Shown here: positions 1-64,000 of the stretch, piece after piece
Layout of the letters: every line of letters starts with the position of its first letter
Numbering within the stretch: the first letter of the stretch is position 1
Assembly: GCA_026770705.1 (NCBI GenBank)
Contig: JANJGN010000009.1
Coordinates: 164,362,001 to 164,426,000, forward strand
Direction of reading: 5' to 3'
Length of the DNA stretch: 64,000 bases
From: Isurus oxyrinchus
Taxonomy: Eukaryota
Translations under genes and position numbers: made by a program
The notes under the pieces: model-generated
Seen by the model: only the letters and a program-made list of their open reading frames with translations
What the model was told of the DNA's origin: nothing
The model's database searches: none

Positions 1-189
1 GTATGAACAATTTTCCTGATGAAGCAACAGCGCTGAAGGAATTCACCCCTTAGACTCCGAAGGCAACTTCCTCCTCAATTTCCTTCCTCAATTTGTTGAC
101 AACAAATTGTCAACAAGTGCTGAAAAACGGGTGTTGTGCACCAGGCTTAGGCTAATCAAACTCAAACCTTTCGAGTATTGTTTTAAATG

Positions 190-812
190 TATCCTTTCAA
201 GGGATGTGGTCATTACTGGGAAGCAGGGCATTTGTTGCCCATTCCTAATTACCCTTGAGAAGGTGGTGGTAAGCTACTGCAGTCCATGTGGTGTAGGTAC
301 ACCCATAGTGCTGTTGGGAAGGGACCTTTATGGTTTCAACCCATCAACAATGATGGAATGGTGATATAGTTCCAAATCAGGATGGAATGTGGCTTGAAGG
401 GGAACTTGTGGGTGGTGGCATTCCCATGTATCAGCTGCCCCTGTCCCTCCAGGTGGTAGAGGTCACATGGTTGGAAGGTGCAGTCAAAGGAGCCTTGGTG
501 AATTGCTGCAGTGTATCTTGTAGATGGTACACGCTGCTGCTACTGTGCGTCAATGGTGGAGGGACTGAATATTTAAGGTGGTGTTTGGGGTGCCAATCGA
601 GCAGGCTGCCTTATCCAGGATGTATCAAGTTTCTCGAGCGTTGTAGACTTGTGCCTTGCAAATGGTGGACAGGCTTTGGGGAGTCAGGAGGTGAGTTACT
701 CACTTCAGAATTTCCAGCCTCTGACCTGCTCTTGTAGCCACAGTATTTATACATGACTGGTCCAGTTCTGACAAATCGTAACCCCCCAGGAAGTTGATAG
801 TGTTTATGGTTG
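190..812 (-). mobile_element. CR1-clade (HER1-like) LINE 3' fragment
   Basis: Reverse complement carries the shark LINE/SINE tail (ACCACCACCTTCTCAAGGG..ATTAGG.ATGGGCAA.AAATGC) preceded by a degenerate RT C-terminus (NWTSH.NTVATRAGQRL-like); related copies at 29380-30060, 11970-12280 and 55800-55965. Confidence 0.75.
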
Positions 813-1254
813 ATAGTAAACAAGGAGAAGAGATCATATTTCAATTAGTTTGAGTTGGATTCAAAGACAGCCTCATAAATGAAAATGCATTTTTCTACCA
901 TACAACCTCACAGTCCTGTACATTGTATTAGTTTATGTACAGCAATAGTGCCTCAGTAAATATGTAAGATTGATTTCTTTTTGTTTTGCTTTCAATTCTG
1001 GTGTAGGTATCGTTATAACTATATGTGTGCCAAGTCAATTTTGCCAATTTTCAGCCATCAGTCAACTGTATAACTGGATCCTTAAAGATTTGTGGTACTA
1101 GTGAGGAGTCCTGAGTGCATTGGAAATTAAAATGATTCTTCCTTGCCATGAGCATGAATTAGTAAAATTATCCCCATCACTAGTAAAAGCTCAAGAAATA
1201 AGAGTGATCTGCAATGTGATTTCACCTATTATGAGCATCTCAAATGAGTGCCAC

Positions 1255-1625
1255 TGCAACAACATAAACTTGCATTTGTATAGCACCTCTAACTCAGTAA
1301 GGCATCCCAATGTGTTTCACAGGGGCTTTATTAAGAAAAATTTGGCTTTGACATAAGCAGATATTGGGGCTGATGACTAAAAGAGGTAGGTTTTAAGAAG
1401 CATCTTAAAGAAGGAAAGAGAGGTAGAGAGGCAGGGAGCCGTAGGGTAGAAATTCCCAGGCAGCCAAAGACATGGCCTCGCCAGTGGTGGAGCAATTAAA
1501 ATGAGGCCAGATTCTTAGGAATGCAGGTATCTCGGGAGGTTATGGGGCTTGAGGAGGTTACTGAGATATGGAGGCATGGAGGTCATGGAGAGATTTGAAG
1601 ACACAGATGAGAATTTAAAAAGTAA
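1255..1625 (-). mobile_element. L2-type LINE/SINE 3' end fragment
   Basis: Begins CAACAACATAAACTTGCATTTGTATAGCACC, the reverse complement of a GGTGCTATA.AAATGCAAGTT..TGTTG tail; related copies at 2835-3092 (+) and 30535-30800 (-). Confidence 0.6.
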
Positions 1626-3118
1626 CCAGAAAAAAACTTGAAGTGACAGAAGTGAATTATTTAAAAGTGTAATTGTTAAGTTATTTTTTGCTACAAGTTT
1701 AATTATAAGCTTTAGAGAAATGTAGCTTTCATACCATACTTTGAGTGCAGTATTTTGCACATCAACCACAATCTAGAGCTACAATAGCTAAACATCCTCA
1801 CCCAAAACCACTCGTAATATTCACCATTACCCTACTTAACAGCAGATCTTCACTGCTTGCAGTGGTAAGACAATTTTGTGATGATATGTGTTGATTGAAA
1901 TGCATTCCCCTGGGTTTCAGCGTGATTCAACATTTATGTAATGAGTGCTACCCTCTACAAAGCTCAGGGGTGACCCAGTGCAAGTCAGACTGGGATTCAT
2001 TGCTCCTCTGTTTAACCAATGGTTAAGTGACAAAGTAATAAGCTCTTGATTGTTTTATGGATACAAAAGAAAGACAGTATTGGGGCTTGCTTGACACTTA
2101 TCAGAGTCAGTTAAAGACTATGCAGTCAATACACACTCAGTTTTCATGGTCTATGAGTGATATAATGTGGCCTGGGGGCTGAGTTTAGGAACATAGGAAT
2201 TACTAGAAAAAAGGGAGAGCGAGACCCACCTAGTTAGTCTTCTACCACCCTGGCCAGCCCACAATATAATGATAATGGAATTGTTGATTAATCATAATCA
2301 ATCTCCAACAATTAGCTTACAGCAGACATGGGCTGGAATTTTACTGGCCCATCGTGGCAGGGATGGTGCCATAAGATGCAGCGAGCCATTCTAAACTCCA
2401 TTGACTTCGATGGGACTGTAAAATTCCACTGGCATAAAATTCCACACTATGAACATGATGTGATGCAACCTCCCCCCCACCACCCTGCCCCCTCCCCCGC
2501 AGCACCCCCCCCCCCCCCCACCCCACCCCCCACCACCTCATGCCTGCCAGTGGTGATAAACAATGGAACATTGGAAAGTTTAGCCTTTTCTAACATGTTA
2601 GAAAAGCATATTTTGCGTTATTTGTTATGCAGTGTTTTCTAAATTTTAGCCATTTGCATGCTGGGGTGTTTCAATTTTGTGCATACAGTTTTTTATTTGA
2701 TGATCATTTAATCCTTAGGATTTTCACACTGTGGTGGTGAAATAAATGATTCTCTTGCAATCAATGTCAAAATTAATTTTGTTACTGTAACATTAACGTT
2801 CATGACTTAAACTGTGCCGAGAATTCAGTTTTATTTCACTCCACCATTGGCTGCCATACCTTCAGCTGCCTAGGCCCTAAATTCTGGAATTTCTTCCCTA
2901 AACCTTCTCACATCTCTACTGTTCTCCTTCTTTAAGTTACTCTGTTAAACTTTTCTCTTTGCCTAAGCTGTTGATACCTGTCCTGATACCTCTTTATATG
3001 GGTCAGTGTCAAATTTTGTCTGATAATACTCCTGTGAAAAGCCATGGAACATTTTGCTACATTAAAGGTGCTATATAAATGCAAATTGTTGTTCTTACGG
3101 ATGTCAAGTTGTATTAAG

Positions 3119-3164
3119 CATTTACTACTGCTGGTCATGTTGTCAGAAAGGCTCAGAAAGGCAG
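3119..3164 (+). CDS. Gene A (CD300/pIgR-like inhibitory receptor): putative stalk exon (x)FTTAGHVVRKAQKG(R)
   Basis: AG at 3117-3118 (weak pyrimidine tract) and strong donor CAG|GTAAGT; phase 1 to 2, which matches the phase-2 start of the TM exon. Confidence 0.55.
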
Positions 3165-3521
3165 GTAAGTGAAAAAGAAAATCAGTGTTTTGTTTTTAAA
3201 TGGGTTGGGCTATTTCTCTAGGGTTTCGTTTACTGAGGTCTTGCTGAGAGGTGGGAATAGCCCTGCATGAATTTAATTCCATAATGGATTAGAAAGAACT
3301 GTGACATAGTTAGAATGTTAAAAATAGGAGACAGCGGAAGAGGGGCAAGAATTGATGGTGGGAAAAGGCATCAGTTGTCCTATGTTATCATCTGGAAGAT
3401 TCAACAGATTTTGAAATAAGTTGCATTATTGTGCATGTTAACATGTCCTGGACCACGTGTGGCTGATTACATTTGTCCCGATACTCATGTAATTTTTCAC
3501 TGTCTTTCATTAACCACCAAG

Positions 3522-3622
3522 ACTTTTCCTGACGCTTGGACTAATCTTTGGAATTTTGACGGTGATGCTTCTTGCACTTGTGATCCTAGTCATCAACAAA
3601 ATAAGGAAGCACAAATATAACG
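3522..3622 (+). CDS. Gene A transmembrane exon LFLTLGLIFGILTVMLLALVILVINKIRKHKYN
   Basis: AG acceptor at 3520-3521 and donor G|GTAAGT; uncharged hydrophobic stretch followed by basic stop-transfer residues; phase 2 to 1, as in the gene B TM exon; not in the ORF track. Confidence 0.9.
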
Positions 3623-4439
3623 GTAAGTTCTGAAATAAAACCAATTTTCCCACGCAACAAAATAAATCCATCTTTCAACCGAGTTAAACAAAAAAAAAAC
3701 CAACCACGTGATGCGGGGCGACCTTTACCGGATCGTGCCAGTTGAGCTCCCACCTACATAGGCATTTCAAGAGTATGTACCCTTTGTCAGGGCAGGAATC
3801 TCCTTGTATTTTCACTTCAACCTGGCACCAAGCTCAGTAGTGAGCCAACAGTGACGGTACTTCCTTTATCTCCTTGGAAGAATAGGAACTCTGTTGCAGT
3901 GTCCATTCAGCACAATATAATAGTGACAGGATTGCCAGTAACATTGTGGCAATTTGTATGTGGTACATAGCAATGTGTATTGTTTCTTGCTGATAATTTT
4001 AAAATGCTTGGGAGTCATTTTAGCAACACAAAGGTGATTTTATTTCTTAATTAAAAGGACCACTTGTCTGTATTTTCTCTATCTTTTGTGTGTGGAGAAA
4101 GAAGACATGTCCAGTTTGGTACTGGATAAAGAAGTGAAACAATTATAATTTCTCAAACAAATATCGAAAGCAAGATATATGAATGAGCTGTCAAATATCA
4201 AATGATCCCTTTGTAAATAGAACTACCAGTATTAAATTAGCCGATGGATCATCACATGCAGAATTGCTAGTAATTTACTGACTTGTTAGTACTATTCAGA
4301 GTTAGATTCCATTAGAATAATTGAATCAGGCAGATATTTCTCAAATCCAAGGACATACAGAAAACAAAAAGAGATTCTGTTTATACAGGCTTCTCTGTAC
4401 CCTGATACCCTGAGATACTTCACACTCAATGAACTATTT

Positions 4440-4550
4440 TTTTTTGAGTATGGCTGAAAAAAGAGACATGCTGTCAAAGCTTTTCATCTTGCACTCATCA
4501 GGACTAGATTCACAAGAATGCCAAATCTCAAAGGCGATAACAATTTATGT
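4440..4550 (-). ncRNA. Penelope-like repeat end with minimal hammerhead ribozyme motif (core 4472-4504)
   Basis: Minus strand reads GTC-CTGATGA-GTGCAAGAT-GAAA-AGCT-TT-GAC: hammerhead core boxes, palindromic stem III (AAGCTT) and GTC/GAC stem I. Confidence 0.6.
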
Positions 4551-5628
4551 CCTTGCAAACCTGTCCAGATGGGTGCAAGACAAAAATGTCTCTTCGACAG
4601 AACCTCTTTTTTTTTTAGCAATACTCCAGTTCTGTACTACCAAGTGGCTAATTCTTAAGTGCCATCATTATTGTTAAATAGGACAGGATGCTCAGCAAGG
4701 TCCTGCAAACTCCAAGTGAAACAAATGACCAGGTAAAGGGGCCAATTCCCATATTGTTAACACAAGCTAGTTCACCAGTGCAAATCTCACCAGATCGTAA
4801 TCTCTTGATGACACTCAATCTCTACAGCTCAGCCTTTTGTGCTGAATGACTTACAGTTCCAGGTGAAGATTAGGATGGGTGCAGCTTAGAATTCAAAGGG
4901 ATGTAGTCAATTAAAGGAAGTCACAGTTTAGCATGTCAGATATCCTTCCAACCATTGGAAAGGCTCAAAAAAATGCATCTTAATTGGTTTTACATCATTT
5001 ATCAAACCAACAGCAGGAGAGGATTGAAATATGAAAGGCATAAATTTGAGAATAGGTAACCCAGTACAACTGCAGATAAGTGATAGATCAATCCTCACCT
5101 GATTCCTTATTCTATGGTTACCAATATTAAGGTGACCTTGTATAAAGTGGGTGTGAGAAGGTTACAAATGGTTTACATTCCATGGCAGCCTTGCCATAAG
5201 TCAGCATTGTGCTATGCCTGGATGAAACTGGGAGCAGTTTAAGTCTACAATAAAAGTGAAGCCTGCAACTTAAGTTACAAGAATGTCATAGAGTCCATAT
5301 TTTTGCCTGTCAGCTTTTTGGGGCATTCTTATAGATGATATTGTGTCAGTTTTTGCTGGATTTCTGGATGGATACACGTGAAATTAATGTAAAATCTCTC
5401 CAATGGTTCAGTTGAATGACCAGTTCCCCACTCTAATTCTGCGGCGGAAATATCCAAGTATTGAATGAGGGTATGTAACATTTGCAGACAGGCAAGCATG
5501 TTTATTTTTGAAACCTTTGCAGCAACACTTATTTATTGTTATTCACAGTGAATTGCAGCAAGGCCACTGAGATTTGCGTGTAAGGGAACATCCATTTTTC
5601 TAACAGAGAGGGAGAAAAAAGAAACAAA

Positions 5629-6267
5629 GGCCGGAATTTTCCGGGTGTCAGGCACACGTGATTGGCGGGCCCAGGAGCAGACAGGAAATGGGCACTTTTG
5701 GCCGCGATCGGCTCCCAACCGCGATTTCACACGGGCTGGCCAATTAAAGCCCAACCCACGTGACATGTGCACTGAAATGCTCAGCGCTGCCAGGGTGAGG
5801 GCAGAAAGAGGGCGGGTGCCAACGTAACCAAGGCCGTGGGTGAGCGCTTCGAGAGAGCCCCCTGAAGGCAGACAGCTGCCCCAAGAAGCTGCGGACCTCC
5901 ACAGACTAAAGGATACGACAAAAAAAAGTCCATGCAGCACAATCAAGCACCTGAAAGCACACCTCATAAAAACCAGTACCCAGATTATCTCTTTTTATTT
6001 TATTTCCCCACGGAGATTTCATCCTGCCCCGGATTGAGGTTTGAGCAAAAATGTGAACCCCGCCTGGGAGAAGCCAACCATAGATGTGGACGGGTCACGT
6101 AAAATCGCTGTTGATTTCCTCGTTGATGGGCTTAATTGCCCACTGCCATGTGCACCCAGCGAGCGAAATATCGCGCCAGTGAGAGGTGACAGCGGGACAC
6201 TCGCCCAACGTCGTCTTGCTCTATTTCACATCCGTTCAGGTCACCCACAGGGCGTAGAATTCTGGCT
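5629..6267. mobile_element. PIF/Harbinger-type non-autonomous element (MITE)
   Basis: Termini GGCCGGAATTT ... GAATTCTGGCT, flanked by a 3-bp AAA duplication; CpG-rich interior. Confidence 0.75.
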
Positions 6268-7252
6268 AAAAGAGATAGAGGCAGCCAGGAGTGAAAGTCA
6301 GCGAGAGCCTCACGGAGATAGATAGGAGTTTCAATGAGTGGAAGGCAAACAAAATGGCAGAGAAGGAACAGGAAGAATGTAGACTGTGGACAATGTTCCT
6401 GTAAAATGTTGTTGCTGGACATGGCCAAATTTTTTTCACTGCATGGTACCTTTAAGTTATTTTGCTTTGTGAACACAGAACACGGCCTGTACAGTATTTT
6501 CCACAGCCAGGCGCACACACACAACTTTAAACATGGGCCGGGAAAGACATTTTCACCTCGCCACCTATGCATATAACCAGTGATGTAGATTTGTCACCCA
6601 CTCTAAAAACCATCTACTTTTAAGTTCCATTCATTCTAATGGAGATGAAAATTGGTCAGTTTCCTGTGTGAAAAGTGTTAAACCTGTCGTTGCGGTGGAG
6701 GGGGGGTGGGGGGGGGGTTGTGGAAATGGGGGACAAGCTGAGATATAGCTACTGGAAGGCTAAGGCTTTTTTTCCCTTTGATTTCATCCAAGAGAAATAT
6801 TAAAAGTGATCGATTCATTAATACAAACAGAAAAAAAAACAACTTCAAAAATAGCTAAACATTAAATTAATTATATTCAATTTGCAGTTAATGAAAGGCA
6901 ATTGAGTAGAGAAGCGATATCAGAATATATTATGAGATTTAATGCAACTGCCTGACACAGACTGGAAGCATTTTACCTAACAATATGCATCTAATGTAAA
7001 CCCATGTCTGATATTAATGCCTCCTTATGTAATTAATTGTGAGACAAGGTTTTAACTGAAGTTTTCAGCTACTCAGGAAGTATATTACCTCAACACTCTC
7101 ATTTATCCCCATATTTCGTCTACTGTTGAATAGGGAATATCAAAGAGGGCAATTTAATTTTTAAAAACTCAGCATTTAACACCACACAAAAACAGTCACA
7201 TTTTGAATCTTCCTGTTGCTTTGCTCACTATCTTTATGTTTGGATTTTTCAG

Positions 7253-7308
7253 ACAACAGAGAGAAGGAATCAACAATAGAAAATTCCATTCCGAAGTCAA
7301 ACTCTGTG
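7253..7308 (+). CDS. Gene A cytoplasmic exon (D)NREKESTIENSIPKSNSV
   Basis: TTTTTCAG acceptor and GTG|GTAAGG donor; 56 nt, phase 1 to 0, joining the TM exon to the terminal exon in frame; same size and phase as gene B exon 42216-42271. Confidence 0.85.
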
Positions 7309-8319
7309 GTAAGGCTATAACCTGTTGATAATACTGGGTGGTCTCATACTTGTGGAATCTCCTAGCCTGTGAAGTTGGTATGATGGGCATACATGTTTCG
7401 CACATCCATCTGAACTTCCTTTTAACCAGGTCTTTCAGAAATGAAGTTAGGATACACTTCTACACACAAAGAGTGGGAGAAATTTGGAAATCGCCTCTGC
7501 AAATAGCAGTTAATGCTAAATTGATTGTTAATATTAAATCTGAAATGATAGATTTCTGTTCACCAAATGTATTAAGGGATTTAGGGCAAAGTTGGGTACA
7601 TGGAAATAGGTCACATTTCGACAAGTTTTCATTTACTGATCTAAAACCATGGCGCTGGATTTTACACTCTCCCTGTCCCTGCAGCAGGTTTGAAGGCAGG
7701 GAGAGTGCAAATTCCAACCCTACACCACAATGTTACCAGCAGCAGAGGTGGCATTGGATGGCCAGTCATCAGTGGGCTAACTGAGACCCTGAAGTGAGCA
7801 AATTACGCTCATTAAAGACCTCATCCCGCTGAATTAAACTGGCAGCGGGAGAGGCCCATGGCAAGTGATGACCCACCAGGCTGGCAGGGGGAACAGGGTC
7901 TCTTTTTAATGATCCCAGGGCCCATCAGAGGGGCCCACTAAGGTGTTATTCCACCCCCCACCCCCAACAGGGTCCCATCCTCTCCATGGTCTCTCAAATC
8001 AACTCCCACCCCCCTTGTTGCAGCCTGCTAGCTTGGAACCCAGCGAGACCCTCAAAACACAACTCAATACAGCGCAGCTCACCTCCTCAAGTGCAGTACT
8101 GGCAGTGGCCACCACTTACGTTGGCGCTGCCGGTACTGGAGACCTGCCTGCCTCTGATTGGATGGCCGCTGTCTGAGGTGGAATTGTAGGGCAGCAGTCC
8201 CATCTCGAGCCAATTACCGGTCTATCAGCTGTTAAGTGGCTGCAGGACAACCTTTCTTCACCTGGGCAGGCTGTTCCCTGACATTTTAACCAGGTGTTGT
8301 GGTGGTGGTGGTGGTGGCG

Positions 8320-8636
8320 GGGAATTTAAATTCAGTTCATTAAATAAACTTGAATCAAAAGCTAGGATCATTGACTTGAGACTACCACTCTGTTCATTTG
8401 GTTCATGAATGTCATTTGGGAAAGCATACATGCCATCCTTAACCCAGTCTGACTCCAGACCCCCAGCAATGTGGCTAGATCTTATATCTCCACTGAAATG
8501 GCCTAGCAAGCAATTCGCTTGTAGCAAACCAGTCTGTAAAAAAAAAGAGAACGGATAGCAGATCAAGAAGGCCTTCCAAGGACAATTAGGGTCATGCAAA
8601 TAAATTCTGGCATTCTGACATCACATGAATGATTTT
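8320..8636 (+). mobile_element. HE1-like SINE, degenerate
   Basis: Similar to 37995-38268 (GACTCCAGACCC.CAGCAATGTGG ... CAATTAGGG tail). Confidence 0.55.
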
Positions 8637-9503
8637 TTTAAAAATGTTGGATCAGGATCAAGGAGCTAGATGGTCTCCTCCTGTTCCTATGATGGAGGAA
8701 AGCCTAGAACACAGAACCAATCCATGGCATGGAGTTTGCTCTATATTCACAGCAGGCCAACTATGCCTGCAAAATTGAAAATTGTAGCCCATGGGGGCTC
8801 TGGGCCCCTTGCATTAACTGGCTGTCTTAGGCTGCAAGTATTTTCAGGCCTTTTCACAGGGCCCCAGGAGCACTCACAACATCTTCCAGCTGGTGGAGAC
8901 TTATGTCGCCCTGAGGGAATAATGGAAATAGCTCCCTGCCAACATGCCCCCTTGACATTGAGAGGTCTGGGGGTAGAATGGGGGGTTGGGTGGTGGGTAG
9001 CAGGGGGGACAATAGAAAACTCACCCCCTTTGCCATCCTCCACGTTGTGAAAAATTTCAGCTGTGCAATTCCTCCCCCTCTTTCTGGTCTCAGTCTGTTG
9101 CCGAAGAATACATCCAAGGCCCAATCAGGATTTTGGGGCCTAGGTTTTTGTTGGTTGGAGAATTGCTTTGAAGCTAAGATACATGACCCTGCAATACAAG
9201 CAACCAGATCAGTCACTGATTAAGTTTTATAGATCAAATTGTGCAAAAGGATCTGCCAATATACTTTTCTATGAGCGTGACAGTGGTGCAGAAATGGTTA
9301 AAATTCTTTCCAAAAATAAAGTTACTGATTAACTCAAGCAGTTGCATGTAATATTGATTTCACTACCTATTTATTTTAGAGTTTCACAGTGCGTTTATTT
9401 TCTAAAATGAAGAAGTACCTAAATTTTCACTTTTGTATTTTAGTGATGGATTGACTCATTGCTTCATTCCCCTCAATCACATACTTTTATTCTTTATCTA
9501 CAG

Positions 9504-9695
9504 TTGTCCAGAGTGTTGGAAGGAGGAGTTACTTATGCCACTGTGACAATTCAGCCCATCAATCACCCTCAGGAGGACTCCGCTACTTACAATAATGTGA
9601 AACCTTCCAACAGTCAGGAAGCAATCAAACCATCAGTTACCGAGCATCCTGCTTCAGAACCTACAGAGTATTCCACAGTTGTATTCAAAAAGTAA
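9504..9695 (+). CDS. Gene A terminal exon with ITIM (VTYATV), YxN/ITIM-like (ATYNNV) and ITSM (TEYSTV) motifs
   Basis: TTCTTTATCTACAG acceptor, phase 0, stop TAA at 9693-9695; tyrosine motifs typical of CD300a/CD300f-like inhibitory receptors. Confidence 0.9.
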   Translation: MSRVLEGGVTYATVTIQPINHPQEDSATYNNVKPSNSQEAIKPSVTEHPASEPTEYSTVVFKK

Positions 9696-11969
9696 TGTTC
9701 TTCCAACATGATCTCTACAAGCTGCTTTTGACCCACTTTCTGAAGAATGATATTCCTGTAAATTGTAAATTATTCAGTTACAGCATGAGTATAATTTTGC
9801 ACCTTGTGCATATTGGAAATATCTTAGGCAGAGTGCCTGAATTTTTCCAATATTTACCAGTGGCTTGAATCCTCTTTCTCTAAAGTGCCCTCTGAAACAG
9901 ATAGTTTCTGTCTACCAACCGAATTTCTCTAGATGGGGTTTGGGGGTGCTGGACTGGAGGGAGGGGGGGGCGGGGCAGTGGGGGGATGTGGGGTTGGTGT
10001 CCAAAGCAAGGGAGCAGAACCTTAAAATCAGAGCTGTTCAGGGGTGATGTCAGGAATCATTGCTTTAAGCAAAGGGTGGTGTGGAAATCTGGACTTCTCC
10101 CCCAAAAAGTTGTTAAGGACTAAAATTGGGATTGACAAATTTTTTTAAGCAAAGGCATAATTTTTTTTTCTCTGATTATGGGTAGGCAAAATAATATTCT
10201 TTGAAATATTTAGCAATTTAATGTAAAAAGCATTGTTGTGAAGTAGCAATAATTGTGGCTCATGGAGAATCATGGTGGTGTGATTCCCTTTAATGTTTTA
10301 TCAACTGTATTAAGGGATACCAAGGCAGGTACATGGAGTTAAGATACAGATGAGCCGTGATCTAATTAAATGGCAGAGCAGGTTAGAGGGGTTGAATGAC
10401 CTACTCATGTTTATTTGAACCTATCACCTGCAACATTACAGTCAGCATCACTGACAGCCCACTTACCTGTCCAGCAATGTTCCCTCTAAACCGTGTGGGC
10501 TCATGGCTGCACAATAATCCCAAAGGGACCTTGCAGTGCAAAAAACAGACCGTTCACAACAAAGAAAAATTAGAGGGAACATTGTTGGGCAGTCACCCTC
10601 ACTCTGGTAAAATGACGGCCATCTTTCAAAGCTAGGAGAAAACAAAAAAAAAAAGCAAGCATCCTGTTAGATTAGCGATGAATGGGTGAACCAGAGGCGT
10701 TGATAGGCAGTCCTGTATATTTATGGATCTGTACATGTACTGCGGCTGTGTTATTCAGGCATATACAGCACCAGAACCACACAGGACAATATACAAATTT
10801 AAATTAAAAGTAAAAGGCTTCAGTGCTTCCAACTTCCTGCTTTGCTGTGCGTGAGAATACAACAATCTGACTGGCTGCTTATCCTGCTTGCTGATGCCAC
10901 TGCTGCTGCGCACTTGGAGATCCCCTTGACTTGTTGCTATATTTAAATTGCCTTTGAGCAAGGGGAAGTCCACACCACAGAATTTGGGAGATCTTTGTGG
11001 ACAGCTTTCTTAGAGGTCAATGGCGGGTGCCATTGTTTTGCTGCTGGCTACAAAATCTAGCCCAATGTCATTGGCATGAGGTCACCAATTGGTACCTTTG
11101 GAGCGTGCCAACATTTAAGAGCCCACAACAAATCGGCTTCAACGTAAATGGATAATTAAATCACTACTAAGTAGATTCAAGTAGAATAGTTCTTTTAATT
11201 TATATTATAGTATTAGTCCAAGTTGTCAACAATCCTTTGCCTGACTGATCAATAATTATAGAACTGAACAGTTAACTGATATTCATCAAATCTTACATGT
11301 GACTGTGGTATTATGAAAAGGAAACAAGTATAGTGTCAAATACACAATCAACCAGAGGCTAAGAATGAACTGAATATTCATAATTTATTATCCAAGAATC
11401 CTAAGACTGACAGATAAGCTTCTTCATTGAATCTGATCACTTTAACAGAATGGATAAACAGGAGAATGACTGGAAATGTTATCGACATGAGTTTTATGCA
11501 ATGGAAGAAAGTGAATTATGTAATAAACTGTTTTAAGGTAATTAAATATTTGTTCCCAGATACATAAACAAAACTAAAGACTGCAACTGTGCAAATGGAA
11601 ATTTGGAATCCTATCTAGTTTATCAATCTTGAAGCAGAACTGTACGTGAATTCAAAGGGATACGTTTAGAAATGTCTTAAATAATAATTTCTGACTTTTG
11701 AAGCAGGATAACTAAATTCAACATACTTAGAAATCCATAAACAATTTAGCTGATGTATTTACTGAAGTACTAATGGCACACTAACCCACAATTTTTTAAA
11801 TTTACATTTGTAGTTGGTGAAGGATTGTTAACTCCCAGATACCTGTTACTTTATCAGTTGCGTGCGATGATTTTTATTGCATGTTGAAATTGCTGTACTT
11901 TTCTTCCACAACGACATTAAAACTTCATAAACAATTGTTCTGAGTATGTAGCTTTCAGTTTTATCTTTC

Positions 11970-12280
11970 AGCAGCACCTACTCAAACCCGCAACTTCTAC
12001 CACTTTGAAGAACAAGGGCAACAGATATATAGGAACACCTGCAAGTTCCCCTCCAAGTCACACACCATCCTGACTTGGAACTATGTCACCGTTCCTTCAC
12101 TGTCACTGGGTCAAAAACATGGAACTCCCTTCCTAACAGCATTGTAGGTGTACTTACACCTCATGAACTGCAGCGGTTCAAGATGGTGACTTACCACCAT
12201 CATCGCAAAGGCCTTAGGGATGGGCAATAAACGTTGGCTATACCAGCTAAGCCCACGTGCCATGAACAAATAAAAAAAAT
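11970..12280 (+). mobile_element. CR1/HER1-like LINE 3' end
   Basis: GGAACTCCCTTCCTAACAGCA...GCAGCGGTTCAAG...AGGGATGGGCAATAAA tail ending in an A-rich run. Confidence 0.7.
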
Positions 12281-12629
12281 CGTTAATCAAATTATGTAAA
12301 TTGCATTCATAAAACGAAGATTGTTATTGAAGGGTTAGTGATGCTGGTATGAACTCTTGCCAGCAACAGTACAGATCCAAAACTCATGTGCAGACTCAGA
12401 AAATTAGACCTGTTGTCTTTTTCACATTATATGGGAAGTAACCTGCCGTTGGAGAACAGAAGCTCAAATTCCTCTGAACACAAAGATCTGTTGGGAGGCT
12501 GCAAGAGAAATGCCTACCTCTCTGCCCTCCCTTGCCTTGCTGCCTGTCTGCCTCAGATCCTCCAATGTGGGAGTATCACGGTGTAAGGCCCACTGAAAGC
12601 ATCTTCAGGTGTCCCTGGTCTTAGGAACC

Positions 12630-13962
12630 AGAGATAGTTTAAGTAAGCTATATTCGTGTTTGTTTTTGTTTGGGATAAGGTATACCTTTAAGCTTAAGGT
12701 TGATTTGTGTTTCTGCATTGGTGTGTTAAGAAAGGGAGAACTTGAGTTTTAGCTCCCCTTTAAAAGATGCCTACATTTTAATAAGGTTTACGATTCTTGA
12801 AGGGAAGTTAAAACAAACACAAGGTAGAAAAGCTGTGCTGTTGCCTAGCAACAGGGGTCCAGAGAGAGAGGCCCCACAGGCACAAAGAAACCGAAAGCAG
12901 TTTGAGTTCAGGTGGTTATTATGCTCTAAGATGAAGGGAAAAGATTAAGTCTCTCTCTAGCTGACATACTAGCCGACTGCTGAGGAAAATAAGTCTAAGA
13001 ATCTTAGATGAGTTGCTGTAAAGTTAAAGTGACAGTGAATGTCGCGTTCTAGATCTCAAGGGAGAGACCAACTTGTCAGCAGTCTACTGGGACAGGGAAC
13101 TGCAGGGAGCAGGTCCTAAAGGGAAAAAAAGAAAACCCCAAGAAGACTTTCTAGTCAAAGGAAAAGAACAGGAATATGGGAAAAAGTGTTGTTAAATGAA
13201 GGTAAGAGGAGCAGAGAAAGGCTCCAAGCTTAAAGGGAGAAAGCTGCAGGACACAGACTTGAAGCAAAACAGGCTTGCAAGAAGACAGAAGATCAAAGGG
13301 GAAAGCCAACGGTCTGTGATTCTTTACTCTAGGCAGGTGAAGCAGTGGTGTTCTGCTGGCCTGGTTGAGGGAAGAGGAACATCAGAAGGAGAGTTCGAAG
13401 CCCTGGAAGCAGAACCTTGTGGAAGGTGTCTGAGGGAAAGCATCATTTGGGAGAAGATTCCAAAGCAGGTTCTTCAAGAGTGGAGATTGAAAACCCTTGT
13501 GTCAAAAATGGAATTCAGTGAGACCAATTGGCTCACGGTGGGACAAACCTCTGGGGAGAGAGGGATGAGGGATCCATAGCATCTGTTTGGGGTGGCATCA
13601 GTCACTTGGTTTCTGCGTATGATGTGCCTGACCACAAATCGCATACTGGTTTATATGGACTATGTACTTACAATGATCACGGGAGTATAAGGTAGCTTTT
13701 GTAACTTGTGCTATCCTTGTGAATTTGTATATATCTGTAAAGGTATAGGTGTGGGTGAAGGACTATTATAATATAGTTCATCTTTTCTTGTTTAATAAAT
13801 GTTTTATTCTTTTGTTAAAAGTTCATCAGCTGACTCCTGTGACTGTGTTCAGTAGCTACTCTCCACGTTTCTAAACAAAAATTAGAAGTTAGGATCTATC
13901 AAGCTGGGTTCCACCCAGGGATCTGACTTGTGCAGTAATAACATCACTAGGGATCATAATAC
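12630..13962 (+). mobile_element. Probable solo LTR
   Basis: LTR-like composition, AATAAA at about 13794, ends GGGATCATAATA(C); contains the palindrome GTTGCCTAGCAAC; 5' boundary uncertain. Confidence 0.5.
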
Positions 13963-15033
13963 TGTCAAACATGTGATGGCATCATCTAATTCGCTGATCA
14001 GTGCTGTTTGATGATATAATTTCTACATAAATAGACTTTGTGTGGTCCTGCAGATCAGACTTCAGACTGATGATAGTTAACCTAGCTCAAGATATTTTGA
14101 CTAAGGAAGTCATTCTTAGCAGGTTTGGCAGATGCAAATATCAGGAATCCCAACTCATCTTCAGAAAAAAATTGTTTGAGCAGTTCATTAAATGGGTGAA
14201 CATCCTCAGTGAACAAGTGAAAACCATCTTTAACTTCCTGGAGAAAATTCCAGCAGTGCCAGGGGACCTTTCCTGAGAGGCATCCAAGGTTCTTTCCCTG
14301 CAGAGCAAAGGAAAGACCATTCCTTTGCTTCAAAAGGCTCCTTTAGACACTGAAGCTAAGTTAGATGAGGAAACAAAAGCCTAACAAACATTATTTCCAT
14401 TACACAGAAAGAAAACAAGAAGGCTTGTATTTAAATAATGCCTTTCACAACCGCAGGACATCCCCAAAGGGATCTGCTAATTTAAATCTAAATCAGTTGA
14501 CTTTAGGGTGATCAAAACAGGTGGGTAGGCAGTGATCTATCTGCTCAGCCTCCAAATTATTCTGTAAGCTCAATTTCTTCAAATTCTTAAAAACATAAAA
14601 TGTTTCAAATACTATTCTTGTCACGGAATGTGACCCAGTCTTTTTAATAGTACTTGACAGTTGAGTATTCAATATACGTAACAGTGATTCTGATACGATT
14701 CAAGAACTGAGGGCAGACTCTAGTTGAGATTTGGGGTTGTGTAAACAAAGGCTGGAGATACAAATGAGCAAATAGTAGAATATCGCCTGACACGGCAAAG
14801 TCTCAAACCACTAAAAACATGCTAGTGACACTTGCAGAACTACCTTGAGTAACAGATAACCTCGCACCAGCCTTTACGCAACTGTTGACAAGCATTTCAT
14901 TACTGCCAAGTCCGTGAATTCTATATTCCGGCGGGGGGTGGGTGGGGGAGGAGATCACAATTCCGCAGTAAAATCCAACCTGTACAAAGTGGCATTCTGT
15001 CCGTAATATTGGCTGGGTCTTCTCTTTCTAAAC

Positions 15034-15082
15034 ATGAAGAGCATTGAATTTACTATTGTCCTCATCACTCTTTCGTTATCAG
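15034..15082 (+). CDS. Gene B exon 1, signal peptide MKSIEFTIVLITLSLS(G)
   Basis: AACATG start, hydrophobic leader, donor CAG|GTAAGG in phase 1; GC/CACCC-type boxes about 100 bp upstream. Confidence 0.85.
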
Positions 15083-16124
15083 GTAAGGAAACAAATAAGA
15101 TGAACCCACGTTGGGGAGTAATCATCTTCATATGCTTTCAAAATAAGTTTCTCTTTTTAACACTGCTTCTTGTATTTGACGGTCTGAACAGTTTTCTATG
15201 TGACCATAGCTGCAACGTGAATGGGCCCCATAAAACTTGATTTATTTTCGTATATAAAGTTTGACTTTCACAAAGTAATGTATTACTACAGTCAGTAGAT
15301 TTAGAGAATATCATGCATATTATCAATTTGTTGATGTAGCAATGACAGCAATATGAGAATATTAATGATTAAGATGCTATGAGAGTCTGGAGCCCGTTAC
15401 TTTAACAAACGCATCAATACAGTTCTATGAAAGCATTTGGCTGCTGTAAGTCTAAGAGTCATTTCTAAGCTATTTTCCCGTCAGCTTCATTCATCATGCC
15501 ACTTAATTTTTTTTGTGAAAAACCTAAGTGACGAGGTTGTTACGAGTTCGCTTAGTAAGCTACTCTTAAATTTAAAAATCTTTTCATGTCACTTTTTAAT
15601 ACTGTCTGCTTTCCAAGACTCTCCTAGATTTCCCATTTTCAGTCTGATTTCCTGGAGGTTTTGCACTCCTAGTTGTTGCCCCCAATTTTGCAGGGTTTTG
15701 GAAGGCGACTGGAGCAGGCCAATGTGGAATTTGGGGTAGGGCTTTGTTGCTCCGCTTTTTGCCCCATGTTGAGGTTTGTCAGCAGAGGATAGGGATTGGG
15801 CAGCTCCTGTGCCTGCCCCTTCAAAATTGGGCATCTCAGACGGAGATGTGACTGGCAGGTTGAATACGCCTGCTCACCTTCTTACTTTTGGTACTCCCAA
15901 TGTATTGGTTGGAGCAGGGTTCTTTCTGAGGTCGTGTGGGGTGGGGGAGGGGTGTGGGCAAGGGTACAATCAGCTTGGTCAAGCAATCAGCTGCAAGGGA
16001 ATGTGACCTTTCTGGGAAAGGGGCCTGAGGCTTTACTTCTTCGTTCCATTGGACCTGCCATAATCTAGCCCAACAAGGGCACAATTTCCAGCCATCTTTC
16101 CAATGGATGCTTCAGCTGGACAAC

Positions 16125-16800
16125 TTCTTATCATGTCCACGGACAGTCTATACATGGCCCAGCCAGAATTGGACACATTTTTGTGCCTTGTTGTTGAATT
16201 TGGCAAGATCTGAAACAGTGCAGGGTTCCTCTAGCGATAGGCATTGCAGGAGATGTTGCATTGTCTGTTGCTCAGTTCCACATTCACAAGTTGTCGGACT
16301 GGTTGTATATCCCCATTTGCTTAGTGACACCTTTGAATGACCTACACCAGTCCTACGTCTGTTAAGGCACTTCCAGGTTGCCCAGTTGCAATTAGCTCCT
16401 GGGGGAAGGCTTTTATCCGGTAGAATTTCCATCGCTGGGGGTTGTTTGAGACTGGCAAGCCAGTCTTTCCACAAGGCAATGCGGGCTTCAGATGGGGTTG
16501 ATTGTAATGGAACAACACTGTGCATGAAGCTCTTCCTTGACTTTAGGTGGCTGGGTGTAGGTGTATGACCATGTAGAGGGTGCCTCTCATTTGATGTTTG
16601 AGGGAGTCGCTCTTTCTTGCTGGCTACCGTTCTTCTTATATCAGGGGGAGCGATACCCGCCATATATAGGCTGTTGGTGTTTGTTGGTTTTAAACAACCT
16701 GTGATAAGTTGACAGCTTGCATTCAGAACGGCTTCCATCTTCTTAACTTGAGTAGATCTTTCCCATGCAGGGCAGGCATATTCAGCAGTGGAATAGCAAA
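16125..16800 (-). mobile_element. Ingi/Vingi-like non-LTR retrotransposon 3' fragment
   Basis: ORF 16148-16738 contains GIAPPDIRR, LNRRRTGVG and a C-terminal CECG..QTMQHLLQC zinc knuckle; AEYACPAW lies upstream. Confidence 0.65.
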
Positions 16801-17209
16801 GCTGGACTGATCCAGGGGCATGTCAGCCATCCACTCTGTGTGGATTTCCTGATCCTGGGAATCCCAACAGGATCAAATGAATAACTGAGAGGCTATTATT
16901 GCAATGAAGGAGTGGATCCGCATATGTTCAGCCCTGGTGAATGTATTAATTCAGTAGATTAATTAGACTGAACTAATGAACTGTCAACAGGTTATTGATG
17001 AATACAGGTACAACAAGCAATTAACAAATGCAGTGTGATTGGGAATTTATTGCATGCTTTGGTAACACAGGAACAGAAATGACTACTGTCTGATTCCCAC
17101 CATAATCTAGAGATGCATTACCACAGGAGGCTGCAATTAAAAAGTAGGGCTTCTCTCCAGAGATGAATTTGACAATATATTTTGTAAAATTATTTGATTT
17201 GGGATGTTG

Positions 17210-18110
17210 GCAACATCATAAATGTTGGATTCATTGCCCACCCATGTAGTTCCTGAGAACCTTTCCTTGCATCTTGTCATCCTGCTGATGGGGCACCCAT
17301 AGGGGTATTATGTAGGAAATTCCAGGATATTAAGTCAGTGATGATGAGGGATTGATGGTTATATGTCCAAGTCAGGATGGCATGTGACTTGGTATTTCCT
17401 TTATTTTGCTAATAGAAGCTATGGCACCAAGATGTGCTGTCACACTTGGTGAGTTGTTACAGAGAAAGTTTTAAATAGTATATGTGTTGGTTATGGAAGA
17501 TATGGATATTGAACTCAGTGATAGGAGCACTAATCAAGTGGACTCCTTTATCCCGGATACTTCCTTTCCACAGTATTAATATTGAGGACTTTGTTTTGCT
17601 GATATCAGGGAGAGAGATGATTGGGCCTTTTCCTGTTGGAGCTGCTTCTTATGTAGTGCAAATGTTACCTGCTGTTCATCAACCCAAAGCATCAGTTGTC
17701 TGGGTGCAGCTTCCTGTACAATCAAAAGAATTGTGAACGTAGCTGTACAATCATCAGGAAATGGATTTACTTCTGACCTTATGCTAGAGACAAGATCATT
17801 AATGAAGTGGTTGAGGATGGTTGGGCCAATAATGTTGCCCTGAAAAATGAGGGCAGCAGTATAGTAGCAAGATCTTTGATAATGAGCCTCTGATTATCAC
17901 AATCATTCTCCTGTCTCAGATATGGCTCTGGCTGCAGGAGGAATATTCTTTTGCCCCTCATTGACCTCAGTTTTGCCAGGAGCCTCCAAATTATATTTGG
18001 TCAAATGCTCCCCCTGATGCGCCCCCTGACACCCTGGATCTAGACATTGGCACAAGAGCTGAAGCTCTTGTGCCAATGTCTAGATCCAGGGTGTCACGAA
18101 GTCAGGAACA
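17210..18110 (-). mobile_element. Old HER1/CR1-like LINE fragment
   Basis: Degenerate similarity to 190-812 and 29380-30060. Confidence 0.5.
18027..18096. repeat. Perfect 34-bp inverted repeat with 2-nt spacer
   Basis: TGACACCCTGGATCTAGACATTGGCACAAGAGCT-GA-AGCTCTTGTGCCAATGTCTAGATCCAGGGTGTCA. Confidence 0.95.
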
Positions 18111-18684
18111 TACAGTCATGAAGTGTTGTAGCCACTCTTCTTACAACTAACTTATGCATGAATTCCAATTGTAAAATGGAGAGGGCCAATGAATTGAAGA
18201 GTTCACATGGGGTGGATGTGATTTTCTGAATTTCATAAAGTGAAAGCTGGGCCAGCTTCTGTTTATTTTCTGTTTCTCCTGGCTGAGATGGAAATCACCT
18301 CATAGGACAAGATGGGGGCAAGCCAGTATGGTCTCCTGGACTAATTTCGATTACCTAGGGGACTTGGGGACAAGTTTCCCAGGATGTTTCTGCCCACGTT
18401 GGCTTGTGTTTTACTGTTTTTCACCTCTTCTAGGAGACTAGTCTTGGATGGGAGAGGGTGTATATATTGTAATATGCTAGCTATCCCAATTGTGTCAGAC
18501 AGGCTAGCTGGACTAGAGGATCTCTTCGTGTCAGATATTGTTGTATTATTATATATTCATGCACTCATTGTTCATAAACAAATTTTCAAGATGAAGTGCC
18601 ACACATGGCACAGTGGGTCATATTCTAACATCCGCCTTAATAGTAAACTAGAATAAAGCTTAAAAATGGGTTGAATAAACCCTG

Positions 18685-18905
18685 ACAACAGGAAATGCTG
18701 GAAATATCAGCAGGCCAGACAGCATCTGTGGAGAGTTAATGTTCCATTTACATTATATTGTTTTAGCATCTATTTTCTGATGAAAGGTCTTCGATCTAAA
18801 AAGTTAACTCTGTTTCTCTTCAGAAATGCTGCCTGACCTGCTGAGTATTTCCAGCATTTTCTGTTTTTATTTCAGATTTCCAAAATCCACTGTATCCTGC
18901 TTTCT
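18685..18905. mobile_element. Penelope-derived palindromic repeat (AAATGCTGGAAATA.TCAGCAGG family)
   Basis: Inverted arms around a degenerate CTGATGAAAGGTC hammerhead-like core; other copies at about 20595-20775, 21305-21400, 28150-28305, 36965-37435, 37621-37908, 42382-42520, 42950-43052 and 55970-56165. Confidence 0.65.
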
Positions 18906-21900
18906 GATTAGTGTCTGAAATCTGCACGATTTCTACCAACAGAACACTGTGGAATATGCAACTTAACACGTTCTTGATTAAAACCTTTAGAATTCACTTG
19001 CAACACTCGTCAGTTAGAAAGCTACAGTCACTTATGCTATATAAGCTGTATGTTGCACAATTCCTTATCCTATATCTTGTATTTATGCTATGGATGGTCT
19101 TCATAAGGAACAAAGAAGGAGAGAAACACATTTTGCAAACTAAACATCCGCCTGTTATGCGTAAGATACTCTAGTTTAGAAAAATAGCTTCATGGCTGAG
19201 AAAGGCTTTACACACAGCACACTGAACATCTGGCTGGGAGGGAGGAAAGGGGGAGGTTGGGGGAATAGCTTAGCCATTATCACATTAGATCTCAGAAACT
19301 TTGGCTCAGAAAGAACATAGAAATAGCTGTGATTGAGAAACCAGCTGTAAGTAAACCTAATTTTATTTTTCCAAAAATGCTGGTTAAAGTGTATCTAGAG
19401 ATATGTTTGTTTTGAGGGTGCCTCCGGGTTAAGGTCATTATGGCCCAATACCTATAAGCGAGCCAGAGTCAGTGTCCCGTAGATAATACGTTTGCCCTGA
19501 GCGTAAACCATTGCACCACAGAAATGTTTAAATGTGTGTTGTTCCCACTCTATTTACAATCTAATTTTCTATGACACAAACCAAAATTAGACAAATCTGT
19601 AGCTTACCAAAAAGAATAGTCATGCCAACCAACTCTTTGAAGGGGGTCAGGCCAAGGCAGTTTGTTATTCTTGCAATCAAATGGAACTTGCTGAAAGTCA
19701 ATGACATTGACGAACTGTTTAAAGTCCTGATTCATAGTCGGGAAATGGTCAGCCTGGAATTCAGTCCTGGCTTTGCAACACAACAACAAACACTCTTCAG
19801 GCAAGCCATGTATAAAATTATAAAATCATTTATAAAATATTGTAATATACTATCACTCACTTTGTGGGATCAATGAGAAGAGTTCACCATTCATATGAAC
19901 AATTTAGAAGACCTTTTACTTACAGAACTTACTGCACTTTGCCAGACCACTAAGCCCTGGGTTTTATTGTTTTTCTCATTTGATATATAATTACTTTAGG
20001 TCATTTATGAATGTTTTATGGATTGACATGCAAGTAATATGTTAACATGAATCTGGGTGTTAAGGCTAAAAGGTAGGAGGGTCAATTTCCTGATGGAACT
20101 GGGGTGCAAACAGATATTCTCAAAGACCAACCCACAGAAATAGAAATACATAGAAGTTACAAAAGACAATTTGGCCCAACCATCTCTGTCAGTATTTGCC
20201 CTCAATGTGAACAAAGAGTTCTAGCCCCATTTAGCCTCCCTGTTCCAATTCCCCTTTCAACACTATTTCTTCATCTATCTGTCTGATCTAGCTTTAAATA
20301 TTGACTGTTTTGTCTGAGCCATTGACCATGGAATCGAATTCCACAGACAACTGTCTGTGTGAAGGAGTTTCTCCTGCCCTCTGTTCAATCTGTACGTGCA
20401 ATCAATGAATGCTCATTGTTGACCCCCTCAACTGCTGGAAACAGCCTTCCTCTGGTGCCTTGCCCCATTTTTTCAGAATTTTAAACGTTTATATCATATC
20501 ACCCCATAATCCATGCTGTTCTGTTAAAAAATGCCCCTGTTTTTCAAGCCTTTCTTTGTATTTCCTTCATGCCAGGCAGCATTCAAGCGAAACATAAACA
20601 GAAAATGCTGGAAAAATTCAGCATATCTAGCAGCTTCTGTGGAGAGAAAAATAGAGTTAACTTTGAGCCCATACAGACTTGAAATGTTAACTCTGTTTCC
20701 TCTCTCCACAGATGTGGCTAGACCTGCTGAGCTTTTTGTGTTTTAGATTTCCAGCATCCTCAGCCTTTTGCTTTTAAGATTCAAGTGAATTGACATTGTG
20801 GTGGGGATTCACTCAGCAAGTTTGAGTTGGAAGGATTTATAGGTTGAATACGCAACCTGTTTGGCCATCAAGTCCTGAAGTAAGACCTAAAAATAGAGCT
20901 CCTGGCTGAGAGTCAGGGACACTACCCATTATGCCACTAGACCTCCTACGGGCATAGCACCCTCTCTAAAAGTTCATGTCCATCATATATTGTGGAGCCC
21001 AAAACTGCACCATGCTCTAACTGAAGTTTTAAGGTTTTATATATTCTCAACCTCCGTTATGTATTCTCAACCCCTTGTGACAAATCCTAGAGATCCATGG
21101 GCTTTTTTTGACAGCCTTAGTGACCTAAGATGCTATTTTTAATGTCCTGTGAACCAAATCCCTCTGCTCTTCCACAGCGCTGAGCCTTCAGGGTACAACT
21201 AGTAGGATGAATTGTGGCGCAGTGTGTAGTGTCCCTGACTGTGAGCTAGAAGCTCCAGGTTCAACTCCTACCCCATGACTTGATGGCCATGTACATATGT
21301 GTCCACCAGCTCTGAAGAGGAGTCATATGGACCTGAAACATTAACTCTGTTTCTCGCTGCCAAATCTTCTGAGCTTTCCCAGCATGTTCTGTTTTTATTG
21401 TCCATTTTATCAATATCCCTTTGCAGTTTCCTTTGATCTGTTAATGAATTAACTATACTTTCTGTTTTGGCATCATCGGCAAATTTTAACACCAATCGAC
21501 ATCTGGTAATTAGCCATAGTTCATAAAAGACCATAGGCATTTGTCTCAATAAGGGTGAGGCAATTAGTTCTCTATAGATGTGGGGCATCACTGCACAAGC
21601 ATGTGGCAAGGCAAGGAGGCAGGCCTCCATGAACTGGAGATTGAACCCACCGTCTTGGCGTTACTCTGCATCACACTCTAGCCATCTTGCCAACCAAGTT
21701 AATCGACATCCAAATCATTAATAGTGAAGAGAAGAGGTCAAAGTACAGAAATCTGAAGGACACTATTACCTATCTCCAGCCAATGAAAAAAATGTGCTTA
21801 ACTCTTACTCTGCTTTTCCCTGCTAACCAACCTTTAATCCAGTTCACTTCTCTGCCATGAGATGCTGCTTAATTTTCTAGTAATCTCTTTGAGAAGATAA

Positions 21901-24035
21901 AGGGGTCTGACATCTTGAACAATCAGCTCAATAATGAGTAATCAATGATCTAACTCTAATATTAGCATACACATTAAACTCCTTGCTATTTTCCCACCAA
22001 GTTCTTAGGTGTTTCAGTCAACCAATCAAACATATCACTACAGTCATAGAAAGGAGGGCAGAAATTGTATAAAACAAACTTAGGGAATCATGAGTGATGT
22101 GATGTAGCGAATTAATTGTCAAATAAAGAGGGCAGAAGTGTCAAAGCATTAAAGAAACTAAGGATGTATAAATGGCAAAGTAAGTGGGCATCTTACTTCC
22201 AACTGTTCATCCATTGACGGCTTCCCATGAAAACACAGGAGAGGGAACACCTGCCCAATCACCTCCTCCCACATGGTCCTCATCTGGGCCACACACTCCC
22301 CCAGGCTTCCCACTTCCTTCCTTATTCCTTTTGCTTCATTAATGCCTGAATGCTTCCATCCATTACTTGAATGAGAAGGACCTGTCACTTTATTCTGCTT
22401 CCATTCCTCTGCCAATGCTTGTGTTTTGTTACTTACTGTTTCTGATTGTATTAAAATGTCCATCCACCTCTTTTTCAGCTTTGATGAAGATTCCGCACCC
22501 AAAATACTAACTTACGCATTTTTGTCCACAGATGCTGAAGGGCTGGCTGAGTGTTTCGAGCATTTTCTGGGTTTCCACCAACCCTCCCCACCAACCCCCT
22601 GTTTCTGGTGTACTCTTCTTTCACTGAGTGCTTAAGTCTTTTTGCCCCACATTACTCGATCAATTTCACCACCCCCAAACTCCAACATCAACCATACTCA
22701 GCAAATTATCATTTTTAAATGAAGGAGTGAAATGTAAAATATGTCAAATTCACTCTGTCAATTCAAGTTTGGGTTTCACTTGTGCAATAACGTAGATTTG
22801 TAAGTGACCGATTCCCTCGGGCAGTAGGTGGGGAGGGAGGTTGGTGAAGGTAGATAGAGTGATCTTGCCACCTACCCGGAGGTATTGGTCCAAGATCTGA
22901 TCCATTTTCAGTGACTACTCACAATTTTGGAGCAGTTCGTCAAATGTTTTTAAGGCAGAGGTGGATAGATCCTTGTTAAGCAAGAGGGTGATAGGTTATC
23001 AGGAGTAGATGGGAATCAGATTTAAGGTTACTATCAGATAAATCATTATCTTATTAAATGGTGGAGCAGGTTCGAGGGGCTGAAATGCCTACTCCTGCCC
23101 CTTTTTCGTATGTTCGTATGCCGATCGGAATGTCAGGAGGTCTGGCAACTTGACTGCAGAGCCAGGCTGGCCAGTGGGGCTGGTTTAAGGTGGAGGTGGG
23201 GGTGACGGAGTAGGAGGACTGCAAAAAAAAGTCAGCCAAGAAGGCCTGGGCGCAATATTTGAGGGGCCAGAAAGAGCTTTAATTCTTCACCTCACCCGAT
23301 AAAAATCATTTTTACTCCCTCTTCTCAATACTTTGAGTGGACTGCAATGTACCAAGTGCCAATGGACAGAGTTATGTGACATATGTGCCACTCCTTGGGA
23401 CAATAAAATTGCATCAGGGTCTTACTGACGTCAGGTTCCTGGCAGACACCTGGACCGATCGATTTCAAGCCTCTGGAAAAATGATGCAGGCCCACAAGTT
23501 GACGAGAATGGGACACAAGTATCACTTTAACCCTGTAACCACTCTATTCACGCCCGGCTGAGAAATTAAAGACAGTCCCAATGAATCATCAAGTGTTCAC
23601 TTATGCTTACTATTCAGGTTAACAACATTAATATAGCTATTGAATTAAATAGTGGCTGAAAATTACATATTTAATCTTAAAATATGTTTGCTTCCAATTT
23701 TTCATGTAGATGGGAGAGGGACTTCTGACAGGATACAACCAAAGTAATAGAGCTTTAGTGCTGATCACTAAAGTGGTACAAAATTCCATATAGACATCAA
23801 AACAAATTGACCAATTACAAATTCAACATGTAGCGCTAGCAATTCGGTAAGGCCCTTCAGGAAATTCCCATTATGCTGATTTGAGTGTGGAATTGTCAAG
23901 CATTATTGACTCAGATGCACACAATAGGTCAGATTATACATGGTCAGTGGAAGTATCCATAAGGCTAAATGGATCCATCAAGGTTTTCTTCAAATGCACG
24001 GTCATGACACAACCCATTGCTTTCTGCTCTAACAG

Positions 24036-24365
24036 GCTCACACGGAGTAGTCGGACCAGGGGAGGTGAACGGAAAACTAGGAGGGTCCGTCACTGTCAAC
24101 TGTCGCTACAGCATACCGAGCAAAAGGAATTACGAGAAGTACTGGTGTAAGGGAGAACAGAGGTTTTCGTGTGCAGTGATAGCGGGCACTCTAAGAACAC
24201 AGCAGGACAGACTCAACAGACTGGTCATTGTGGACAACCAAACCAGTGGAATGTTTTCTGTAACAATGAAGCAATTATCACTGGAAGATGCGGGCTGGTA
24301 CTGGTGTGGGATAACAATGCTGGGCAAGGATGAAATGACTTCTGTCAAATTGAATGTTCTTGAAG
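24036..24365 (+). CDS. Gene B exon 2, V-type Ig domain D1 (CD300/pIgR family)
   Basis: CTCTAACAG acceptor and G|GTAAG donor, phase 1/1; GGSVTVNCRY..KYWCKG....SC (second C-C' disulfide) ..DAGWYWCG. Confidence 0.95.
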
Positions 24366-24469
24366 GTAAGCTGAGTAATTAATCAGCGTTTATTGACTTC
24401 AAGTACAATACAAGCATAGTCGTTTGGTAGTACAGAACTTGAGTATTGATGGAAAAAGAGATATTTGAT

Positions 24470-25145
24470 ACCGCCGTCAATCCAAAAAGACGTACTGCCT
24501 AAAACAAAAATGAGTCATGTGCCAGTGTCGGTGTGGTGCTAGGTATATAGGCCGTGCATCCCAAAGACTGGCGGATCATGTCAGACAGCATACCCCTTCT
24601 GCTGTTCACAACAGGCAAGGTACAAACCAAACTTAACCAGCCCATGCTTGCAAAACTCAAAACACTGTGTCCAATATTACGTGATTCCGTGATTGGACAA
24701 TATTTGCTAAATAACCTTCAGTGTGCTAAGAATTATGCTTACAGCCAATTTAAGATTATCAGTCAGGCTTGCAGTGTGGCACGTTTGCGTGTGTTGGAAG
24801 TTACAAGTATTAATACACAGGGCTCAGTTCATTGCAGACAGAAAGAACATGTACACACATTGTTGCCTGTTTTAGCTAAACAAAATAAATGACTGCCATT
24901 TGCTGGTTCATTCCCCAGGGCAATGTCTTGACCAATCAGAGTCATATTGCCTGGTTTAAATTTGAAACCACGCTTGGCAGTTAACTGTCAGTCACCATCA
25001 ACATTCTACATGGCAACGCCTCTACCAATCAGTGCCCACTTGCCAACCAATCAGTACCCTCTTCTCATACAGTATAAATCTGTTTTTTCCCCTGACACTA
25101 ACATTTTCTTGCAAATTGTCCTGATGAGTGCAATACAAGCATTCC
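24470..25145 (+). mobile_element. Penelope-like element 3' fragment: GIY-YIG endonuclease remnant plus 3' repeat with truncated hammerhead
   Basis: CRCGARYIGR (YIG motif) at about 24527-24556; SVIGQYLL.N..CA..Y...F.II...LRVLE..SI......CRQKE; GTCCTGATGAGTGCAA at about 25118 matches the 4472-4504 motif. Confidence 0.75.
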
Positions 25146-25524
25146 AATAAAGGAACTGTTCACTGTGGCTGTTATCTGTTTCATCAGAAAACTATGCTAG
25201 TCTTGCTGGATTAAAAAAAAAATTTCACAGACTTGAAATATATATTCAGGAAAAATAAACAACCCGCACACTTGATTGATATTGCTGAAGAACTGGATTT
25301 AAATAGTATTAAAAGAGGAGAGAAAAAGTGCTGGAAATCTGAAAGAAAAATAGTGAATACAGGTATATATGTACAATCAATATCTATGCAGAGAAAATAC
25401 AGGATAATGCTTTGGGTAAATTCTTCTTCAGTGCTGAAAATTGAAAGGTAAACAAGGAACATTGTTAATGCTGCAAGGAGGAGCAGGGTGAAAGCAGAGA
25501 AACAGGAAAGGTAATGGACATAAC

Positions 25525-26015
25525 TCTGAATCACAGAGTCGTTACAGGGCAGGAGGAGGCCATTCAGCCCGTCATGCCTGCACCAGCTCTCTGAATGAGC
25601 AATGCACCTAGTGCCATTCCTATGTTTTTGTCCCCTAATCCTGCACATTCTTCCCTTTCAGATAATAATCAATTCCCTCTTGAATGCCTCGATTAAAGGT
25701 GCCTCCACCACCACACTATCTGGCAGAACATTCTGGATCTTAAGCATTCGCTACGTGAAAAAGCTTCTCCTCATGTCTGCATTACTCCTTTCACTAATTA
25801 CCTTAAATCTGTGACCTCTCGTTCTTGATCCTTCCACCGGTGGAACAGTTTCTCACCAACTACTCTGCCCAGGCCTCTCATGATTTTGAATACCTCAGTC
25901 AAATCTCCTCTCAGCCTTTTCTCCAAGGAAAGTAGTCCTAACCTCTCCAATCTATCTTTCTCAACCCTGGACCAATTCTTGTGAATCTGTTCTGCACCCT
26001 CCCGAATGCTTTCAC
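25525..26015 (-). mobile_element. CR1 LINE 3' fragment
   Basis: Reverse complement of a CR1 ORF2 end and 3' UTR with a GATTC-type tail. Confidence 0.7.
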
Positions 26016-26658
26016 ATAACTAAGGAAGAAGGATGTTCTTGGTCTGGAGCAGAGGGTGGAACCAGTACAGCAAAATGTGATAGAGATGGTTAAAAACTGG
26101 ATAAAGGGATGGTGCTCTTCCAGAAAATGAGCTGGAAAGTAACATATTCCAGATGGTTACTGGCATCAGCAGAAAGCCCATCGACAGAGACAGACAGACA
26201 GACAGACAACAGTAGAGGGACGAAAACAATCAGGGAAGAATCGGATGAAAATGGGAATGGCGGAAATTAGAATCATTAAATTCTCAAGATCAGAGAGAGA
26301 GCAGAAAGCAGCACCACTGTCAAGGCAGAATAGATCTGGGGGAGGGAGATCTGAGTAGAAACGTATTAAATATATCCTTCAAATGGACGGGCCCTTGCAG
26401 GTCTCAAGGGAGAGAGCGGAGTTCAAAGAAACGTTCAAGAAGAGAACAATTTCAGCCAGGCTTTCATTCCACAACAAGAGGCAGACAATTTGTTCTGCCG
26501 AAATGGTAAAAACTAAATCTACCCTATTATTGGGAGGGCTTTATAACTGAAGCAGTTGGTTAATTAGCATGAAAAGAACATAATTATATGAAAGGCCTGA
26601 CGTGGAAATACAAATGTTGAAAGGGTAAAATTGCTGATATATTTTTAAAGGTAGTTAC

Positions 26659-26906
26659 GTGGGGGGAATGGGGTGGGGGGGTGCGGGGGGTGGGGGGGGG
26701 GGGGCGGGGGGGGTGCGGGGGGTGGGGGGGGTGGGGTGGGGGGGGGTGCGGGGGGTGGGGGGGGTGGGGGGGGGTGGTGGTGCGGGTGGCGGGGGGTGGC
26801 GGTGTGGTGGGGGGGGTGGGGTGGGGGGGGGGTGGGGGGGTGCGGGGGTTGGGGGGGGTGGTGGGGGGGGGGGCGGGGTGGCGGTGTGGTGGGGGTGGGG
26901 GGGGTG
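26659..26906. repeat. About 250-bp G-rich low-complexity tract (potential G-quadruplex)
   Basis: Runs of G interrupted by T, TGC or C; the source of the spurious Gly/Pro-rich ORFs. Confidence 0.9.
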
Positions 26907-27258
26907 TTATCCTGCAGAAATTTTCACATAAACAGAAAAGTTCAATCAACCCTCAGTTCTCTCTTCAACTCATCTCAGTCTGTAGCTGTCCTTAGTGACT
27001 GATAGGCTCATGTTGACAGCCTTCAATCCCAGTGAGGAAGTTGGTGTTCCTTGTGAAGGTCTCACCAGTTGACCCAGTTCAATGAGCTGGAAGTTGACAT
27101 TTAGAAATGTCGTTACACAGAGGTAAGTAAATAGAGAGTGCTGATACGGGAACTAAAATAGAAATAATGAACAAGTACACAATAATAGACTTATCACACA
27201 ATGAAGAAAGTTACAAGGGGATATGTATGCCTGATTTTCAGCTCAATCCTGACGCTTT

Positions 27259-27951
27259 GGCCAGAATTTTTCCGTCGGCGAGTTGGGGGTGGGGCCCGCT
27301 GTCCGACGTGAAAATGATGCGGGTGGAACCCCCGACATCACCCCATCCCATTTAGATATTCAGGAAGGCGGGCGGACAGCGCAATCAGCTGTCCACCCGC
27401 CGACCTATCAATGGCCAATTGAGGCCATTGACAGGATAATTAAGATAATTAGAGACCCTGCCCGTCCAACCTTAAGGTTAGTGGGCAGGCCCAGCGGCTT
27501 CTGATAATACATGAAACCTCATCCACCGGCGGGATGAGGCTTCATGTCTGTTTTAAAAAACTTTAATAAACTTTATGTGATATTTATTAACATGTCCCAT
27601 CTGGTGTGACATAGTCACATGAGGGGGGCATGCTAATAATTTTTTTTATTTTTCTATTTTTTAAATTTATAAAACTTTCAGTGCTCTCCCTGAGACAGCA
27701 CTTAGCCTCAGGGAGCAGTGCGCTCTCTTGCCCGCATGCGTGAAAGAGCTCACTCTGACAGATGGGGAATCCCTCCCACCCCCTGCACAGGAAGGGCATA
27801 GCACTTCCTGTCGGGCGGCCCACTGGGCGGGGCCTTAATTGGCCCACCCACTCAAAATGGCGGCGGGGCCCGTTTCGGCGGCGGCGATTGGCTGCCCGCC
27901 CGCCACCGAGCCAGTGGGGCCCACCCACTCATCAAGGGCTAAATTCTGCCC
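27259..27951. mobile_element. PIF/Harbinger-type MITE
   Basis: TIRs GGCCAGAATTT/AAATTCTGCCC with TTT target duplication; close reverse-complement copy at 56196-56876. Confidence 0.85.
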
Positions 27952-28588
27952 TTTGTGATTTGCACTTTTTTTCCTTAACAGAAAGGCTCTTCATTCCTCT
28001 CATGCTGATATTATCTGTTATATATGCAAATATTTGTACATTTTTTTGGTTATAACTGAAATGACGGAAGCCCTAGAAGACACTTTAATCTTCAAAGCTG
28101 AAGCTGAATATAGAAATAGTCCTATAAATGTCCGCCAGGGTGAATTCGAAAGCAAAATACTGCGAATGCTGGGAATCGGAAATAAAAACTGAAAATGCTG
28201 GAAATATTTAGCAGGTCTGGCAGCATCTGTAGAGAGGGAAAAACAGGGTTAACCTTTATGACCTTCCGTCAAAGTTCAGATGAAAAGTAATCAATCTGAA
28301 ACAATATTAATCTATTAACATCTATCACTGTCATTTTATAAGATCTTTGTTTGACTGGCAAAGCAAAAAGAACTTGCACATCCTTGGCAGAGAAAATTTG
28401 AAACGTCTATGGAGCAGTGGGAATGAAATAAGTGACAGCTCTTTCAGATAGCCAGCACGGGCTTGATGGGCTGAACGACCACCTTATGTGCTATAAAATA
28501 CCTGGATTCTGCGATATTTGTTACTCTGTTTTACCAGCATGTACTCTCACGACCTTAAGCAATTATATATCGCCCTTTATTCTTGCAG

Positions 28589-28912
28589 CTGGATTACCTG
28601 GGCTAAAACAAGTGTACGGCACTTTAGGAGAACCTGTCACACTGAAGTGTCAGTATCAAGTACCGTATTACAAACATCATGAGAAGTACTTGTGCAAGGG
28701 GTCAGAGAGGAAATCGTGCATTGTGATTGCTACAACTCAAAAACACAATGAAAACAGCGGTGGAAGGATAATTCCTATGGATAACCAGACCAGTGGAGTG
28801 TTTTCTGTGACCTTGACTGAATTATCCATGGATGATCAGGGGCTTTACTGGTGCGGAATAGATATCATCGGTTACGACAATATGGTTCCCTTACAACTGA
28901 ATGTTCTTGAAC
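28589..28912 (+). CDS. Gene B exon 3, V-type Ig domain D2 (CD300/pIgR family)
   Basis: TATTCTTGCAG acceptor and C|GTAAG donor, phase 1/1; GEPVTLKCQY..KYLCKG....SC..DQGLYWCG; aligns without gaps to D1. Confidence 0.95.
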
Positions 28913-29379
28913 GTAAGACAAACATTTATTTCTTCCTAATAAGCAGTCTCTATATTTTTAAATAAAATGTTCAATGTTCTGCTAAGTGGGACTGTTGTGA
29001 CACGCACTGTTGGCTTCTTGTGATTTATCTGATCCGTTAGCAAAGTAAGAACTTTTTAGGGAGAGGAGATTTCACATGATCCTGTGCAGGTGAAGGTGTT
29101 GGAATTCTAGGGGTGGGAAATGGACCTTGGCATAGAAGGAGGCCATTCTTCTACCAACTCCCTCTCCCCCTCCAAAGCCCTACACCTCAGCAGCAACTGG
29201 GCAAGGAGTGCCTGTAATACGAGCTTGCTTCCCCAGAAATTCCATGAGATGCGCTTCCTTTTCTGCTGAGACCAGCTATTGGTGTCATTTGGCTCCCCTT
29301 ATGCAATGTCTACTGGAGAAAGTGCCAGAGAAATATCAGCATCCTTAAATCAAAAAGAGAATAAAAGGCTACTGAACAA

Positions 29380-30060
29380 TTTTATTTATTCATTCATGGC
29401 TTATAACACGAGTATTTATTACCCATCCATTATTGCCCTTGAGAAGCTGGTGGTGAGCTACCTTCTTGAACCGCTAGAGTTCATATGTTGCGGGTACACC
29501 CACAGTGCTGTTAGAAAAGGATTCCAGGAGTTTGGCCCAGCCATTGTGAAGGAACAGCGATATATTTCCAAGTCAGGATGGTGTGTGGTTTTCAGAGGAA
29601 CTGGCAGTTGTGGTATTCCCATGCATCTACTGCCCATGACCTTCTAGGTGGTAGAAAGCGCAGGGTTGGAAGGTGCTATCGAAGGAGCCTTGCTAAGTTG
29701 CTCTGGTGTCCATTTAGATGGTACACAAGTGAAGTAATGAAGGGAGTGAATGTATAAGTTGCTGAATGGGGATGTTGATCAAGTGGGCTGCTTTGTCCTG
29801 GATGGTGTTGATCTTCTTGAGCATTGTGGGAGCTGCACTCATCCAAGCAACTAGGGAGTATGGCATCACTCTCCTGACTTGTGTCCTGTAGATGGTGGGG
29901 CTGGCTTTGAGGAGTCAGGAGGTAAGTTACTCACTGCAGAATTCCCACTTCTGACCTAGTCATGTAGTCACAGTATGTATGTGACTGGTCCAGTTAAGCT
30001 TCTGGTCAATGGTAACTCCCAGGATATTGATGGTGGGGATTCAGTTATGGTAATGCTACT
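29380..30060 (-). mobile_element. CR1-clade (HER1-like) LINE 3' fragment
   Basis: Colinear with 190-812. Confidence 0.75.
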
Positions 30061-31451
30061 AATCTTAAATCTTCGCCCAACTGTGTCTTGCCCTCTCAAA
30101 ATAGCATGGTGCCACCCTTAAGATTTTGCTTCCTCCATTAAGTATGTGCTACTATTACATGGCAACATACCTAGGTGTTCAACACAAACATGTCCACACC
30201 CATAGGATTAAGGATGTGCTAATGTCCAAGCATGGGCACTTCTGCCAATGCATTGAACTGGATAGTGATCTGATGGGAAAAGCTGAGGAAGAGTGTATTA
30301 GAAGACCTCACAGTGACCTCTATGGCATGGCATTCCAATATTCTGGCAATGGCTCACAAAATTACATTTGCTTTTCCAATTACTTCTCCACATTGCCTCC
30401 AGCCACCTCCTTGGAATAGTTTCCATTGGTTTGTTATTGATTTTAAGCTATCCAACCTGGAACAGATTCCTCCCATGGTTTAAAAAATAGATATAACGTT
30501 TGTTTAACTTCAGTTTTCAGTATGCACAGTACAATAACAACAATCTGCATTTATATAGTGCCTTAAATGTAGAAAAATGTCTCAAAGCTGTACACAAAAG
30601 CATTATCAGACAAAGTCTGACACAAAGCAGTATAAGGAGCCATTAGAACATGTGGCCAAAAGCTTGGTCAAAGAGGCAGCTTTGAAGGAGGATCTTAAAG
30701 GGGGAGAGAAAGGTAGAGTGGTGGAGAGGTTTAGGGAGAGAATTTTAGAGCTTGGGTCTTGGCAGCTGAAGCCACAACCAAAATTGGTGGAGCAATGAGA
30801 ATTGTAGAAATGAAACTGTAGAGTAGCACTCAAAGTTTATAGGAAAGGTTGATGAGTAATTACCATAAAGGTGTTATTTAAGGGCAGTGTTCGGACAACC
30901 CATTGGGACAGATGTGAAATCGCCTTACTCTGTATCTTGTGCTGATTTGGGAGTGCTTGACGCCAGCGTGTTTAGAAAGAGGAGAAGTGCTTCATTTCCC
31001 CAGTGCTGACGTGGCTGTCTGAAGAGAAGTCTCTGCTGTGGCAAACAAATTGGCAGCTGACCTTACTTCTCAAAATGGCTTACTGGCAGTTTCAGTCAAA
31101 CTCAATTTCTCATGTCAATCTCAAATTTATTTTGAAAAGGCACAATGTTCACTGCTGTGGTAAGTTTATATCATATGTAACTCAGTGTGAATTTTGCTAA
31201 TGTGTATGTATCATATTTAGGGTCCAATATCACTAATTTTTCGCTCCCATGCCAGAAGTGCAGCAGGGTGAGTTCTAGGACGACAATGTTTGGGGATCTC
31301 TGGGTAAAGAATTTCTCCTGGATACTTTATTGGATCTATTACTGACTACCTTAAATCAATGGCCCCAATTTTTGGACTTGCTCACAAATGGAAACATTTT
31401 CTCTACATCTTCCCTAACAAACTCCTTCATAATTTTAAAGAAAAGTTTGAG

Positions 31452-34400
31452 TAGAGTAATTATTTATGTTAAGTATAGAAAGGATGGATGATATTATATG
31501 GAGTCATTAAGTAAATTAGGTTAATTAATTTAATTAATTTAAAGTGCATGCTAATGCCATCGTTCCTATCTATTCAGTCATTCCATTTGGATGTAAAGTA
31601 ATGTGCAATTTATATGAAGATATAGCCATTGTCAGGAACAATAACTACTCCTCACAGCATCAGTGTCATTTTAGTATGAATTCTGCAAAGGGATGTACCA
31701 CCATCAAATCTGCAACAATTTACAGCTAAACAGTAAGTTAATTTAACACTACTCACTTTGACACTCATCATCTATTTTGTATTTGAAGACTCCATTAAAA
31801 TACAAATGGTTTCTTAACTTTTCCTACTGAGGGGAAAGGCAACTTGTTGGGTCTACAATTCAATTTATAAAATGCAGGTAAATATTGCTGCAAGCCAGTG
31901 TATATAGGATCAATTTTAATTTCTAGCTTATTGTTGATGAGCCACACCGTCAACGCAAAGATGATTTTAAAAAGCCACATTCTCTTTTTTTTAATATAAA
32001 TGGACTGCAGCAAAGGTGGCTCACCACTACCTTCTCAAGGGCAATTAAGGGTGGGCAACAAATGCTGGCCTAGCCAGTGGCCCTCATCCAGTGAAAGAAT
32101 AAATAAAAAATAATAGTTCCTCGACGCAAATTTTTTTTTGCTCCCAAACAGTTAATGAACAGGGCATATATAAACCATAGGAGAAGTCTACAGCTACAGG
32201 ACACAAGAGCAGAAGAGTTCAATCTGCCAAGTATCATTGTTGGTCTCTTATGCCTGAATGGTGTCATAATGAAATTCAGGCTATTGTGCTGGTATGGCTG
32301 AGAGTTGCAAAGGACTGTGTAGTAGAAACAATAGAAACTGTTTTCAACTACATGCAATGTGGCAGGAAATAGAAATAAACTGTAGTAATTATAGTTTTGA
32401 TAAACATAGGACTGTAGCTTTAAGGATAATCCTGTGTAGTAAGATCACATAAATGGTGTAAACCAATGAGTTAGCAGCATGGGGAATCTCTAGAGGAATT
32501 CTTCTTTAGTTATGGAGTTAGAAGTACACATGTTGCAGCTGCTGCTGCTTTGTAAATAAAGATCAATGTTTCCACCAAGAAAATTTGCCTAGAAAATCAA
32601 CCCTATAACAAACTGGCGATGAGGATAAATCAGATCCGGTATTGTCCCTCGGCCAGTGATTGTGAGTGTTCTATGTTCATTAAAAAGAAAGGAAGAAATG
32701 CCACAGTTTGGCAGAATCGATCCCTTTGAACCAGCCACAGATGACTAGTCTCAATATATAGGACATCTTGCATTCTACTTTCAAGCCAACAAACTCACGG
32801 GGGGAGGAAAAGAAGAGAGCAATTCTCCTGAGTATTTGTGGGAGCAAGACCTACAGTTTAATTCAAAGCTTGACAGGCCCCAGTGCCCCTGATTTGAAGA
32901 TCTTCAGTGAATTAGTAGACCTGGTTAAGGAACATTTCGAACCCAAGCCCTCAGTCACAATGCAGAGGTCCAGGTTCAATTCACGGAAGAGAGCCCCAGG
33001 GGAACCATTGCTGCCTACGTGACAAAATTAAAACAACTACTGGAATATTGTGACTTCAGTGAAACCCTGAATGATATGCTCAGGGATGGTTTGGTCTGTA
33101 GTGTGCAAGACGATGCTACTCAGCGAAGATTGCTGGCTGAAGTGGATCTTGATTTTAAGAAAGCATTAGAAATAGCGCTTGCGATGGAAAGCACTGTAAG
33201 GTATTCACAAGCGATTCAAGGGGTGCAAAATGACGCCATTTTCTAGTTGGGTAGGAACAGTCAGTCAAAAGTGGCGTGAAAAGCCGGGACTCTGCGGTGA
33301 AACAGGAAACAGACCCCGTTAACCAAAAATTTAGACGAAACAGCTTAGCAGCAAATTCAAAAGCTAATTTTTATCAACGTGGAAACAAAGAGATTAAATT
33401 AAACTGGTCCTAAATCTTCCAGTTGTGAACAGGAGGACTGCCAGAGCTGCTAAAAAAAATGACACTGTCTTCCAGGAACTGGGGAAAATCAAAGGCCTAC
33501 AGGCCAAGGTTTATGTGGACCCAGAAGCAACCCCTCGCTTCTTGAAGCAAGACCGGTGCCATGCGCCCTGAGAGAGAAGGTTGATGCTGAGTTGAACCGG
33601 CTAGAGAGGCTGGGTGTCATAAAAGCAGTTCGGTTCTCAGAGTGAGCAGCACCCATAGACCTTGTACTAAAACTGGATCGGTTCTGTGGGAACTATAAAC
33701 TAATGGTCAACAAAGCAGCCAAACTGGACAAGTTCCATATTCCCAAGATTGAAGACGTCTATGCTAAACTAGCAGGAGGGATAACGAATACAAAGCTAGA
33801 TATGAGTCATGCATATCAGCAACTGGAACTGGAAGATGCCTCCCGAGAATTTGTGACCATAAACACTCACAAAGGGTTATATCAATACATATTCCTACCC
33901 TTCGGTGTTTCTTCAGCCTGTGCCATTTTTCAGAGGATGATGGAGAGCTTGCAACAAGGACTACCTCAAGTTGTGGCCTATCTGGATGATGTACTAATAA
34001 CTGGATTCTCATAAAAGGAACACTTGGCTAATCTAGAGGAAGTCCTGAAATGACTTTTAGAAGCAGGAGTGGCCTAAAGAAGGAAAAATGCACTTTTCAG
34101 GCAAATGAAATAATTTATTTGGGTCACCGGATAGAGGACCAAACGTTACACTCTGTTGAAGGGAAGGTTAAAGCTATCAGAGAGACACCTGCACCTAAGA
34201 GCATCTCTGAACTAAATCATTTTTAGGGATGGTAAATTATTATGGCTGGTTTCTACCAAATTTATCAATGGTTCTAGCCCCTCCACATTCACTGCTAAAG
34301 AAAAACCAGCGTTGGGTTTGGAAGTCACCCCAAGAAGAAGCCTTCATGAAAGTCAAACAGCTCTTGCACTCTTCAAATTTGTTAGTGCACTACAACCCAA

Positions 34401-36388
34401 CAAAGGAATTGGTGCTAACCTGCGATGCGTCTCTGGAGTGAGAGCAGTACTACCTCACAAGATAGATGACGACGTAGAGAGGCTGGGAGGCTATGTATCC
34501 AGGAACTTACCACAGCCAATAAAGGATATTCTCAGATTGAAAAGGTAGGTTTGTCGATTATTCTTGGTGTAAAAAAATTCCATCAATACGTGCATGGACA
34601 ACATTTCACGATAATATCAGGCCACAAACCATTTTGGTGCCTGTTTAGTGAGGAAAAGGCTATCCCTCCCAAAGCTTCTGCATGAATTCAAAGATGGGCC
34701 CTAACTTTGGCGGTATATGAATACACCTTTGTGCATAGGCCAGGGATTCATATAGCCAATGCCGATGCCCTAAGTCGCTTTCCTTTGCAAGAGAGCAATG
34801 ACCATGTCCCAATTCCCCAAGAGCTCATATTAGTGATGAATTTCCTGGGTTCCTCACCAGTCTGTGCCAGGTAGATAAGAAACTGGATGAATCCTGTCTC
34901 AAGTGAGAGACCAAGTGTTACATGGATGGTCCCAGGAACCCGTCTCTGGTGAATTGAAGCCATTTTTCAACCAAAGGCACGAAATGAGCAGTCAAGATGG
35001 TATTCTATTATGGAGGCCACAAGTAGTAGCTCCTTCACAAGGAAGGAAGCCAATCTTAGTTGAGTTACACAGCGACTACCCGGGAACCTCCAGAATGAAG
35101 ACAATAATGCAAAGTTATCTTTGGTGGCCAGGAATGGACGGTGATATTGAGAAGGTGGTAAAACACTATGTGCAATGCCAACAGCTACAAAGGTTGCCGG
35201 AGGCAGCCCCATGACGTCCATGGGAGTGAGCTTGTGGACCCTGGGTGAGATTGCACATAGATTACAGTGGTCCTTTTCTTGGAACCATGTTTCTACTGAA
35301 TACAGAGGCTCATTCCAAGTAGTTAGATGTTTACGAGGTTGAGTTGCCAACTTCATGCGCTAATATGGAAAACCTATGCCAAAGCTTTGCTGTCCATGGA
35401 TTGCCAGAGGTAATCGTCTCAGGTAATGGTACTGCATTTACTAGCACTGAATTTCAAAAGTCTGTCTGCCTGAATGGTATCAACTACATGAAGACTGCAC
35501 CATACCATCCATCATCTAACGGACTGGCAGAAAGAGCAGTACAAACTTTTAAGGCGGCAATGAAAAAGTTAACAGGTGAATCATTGGAAACTAAACTTGC
35601 TCGTTTCCTATTTCACTACAGAACAACCTCACGACCTGTGTAAATATTGTAATGTCATGAGATAAATATCCTCATAAATACAAAATGTTAAAGGGGGAGG
35701 AATGTAGTAACTATAGTTTTGATAAACGTAGGACTGTGGCTTTAAGAATAATCCCAGGTTGTAAAATCACATCATCTGTGTAAACCAATGAATTAGCAGC
35801 GTGGGGAACCTCTAGGAAAGAATTCTTCTTTAGTTATAGAGTTGGATGCACATATGTAGCTGCTGCTGCTGTCTTGTTAATAAAGTTCAATATTTCCACC
35901 AAGAAAAGTTGCCTGGAAAATCAACTCTATAATAAAGCATACATCACGGCCAGCAAGAACTATTACAAAATAACTTCTCAAACCCCTCAGCAGGAAAAGT
36001 TAAGAAACCATAAACATTTTAATGGGTTCTTCAAATAACAAATAGATGATGAATGTCAGTGATCGAAGTGAGTCGTGCTAAATCAGCTGAGTGTTTAGCT
36101 GTAAATTGTTGCAGATTTGATGGTGGTATTTCCCTTTGCAGAATTAATACTCAAATGACACTAATGCTGTGAGGAGTTATTGTTCCTGACAATGGTTACA
36201 TCCTCATGCAGATTGTACATTATCTTATATCCGAATGGAATGACTGAATAGATAAGAACGTTAACATTAGCATGGTAGCTTAAATTAGATAAATGAATTA
36301 ATTTAAATTTAATTAATGACCGAACAACATCAAAATGCATAAAAATGATAAAAGTTATCCTTTCTATATTTAACATAAATAGTTACTG
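31452..36388. mobile_element. Old long-TIR (foldback-like) element; arms about 31452-31834 and 35983-36388
   Basis: About 380-bp diverged inverted repeats, e.g. ACCACCATCAAATCTGCAACAATTTACAGCTAAACA vs TGTTTAGCTGTAAATTGTTGCAGATTTGATGGTGGT; the interior holds a Gypsy insertion. Confidence 0.7.
32381..35934 (+). mobile_element. Ty3/Gypsy LTR retrotransposon, degenerate, both LTRs present
   Basis: LTRs 32381-32610 and 35703-35934 (TGTAG...TATAACA/TATAATA), PBS TGGCGATGAGG, PPT AAAGGGGGAGGAA; gag, RT (LPFGVSSA, YLDD), RNase H (CDAS) and integrase (PYHPSSNGLAERAVQT) with stops and frameshifts. Confidence 0.95.
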
Positions 36389-36869
36389 TGTAAGTCCTTA
36401 AATAGGAGGAATAATAAGGCAATTTAATTGGCTGCAAAACTTGATCTTGTCGAAGTATGAAAACAGTGGAATCCAATAGCAACGAAGGATGTTAATTGAC
36501 CTAATTTCAGATCAACCCATAGGATCACTAAGATGGTTCAGATGGGCCTAACACTTGGATCAGATAATTAGTTGCGCCCAGCAAGCATGAGTGCCCCACT
36601 GGATTTCAACTAATGGGGCAGCAATGCCCCTGTTTGATGGGTGGAGGCCCAGAGGAAGAACAAACTGAGTTCTTCGAGAGCAGCGACAGCACTTGAAAGC
36701 TTGTGGTTAGGCCATCCAAACAACGATAGGCATCCAGCAAACTAATTCTCCACTGCCTGCGGTGTTTCACCTGGTTTGGACTAGTAACTTTACAAAACCT
36801 AGAATATTTTGGAAAATTTGCACTCGAACACCTGATGCCCTGCTGTTCTTGTTTTTTTTGTTTTTACAG

Positions 36870-36930
36870 CTCTTACAACAACAACACTGCCCAATGAACT
36901 TCAGAAAGTAATCACCTGGGAAAATGAAAG
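36870..36930 (+). CDS. Gene B exon 4, stalk (P)LTTTTLPNELQKVITWENE(S)
   Basis: Long pyrimidine tract plus TTACAG acceptor and AAG|GTAACT donor; phase 1 to 2 links D2 to the TM exon; Thr-rich. Confidence 0.88.
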
Positions 36931-36964
36931 GTAACTATATGAATCAATCTATTTAATGAAATTA

Positions 36965-37435
36965 AAAGCAAAAAAAAACTGCAGCTGCTGGAAATCTTTA
37001 ATAAGAACAGAAAATGCTGGAAAAACTCAGTAAGTCTGACAGCATCTGCGAAGAGAGGAACAGAGTTAATGTTTCGAGTCTGTATGACACCTCTTCAGAG
37101 CTTACCCTTGTTCCGCTATTAACACATTCTGCTTTCTTACCTTTATGCCACTATCAGCACCTCCTTTAGCCCTTACCGCTACCATTAACAGTCCCTTTGT
37201 CTTTTTGTTCATGACACCTTTGTCAATGTCTCCTTAGCCCCCACCTATCACTGGCTTTCTATCCAGCTTCACCTGCTCCACCACCTCCCCACCTTAAACA
37301 GTATAAATTTCATCACATTTCTATGTCTCTTTAGCTCTGAAGAAGGATCATACGGACTCGAAACGTTAACTCTGTTTCTCTCTCCACAGATGCTGTCAGA
37401 GCCGCTAAGTTCTTCCATCATTTTCTGCTTTTATT
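36965..37435. mobile_element. Penelope-derived repeat with inverted ends and hammerhead-like cores on both strands
   Basis: CTGAAGAAGGATCATACGGACTCGAAACGTTAACT at about 37337-37371; inverted counterpart at about 37063-37102. Confidence 0.7.
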
Positions 37436-37620
37436 TAATGAAATTAATATTCTTCCAAGGATTTCAGAACAGAGCTCTGTTACTCTTGAGAAATGTGATT
37501 ACAACAGACTCACACTTCTCTTTCTCTTCTGCTGGACATAGTTTGGAGTGGAGGTCCCAGCCTGGAAGAGTGGTTTTAATTGAGAGCTGTTTCTAAGAAG
37601 GTGAGGGGGAGGGACATTAA

Positions 37621-37908
37621 AAACAAAAAACTCTGGATGCTGGAAATCCAAAACAAAAACAGAATTACCTGGAAAAACTCAGCAGGTCTGGCAGCATCGG
37701 CGGAGAAGAAAAGAGTTGACGTTTCGAGTCCTCATGACCCTTCGACAGAAGGGTCATGAGGACTCGAAACGTCAACTCTTTTCTTCTCTGCCGATGCTGC
37801 CAGACCTCTGTCAAAGGGTCATGAGGACTCGAAACGTCAACTCTTTTCTTCTCCGCCGATGCTGCCAGACCTTCTGAGTTTTTCCAGGTAATTCTGTTTC
37901 CGTTGAGA
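37621..37908. mobile_element. Young Penelope-derived hairpin insertion with 14-bp flanking direct repeat
   Basis: GGGAGGGACATTAA at 37607-37620 and 37909-37922; near-perfect internal inverted arms plus a tandem copy. Confidence 0.8.
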
Positions 37909-37994
37909 GGGAGGGACATTAATTGACCTGAGTCATCTTTGGCAAATACCTCAAGATCAGAATTCTGACACACAGAAAAACGGGGGAGACAATA

Positions 37995-38268
37995 GGGTTG
38001 CGGTATTATCGCTGAACTAGTAATTCAGAGACCCAGGGTACTGCTTTGGGGATCAATTAAAAGTCTAATGATGACCATGAAACAATTTTTGTAAAAACCC
38101 CATCTGGTTCACTAATGCCCTTTAGGGGAGGAAATCTGCTGTCCTTACCCGGTCTGGCCCACATGTGACTCCAGACCCACAGCAATGTGGTTGGCTCTTA
38201 AATGCCCACTGAACAAGGGCAGTTAGGGATGGGTAATAAATGCTGGCCTAGTCAGTGAATAAAAAAGA
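37995..38268 (+). mobile_element. HE1-like tRNA-derived SINE
   Basis: ACTAGTAATTCAGAGACCCAGGG head, CCCATCTGGTTCACTAATG core and AGGGATGGGTAATAAATGCTGGCC LINE-derived tail. Confidence 0.75.
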
Positions 38269-39048
38269 ATATTGGGGATTATTAGTGGTGCCACGTTCAA
38301 TAGACACTCGATGGCCTTGGAAAAGAGTAACATGCTCTAGATGGATTAGTCCTTGTCTTACATCCTTGATGATGATCCTTAAAGCTCCTCCACTCCTTGT
38401 TCAAGTACAACACTGCAGTTACATAATGTTACATAATGCCACAGCTCCCACCAATCAAGACTGTATTAAGACGGTCATTAGTACCTGTCCTAAAGCAAGA
38501 ATCAAACTTTGAGGTTAGGAAAGGTGAGAAATTTTATTTCATAAATATGAGCAGGTTGAATTACAATTCACAGTCTGTGCTACCAGTTAAGGCCATCACT
38601 TTTTTGGAGAGGAAAATAACAGAAATAGGACAGGCTAATCTACAATGAATACAGTCATCACACCCACCATCAGTCTGCGCTCTATCTGAGTTATCTGTCT
38701 GAGGGTTCATTGGTTGCTGGAGTGAGTGTAAGAAACAATGAGTACAAAGTGCTTATTTCATTAATCGAACCCAGTCAAGTGTTATGCCTTAAGGATGTTT
38801 AGTCTACTCTAGTGCCTCCTGTTGATGATATAAGCCACTGCAAGTTAATGATGGAGCCTCAGCTGTGTTCACAGGGCCCCAGGACACAGTCCCAGTAGGT
38901 CTGGGGCTCTGCATAAGTGGTCATTCACTGGAACCCTTGACTGGCTTGAGAATTTGTGCAGTTGCCTGGGTTACGCAGCCTGTGTGCTACCCGCTTGTCA
39001 CTCTCGTATTATTTTCCTCCATGTCTAATTTTAGCATGATCACAGAAT

Positions 39049-39490
39049 CACAGAATCACAGAATCTCACAATGCAGAAGAGGCCCTTCGGCCCATCGAGT
39101 CTGCACCGACACATGAGAAACACCTGACTTACCTACATAGTCCCATTTACCAGCACTTGGCCCATAGCCTCAAATGTTATGACGTGCCAACTGCTCATCC
39201 AGGTACTTTCTAAAGGATGTGAGGCAACCCGCCTCCACCACTCTCCCAGGCAGCACATTCCAGACCCTCACCACCCTCTGGGTAAAAAAGTTTTTCCTCA
39301 CATACCCCCTAAACCTCCTGCCCCTCACCTTGAACTTGTGTCCCCTTGTGACTGACCCTTCAACTAAGAGGAACAGCTGCTCCCTATCCACCCTGTCCAT
39401 GCCCCTCATAATCTTGTACACCTCGATCAGGTCGCCCCTCAGTCTTCTCTGCTCCAACGAAAGCCACCCAAGTCCAACCTCTCTTTCTAA
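39049..39490 (-). mobile_element. Young CR1 LINE 3' end
   Basis: (CACAGAAT)n tail; LEQRRLRGDLIEVYKIM...FFTQRVVRVWNVLP. Confidence 0.9.
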
Positions 39491-40520
39491 CTTAAAGACA
39501 CTGCACAGGAGGCTGCCTTTTGGTCCAACATGCCTGTGCCAGTCTTTGAAAGAGCTGTCCAATGAGTTCACTCCCCTGCTGTTTTCCCGTGACCCTGCAA
39601 TATTTTTCTCCTTCAAGTGTTTATCCAATTCTCTTTTGAAAGTTACTATCGAGTTTGCATCCTTTCAAGCAGTGGACACCAGGGCCTAAATTTTCTGGTC
39701 CCACCCGCCACAGAAATCATCACCGGCGGAATGGATAATTAGACGGACCAGGAAAAGGTCTGTTGGCTTCGGGCAGGAATTTCCAGTCCCACCCGGAAAA
39801 TCCCCCCCAACCCCCAACCAAGATCATAACAAGTGGCTGCGCAATGAACTTTCTCCTTGTGACACCTCCTGGTCCTTTTGCCAATTACCATAATAGTGCT
39901 ACTCATTTATGACTTGGGTGCCAGATACATTTCAATGCCTCTTTCTGCGATTAAGCCAAATCACAAACTATTACGATTGCACAGTTTCCCCCCCTCTAAC
40001 TGTGGGTGAATCACGAGTATTTTAGTTCATTAACACTACTTAAAAGAAACTAGCTGATCTCCCTGGGATTGCTGAAGAGTCTGATAGGATCTGGAGCACA
40101 GTTGTGACGCTAATATGTTTCCATGTTTAACTTGGGCTTACCCTTAAGAGCCAATGTACTTTAGATGGAGGAATGGTCTAAATTCACGGAGGGTAGGATT
40201 TTCTCTCCTGATCATTATCCAGCAACCTGCTTGTGGATATTAAGCGAGGACGGGATTGGAGCTATCTGTGATTCTACTGCAGCCGAGTAGCTTGTTGATG
40301 GTCACTATCAAGGGTCATGTATGAATCTTGGCCAGTCGCCAGCTATATGGTCTCAGTAGGCCACCTGTTCCTGTGAGTTGCATCCTGCAAACCTCAGTGC
40401 TTTCAGCATTACAGAAGGGGTAAGGAGGTTGGGAAATTTGAAAAGGGAGCCTTTATGGCTCGGAGAATGAAACTGAGCTTCAGTTTGGAGAAATAAAGTA
40501 TCTTTTCTTCCTCTTCACAG

Positions 40521-40630
40521 CACCTCAAATTTTTCCATAGTACTAGTCGTACCGGTGCTCGGAGTTTTGATTGTACTGATCCTTGTTGCTACTATTTATG
40601 TCGCAAGATGCAGAAAGAAAACTGCAGCTG
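40521..40630 (+). CDS. Gene B exon 5, transmembrane TSNFSIVLVVPVLGVLIVLILVATIYVARCRKKTAA
   Basis: TTTTCTTCCTCTTCACAG acceptor and G|GTGAGT donor, phase 2 to 1; uncharged TM plus basic residues. Confidence 0.92.
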
Positions 40631-40711
40631 GTGAGTTACAGAATTTAGAAGATTCCAATTCCAAATGAAAAGGAAAACCTCTCTCTCTTCAATTGGTCAA
40701 AGCGAAGAGTG

Positions 40712-40850
40712 GGGCAGGAAATTTCCTCAGAGCTACTCCGGCTAAATCGGCCGGAACGACATCCAGAGAGGGGAGGAATCTGAGGTAATGGAGGTACTGC
40801 AGGTTATGATGATAAAGTGTGAGAGAGCAGCTCCGAGGAACTTCCCAGCC
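40712..40850. mobile_element. Small MITE (about 140 bp)
   Basis: Imperfect TIRs GGGCAGGAAATTTCCTCAGAGCTACTC / GAGCAGCTCCGAGGAACTTCCCAGCC. Confidence 0.55.
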
Positions 40851-41059
40851 TAATTTAGAGGTACAAATTTGATCGAGATGAAGTAGGATCTTGCAGGTCA
40901 GAGTACAAGTGCTACCTGTTTCTCCTTCCGCTATAGAAGAGTATAAAATAAACTCTGAGTGGCCACTGGCTAGTCACAGGCTCCTGAGAAGCCTAACTAA
41001 CCTGGGTCAACTGCCACATAGGGCAGAGTCTAGTACCAATGCTTGATGCAAAGAAAAAT

Positions 41060-41468
41060 AACATACTTGTACTGATATAGCACCATTCACCTTAGAACAT
41101 TCCAAAGTGCTTTGAAGCCAATGAAGTACTTTTCTAATGTTGTAAACGTAGGAAATGTGACAAGCTCCACAAACCAGCTTATCAGTCTTTCAGTGAAGTT
41201 GGTTGGGGATGGATGTTAATCAGGACACTGGGTCAAATTTCCCGGCTGACCCGCAACATGGTACTGCAGAGCCTTTTACGTTTGCCTAAGGGGCAGATGC
41301 TTCAGTTTAGCATCTCAACCAGAATACAGAATCTCGAATGGTGCATCTCACTGCCTCAGTAACTCACTGGAGTGTCAGGCTAGATCTTTGTATTCGAGAC
41401 CATGGAGTGGGACTTGAACCCACAACCTACTGACGCAGAGTGTCACCGACTGAGGCACAGCTGACACC
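41060..41468 (-). mobile_element. Deu-domain SINE (SacSINE1/AmnSINE-like), diverged
   Basis: Minus strand has a tRNA-like head (GGGTTCAAGTCCCACTCC), a CTGACACTCCAGTG..TACTGAGG core and an L2-type tail. Confidence 0.6.
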
Positions 41469-42215
41469 TACAGGAATCTTTAGTGCAGCAGGAGTCAAGC
41501 TGAACAATGAATAAGAATATGCCTTGACCCTACATAGTTAAATGAAGCCATAGAAAGGGAACAATATACAATGCAGCACATACAAGTAGTAAATGGGCAA
41601 AGAGCTGATCGAAATATGATGTTCCAAACAGGCGAGAGGAGAAAATTAAGTTTGATTATATTTGAATTTCATTAAAATCAGTGTTTTAAACATCATAGAC
41701 TACATTTCACTTTTTTATTAAGTAAATCATCGGTTTCAAATGCAATTGCAGTCAGCAGTTGAACAGATATGGGACTAAAAATGAAGTCGTTTCAGGTAAT
41801 TGCCAGCCAGTTATACAATATCTTCATTTGGTTTCACTGGGATGAACAATAGGTCTGACTCTTTAAAAGACAGGAGGCACCCTGCAACAGGTTACCACAA
41901 CGATGGAAATATACCAGGTTAAAAATAAATAGGTTAATGTGACAATTAAAATAACACACAGGAGCATGTCATACACTGTTCAAATCCTTGTATGCTAAGA
42001 TTAAATATTGCAAAGAATAATTTACGGACTTGTATATCCGATTCTGCTTGTTCAACTTGACCTCTGATATAAGGATGCTACTTTTTAGTAAACATGCCTG
42101 TTGCAACCATGAGAGGACAGTGTAGATCATTAAAATATATATTAAAATAATATTCACAATGTTATTTTTCAACTTTACATCATAACTCTGTAATCAATAT
42201 CTGCATCATTTTTAG

Positions 42216-42271
42216 GTGAGAAAGGATCAACACAAACAAAGCAAGAACCTAACCCAGTCTATAATGATCTG
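42216..42271 (+). CDS. Gene B exon 6, cytoplasmic (G)EKGSTQTKQEPNPVYNDL
   Basis: TTTTTAG acceptor and CTG|GTAAGA donor; 56 nt, phase 1 to 0; contains YxxL. Confidence 0.88.
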
Positions 42272-43052
42272 GTAAGAATTTCATAAAGCAAATTATCTTA
42301 CATCCAACATCTACCTATCCTCATTTCAAATGCCAGTTTATTTATGGTCAGAAAACTAAATAAGCCAGTTATCTGTGTACAAAAGCAAAATATTGCAGGT
42401 GCTGGACATTTTAAATAGAGAGACGAAGTCCAGGAAATGTTCAACAGGTCTGGCAGCATCTGTAATGAGAGAATCATAGTTGATATTTCACATCCATGAC
42501 TTTTCATCAAAACTGGAAAAAGTTAGAGATGTAACAGGTATTAAGTAGGTGCAAAGTGGGAGGTGAAAAGAGCAAAAGAGAAGGCCTGTGACAGGGTGCA
42601 AGGCAGGAGAGATTAAATGACAAAATAGGTGATGGTGCAAGGTGAAAAGAAATGATGTGGGATGAGTGAAGGAACTCAAGATGGATCTAGAGGAGGTGTA
42701 AATGCAAAAAGCAGAATGATAACCAACAGTTGCCTTCCAAAAAAATGGGGTCAGAGGTTCTGGTCTGAAATTGTTGAACTCAGTGTTGAGTCCAGAAAAC
42801 TGTAAAGTGCCTATTTGGAAGATAAGGTGCATGTTCTTTGAACTTCATTGAGTTTAGGAGGCAGAGTACAGAGAGATAAGAGTGGGAGCAGTAAAATGGA
42901 AGGCATCCAGAAGCTTAGGGTCACACCTACAGACCGAACAGAAGTGATTCCAAAGCAAAAACAGAAAATGCTGGAAAAACTCAGCAGGCCTAGCAGCATA
43001 TGTGGAAAGAGAAACAGAATTAAGGTTTCGAGTCCATATGACACTTCTTCAG

Positions 43053-45512
43053 AGGGATGGCTCTTCGGGGAGAAGGGTTACCTGTCGAGGACATGGCTGA
43101 TGACACCTGTGCAGCGGCCTCAGGCTGCAGCAGTGCAACAATATAATAAGACTCATGCTGCAGCTCGCAACTTGGTGGAGCAGATTATCGGGATGCTGAC
43201 GATGAGGTTCCAGTGCCTGGACCGGTCCGGTGGAGCCCCTGCAATACAGTCCACAGAGGGTGTCACACATCGTCGTCGTCTGCTGTGCCCTTTACAACCT
43301 GGCCCTCCAACGGGGAGATGAGCCGACTGAGGAGAAGATGCAGGAGCTGCACGGGCACGAGGGTCAGGCAGTCCTCAGAGGCGACGATGACAGGGATGAG
43401 GCCCTGGCACTGGTTAGAGGCAGGTGTGCTCAGGAGGCCCTCATAGATGCTAGATTTGTGGACGATGATGACAACATGCAGTGAGTTGACCCCATAGATC
43501 CTCACATCGTACCTGTGAACATTTGACATCAGTCTGGCTTATGGCAACGTGAATACCCTCTGTGATAATACACCTGTCATGGAGATGCAGTGGAGGCCCT
43601 AATAGCTGTTCGATTGCAGGAGGATGATGATGACATGCAGTGAGGACACTCCATAAATCTTCACATAGTCTCTGCGAATGTCTGATTCCTGTGTGGACGA
43701 GGGCAGCTCTCTTGTGCTCTGTGATCAGTGTCATGTCATAGAGACACAGCCATGAACCTTTGTTAGCCTTCAGCACCTGACCCCCTTCAGGAGCTCAACG
43801 TCACTCGTCACAGATGCTGAAGAGATGGGGGGTCAGCCCCTCCTTAAAGGTGCTGAGAGCACACGGAGAGAATGAGGGAACTCTGTGCCACCTGCCCACT
43901 ACATTCTGGCAGCAATGACCAGCACCATCAAGGTGCAGGCATCAGTAATGTTTCCAGGGACTGTGAGGCTGGACCATCACTTTGGTCTGCAGGTTGCACG
44001 GACACAGGGAAAAGGCCCTGGACTGAGACACCTGCCTTTATATTGCACAGAAAGGCTTCACATCTGAGCAACATGAACAGTGCTCATCAGAACAAGGAGC
44101 CATTGGCAGGGAGACATTCTTAGAAGTTCATTGACAATAGTGAACAGTATGTACAAGTGACTAATACCTATGCCCAGGCTGTGCAACTAATTCTCCTTAA
44201 TTATCCTAACCCTGCCTTGATGATCCCCGGATATCCACAGCAGAGGTGGAGGCAGCCTGCAGACTGCGACACCCTGTCTGTGATGACCTTGGCGGGCGTC
44301 CTTGGGAGGGCTGAGACTTGGCGGACCCCGGCCCTGCTTTCGGCAGTGGCCCCCCCCCCTCCTCAGCCTGTGGAGCTGGAGCTGCTGAGGTCACAGGAAG
44401 ATCAGAGTTGGATGGGCCGGACACTCTCGGAGTCACCTGGGTGGATGGCCCCAGGTTGTGCACCTGCTGATCCTCCTCCCTATGGGTGCCCGGGGGCCCC
44501 AGGCTGACTCCTTGAGGAACGTGGGTAGTTGGAGTGAGATCGAGATGCCCCGCACCCCTCTCGCATTGACATTGTTGGAAGCCAACTATGGCATCAACGA
44601 TGGAGTTGAGCCTGCGCAGCAGTGCAGGAGAGAAGTCCTGGAAGGTCTCCATGGTGGCCACGATCCTACCAGCATTGACCTCGGTGTGTTGGCATGCCCA
44701 CGCTAACACCTCAGACTGAAGGCAGACAGACCCCTCCATCATGCCATGCAATCTGAGGAGTGTAGCGGACATCCCTTCCTGATGTTCCCCAGCTTGCCTT
44801 TGCAGTTCCAGCAACCGTGACATGACCGAGTCCAGAGGCTCATCATCTGACTCGGACTCAGCAACATTCTGGCCTCCAGCAGTCCTCTGAGTGCCAGACG
44901 TCTGGGAGGTCCCGGCCTCCACTTGCTGTGGATCAGACAGTGTGACGTGCTCACCAGATTGTGATCCCGGAGCTATTCTAAAGCTAGGTCCCACTGAGGT
45001 GTGTGTCTCTGCGCTGGCAGAGGCTGTGGGTGAGCTCTGTGATGGGACTTCAGGGAGAGTGTCTCAAGATTCCTCTTCAGAGGTTTTATCGGGGCTTGAT
45101 TGGAGGTCCTGAGTCGTGGACTCGGTCGGCTGTTTGGCAGATGTGCCTGTGGAAGCAAGGAGAGATGATTAGTGCCTGGCCATGTCTTCCGTGCAGCAGT
45201 GATGGTCTGGAAGCACTGGGATGTGTGCTTGCAGCTGGACTTTAACCATGGCGCCTGGTGTGATGCAGCGGCGAGGTGATGGTGGGTGGGTGAATGAGAG
45301 CCCGCCCGCATTGGAAACAGTGTGTTACCCGGGAGTGCACAAATAATGTGGCAGGTTTGGGCCGAGACTTGGCGGACCCCGGCCCTGCTTTCAGCAGCGG
45401 CCCCCTCCTCAGCCTGTGGAGCCGGAGCTGCTGAGGTCAGAGGAAGATGGGAGCTGGATGGGCCGGACACTCTCGGAGTCACCTGGATGGTCACCATCGC
45501 GGCCGGCGGGTA
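43053..45512. mobile_element. PIF/Harbinger transposon fragment: HARBI1-like DDE transposase C-terminus (+, about 43053-43484) and convergent second-gene remnant (-)
   Basis: WLFGEKGY..RTWLMTPV..P......YNKTHAAARNLVEQIIGML..RFQCL, frameshifting to LQYSPQRVSHIVVVCCALYNL; internal direct repeat at about 44310-44445 / 45360-45490. Confidence 0.85.
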
Positions 45513-45527
45513 GAACGTCATTTGCAG

Positions 45528-45581
45528 AAGCGAAACATGGCATTGGCTTCAACAGCTGATAATTTCTCTAATTCTGATAAG
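45528..45581 (+). CDS. Gene B exon 7 (possibly a cassette exon) KRNMALASTADNFSNSDK
   Basis: TTTGCAG acceptor and strong donor AAG|GTGAGT; 54 nt, phase 0/0, open reading frame. Confidence 0.65.
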
Positions 45582-46091
45582 GTGAGTTCAAGGCTCATGA
45601 GGGGCCCAGACCTTCACCAGGCTCAAGTTTTCACCTTACTTAAGCATTCAGTTTTTGGTGTAGAGGTGAAAGAGGCTGCGTTCTGAGTTTGTTGTGTAAA
45701 GTGGCTCTTGGCTGGAGCTGATCCTACTACTCATGTGACTGACAGCACAGAGCAGTTAGCACAGAGCAATTAGAGAGCAGGCCAGAATGGTACCTTCATG
45801 TATTTACACAGAAATAAAAATGGGTATTAAAGAATCCTGAACTAGAAACAGAAAACGTTGGAAATGCTCAACCAACCTGCCACCATCTTGTGGAGAGAGG
45901 AATGGAGTGAATGTTTCAGATCAATGAAAAGTTATAATTCCTTCATGCCAGCATCTCAATTAAATTATGGAAGAAAGTAAAACAAAACAAAACATACATA
46001 ATATTTCTCTATCAGTCACAAGTTTCCAATTTTCTTCAATCTGAAATCAGCTGACACGTATGACAATGATAACTTATTCACTTTTTAAAAG

Positions 46092-46217
46092 CCTTTCAGA
46101 GATGAAGACCAAGATATCCGATATGACATGGAAACAAGCAAATGCAGCTTCCACTCAGCAGACTTTCCTGCTTGTATTTATGGCAAACAGCAGTATGAAC
46201 CAAAGGAGCCTGTCTAA
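46092..46217 (+). CDS. Gene B terminal exon PFRDEDQDIRYDMETSKCSFHSADFPACIYGKQQYEPKEPV*
   Basis: CTTTTTAAAAG acceptor, phase 0, open to TAA 46215-46217; AATAAA at about 46491 and 46779; a nearby alternative AG would give an immediate stop. Confidence 0.65.
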   Translation, partial: PFRDEDQDIRYDMETSKCSFHSADFPACIYGKQQYEPKEPV

Positions 46218-48324
46218 TTAGGGAGCACGCCTGTCGTTTCAGAACGTGTTCGATGCTCGACACTTGGATTTCAATGATGCTTCTGTTGCTGATACTTTAA
46301 ACTTACATGCTAACTGTGGACAGTCTGAAGGCTCCATTTTAATCAATGTCTTCATCTCTGCTGACAGCTTCAATTCTATAGTGTGGCTGCTGTTTGAAGA
46401 AATTTAGAGATTATTGATGGCGCTATTAACAGACAACTGCACAACGCCTTTGCTCTTTGCAACCTATTATTCATTATTGGTAACTCTTCAAATAAATGGG
46501 TTAATATCAATACTAAAGTTTCAGACAGGGAAATGTCACACAGACAAATTGTATGGTCATCCACTGATATCGCCAACAATAATTTCCATGTAAATTGTCT
46601 CTGACTGCTTTTGTAAACTCTTTTTTGTAAAGCTATTGTATTACAGCATGTTTTTGGTCAGACTTATCAGGTTTTGATTCTGTCCATTGATCAGACATCA
46701 AATTCATTTCACATCCCTGTAAACGATGGCAACAGTGAGACCAACGTTCAATTTGTCGACAAATTAAGTATTTTTGCTAATAAACTGTCACCTTAACATT
46801 GAAAGTTCTGATATTTGGTAACAATCTTCAAGTGAATATGTGAATATTCAGAGGTGATTTGGTAGTCAGGATGACATTTGCAGCTAATGAATGTTATATA
46901 GTCAACTACAATGGAATGTTCCTGGGCTTAAAGTAGGCCCAATACCTCTTTTAAGGTGTCACCTTTTATTTTCCATGTTCATTTACATTTGTATGTGAGG
47001 GTAATTGTTTCCTTGCCCTTGGAGTGTGTAAGTCTATTTTGAATAACCCAGCAGCAAGCCTTTTGTATTTAAAAAGAAAAAAGATTAGTTTATTTTATTT
47101 ACCTCCTTGTCCTGGAGGTTACTAATGAAAACTACATCTCACTCACTCTCTCACTTGCCGTCTCTCACACACACACACACACGCCAAAACTAGGTAGAGA
47201 GGAAGATAAAAACAATGTTTATAAATGTGGAATGGATCTCCACCTCCGTTTTGATGCAGGCCTGTTATTTCGTAGTCATGTTGTAACGTTTCTGAAGTGA
47301 AGGCTTTGAAATTGCAGAGAAGTCTCGGCAGTTGCGATGGCTCCCGTAGTCAATCTCCAGGAAGTTGGCTTTCTCAGGTAAGCTGGAGAGTGGAACGAGA
47401 TAGAGAGGAGAGAGGAATTTCTTTGTCTCATTTTCAAGGAACTGTGGCATGGACCATTTTATAGTCTGGTTGATTACAGCAGATTGGTGGCTGTTCTTGT
47501 TTGTCCCTCTCTCCCTGTGTGATTAAATTCTGATATGGAGTTTCGTGTGCTTGTGGAAATTTGCTATAGTTTGAACAGAAAGTAAAAATGGCCGCTGTAT
47601 CATGTGACCCTGTAACAAGTGTCAAGTCTTCTTCCAAATAAGATTAATCACAGTCTGAATCATCCTCCCACCTACTGTGGTAGCTTTTCACACCTTAAAG
47701 TTTCTTATCAGTGTTATGAGGCCGCATGCCCCTTTATTTTAGAAAATGTGCTTTTCAACTTTCAACTGACTGGGAATTTTTGCAGTTTGAACTGAGCCAG
47801 AGCAAGCTGTTTAAAAATGCAAGGCGACATTCCAAAGTGAAAGTAAGAAACCAACTCGGGAGTGTGAAGAGTCAGATATTTCCAGACACCCACTGAAACT
47901 CATAACCGTCCAAGGAAGAGTCATAAAAAAATGCACAGTACTGGGTATTGAAACATGGCTGCAACAGACAGACATCCCAAAACCTCTTGGAAGTACACAA
48001 TGGGCAAAATATTTCAAAGTAAGGCTGCCAGCCACTACAAAGAGGTTGCAAGTGACACCGACATTGTTAAGAAAGAGGAACAAGCTGAGGGCTCTCTCTG
48101 TCCTTTGGATTAAGCATGTCGCCCGGTTCGAGAAGCCAACTCTACCAGAAAACTACCAGCGAACCAAGATCCCATAATAATTGCAATATCTTCTACACCC
48201 GACCACATCCAGCTAACCTAAATCAGCAGCAATTTTTAAAATCTATGCCTCAAAGACAATCAAAGGACACTTAACCATATATTCTTTTACATTTTTTATT
48301 GTACTCTAACCTTATTCCTGATAC

Positions 48325-49071
48325 CTGTGTGTGTGTGTCACGGTGTTTGTGTGGAAATGTGCGTATGTGTGTGTGTGCAAGTGTGTGCATGTGTGTGCGT
48401 GTGCATGTGCGTGTGTATATGTGTGTGCGCGTGTGTGCGTGTTTGTGTGTGCACGTGTGTGTGTGTGAGCATATGTGCACGCGTGTGTATGTGTGTGCGC
48501 GTGAGCGTGGGCATCTCTGTGTGTGTGTATGTGTGTGTACACGAGCGCGGGGGTGTGTGTATTTGTGTGTATGTATGTGAGTGTGTGTCTGTGTGTGCAT
48601 GGGGATGTCTGTGTGTAGTGTGTGCACAGGAGTGCGTGTATGTNNNNNNNNNNNNNNNNNNNNNNNNNNNNNNNNNNNNNNNNNNNNNNNNNNNNNNNNN
48701 NNNNNNNNNNNNNNNNNNNNNNNNNNNNNNNNNNNNNNNNNNNNNNNNNNNNNNNNNNNNNNNNNNNNNNNNNNNNNNNNNNNNNNNNNNNNNNNNNNNN
48801 NNNNNNNNNNNNNNNNNNNNNNNNNNNNNGTGTATGTGTGCGGGCATGTGTGTGTATATGCGTNNNNNNNNNNNNNNNNNNNNNNNNNNNNNNNNNNNNN
48901 NNNNNNNNNNNNNNNNNNNNNNNNNNNNNNNNNNNNNNNNNNNNNNNNNNNNNNNNNNNNNNNNNNNNNNNNNNNNNNNNNNNNNNNNNNNNNNNNNNNN
49001 NNNNNNNNNNNNNNNNNNNNNNNNNNNNNNNNNNNNNNNNNNNNNNNNNNNNNNNNNNNNNNNNNNNNNNN
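48325..49071. repeat. Imperfect (TG)n microsatellite with assembly gaps (N)
   Basis: Directly visible. Confidence 0.95.
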
Positions 49072-49799
49072 GAGGGCTGGATGCTTGACATTGTGTCTTT
49101 ATTATTTTTAGTGGTTAATAAATTTGCTCTTTCTTTGGCTCAAGAGAAACTTGTTTGATTGGTTCCTTATTGCTCACAGCTTCAATAGTTAAATACATTT
49201 TGATTTGGGAAAAGGCATATCCTTATTAAAAAGAAACTTAAACATTTTGTTGTGACTAACCGAGGAAGTTGTATAGACGGGAGCCAGATCAGCCCTTCTC
49301 ACCTGGTTATACCAAAGCTGGGGACTATTCTGAGAGGAATTGTTCCCACAAACTGACAAAAGAATTGGAGTGGGGAAAGTAAGTGTCCCTTCAAAAGCAA
49401 TTTAGAAACTGGGAAAGGTTTTCTCGAGTCTGTAATACTAAAAGTGCCAAAATGTCCACATTTAATGATAATGCTTCCACAGAACAGATTGAGATAACTG
49501 GAGAAAAGTTAAGGACACTATCCTTGGAAGAATTAAAAGGTGTAGCTAGGCACTTAGAGCTAGAAAAACAGAAATTTTGAACAGGTGGTGAAACATTTCG
49601 AGGTGGAAATTGAGGACACGGAAACAGATAAATTAGCGGCAGAGAAATTAAGATTGGGGCAGTGGAAGTTAGATTTGGAATTTGAGGAAAGAAAGAGAGG
49701 TAGAAATGGAAGGTGGAGAGAGAATTCCAGGAAAGGGAAAGAGTAAAGGATAGGGAATTTAAATTGAAACAGCTCAAGCTGGGAAGGGAGGATCCCTTT

Positions 49800-50715
49800 C
49801 AAAGTCTGCAGATGATGCAAAACTTAGGAGAATTGTAAACTGTGAGAAAGACAGTGTAGAACTTCAAAAGGAAATTGACACATTGGTGAAGTGGGCAGAT
49901 GGGAGGCAGATGAAGTTCAATGTGGAAAAGTGTGAGGTGATACACTTTGGTACAAAGAACATGGAGAGACAGTATAAAATAAAGAATACTATTCCAAAGG
50001 GTGTGCAGGAGCAGAGAGACCTGGGTGGATATGTATATAAGTCATTAAAGGTGGCAGGACAGGTAGAGAGAGCTGTTTCTAAAGCATACAGTATTCTAGG
50101 CGTCATTAATAGGGACATAGTGTATAAAAGCAGGGAGGTTATGAGGAACTTATATAAGACACTGGTTAGAACTCAGCTGGAGCATTGTGTACAGTTCTGG
50201 GTGCCACACTATAGGAAGGATGTGAACGCATTGGAGAGAGTGTAAAAGAGGTTTGCAAGAATGGTTCCAAGGATGAGACACTTCAGTTATGAGGTAAGAT
50301 TGGAGAAGTTGGGACTGTTTTCCTTGGAGAGGAGAAGAATAAGAGGAGACTTGATAGAAGTTTTCAAAATCATGAGGGGTCTGGACAGATTAGATAGGGA
50401 GAAACTCTTCCCACTTGTAAATGGATCGAGAACCAGGGGACACAGTTTTAAAGTGATTTGCAAAAGAAGCAAATACAAGTTGAGAAAAAACGTTTTCACA
50501 CAGCGAGTAGTTAGGGTTTGGAATGCACGGCCTGGAAGTGGGGTGGAGGCAGGTTCAATTGAAGCATTCAAGATGGCATTGGATGATTAAGATTGAGCAA
50601 CGTGCAGGGTTACGGGGAAAAGGCAGGAGATTGGCACTAAGTTAAAATGCTCAGAGAGCCAGTGCAGACATGATGGGCCGAATGGCCTCCTTCTACACCG
50701 TAACAATTCTGCGAT
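49800..50715 (+). mobile_element. CR1 LINE 3' fragment inserted in the LTR element gag
   Basis: ADD.KL, WQM.FNVEKC-like, LYKTLVR..LEHCVQFW, RRRIRGDLIEVFKIM; tail AACAATTCTGCGAT. Confidence 0.9.
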
Positions 50716-52209
50716 CCCACTGTGCCCCTTGAAACCACCCCTCGGGCTATTCCAGTTTGCCCATTTAATCCCTAACTTTGATGAAGAAGAGGTGGACGCC
50801 TATTTTTTTTATCTCTTTGGAAAGATTAGCACAGCAGTTAAAGTGGTGGGCCCCCTGCTGTTGCAGCGTAAGCTCACAGGATTTACCCCCCTCTTGCCTG
50901 AGGAAAGTGCGACCAACCATGGGGAAGCAAAACGGATTATTTTAAGTGCGTAGCAGTAAGTGCCGGAGGCGCACTTTCAGAAATTCCGCACCTCAACAAA
51001 CTGACTGACCCGACGTGCCTGAAATTTGAACGGCTTAAGCAGCTCGTTTTTGACCGGTGGGTACTGGCACTTAAAATTGAGGCCGCCTACAAAAACCTTT
51101 GTGAAACAACCCTCCGCTCACAGCCTCCATCCCCTTCCCGGTAAGAACTCACCTAGGGGAACAGAGAGCAGCAGGAGCCGGGCAGGCAGCAGACATGGCC
51201 GATGATTAGGAGCTGCTCCGCAATCCCTCATCCCAAAGGAGACCCTTCCCTAGTTACCACCACCCCCCCTCCCTCCCCCCCACCACTTCCCCACCACCTG
51301 AGAAGGATAGAAGGCGGGAGAGTGATAGGAAACGGAGCATCCATGGGAGAGAATGGGCAGCTGGAAACATAGGTGCACACCTCAGCTCAGAAAGGACAGA
51401 GCTAAGAGGAAGTGTGAGGAGTGAAAACCTGTGTGTTTTAACCTCCAAGAGGCAGGAGGCCTCCGTGCTGATTGCTGAAGGTTATGGGAAAAACCCGTGG
51501 GATTTGTAGGGAAAAAAAAAAAAAACCCTCACAGGAGCGGGGAGTCCGATAGAGAGCAGGGCAGACCAGGCTGCGGGCCTGACTACCGCAGCAAATCCCG
51601 GCGACTGTGGCCGGGATCTTCGGGCCCCGTCGTGGGTGGGACTCGCCATGGGGGAGGCGCCCCCCCCCCCCCCTCCCCCCCCCCCCCCCCCCCAGCCGGA
51701 GGCCCCACTGACTTGCGGTGGGACCGGGAGATCACAGCGCTGGGTGGGTGCAGGAAATCCTACCCTGTGAGCACGGGTGAGTTTTAAAAAGTCCCTGAGA
51801 GTTACGAGGACTTTGTATCAGAAGGAAGCATGGTCACATTACCCCAGGGCAAGACGAGTAAACCTATACTGAGGGATACAGGAGCCAGTCAAACACTACA
51901 GCTGGGAAAAGGCATGACCTTTCCACCAGAGAACGCTTTGGCTGGTAGTGATGCTTTACGAGGTCTACCAGTTTCTCAAAACTTTGAATCAAGGCAGCTG
52001 TGCTGTCAAACTTCGAATCAATCCATTGGTTTTACTCCCACATGTGGATAAGAGGATTGCCAAGGTGTTGGTATAGGGTATTGAAGGTGGGTACAGTAGG
52101 GGTTCAATGTGGGCCTCACCCACATCTACCAATTCATCCTCACTGTTCCTCTCGTCCTCCAGAACTGTTGTTATTGGACAGACCATTAACTGCTTGCCCC
52201 CTTCTCGGC

Positions 52210-55200
52210 TGTGATATTGTTTTATCATGTTGACAAGACGCAGCCAATAGAAGAGTGGCGCAGGCTAGCTCTGTGGTCAGTAGTCTATAGTTAGAACCAG
52301 TAGTGTAGAGACAGGGTTTTTGAGTTGAAAGCACACAAGTGTAGCTGCTGAGTTCCTTTATAAATAAACAGAATGTGTTCTACCTGAGAACTGTCTGCTG
52401 ACCTACTCTCTCTATTGTACCAAGTTGGCCATCCCAAAATAAGCATCCAACCGGGATACATAAGCCCAAACAAACTGGCGACTAGGATCCGACAAACTGG
52501 CAACCAGGAAAAAGCAAGAAAAAAGTGAGGAAAAAGCAAAGGTAAAATAAATTACTTTTGAGAATAAAACAAGTTAATGAAAGAAATCAACAGAAAGAAA
52601 ATCGGGCTGTACCTCGTACGGCAATTGAAAGTAGAATTTCCGTCCTAATCGTCGAAGTAGAATGCCGCAATCCAGCCATGGACAATTGGTCTCATTATAT
52701 TGAACATTCTTTTTCTAAGCAAACGACATTGCGGGGGAAGAGAAGAGGCGAGCGATCCTCATATCCACACATGGGAGTAAAACCTATGGATTGATTTGAA
52801 GCTTGACAGCACAGGTGCCTTGATTTGAAAAGTTTTGAGGAACTAGCGGACCTCATAAAGCATCACTACCAGCAAAAGCCCTCGCTAACAATGCAATGGT
52901 TCAAATTTAACTCAAGAGATAGAGCCTCGGGGGGAGACAGTTGCTTGTTATATGGCAAGTTTGAAACAGTTAACAGAACATTGTGAGTTTGGTACACCTT
53001 TAAATGACATGCTTAGAGATTGTTTAGTGTGCGGTGTGAATGAGAACACGATTCAGAAGAGATAATTGTCTGAAACAAATTTGGATTTTATGAAGGCCCA
53101 GAGATAGCACTGGCCATGGAAAGTGCATTAAGGGATTGGAAAGCCATAAAGTGAGTGCAAAATGGCGCCATCCTCCACATTGGGCAGGAAGCCCCAGCCA
53201 AAAAGGGCGCGAAAATGCAAGGCTCCACCGAGAAGCGGGAAATAGCAGACAAATAATAATAAATGACTTAGCAGAGAAAACATGGAATAATGGCAATGGA
53301 GGTGGAAGCAGACAACCTTATACTGATTGGCAATTTTAAAAAATCGAATACTTTTATTGTCATCAAAACAGACACCTTCTGAGACAGTGTAAGGAAAGAA
53401 TCAGGCAGACTTTCAAACAAAAGAAAAAACCCCATGAGATCTACAATGTAGAAGAGCCTGAAGTAACAGATTCAGATACTTATTCATTGTATAACTTGGA
53501 GGTTGGGAAAACAGAACCAATCTATGTAACAATGAAGGTAAATGACAGATCTATTAGAATAGGAGCTTCCACTACAATGATTGGTGAACACACCTCGAAA
53601 TATCTGAACATAATTAAATTTGGAAGAAACAGTTGCAAATTGAGAACTTACATGGGTGAAGACATCCAAGTCAAAGGCATAAGCAGAATTACTGTCAATT
53701 ACAGAAGCCAATCAGCAAAGCTACAAAGTTTGTATTGACAGGCAGAGGACCAAGCGTACTAGGGTGAAACTGGCTGAGGGAAATCAACCTTGATTTGTCA
53801 CAGAGATTCTAAAAGGAAGCTGAAAACATTCCTGTTTTGGAAAAGGCGTGTGTAAAGACCCAACAACCTAAAGAAATGCAGGATTTTTCCATCAAAGGCA
53901 TGGTAGGACAGCAAAAAGAAATAGGAAAGACCGTCCTGAGGGACAGAGTCCGGGTTAAGGTGAGCAACCTCCAAAAGAAAAGTGAAAACCTACTGACGGA
54001 CCTTCACACACAACCAGTTTCCCTCCTGTCTAAGCATGTACCTCTGGAAAAGAAACAGAAAGAGTTCTACACTTCTCTGAGTGAAATGAAGGATGAGTTG
54101 GCAGCGAAGACCCAACAATGTTTAATTTTCCAGGAGGCAGTACGCCAATGCAAGAAAGAGATGGAAGAGCTGAAGAAACAGCTGTATGAAGCTAAAGAGG
54201 CTTTGAGACAAAAGTTGCATAATTTTCCAAGAATCAGGCAAATGATAAAATTCTGGGAAACTCAACCACTGAGTTCACTCAAGACGAGCTTGCCTCTGAG
54301 AGTAGACTGGCCAATAGGGAAGTCGAAAAGAAGACCGAGAATAAAGTCAGTGTCAGAAAGAAGAAAACCCATAACAAGAAGACACAGAAACACAAATAAT
54401 ACTGTTGATCCTGGCAGCGTATGAGTATGCTTTCATCCTTAGGCCTGGAAATCAAATTGCAAACATTGATGCACTGAGTTGTTTGCCCTTACAAGGAAAA
54501 GGTGTAGATGTTCCAGTTCTACAAGAGCTATTTTTATTGTTGAGCTTTTTAGATTCATCACCGGTATGTGCGAGACAGATCAGAGCCTGGACAAGTCGGG
54601 ACCCAGTCTTATCCAAAGTACAAGAACAAGTTCTTCGTGGTTGGTCACAAGAACAGGAATCTGACGAAAGTCACAGCCAGGATGGTATCTTATTGTGGGG
54701 AACACAAGCGATTGTTCCTCCAAAAGGAAGAAAGCCATTGTTAATTGAACTACATAGCACACATTCAGGAATTTTCTGAATGAAGACCTTAGCACACAGC
54801 TATCTATGGTGGCCTGGGATGAATGGGGAAATAGAGAATTTAGTGAAGAATTGTGTGCAATGTCAGAAAGTTCAAAAGTTACCTCCAACAGTTCCGTTAC
54901 ACCCTTGGGAGTGGCCAGGAAAGCCAGACAACATCTGGAAAGGAGGTTCCTGACAAAGCATCTGAAGCTGTAGAACTGAGATGTTCCACAGGCATAAGGA
55001 AACCCCCAGAAAGACTGAATTTGTAAATTACTTATCTGCGTAAATAATTTGGTATTTTGAGAAAATTATAATTGTAACTGTAAAATGTATTTCTGAGTAA
55101 AGGGGGAGGGATCTGGTAATCTGCTGTGTAATATACCTTTAAGAAGAACGTTATGGTGGAAGATCACATGATCTTAGTATCCACTAGAAGAGTACCACGG

Positions 55201-55425
55201 GCTACCTCTGTGATCAGTAGTCTATAGTTAGAGTCAGTAGTGTAGGGTCAGGGTTTGAGTTGTAAGCACAAAAGCGTAGCTGCTGAATACCTTTGTAAAT
55301 AAACAGAATGTGTTCACCTAAGAAATGTCTCCTGACCTACTCTGCCTATTGTACCAACTTGGCCAATCCAAAATAAGCGTGCAACCCAGATCCAAAAGTC
55401 CCAACAAACCAGTGACTAGGATCCA
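52210..55425 (+). mobile_element. Non-autonomous Gypsy derivative (LTR-gag-protease-[coiled-coil]-RNase H end/integrase start-LTR)
   Basis: LTR copies at about 52210-52472 and 55112-55405, PBS TGGCGACTAGGATCC, PPT AAAGGGGGAGGGA; gag and integrase N-terminus are homologous to the 32381 element; RT is absent. Confidence 0.85.
53813..54399 (+). pseudogene. Coiled-coil, Lys-rich ORF replacing RT inside the Gypsy derivative
   Basis: ORF 53837-54424 (LSEMKDELAAKTQQ..EAVRQCKKEMEELKKQLYEAKEALRQKL) is in the same frame as the protease end; an alternative frame from about 54223 ends RKKKTHNKKTQKHK* at 54397-54399. Confidence 0.55.
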
Positions 55426-56195
55426 ACAATAGTCTAATGTACATTCCAGAGGAATTCAATTAGTCCGTGTTATTGGTTTTAGAACAGGTAATTGTATTTT
55501 GATGTCTCATTTTAGAAACATTTGCAATGTTTCAGGATAGTGTAAAGCCAACAGGAGATGGAGTCTTTCACACCTCCCAGGGTGTCTGTTCTGTTTCATC
55601 CCACTTGGTGGAATGCAGGTTTATATATTGTAGCCATCTGGCAATCCTCCATTGCTTTTAGAGGGTTTTGGTTTATTTTTTAAAATCCAACCAGAAAAGG
55701 AAAAAATATAAATTGTATCTTTAAAAAAAAGAGGCAAATCCTCATAACAGCTGCCACTTTTCTGTTTTCATGTCAGCAGAGCAGTTTTTTTTTCAAAGCA
55801 AATAGGAACTCCCTCCCTAACAGCACTGTGGATGTACCTGCACCACAGGGACTGCAGCGGTTCAAGAAGGCAGCTCCACCACCGCCTTCTCAAGGGCAAT
55901 TAAGGTTGGGCAATAAATGCTGGCCCAGCCAGCGAAGCCAAAATCCCGTGAATGAATAATTTTTTTTTAAATGCTGGAAATCTGAAACAAAACCAGTAGA
56001 TGCTGGAAATACGCAGCAGGTCAGGCTGTATCTGTGGAGAGAGAAAGAGAGTTAACATTTCAGGTCGATGGTGTTCTGATGAAGGGCTGTTGACCTCACG
56101 CATTACCTTTTGCTCTCCAAAAATGCTGCCTGACCTGCTGAGCATTTCCAATGTTTTCTGTTTTGAGAAAACATATGGAAGAATTGTGAATGTGT

Positions 56196-56876
56196 GGGTG
56201 GAATTTTGCCCTTGATGGGCGGGCGGGCCCCACCGACTCGGAGGAGGGCGGGCAGCCAATCGCTGCCACCGAAATGGGCCCTGTCGCCATTTTAAGTGGG
56301 CGGGCCAATTAAGGCCCCACCCAGTGTAACGCCCAGCGGGAAGCACTATGCTTTTCCTGTGCAGGGGGGGTGGGTTCCCCAACTGCCAGAGTGCGCTCTT
56401 TCACACATGCGCAGGTTAGAGCGCACATCTCCCTGAGGCTAAGTGCTGCCTCAGGGAGACCACTGACAGTTTTTGAAAGTTTAAAAATAGAAAAATAAAA
56501 AAATTAATAACATGCCCCCCTCATGTGACAATGTCACATGAGGTGGGACATGTTAATAAATATCACAGAAACTTTATTAAAGTTTTTAAAACAGACGTGA
56601 AACCTCATCCCGCCGGTGGATGAGGTTTCATGTTTTTTCTATTGCCCGCTGGGGTCCTGGCCTGCCCAGGGACAGGGTCTTTAATTGTTTTAATTATCCT
56701 GTCAATGGCCTCAATTGGCCATTGACAGGTCGGCGGGTGGACAGCTGATCGCCTTCCTGAATATTTAAATGGGGCGGGGTGATGTCGGGGGGGTCCCCCC
56801 CCCAACATCATCCTGCATCACTTTCGCATCGGCAAGCAGGCCCCACCCCCAACACGCTGACAGAAATATTCTGCCC
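56196..56876. mobile_element. PIF/Harbinger-type MITE (inverted copy of 27259-27951)
   Basis: TIRs GGGTGGAATTT / ATATTCTGCCC with TGT target duplication. Confidence 0.85.
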
Positions 56877-57329
56877 TGTGTTATGGTTCACTCAGGGAGT
56901 CTGTGTAGCTGTGACTACATGCACTTTTATATTGGCATGTTGTATTCTGGAGCTATGGTTAGGTATGGTAGAGGCTCCAATGTTCATTCCATCGCTTGGC
57001 TGACCAGGAATCCCGCCCCCCCCCCCCACCCCACCGCCCCCCCCCCCCCCCCCCCCCCACCCCCCACCCCCCGCCCCCCCACTCTCAACACCTGCAATTG
57101 GTGTGTGTTGGAACGACTTGCGGGTTGATACACAACCTGTTTGACCATGTTATGAACACACCTTCCTTGGCCATGTCCTGGGTGGGACTCGAACCCAGGG
57201 CTTCTGGCTTAGAGTTAGGGTGTTACCCACTGCATCACAAGACCCCTCTGTGAATGTGTAAGAAGAGTGAAAAACAGTATTGCATATGAATACAGTGCAT
57301 TAGACTTTGCCATGAATTTGCACAAGAAC

Positions 57330-58625
57330 ACCAGAATCAGGCAGAGCAAAACATTTGGCCACTCCAACTATTGATAAGATTGTGACTAATCCGATAGTGG
57401 CCTCAACTCCACTTTCATCTCTGCCCGCCATAACCCTTGTCGGTCACACAGCCTCCACTACTCGCTGGGGAAGGGACCTTCACATACTAACCACCCTCTG
57501 AGAGAAAAAAATTCTCCTCATCTCAATTTTAAATGGGAGACCCCTCATTTTCAAACCGTGTCCCCTAGTCCTAGAGACCCCACAAGGGAAAACATTTTCA
57601 CAGCATCAAGCCCCCACAGGATCTTATATGTTTCAGTAAGATCACCTCTCATTCTTCTAAAAGCCAATGGATTTGGACCCAAGCTACTCAACCTTACATC
57701 ATAAGATACCCCTTCATCCCAGGAATCAGTCGAGTGAACCTTCTCTGAGCTGCTTCCAATGCAATTATATCCTTCTTAAGTAAGGAAGCCAAAACTGTAC
57801 ACAGTACTCAAAGTCATATGGGCTCTGTACAGCTGTAGCAACACTCTCCTGCTTTTATACTCAATTGCCTTTGCAAAAAATGCCAACAATTCATTTGCCT
57901 TCCTAACCACTTGCTGTACCTGCATACTAACTTTTTGCAATTCATGTACCAGATCACCCAGATCCCTCTGTAGAGTAGAGTTCTGCAGTCTCTCTCCAGT
58001 TAAATAACATGCTACTTTTCTATTCTTCCTGCCAAAATGGACAACCTCACACTTTCCCACATTATACTCCATCTGCCAATTTTTTGTCCCCTCACTTAAC
58101 CATCTAAATCTCTTTGTAGACTTGTTATGTCCTCTTGCCAACTTACTTTCCAACCTATCTTTGTATCATCAGCAAATTTAGCTACCGTACATTTGGTCCC
58201 TTCATCCAAGTCACTGATACAAATTATAAATAGTTGAGGGCCCAGCACTGATTCCTGTAGCACTGTGCTGGTTACAACATGCCAACCCAAAAATGACCCA
58301 CTTTTCATTACTTCCTGCTTCCTGTTAGCTAACCAATTCTCCATCCATCATAATATGTTACCTCCTACATCACTTCTTATTTTGTAATAAAAAGTAACTT
58401 TTGATGTGACACCTTATCAAATGCTTTTTGGAAATCCAAGTACACCAAATCTACATGTTCCCCTTTATCCACCTTGCTTGTTACTTGCTCAATGAACTCT
58501 AAAAAATTAGTCAAGCATGATTTTCCTTTCACAAAACCATGTTGACTCAGCCTGATTGTGTAATGGTTTTCTAAATGTCCTGCTGTTACCTCCTTAATAA
58601 TAGGTTCAAGCATTTTCCCTATGAC
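57330..58625 (-). mobile_element. CR1 LINE RT fragment
   Basis: SQHGFVKGKSCLTNFLEF, YLDFQKAFDKVSH, SVLGPQLF, KFADDTK, WQMEYNVGKC. Confidence 0.9.
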
Positions 58626-58908
58626 AGTTGATTAAAATGTGAAAATGAAGCAGATTGCTCCACTTTGCTTTTTAATCTCTTGAATGATATGGAGGGTAAA
58701 AGCCCCAAACTACTTAGAATAACATCCCAGTCCATTAGTTAGTTGAGAGCGCAGATTCAGCTTCTGCAGCTGGCACCAGACCTCCTCCTTATTGTGAAAG
58801 TCCAGCTCAGTACCAGCTCAGAGCTGATAATGTCTTGAACAAGGGAGTCACCTAGACGAATACAACATAAGGAACCAACTGATTCAAACACAGCGCAGCT
58901 GAATTACA

Positions 58909-58993
58909 ATGTCCAAACACAGTGAATTCGTCTACTCGAGAGAGTCCAGAGCATGGAAATTGGTTGCTCTTTTGATTGTTCTATCTGTGCCAA
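58909..58993 (+). CDS. Gene C leader exon copy 1: MSKHSEFVYSRESRAWKLVALLIVLSVP
   Basis: ACAATG start, hydrophobic C-terminal half, donor A|GTAAGT in phase 1; 85 nt; paralogous to 61626-61710. Confidence 0.65.
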
Positions 58994-60232
58994 GTAAGTC
59001 TACTCTTTAAAATCTTGTTCTTTAGTGTTATTAAGAAGTACTTTTATAAACAAAGCTAATGAAGACCAGAAACTTTGATGGATTCAATCGCCAGGGGTTC
59101 TGTTGTGGTGAGCTAAAGATGAACCATTCATGGTCTTGCAAGACGTTATGATATCCATCTGCTTTTTCAGCATCTTCACATAGGGGGCATGTTTAATTAC
59201 ATTTTTACTCCATTTATTTAATAATTTCAAAAGCCCTTCAATTTCCCTGAAGCAGCTCCGTGTCTCAGGGAGATTGAAGCGCTCTTTCGTGCGCATGCTG
59301 ACCTGGCTCTCTCTCTCCTCCCCCCGCCCGCACAGGTAGCACTGAGCACTACAGCTGTGTCTTACACTGGGCAGGCTTTAAGTGGCCCACCCGCGTAAAA
59401 TGGCAGCGCAGAGCCACTCGCGGACCGCCCGCTCCCATCGAGCCTGCCCGCCAGCTGAAAAATTTTCGCCTTAAAGCTTTGCAATTGCTTCACTCAGCAA
59501 CATGCCTGTTAATTAGAATACAAGAATATAATTTTCAGCTTTCTTAGGACCAAAGATGAAAATGCTTTTGGAAAATTAAATCCTCCAAAGAAATTGGGGA
59601 AAAAATGACAAATTGACAACGTTAGGCCCATTAACTTCTATGATTAGCTCAACCGGCTGACACAAATCACCCTTCTAGTCGGAAAGTGGGGAAAAATCAT
59701 CTTCACAAGTCATAAGGAATTCCATTCTGGGAGGTAAGGTAGCGATGGACAATGATTTTGGATGGAATTTTGATTGGACAGTTATTTTCCTCTTGATGTA
59801 ACAATCTTCTTCAATGCCACTTTTCTGTTGCCATGTGGATTAATTCAGCAGGGGAAGGTTTTTTTTTGCAAATGCATGAGAGAACCTATAGTGTCAATGT
59901 ATCGGTGGGGGACAGAAGGAGGGGAGGGAAGGAAGCGGGGAGAGAAGGGGGAGGGGGAGAGTCAGGAGGAGGAGGGAGGGGCAAGGATGGTGAGGGCGGA
60001 GACTGAAGAGCTGCCTTGCGAATAAACCAACTTGAAGTAAAAGACCAGCTTTGGACTCATTCTTCCATGACAAGCACTTATTGTGATTAACATTTAAAAC
60101 TGTGAATGTATAAGGGTTTAAAACAGCAGTGTATTAGAGTTTACCATAAATATGCCTAAAAGTGAAATAGATTGCTCTGCTTTTTATCCACAGCTCTTCT
60201 GGAGGTAAATGCCCAAAAGATGTACAATGACC

Positions 60233-61430
60233 TAAGATATAGGAGCAAGACTAGACTGTATGGCTGTATGACTGTTGAGCCAGCTCTGCCATTCAATTTG
60301 AACACGGCGGGTCTTGAGCTTAATCTCCACTTCCCTGCCCATTCCCTATAGCCTCGATTCCCTGAAAGACCAAAAATCTCTCTATTCTGCCTTAAATATA
60401 TTCAATGTTGGAGCATTCACAATACGCTGGGTTAGAGAATTCCAAAGATTCACGACCCTTGGAGTGAATTAACTTTTCCTCCTCTCAGTCCTAAATGATT
60501 AGTCCCTTATCCTGAGTCTGTGCCCGTGTTTTAGATTCACCGAAAAGTGGAGACAATCTCTCAGCTTCTACCCTATCAAACCCCTTCAGAATCTTGTACA
60601 TTTCAATGAGATTGCCTCTCATTCTTCTAAACACCAGAGAAGATAGACCCAGTTTGCTCAGCCTCTCATTATAGAACAACCCCAGGGACCAATTTAGTGA
60701 ACCAATTTGCTGCACAGCCTCCAAAGTAAGTATATCTATTAACTGTGGGGGCTAAAACTGCACACAGTATTCCAGATGTGGTCTCACCAAAACCCAGTAC
60801 AACTCTAGCAAGACTTATTTATTACGGTACTCCAATCCCCTTGCAATAAAGGGTAAGTATCTGTAAGTTAACTTTTTGTGTTCCTTTGTACAAGCACACC
60901 CAATTCTCTTTGAATATCTTTTTTTTTGCAAAAATATACTTTATTCATAAATCTTCAAAAACATTTTGAACCATTTCAAAATCACCATTACAAAAGTACA
61001 ATCAGGTTCAACTGTTACAACATGAATCACAAAGTGTATCAGTACAAACAATGAATATCAACACTTACAAATTTATCATCGTTTAAAAAGTATTAAGCTC
61101 TTCCATTCTTTCAACCAAAGTGATTAACTTCACACTTTCCCACATTATAATCCATCTGCCATCTTGTTGCCCACTCACTTAGCCTGTCTATATCCCCTTG
61201 CAGCTTCTCTGTGTACTCCCCACAGCTTAACTTTCCACCTAACTTTGTATAATCTGCAAACTTAAATACATTGCTCTCTGCCTCTTCAACTAAGTCATTA
61301 ATATGCATTGTAAGTAACTGAGGCCCCAACACTGACCCTGTGGCACTCCACTATTCAGTGCCTGCCAACCTGAAAACGTCCCATTTATGCCCAATCTCTG
61401 CTTCCTATCTATTAACCAATACTCTATCCA
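60233..61430 (-). mobile_element. CR1 LINE RT fragment
   Basis: LGPQLL, KFADYTKLGG, WQMDYNVGKC, RRMRGNLIEMYKIL. Confidence 0.85.
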
Positions 61431-61560
61431 GAATATATATACCTATTTAGAATAACAACCCAGCTCTTTGGTCGGGATGGAGAGCACAGATGCATCTTCT
61501 GCAGCTGATCCCTTTTCCTCTTTGTGGAAGAAGAACTGGTCAATTCAACTGCAGTATGAA

Positions 61561-61570
61561 GAAGGAAGTG
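61561..61570 (+). promoter_or_regulatory. Candidate ETS/PU.1 site upstream of leader copy 2
   Basis: GAAGGAAGTG about 55 bp upstream of ATG 61626; absent at the aligned position of copy 1. Confidence 0.4.
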
Positions 61571-61625
61571 ACAAATACAGCACAGAGATCCAACTGATTC
61601 AAGCACAGCGCAGCTAAAAAAAACT

Positions 61626-61710
61626 ATGTGTGGGCACCGCATCTTCACTCACCAGAAGCAAGCCAGAACAATGGAATTAATTGCTCTTTTGATTCTTATA
61701 TCTGGTTCAA
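61626..61710 (+). CDS. Gene C leader exon copy 2: MCGHRIFTHQKQARTMELIALLILISGS (in-frame second ATG at 61671)
   Basis: ACAATGG strong-context second ATG, hydrophobic leader, donor A|GTAAGT in phase 1; no downstream Ig exon within the window. Confidence 0.7.
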
Positions 61711-62369
61711 GTAAGTCCCTTTTTAAAATTCTTGATCTTTAGTGTTATTAAAAGGACTTTTGTAAGAGCTGATGAAGACCAGAAACATCGAATGACTGGT
61801 AGTTTTGCTGGTGTGAGCTAAAGAGAAGCCGCTCGTTGTTTTGCAAGTTGATGTTGTGATATCCGTCTGCTTCTGCAGCACCTTCAATTTGCCTTTGCTT
61901 CTTTCTGTGCTTTCCTGCAGCATCTGATTCTTTCTGCCCTGTTGCAGCTCAGTCCCTCCCTGAAACACAAGCTCCTCATCGATGCCAAGAGACTGACCAC
62001 ATTTTTTTTAGGCTTATAACAGCAAGTTCAATGACATAGCACCTTGAACTTAGCAAAACGATCCAAGGTGCTTGACATATAGTTCCCTCAGCAAACTGCA
62101 TAGAGAAATGGAAAATCTAAAACACATTTGTCTCTCAAAGGCAAACTGTGTCAGATATTATTCTTGAGAACAGAACCATATTTGGAGAATAAAAACTTCT
62201 ATTTTTAGTTCAGCAAAAATGAATAACACCAGAAGAGAGTAATTGCTTGGAGTGTTTCTTCATATTGCTTCATACACAGACTCTGAAGCTCACGTAATTG
62301 AATTTTTTTAAGCAATTTGCACTCTGACTTGAGTTCACCAGGAATTATTTGTGACACTGGGTGGCTGTC

Positions 62370-62850
62370 CTCCTCTGCAGGACGTTCGCACTGACCACCG
62401 CCGCCACCCGCCTCCCAAAGCCGGGTTGGTGACTTGGCTGCCCACCGTGCGGTCAGAGTTGGGGGAACGGCATATCCCAGCGGGCCTCCACAGCATCCAG
62501 CAGTCGCTCGAGGGACCTGTCGTTGAAGCGGGGGCAGGGGTGGGGGTGGGGGTGGGGGGGGTGGGGGTTGGTGGGGGGGGTTGGGGGGGTGGGGGGTGGG
62601 GCTGCAGTCCTTTTTCCTTTGCTGGCCATGTCTCCCGGGCGTCTTGCTAGCAGCTGCCTTTCAAAGACAGCAGCCAACGTGATGCAACAGCGGGGCAGAC
62701 AAATGAGAGCCCGCTCGCCATGGAAACAGCGTGAATAAATAATGAGGCAGGCTCAGGATGAAAGAGCGTGAAAACCCGGCATCTTTGTCAGCGGGTAGGA
62801 CTCCATTTTATCCGCCCGCTACTGCACTTAGACCCAATAGACCTGCCCTG
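62370..62850 (-). mobile_element. Harbinger Myb/SANT-like gene 5' fragment
   Basis: MASKGKRTAAP...PRFNDRSLERLLDAVEAR, typical of the start of Harbinger Myb-like DNA-binding proteins; GC-rich. Confidence 0.6.
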
Positions 62851-64000
62851 TGATTTACAGCCAGCAAGCTCGTTTTGGGGCTTTCTTCATAAGATTTCTC
62901 TAAAATTGAATAAATTCCTTAAGATTTTGTAAGGATTTCTTACAACACAGCATTTCCCATTGCTATCATTCATGAAAGGAGCACCAGTTTTCCTGTCATC
63001 TCTACCTCAGATGTGCCTATACAGGGTAGGCCCACAGCCTGGCTCTGGCTGTTTTCTGGTTCCTGCAAAGTCCCTGGAGGAGGGAGTTGGTATTTTAGCA
63101 GCTCAATTATTGGTTACGTTAAATATTAGTGCAACAGGTTTAAAGGGACACTGCAATGTCAAATATCGTGTCCACACCAAAATTTACTCAGTGTCCATCC
63201 AAAGCAGAGGATGCATGAATAATATTCGAATAAGCAAGTATGTAAGATATTTTGATGTCAGCATTTTACAATGTGCACTTTAACAGCATTTTGTTACCAG
63301 CGGGAGGATGCCAGAGTGTTGCTATAGTTCCTAACGCTCACTCACAGAGAAATATTGGCGACAGGACAACTGCCTGTGCTCTTTTACAATGAAATCCAGT
63401 GCGAATGAATTTTCACGAGCACCATCTCGATCATATCAGTGCAAACTAATTATCTGATGGGATAGCTTTAGATTCAACATTGCCATGTGGTAAGGTTCAA
63501 TGAATAGGGTTATCAGCAAAAACAAGAGTGCACAAAATTGGAGGTAGCCTTTTGACTCTGGCTGAGAATTGATTAGGGGACAGAGGACAGAGAGTGGGGG
63601 ACACAGTATAGTTACTAAGATTGGCAGCATGTGTCAAGCGATGTCCACCAGTGACCTGTGCTGCAGCCACAACTTTAACAATTCATTATTAATTACTATT
63701 AATGTCTCGAATGAAAAGACAGGGATTGGTATAATCAAATTCCTGAATGCCAGAAAGTTAGGAGTGAATTTTTGCTTTGATTATCTTGCATGGGCGATCT
63801 GAGCTCACAGCTGCACACGCGCAGTAACTTAAAGAGCCGGCTTCTGCGTGGGCCTGCGTGGAGACTTCCATGTTGCTGCTCAGCTGCACAGCCTGGAGAG
63901 AGCATTGGTAAATGGTGCAGATGGGAACAGAAGAGGCATAGATGGGTTGTTAGGGGGCAAAACCGTGGCGAATGAAATTCGATTTGGGCAAATGTGATCT

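Follow-up and report, generated by a model that had tools for sequence, protein, structure and literature searches.

Three adjacent genes, here called A, B and C, lie in the 64,000-nucleotide stretch of Isurus oxyrinchus DNA that we analysed (the window), and in both family and anatomy they are almost certainly relatives of the mammalian CD300 immune receptors. The cluster of CD300/pIgR superfamily genes is real, and genes A and B are old, conserved receptor genes. Considered as a whole, mechanism included, the window is best explained as the 5′ part of an old chondrichthyan CD300-like cluster with the order A, B, activating C, inhibitory C, a reading that we regard as reasonably probable. A preliminary sequence-only reading had proposed three same-strand gene units of the CD300/pIgR superfamily in a cartilaginous fish, annotated only generically. 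All three units are indeed on the + strand (Table 1), the closest solved relative of the A and B V-set domains is CD300lf, and the Atlas searches returned only automatic names, CMRF35-like and pIgR-like; in a search of 50% clusters, the best 150 of 3370 matches were without names and mostly multi-domain. Rfam gave 0 matches in the window, and no flanking gene lies in it.

Table 1. Features of the CD300-like cluster in the window (window coordinates).
Feature	Position	Strand	Properties and evidence
Gene A stalk exon of the sequence-only reading, unsupported	3119..3164	+	at most a cryptic or rare alternative exon
Gene A transmembrane exon	3522..3622	+	phase 2-1, uncharged TM; 100% to P0015; TM scan
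Dead copy of gene A 72-nt cytoplasmic cassette exon	4857..4928	+	2 in-frame stops, no GT at expected end; tblastn with ray and horn shark isoforms
Gene A 56-nt cytoplasmic exon	7253..7308	+	phase 1-0
Gene A terminal exon	9504..9695	+	phase 0; ITIM VTYATV, YxN YNNV, ITSM TEYSTV
Gene B leader exon	15034..15082	+	signal peptide, phase 1
Gene B V1 exon	24036..24365	+	V-set, Pfam E 2.8e-16; Cx7C and CD300lf pocket residues
Gene B V2 exon	28589..28912	+	V-set, Pfam E 8.9e-14; Cx7C and pocket residues
Gene B stalk exon	36870..36930	+	phase 1-2
Gene B transmembrane exon	40521..40630	+	phase 2-1, uncharged TM
Gene B 56-nt cytoplasmic exon	42216..42271	+	phase 1-0, carries NPVYNDL
Gene B terminal exon	46092..46217	+	phase 0; IRYDM at the decayed ITIM position; truncated by comparison with A and C
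Old duplicate of gene C promoter and leader	58710..59178	+	68%
Gene C leader exon	61626..61710	+	phase 1; remainder of gene beyond window

Only the 3′ half of gene A is inside the window, and its exons there translate to 116 of 116 residues of white shark P0015, which is named 'CMRF35-like molecule 1' and has one V-set domain (Pfam). The sequence-only reading had allowed that the upstream Ig exon of A might come from an unrelated family; the V-set domain of P0015 has CD300lf as its best solved relative. That reading had also taken 3119-3164 as the stalk exon of A, which did not hold up. The donor of this exon is perfect (the top score of the 15 donors scored, with one open phase 1-2 exon of this kind per strand), but its acceptor is weak (8/15 pyrimidines, versus 10-14 for supported exons) and its peptide occurs in none of the 11 orthologues examined, so that it is no more than a cryptic exon or a rare alternative one. 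In all 11 orthologues the stalk is short and ends in K[EQ]RL; the white shark A stalk is absent from the window, where the best six-frame score was 24 versus 55 for a self match.

Gene B is complete: its seven exons, all with AG/GT boundaries, join into 1056 nt encoding 351 amino acids with two V domains and no internal stop, and the product shares 92% identity with basking shark P0001 across 351 aa. Other last exons (acceptors at 46051 and 46100, and a mini-exon at 45556-45581) were ruled out, as the orthologues support the acceptor at 46092. Gene C is represented by its leader, which matches the start of white shark P0028 at 27 of 28 residues. As the first unit of P0028 ends in an Arg-bearing TM, gene C is probably an activating C-type gene, an assignment made from a chimeric model. 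A profile of shark V domains found no gene C V exon in the window, nor any further V exons or relics besides the two V exons of B. Within the old duplicate of the gene C promoter and leader, an open 85-nt leader-like exon (58909-58993) keeps its donor intact and is followed by no V exon. A mini-exon of 11 nt (60194-60204) was rejected because its phases misfit and P0028 has no such residues.

To place these genes among their relatives, we used a V-domain tree in which A, B and C each form a supported clade (100/95, 97/98 and 100/99, respectively); a clade of all three together was neither demonstrated nor rejected (p-AU 0.249). A is a single supported orthologue group across sharks that is present also in rays, and B is one across sharks, plus one ray and one chimaera. 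In all matches seen, each species has one A and one B lineage, the sole extra A-like copy being a truncated model (P0026) of Chiloscyllium punctatum, and two or three of the units are apparently on one contig in seven species. Lineage-specific duplication is confined to the C-type genes, mostly beyond the window, where it takes the form of activating/inhibitory pairs. Within a species, the activating and inhibitory C domains agree at 95% in horn shark, 85% in catshark and 106/108 in white shark, whereas C domains of different species are 62-63% identical; the activating C members are located outside the window. Given these single orthologue groups, the proposal that A and B make up a diversifying complex is not supported.

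The paralogy of A and B, also proposed from the sequence alone, is borne out by their common exon phases and by the position of the first tyrosine, which is codon 11 in both terminal exons. The shared architecture extends to the TM 2-1 exon, the 56-nt 1-0 exon and the phase-0 terminal exon, with the stalk exon assigned to A dropping out of the comparison. Both PIGR and CD300A/LF have a 1-2 stalk exon, a 2-1 TM exon, a short 1-0 exon and a phase-0 last exon, and this architecture therefore marks the superfamily and not one family. Over their first 45 nt the terminal exons of A and B have 21 positions in common, a value reached by 15 of 10000 shuffles; the 56-nt exons have 23/56 in common, which is weak (469 of 10000 shuffles). 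Because a profile of A tails scores B tails weakly (1.2 bits for the window B, 11.9 for chimaera), the homology of the tails is argued chiefly from alignment and exon position. The divergence of the two tails is ancient, given the single orthologue groups and V domains that are only 26-41% identical between A and B.

That divergence is as the sequence-only reading had described it, with an ITIM and an ITSM in A, to which we add the overlooked YxN motif YNNV, and neither in B, whose tail holds NPVYNDL and three non-canonical tyrosines. The first ITIM and the terminal YST[VI] are found in 12/12 A tails, and two ITIMs plus YxN in 11/11 inhibitory C tails; none of nine shark B tails has an ITIM at those positions, which in chimaera B still hold YSTV and a terminal FSTL. 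By these alignments, the B tail looks like a decayed inhibitory tail. In the orthologues compared, YNDL is not a conserved feature of gene B: YxxPhi is kept at that site in 6 of 11, and NPxY in 5 of 11, poor conservation for putative endocytic motifs.

Several lines of comparison point to CD300lf as the nearest solved relative of the V domains. A second disulfide of the Cx7C type is present in A (12/12), B V1 (10/10) and B V2 (11/11), and the second disulfide is kept in only 10 of 18 C domains; A (P0015) and most C genes have a single V domain and B has two. For B V1, the best single-domain PDB match was mouse CD300lf at 89.6 bits, versus 47.7 for pIgR D1, 42.8 for NKp44, 28.2 for FcmR and 25.9 for TLT-1, and identity was 45% to CD300lf versus 31% to pIgR D1 and 32% to trout pIgR. 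In the PDB search B V2 gave 58.2 bits for CD300lf versus 40.2, and the A profile gave 86-89 bits versus 48-55 for single pIgR domains. FCMR, TREM/TLT and NKp44, at 25-47 bits versus 86-90 for CD300lf, are not the closest families, and identity to TREM2 was 21-23%. Foldseek placed CD300lf/IREM-1 among the top 10 for both models. The cluster also combines inhibitory members, which have an ITIM, with activating ones, which have a charged TM and a short tail, as the CD300 family does. In the V-domain phylogeny, a check suggested by the sequence-only reading, B V1 falls outside pIgR/FCAMR D1, but a forced grouping with D1 is not rejected, and as the tree held no named mammalian CD300 sequence, 'CD300-like' refers to similarity scores and not to a clade.

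We then considered the residues of the CD300lf Ca2+/phospholipid pocket, namely Tyr34, Cys36-Cys44, Arg42, Trp89, Gly96, Asp98 and Met100 (PMC6166816). Since a short C-terminal query displayed alignments to pIgR only and none to CD300lf, we took the pocket from this published numbering and mapped it by residue offsets rather than on a ligand-bound model. Judged in this way, A and B keep the pocket residues and C domains do not. Gly, Asp and Met are at the CD300lf offsets in 10/10 B V1 domains, where Arg lies one position earlier (Arg42 0/10), and in 10/11 each of the B V2 domains. A retains Tyr34, the disulfide and Trp in 12/12 and Arg42 in 10/12; its CDR3-like loop is one residue longer, with Asp shifted one residue later in 12/12 and Gly96/Met100 in 0/12. 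Asp or Met occurs at the pocket offset in 0/18 C domains, and among 33 other domains Met100 was found in none and Asp at that offset in six.

The mammalian CD300 genes offer the closest parallel. The V-set with its Cx7C disulfide, the top sequence and structure match and the pocket residues are shared with CD300f/CD300lf (CLM-1, IREM-1) and CD300a, and activating partners with a charged TM residue are shared as well. The shark genes differ in several ways: B lacks an ITIM and has a second V domain, A combines a very short stalk with a CDR3-like loop that is longer, and the activating C genes have Arg near the outer TM end, where CD300 activators use Lys or Glu. Gene A and the inhibitory C genes carry an ITIM, a YxN and a terminal ITSM/ITIM, like CD300f as described in PMC7247439 and PMC4415817. 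The teleost PIGRL, NILT and CMRF35-like clusters are similar in their tandem V-domain receptors and paired tails but consist of large recent expansions (25 copies in zebrafish), whereas the shark cluster, as far as observed here, has few genes, two of them stable; in the part of the PMC11372145 supplements covered here there was no CMRF35/CD300 entry and only zebrafish pigrl2.3. A two-domain bowfin protein (P0091) shares its Arg-Trp TM with activating C, and caecilian P0027 has the two tail motifs of A and is sister to A (91/82, 89/92, not starred). The sawshark A orthologue is called 'TMIGD3-like' in UniRef, a lead by database name; TMIGD3, a CD300-like V gene beside ADORA3, was not named in the Atlas search results. 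Orthology among such receptor families is known to be eroded (bioRxiv 10.1101/2022.04.21.489081).

Given the database names, B could be a shark polymeric-Ig receptor or an Fc-alpha/mu-like antibody receptor that transports or captures IgM/IgW. It has two V domains, as teleost pIgR does (PMC4786434), lacks an ITIM, has a putative tyrosine sorting motif, and its ectodomain is kept better than its tail (V 66-82%, tail 50-60%). The CDR1-like loop of B V1 has Asn in 7/10 and Arg in 8/10 orthologues in register with pIgR D1 Asn30/Arg31, which contact the J chain (PMC7707832), and a tree forcing B with D1 gave p-AU 0.126. However, D1 His32 and Arg34 are each found in 0/10 B V1 domains, B falls outside pIgR/FCAMR D1 in both trees with a starred branch between them, no pIgR domain is as near to B as CD300lf is, and B retains the residues of the lipid pocket. 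Tetrapod pIgR, FCAMR and FCMR belong to the same V-domain superfamily, but B has two domains instead of four to five and its scores against them are lower, and the 'pIgR-like' models with three to four domains are fusions. The C-terminal region of the shark J chain is described as poorly conserved (PMC4279169), and the portion of the shark skin proteomics supplement of PMC10707392 covered here has no pIgR, CMRF35 or CD300 entry. We consider this identity of B quite unlikely. The CDR1-like loop of B V1, partly pIgR-D1-like on a CD300lf-like scaffold, in a two-domain gene that extends from chimaera to white shark and has lost its ITIMs, could be taken to mean that the cluster preserves the state before the CD300/pIgR-type split and that B is the missing cartilaginous-fish polymeric-immunoglobulin receptor, an idea that we find equally hard to favour.

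Alternatively, A, B and C might all bind variable protein or microbial ligands, with the whole cluster diversifying, as the sequence-only reading had it, under pathogen pressure and the pocket residues kept for folding only. The A V domain is less conserved than the A tail (61-70% versus 78-90%), there are duplicates of B-type domains in Scyliorhinus torazame and Hemitrygon and of C-type domains in Narcine, and the mouse CD300lf pocket is itself exploited by a virus (PMC6166816). Set against this are the single A and B lineages in each species and a surface Asp that never varies in A and B V1 and has been lost from C, whose domains fold without it; this alternative is on the unlikely side. Eight database models, seven of them named 'pIgR-like', are fusions of adjacent genes (A+B in five species, B+C in two, C+C in one). 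They could represent real read-through transcripts giving two-membrane-span or signal-peptidase-cleaved polyproteins, since an internal signal peptide is in frame in 7/8 and the gene A stop codon overlaps a cryptic GT donor. Yet the linkers, of 6 to 69 residues, come from untranslated sequence, the window has only nine open codons 5′ of the B ATG with no acceptor among them, A occurs alone in eight species, fused and separate forms are both annotated in C. punctatum, and the fused pair differs between species, so we give read-through almost no credence.

We therefore return to the CD300-like reading, in which lipid sensing by A and B is the mechanism that we lean towards. A would be a single-V inhibitory receptor for phospholipid head groups of the phosphatidylserine or phosphatidylcholine type, on dying cells or lipid particles, binding them, like mouse CD300lf, in a cleft that lies between the CC′ and CDR3-like loops and is bridged by Ca2+. 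Ligand clustering would lead to phosphorylation of its ITIM and terminal ITSM/ITIM, recruitment of SHP-1/2 and damping of leukocyte activation. With two tandem copies of the same pocket, B may bind with higher avidity; its inhibitory motifs having decayed in the shark lineage, it would bind lipid-bearing cargo and capture or internalise it, or serve as a decoy, with no SHP signal, and the acidic tyrosine site that it still has may be phosphorylated by a Src-family kinase. The uptake role of B is the more tentative proposal. The C-type genes, with the pocket lost, loops variable and near-identical pairs of activating (TM arginine, short tail, presumably an FcR-gamma-like adaptor) and inhibitory members, would follow the usual pattern of pathogen-driven paired receptors.

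An earlier survey reported no PIGR homologues in cartilaginous fish (PMC4016189), and our results indicate that several shark database proteins named 'polymeric immunoglobulin receptor-like' are gene fusions, which it would be wrong to cite as multi-domain shark pIgR. The genes themselves have automatic annotations already, and clusters of this kind are to be expected in vertebrates, so that their presence is a modest surprise. The cluster provides a clean, testable CD300/pIgR-superfamily gene set in the oldest antibody-bearing lineage. If A and B do bind lipids, CD300-type phospholipid sensing would date to the first jawed vertebrates, before antibody transport.

The window has a vertebrate-type composition (43% G+C, low CpG, many repeats) with two short N runs, and holds parts of three CD300/pIgR-superfamily units: the 3' half of gene A, the whole of gene B and the leader of gene C. 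Translation of the three homologue-supported exons of gene A matched 116 of 116 residues of the white shark orthologue P0015 ("CMRF35-like molecule 1 [Carcharodon carcharias]"); the exons for the gene A leader, V domain and stalk fall outside the window, on its 5' side. The sequence-only reading had placed a gene A stalk exon at 3119-3164, but all 11 orthologues inspected lack it and carry a short stalk whose last residues are K[EQ]RL. No frame of the window encodes the white shark stalk peptide, and as the stalk-TM intron of gene B measures 3.6 kb, it is plausible that the gene A stalk exon is located just 5' of position 1. Gene B encodes 351 aa with canonical splice sites and zero stops, and its basking shark orthologue (P0001) is 92% identical across 351 residues. 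A shark V-domain profile run against six frames of the window found no V exons beyond gene B's two. The 85-nt exon in the duplicate of the gene C promoter and leader keeps an open reading frame and an intact donor at 68% DNA identity, and so may either serve as an alternative first exon or be a relic. Ray isoforms of gene A use the cassette exon, and the horn shark model reads through it.

Gene models, repeats and less reliable stretches of the window
Feature	Position	Strand	Remarks
Gene A, TM exon	3522-3622	+	homologue-supported, matches P0015
Gene A, 72-nt cassette exon	4857-4928	+	two stop codons, donor lost
Gene A, 56-nt exon	7253-7308	+	homologue-supported, matches P0015
Gene A, terminal exon	9504-9695	+	homologue-supported, matches P0015
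Gene B, complete, seven exons	15034-15082, 24036-24365, 28589-28912, 36870-36930, 40521-40630, 42216-42271, 46092-46217	+	
Long G-rich run	26670-26906		assembly less reliable
Inverted dispersed repeat pair	27259-27946 / 56201-56876		81% identity
Inverted dispersed repeat pair	31455-31834 / 35983-36387		79% identity; flanks the LTR retrotransposon
Decayed LTR retrotransposon	32381-35936	+	in gene B V2-stalk intron; terminal repeats 85% identical; reverse transcriptase and integrase fragments
Decayed DDE_Tnp_4 transposon	42842-45550		in gene B last intron; nuclease fragment +, long ORFs -; Harbinger-type
TG microsatellite	48326-49071		N gaps 48644-48829 and 48864-49071; assembly less reliable
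Decayed element	~52244-55429		related to the LTR retrotransposon
Gene C promoter and leader duplicate	58710-59178	+	5' of gene C leader
Gene C, single leader exon	61626-61710	+	27/28 residues as in white shark C-type P0028

The assignment to the CD300/pIgR family made from sequence alone was borne out: V-set domains were identified in both gene B domains (V1 and V2) and in P0015, and the best per-domain match was mouse CD300lf, multi-domain pIgR leading the PDB list through summed domains only. Gene B V1 scored 89.6 bits against CD300lf, compared with 47.7 against pIgR D1, and no domain of the three pIgR chains shown exceeded 53.2; the corresponding values were 58.2 against 40.2 bits for V2, and 86-89 against 48-55 bits for the gene A profile. 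Structures were predicted with a pLDDT of 88 for gene B V1 and 66 for gene A (about 90 in its V domain), and in Foldseek comparisons of these models CD300lf and IREM-1 came first, the predicted V1 being 44-45% identical to them, 32% to trout pIgR, 31% to pIgR D1 and 28% to FcmR. Atlas neighbours fell in clusters named CMRF35-like and pIgR-like.

According to PMC6166816, CD300lf holds Ca2+ and a phosphocholine head group in a cleft of Tyr34, Cys36-Cys44, Gln41, Arg42, Trp89, Gly96, Asp98 and Met100, and we assigned pocket residues by offset in that numbering alone. At these offsets gene B V1 has the Tyr, both Cys, Gly, Asp and Met in 10/10 sequences and the Trp in 9/10, although its Arg lies one position early, which, like the offset-only mapping, counts against the pocket reading. 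V2 keeps Gly, Asp and Met in 10/11 each, with Lys or Arg at 42 in 10/11. Gene A has the Tyr, both Cys and Trp in 12/12 and Arg42 in 10/12; its Asp is shifted one position later in 12/12, and Gly96 and Met100 occur in 0/12. The C domains have Tyr34, Asp or Met in 0/18, and among 33 other domains Met100 was found in none and Asp98 in six. Lipid binding at a CD300lf-like pocket is a prediction from residue conservation.

To place the V domains we used homology searches returning 14, 13 and 158 proteins (the best 120 of the 158 being taken from the third). Cutting 103 domains from 45 named non-human proteins, adding the window's two and removing 21 redundant rows gave an 84-row LG+G4 tree without named mammalian CD300, built on a small number of columns (109) and flagged with long-branch warnings. 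Supported clades were recovered for gene A (12 rows, sharks and rays), gene B V1 and V2 (21 rows, sharks, one stingray and Callorhinchus) and C (18 rows). Mean V identity was 62-68% inside groups and 32-40% among A, B and C; in seven species units appear co-located, their contigs being of one length, with the order A, B, C read from fused models and locus numbers. Gene A and gene B are therefore old single lineages. The caecilian protein P0027 shares both gene A tail motifs and is sister to A with less than full support, so gene A may predate the shark-bony fish split. P0027 is its nearest non-shark relative, and the sawshark orthologue (P0019) carries the name TMIGD3-like; gene A may be the TMIGD3 lineage.

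The complex had been called diversifying, which holds for C and fails for A and B. In horn shark, catshark and white shark alike, an inhibitory C-type form is paired with a short-tailed form bearing a TM Arg; V identity inside these pairs is 95%, 85% and 106/108 residues, respectively, and 62-63% between species, and Narcine has multi-domain C-type arrays. The paired, diversifying part is the C-type genes, nearly all beyond the window. Internal V-exon duplications confined to single lineages were also observed (proteins P0029-P0032, P0041 and P0002): Narcine reaches as many as five C-type domains, Scyliorhinus torazame has its B V2 doubled, and Hemitrygon carries a pair of nearly identical B-type domains. 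In bowfin, a protein listed as "polymeric immunoglobulin receptor" (P0091) combines two V domains with the Arg-Trp TM and short tail also seen in the shark activating C genes.

Several database entries fuse neighbouring genes (A+B in five, B+C in two, C+C in white shark P0028), with linkers of 6 to 69 residues, an internal TM or tail and, in most, a second signal peptide. The gene A stop codon overlaps a GT donor, and no open, spliceable route into the ATG of gene B was found in the window. The multi-domain appearance of shark "pIgR-like" proteins is largely an artefact of fused annotation.

Teleost pIgR likewise has two domains (PMC4786434), which raises the question of whether gene B is itself a pIgR. 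Its CDR1-like loop has an Asn in register with D1 Asn30 in 7/10 sequences and an Arg with Arg31 in 8/10, but His32 and Arg34 of D1 occur in 0/10. A supported branch sets every shark domain apart from the FCAMR-like domains and from pIgR D1-D4, although forcing B with D1 in a 38-row tree cost 11.2 log units and was not rejected (p-AU 0.126). PMC4279169 calls mammal-like transport into doubt on the ground that the C-terminal region of shark J chain shows poor conservation. We regard a pIgR identity for gene B as improbable.

Gene A tails carry the first ITIM in 12/12 and a terminal YST[VI] in 12/12 (a strict ITSM in 7/12), with a middle YxN in 6/12; inhibitory C tails have two ITIMs and a YxN in 11/11. 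PMC7247439 and PMC4415817 describe this motif set in CD300f. At the first-ITIM position gene B has I-x-Y-D-[MVI] in 9/9 sharks, with no hydrophobic residue at +3; in the chimaera YSTV is retained at this position and FSTL at the terminus, and the stingray lacks the site. With codon 11 encoding the first Tyr in the terminal exons of both A and B, the best reading of the gene B tail is an inhibitory tail that has decayed and been truncated. The YNDL motif noticed earlier was found as part of NPVY; NPxY occurs in 5/11 and YxxPhi in 6/11 gene B tails, frequencies that hint only faintly at an endocytic role. In 6/6 species compared, conservation is higher in the gene A tail (78-90%) than in the gene A V domain (61-70%), and lower in the gene B tail (50-60%) than in the gene B V domains (66-82%).

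No publication describing the A/B/C shark cluster was among the matches listed. A 2021 paper on the Xenopus Fc-alpha/mu receptor and pIgR evolution may already treat these genes. The passages drawn from PMC9321927, PMC7956327 and PMC10768021 contained nothing relevant to the cluster; PMC4016189 states that no shark PIGR homologues were known as of 2014, and a NILT preprint (bioRxiv 10.1101/2022.04.21.489081) stresses that superfamily orthology is hard to assign. It is well supported that the shark cluster is real, of a known kind and already automatically annotated; what this analysis adds are the corrected gene models, the retained CD300lf-type pocket, the decayed gene B tail and the exposure of fused entries.

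What the first reader, a model, noticed from the sequence alone, without database searches (positions are those of the whole stretch)
53741..54430. Gypsy element whose reverse transcriptase is replaced by an in-frame coiled-coil protein
Seen: after the protease end (GRGPSVLG*NWLREINLDL, frame of 53741) the RT and most of RNase H are missing. About 600 bp of unrelated sequence takes their place and continues in the same frame (stops only at 53765 and 53810). It encodes a heptad-rich helix and, after an apparent frameshift near 54222, a Lys-rich NLS-like tail ending at TAA 54397. Pol homology resumes immediately (LILAAYEY...NIDALSCLP). The related element at 32381 has a normal RT at this position. 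Inference: a non-autonomous family that captured or evolved a new module to make a Gag-PR-coiled-coil fusion, possibly a parasite or interfering factor for the autonomous partner.
Basis: partly seen in the sequence, partly recalled or inferred. Interest (0 to 1): 0.7.

Follow-up and report, generated by a model that had tools for sequence, protein, structure and literature searches.

The report
Shark retrotransposon family carrying captured UACA
This is a dead copy of a shark jumping-gene family in which the copying enzyme is replaced, in reading frame, by a piece of the host gene UACA; the family multiplied to an estimated several hundred copies, likely by borrowing the enzyme from intact relatives, and likely kept making the stolen protein piece while it spread.

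Summary
It is a fragment of the host gene UACA: residues ~909-1026 joined in frame to ~1177-1210 (white-shark numbering). It lies in the protease frame and replaces RT and nearly all of RNase H. It is not single-copy. Read depth over the cargo is 45-546 where one copy would give about 0.3-0.6. Paralogous contigs 13-15% different bridge the 5' junction (one species) and the 3' junction (two species). Two basking-shark proteins share the same internal deletion. The basic tail is real, and its last 15 codons overprint the RNase H end in a shifted frame. This copy is dead: gag stops, no protease catalytic motif, no integrase core, LTRs 85% identical. The kind is known: LTR-mediated capture of host mRNA (Tan 2016; maize Bs1; crocodilian ERVs). 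The donor, the scale and the long-lived open frame were not found in my searches. Selection on the cargo frame is suggested (no stop despite about 60% amino-acid divergence) but not proven. The interference idea is untested.

The parts
52244..52494 (+). 5' LTR, lacking its first ~70 nt
   Evidence: 85% identical to the 3' LTR over 249 columns, K2P 0.167; a run contig continues upstream with the sequence seen at the start of the 3' LTR
52473..52509 (+). two tandem primer-binding-site-like motifs; the first is also present at the end of the 3' LTR
   Evidence: repeat family D5; PBS label recalled and from similarity to element B
52713..53215 (+). gag, broken (4 stops in 164 codons, at least 3 frame changes)
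   Evidence: tblastn and blastn to element B gag; stop count
53472..53800 (+). aspartic protease remnant; catalytic D-T-G motif (recalled) not present; frame change before the C-terminal GPSVLG*NWL
   Evidence: Atlas nearest clusters RVP_2/Asp_protease_2, score 0.93, a lead; no Pfam hit; sequence
53741..53836 (+). protease end and linker, same frame as the cargo, stops at 53765 and 53810
53837..54178 (+). captured UACA segment 1 (aa ~909-1026), coiled coil, no stop
   Evidence: 31-40% identity to five shark UACAs, E 1e-16 to 3e-25 pairwise; alignment
54179..54285 (+). captured UACA segment 2 (aa ~1177-1210) after an in-frame loss of ~150 UACA codons; contains this copy's frameshift (between 54214 and 54229)
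   Evidence: same jump in P0001 and P0002 and in the window
54286..54399 (+). tail ending in a Lys-rich stretch and TAA 54397; first part possibly UACA ~1227-1248 (weak); 54352-54399 overprints the RNase H end
   Evidence: gapless 38-aa match to the P0001 tail up to the stop; 24/51 DNA identity to element B at the anchored offset, shuffle p 0.0007
54405..54929 (+). pol remnant: RNase H end, connection and integrase H2C2 zinc finger; 1 stop in 175 codons; private 30-nt in-frame deletion at ~54670
   Evidence: tblastn to B; Integrase_H2C2 E 2.9e-9
54921..54939 (+). site where the integrase core is missing from this copy
   Evidence: loose ends at 54921 (55 contigs of X5) and 54939 (476 reads of X21); homology to B stops at 54916
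55099..55111 (+). polypurine tract
   Evidence: sequence
55112..55428 (+). 3' LTR

Best explanation
A shark Ty3/Gypsy element carries a coiled-coil piece of host UACA in place of RT and RNase H, likely gained by two template switches onto co-packaged UACA mRNA; it spread to an estimated hundreds of copies, likely with a helper's RT, while its master copies likely kept translating a Gag-protease-cargo protein whose helix and basic tail would help it co-assemble into the helper's particles. SHOWN: the donor is UACA; replacement rather than insertion; sense orientation and protease frame in this copy; many diverged copies with the same junctions; a shared 150-codon in-frame deletion; a shared stop position with P0001; this copy is dead. 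INFERRED: RNA-level capture, helper dependence, selection on the open frame. UNTESTED: any role of the protein. The identity (captured UACA in a multi-copy non-autonomous Gypsy family) I put at about 0.95; the confidence below is for the whole mechanism, including a selected cargo protein.
For: Donor: a profile of the cargo hits shark UACA at E 1e-50 to 1e-33 (5 of 8 hits); P0002 is 64% identical to white-shark UACA over 152 columns, and the cargo copies form one clade (support 98) inside the shark UACA tree. Family: depth 45-546 over the cargo against 69-935 over the rest of the internal region; 56-1744 and 88-1599 single-copy equivalents per bin in two species; among the 24 contig pieces printed, 1 paralog bridges the 5' junction and 4 bridge the 3' junction, all 13-15% different. 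A white-shark gene model joins a gag piece (51% to element B) to the cargo. Open frame: 0 stops in 182 codons although the copy is only 32-41% identical to shark UACAs. After removing post-insertion decay, 39 to 109 amino-acid changes predict 2.7 to 7.6 stops if neutral, P(0) 0.065 to 0.0005. The three deletions visible against UACA in the protein alignment keep the frame. The same anatomy is described by Tan et al. (passages).
Against: Counting only residues demonstrably shared by copies gives 12 changes and P(0 stops) about 0.43. The pol remnant behind the stop is almost as open (1 stop in 175 codons), which this model does not explain. The cargo evolves far faster than UACA (root-to-tip 0.36-0.93 against about 0.08-0.16), so its sequence is weakly constrained. 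This copy has two stops before the cargo. Only 2 stand-alone proteins and no Gag-PR fusion are annotated. Both the annotated proteins and this finding were picked for being open. No UACA DNA was available, so intron loss and junction microhomology are untested.
Confidence: 0.5

Rival explanations
1. Same origin, but the cargo is a neutral passenger: the element spread because it kept LTRs, packaging signals and gag, and the open frame reflects chance and ascertainment.
For: Only 12 shared derived residues, P(0 stops) 0.43; post-insertion P(0) 0.11; fast amino-acid change; a subfamily lacking 162 nt across the 5' junction exists in both species; Tan et al. report 14 of 21 older LTR retrocopies disabled.
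Against: Tree-based estimates predict several stops; the deletions seen keep the frame, including the 162-nt one; the stop position is shared with P0001.
Confidence: 0.22
2. The cargo was kept as a frame-preserving spacer: the founding element read Gag-protease-cargo-integrase and supplied its own integrase, so only the frame mattered; the basic tail and stop came later in one subfamily.
For: Explains an open but fast-evolving cargo, the well-kept pol remnant (1 stop in 175 codons, 54% identical to B), and the many relatives that continue into the integrase core. P0002, the copy closest to UACA, ends differently, right at the 3' junction.
Against: The window copy and P0001 share a stop before pol resumes in another frame. 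The pol-frame reading of 54351-54402 is degraded and holds a stop. Short reads cannot show whether integrase-bearing relatives also carry the cargo.
Confidence: 0.2
3. The cargo serves the host or fights the helper: a dominant-negative Gag fusion, a decoy for UACA partners, or a source of small RNAs against UACA.
For: Two loci are annotated as proteins in basking shark, one with two accessions; purifying selection on captured ORFs is reported for crocodilian ERVs.
Against: This copy is broken throughout; P0001 and P0002 are single-member clusters only 56% alike, with no conserved orthologue found.
Confidence: 0.06
4. A single-copy secondary insertion, or a coiled coil that arose de novo.
For: The first protein search found nothing and Pfam gives only generic coiled-coil hits.
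Against: UACA homology, a shared internal deletion, high depth and bridged junctions; pol sequence is lost, not pushed apart.
Confidence: 0.02

Closest known systems
LTR-mediated retrocopies of animals (Tan et al. 2016, PMC5131818; passages read)
   Same: Host coding sequence replaces part of the internal ORFs, sense strand, often in the parental frame; the chimera can retrotranspose again as a non-autonomous element.
   Different: In the passages seen, two Drosophila cases have more than one insertion site; here depth implies hundreds of copies, the cargo has evolved inside the element (internal deletion, new tail), and relatives occur in several sharks. Microhomology was not testable here.
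Maize Bs1 (as described in PMC5131818, passage)
   Same: LTR element carrying host gene pieces, all copies sharing switch points.
   Different: 1-5 copies, three donor genes, plant; here one donor and far more copies.
Crocodilian CrocERV29 (KIT-ligand) and CrocERV31 (nectin3) captures (PMC4299795; passages)
   Same: Old vertebrate LTR retroelements multiplied with a host ORF, shared indels among copies, ORF better kept than expected.
   Different: Retroviruses rather than Gypsy; 9 and 6 copies; cargo is a separate ORF beside or instead of env, with pol kept; purifying selection was measured there, not here.
Extra ORFs of bdelloid LTR elements (PMC5408684; passages)
   Same: Acquired ORFs, some with coiled coils, in Gypsy-like elements.
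   Different: ORF3 lies after an intact pol and is shared among retroelements; here a recent host gene replaces RT.

Membership tests
Ty3/Gypsy LTR retrotransposon | two direct LTRs with PBS and PPT | tested here: met
   LTRs 85% identical; PBS-like motifs and PPT in the sequence; 5' LTR truncated
Ty3/Gypsy LTR retrotransposon | order gag-PR-RT-RNase H-integrase | tested here: met
   gag, PR remnant, RNase H end and integrase zinc finger lie in that order and are collinear with element B, whose RT-RH-INT order is shown by Pfam
Ty3/Gypsy LTR retrotransposon | aspartic protease with catalytic motif | tested here: inconclusive
   Atlas lead only; no Pfam hit; motif absent from this copy
Ty3/Gypsy LTR retrotransposon | RT phylogeny; target-site duplication | not testable with these tools
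   RT is absent; the 5' end of the 5' LTR is missing
LTR-mediated retrocopy (Tan et al. 2016) | host coding sequence replaces internal ORF sequence, sense strand | tested here: met
LTR-mediated retrocopy (Tan et al. 2016) | intron loss (RNA intermediate) | not testable with these tools
   no UACA gene DNA; the segment may lie within one large exon (recalled for mammalian UACA)
LTR-mediated retrocopy (Tan et al. 2016) | microsimilarity at the switch points | not testable with these tools
   needs UACA mRNA and helper DNA
LTR-mediated retrocopy (Tan et al. 2016) | no poly(A) or target duplication at the cargo edges | tested here: inconclusive
   no poly(A) run and no repeat of 14 nt or more pairing the junctions; shorter duplications not searched
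LTR-mediated retrocopy (Tan et al. 2016) | secondary amplification with shared switch points | tested here: met
   depth and junction-bridging paralogs; shared deletion in P0001 and P0002
non-autonomous LTR element | autonomous helper with matching LTRs | not tested
   no genome held; blastn finds no match to element B's LTRs

The most novel reading that the evidence does not exclude
Sharks and rays host a class of helper-dependent Gypsy elements that repeatedly and independently replaced Pol with host coiled coils fused in frame behind the protease (UACA here; SH3KBP1, CLIP1, myosin rod, EDC4 and SUDS3 in unchecked notes of this scan), because a coiled coil in the Pol position is selected: it lets the parasite's Gag fusion oligomerise and take space in the helper's particle.
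Probability: 0.3. Interest if true: 0.78.

Novelty: new member of a known kind. Interest (0 to 1): 0.5.

Why it matters
It gives a named donor and dissectable junctions for host-gene capture by a vertebrate Gypsy element that then spread roughly a hundredfold beyond the cases in the passages I read (1-9 copies). Hundreds of dated copies make selection on a captured cargo directly measurable. It also matters for annotation: such copies appear as 'uncharacterized' shark genes and inside an MHC class I model. A recent survey that ties vertebrate retrocopy numbers to non-LTR elements lists SUDS3 and MIPOL1 among the top donors in cartilaginous fishes (bioRxiv 10.64898/2026.06.26.734816, passages); LTR-borne cargo families could account for part of such counts (inference).

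Tried and rejected
No genome is held, so there is no copy-by-copy BLAST, dN/dS or synteny. The single-sequence protein search found 0 of 72 candidates. Pfam gave only sub-threshold coiled-coil hits for the cargo, and the Atlas only generic coiled coils, first a CCDC144C cluster, which was rejected as donor. Scans of metagenome contigs (366 pattern matches) and viral contigs (268) confirmed none. No RNA holder listed: four runs are only guessed to be RNA, so expression is not claimed. A UACA origin for the whole tail was not established: the P0001 tail ranks the collinear window first in 3 of 5 UACAs, but the P0002 and window tails do so in 0 of 5. DNA alignment of the 5' junction to element B scored below shuffles (44 against a maximum of 49), so that junction is placed by protein homology only (~53830-53850). 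Element B was rejected as the helper. The branching order among galeomorph UACAs and the cargo is unresolved (support 57 and 35; the second tree left out bird, catfish and P0008; no carpet-shark UACA). Not-in-print claim: no paper held UACA + retrotransposon + shark; the listings showed none on this family; PMC3597677 has 0 occurrences of UACA or shark in its main text. Supplements were not read, and those of the bioRxiv survey are closed; they may list UACA. Subscription journals, Repbase and Dfam were not searchable. Sequence and place look-ups of earlier findings were empty. No complex prediction was run.

Full report
Observation. The finding lies in a 3.2-kb LTR element (52244-55428). Its LTRs are 85% identical over 249 columns, K2P 0.167; the 5' LTR lacks its first ~70 nt. 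The frame of 53741 has stops at 53765 and 53810 and is then open to 54422. Against element B (32381-35936), homology covers gag and resumes at 54405 with the RNase H end and the integrase zinc finger; B has RT, RNase H and integrase domains by Pfam. The helix is heptad-periodic over its C-terminal two thirds, and a relative folds as two long helices.

What the insert is. Direct searches gave nothing or generic coiled coils. A full phmmer scan gave 2 proteins, both 'uncharacterized' basking-shark proteins. A profile of these two and the window's frame found 8 longer proteins: five shark UACAs (E 1e-50 to 1e-33), a bird UACA, a catfish protein with the same ankyrin domains, and one white-shark gene model. 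The cargo equals UACA residues ~909-1026 joined directly to ~1177-1210. The ~150 skipped codons are missing at the same place in P0001 and P0002 and in the window, so the three descend from one capture. P0001 continues into the window's shifted frame and matches it without gaps up to the stop, which confirms the frameshift and the tail. The last 15 codons of the tail lie on DNA homologous to the RNase H end of element B: 24 of 51 identical at the offset fixed by the downstream match, against 9 of 51 just upstream and 30-33 of 51 downstream; shuffle p 0.0007; 8 of 3505 other offsets do as well; the start point was chosen after seeing the alignment. The 'NLS-like' end is therefore a shifted reading of pol that became richer in lysine. 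Whether it acts as an NLS or binds RNA is untested.

Family. No genome is held, so I laid 4 of 24 listed runs on 52100-55099 at 80% likeness. In 1,904 million raw letters the depth over the cargo is 45-546 (mean 212), against means of 394 over gag-protease and 563 over the pol remnant. For an assumed genome of 3-6 Gb this is 335-669 copies on average (71-1721 by bin). In contig runs of two species, the deletion private to this locus (54670) is covered by one contig at depth 17-18. Dividing by that gives 56-1744 and 88-1599 per bin; the tool warns that summed contig depth is not a copy number, so these are orders of magnitude. The same single contigs suggest that this insertion is shared by both species. 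Of the 24 pieces printed (30,546 not shown), one paralog bridges the 5' junction and four bridge the 3' junction, each 13-15% different from the window. A white-shark model, LOC121291255, joins a gag piece to the cargo between two MHC class I units; this is probably an annotation artefact, but it places gag before the cargo in a further shark. What share of cargo copies lies in elements was not measured. The cargo copies form one clade (98) among the galeomorph UACAs, after the split from Heterodontus (83-85); finer order is unresolved.

State of this copy. Gag has 4 stops in 164 codons and several frame changes; the protease end has 2 stops and its catalytic motif (recalled) is absent; the cargo has one frameshift and no stop in 182 codons; the pol remnant has 1 stop in 175 codons. 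The integrase core is missing here, but many relatives run on at those points. Loose ends at 54205-54206 in three of four runs suggest that many copies differ from this one at the frameshift.

Mechanism. Shown: donor, replacement, orientation, frame in this copy, amplification, shared deletion. Inferred from established retroelement biology and Tan et al. (passages): template switching onto co-packaged mRNA and later copying by a helper's RT. Intron loss and microhomology could not be tested, so DNA-level capture is not excluded (about 0.15). On selection: the copy is 32-41% identical to shark UACAs with no stop. Using a nonsense:missense ratio of 0.07 from its own codons, the changes that predate insertion predict 2.7-7.6 stops (P 0.065-0.0005), and the visible deletions keep the frame. 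Against this, strictly shared changes number only 12 (P 0.43), the cargo evolves several times faster than UACA, the pol remnant behind the stop is nearly as open, and open copies are the ones that get noticed. I commit to a translated, selected Gag-protease-cargo product in the master copies (0.5), ahead of a neutral passenger (0.22), a spacer that once carried the frame into integrase (0.2) and a host-serving or interfering role (0.06).

Comparison and novelty. It works like an LTR-mediated retrocopy that became a non-autonomous element; the features that could be tested are met, and those needing UACA DNA were not testable. Bs1 has 1-5 copies, the crocodilian captures 9 and 6. No paper on a UACA-bearing shark element turned up. 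Unchecked notes of this scan describe like families in rays and sharks carrying SH3KBP1, CLIP1, myosin rod, EDC4 and SUDS3; I verified only that a preprint lists SUDS3 among top retrocopy donors of cartilaginous fishes. That most of these donors are coiled coils is partly from the notes and partly recalled, and may reflect what readers notice. These notes are leads for the novel case, not support.

Verdict. A real, well-identified host-gene capture that multiplied widely: a new member of a known kind, unusual in scale, with a testable open question about selection on the cargo. Interest 0.5.

Noticed in passing
window 51928-52200, minus strand: An inverted gag N-terminal fragment, 87% identical to this element's gag (52752-52879), lies just upstream of the truncated 5' LTR; a local rearrangement may have removed the LTR start.
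   Followed up: partly
window 50900-51930: Frames that look like gag and protease (ILRDTGASQT) of another, unrelated Gypsy lineage; label recalled, no Pfam hit.
   Followed up: partly
window 52473-52509 and 55404-55428: Both LTRs end with a copy of the PBS-like motif, so the family LTR seems to have absorbed a primer-binding site.
   Followed up: no
window 32381-35936: Element B is decayed, has LTRs 86% identical, and appears to lack most of its protease: about 100 nt separate the gag match from the protease end, against about 565 in element A.
   Followed up: partly
window 52330-55099: Run X1, only guessed to be RNA, holds this exact copy (contigs with 0-3 differences) from inside the 5' LTR onward, with no depth in the 100 nt before the LTR, and a paralog contig at higher depth joining 53819 to 54051. 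A lead for LTR-driven transcription, not shown.
   Followed up: no
window 53807-53970: A variant skipping 162 nt across the 5' junction occurs in contigs of both species (3 and 2 contigs) and in one raw read, pointing to a shorter subfamily.
   Followed up: no
P0008 residues 345-444: White-shark model LOC121291255 fuses two MHC class I units through gag and UACA-cargo sequence, probably a mis-annotation caused by a family copy in an MHC class I cluster.
   Followed up: partly
window 48644-49071: Two runs of N (394 bases in all): assembly gaps.
   Followed up: no
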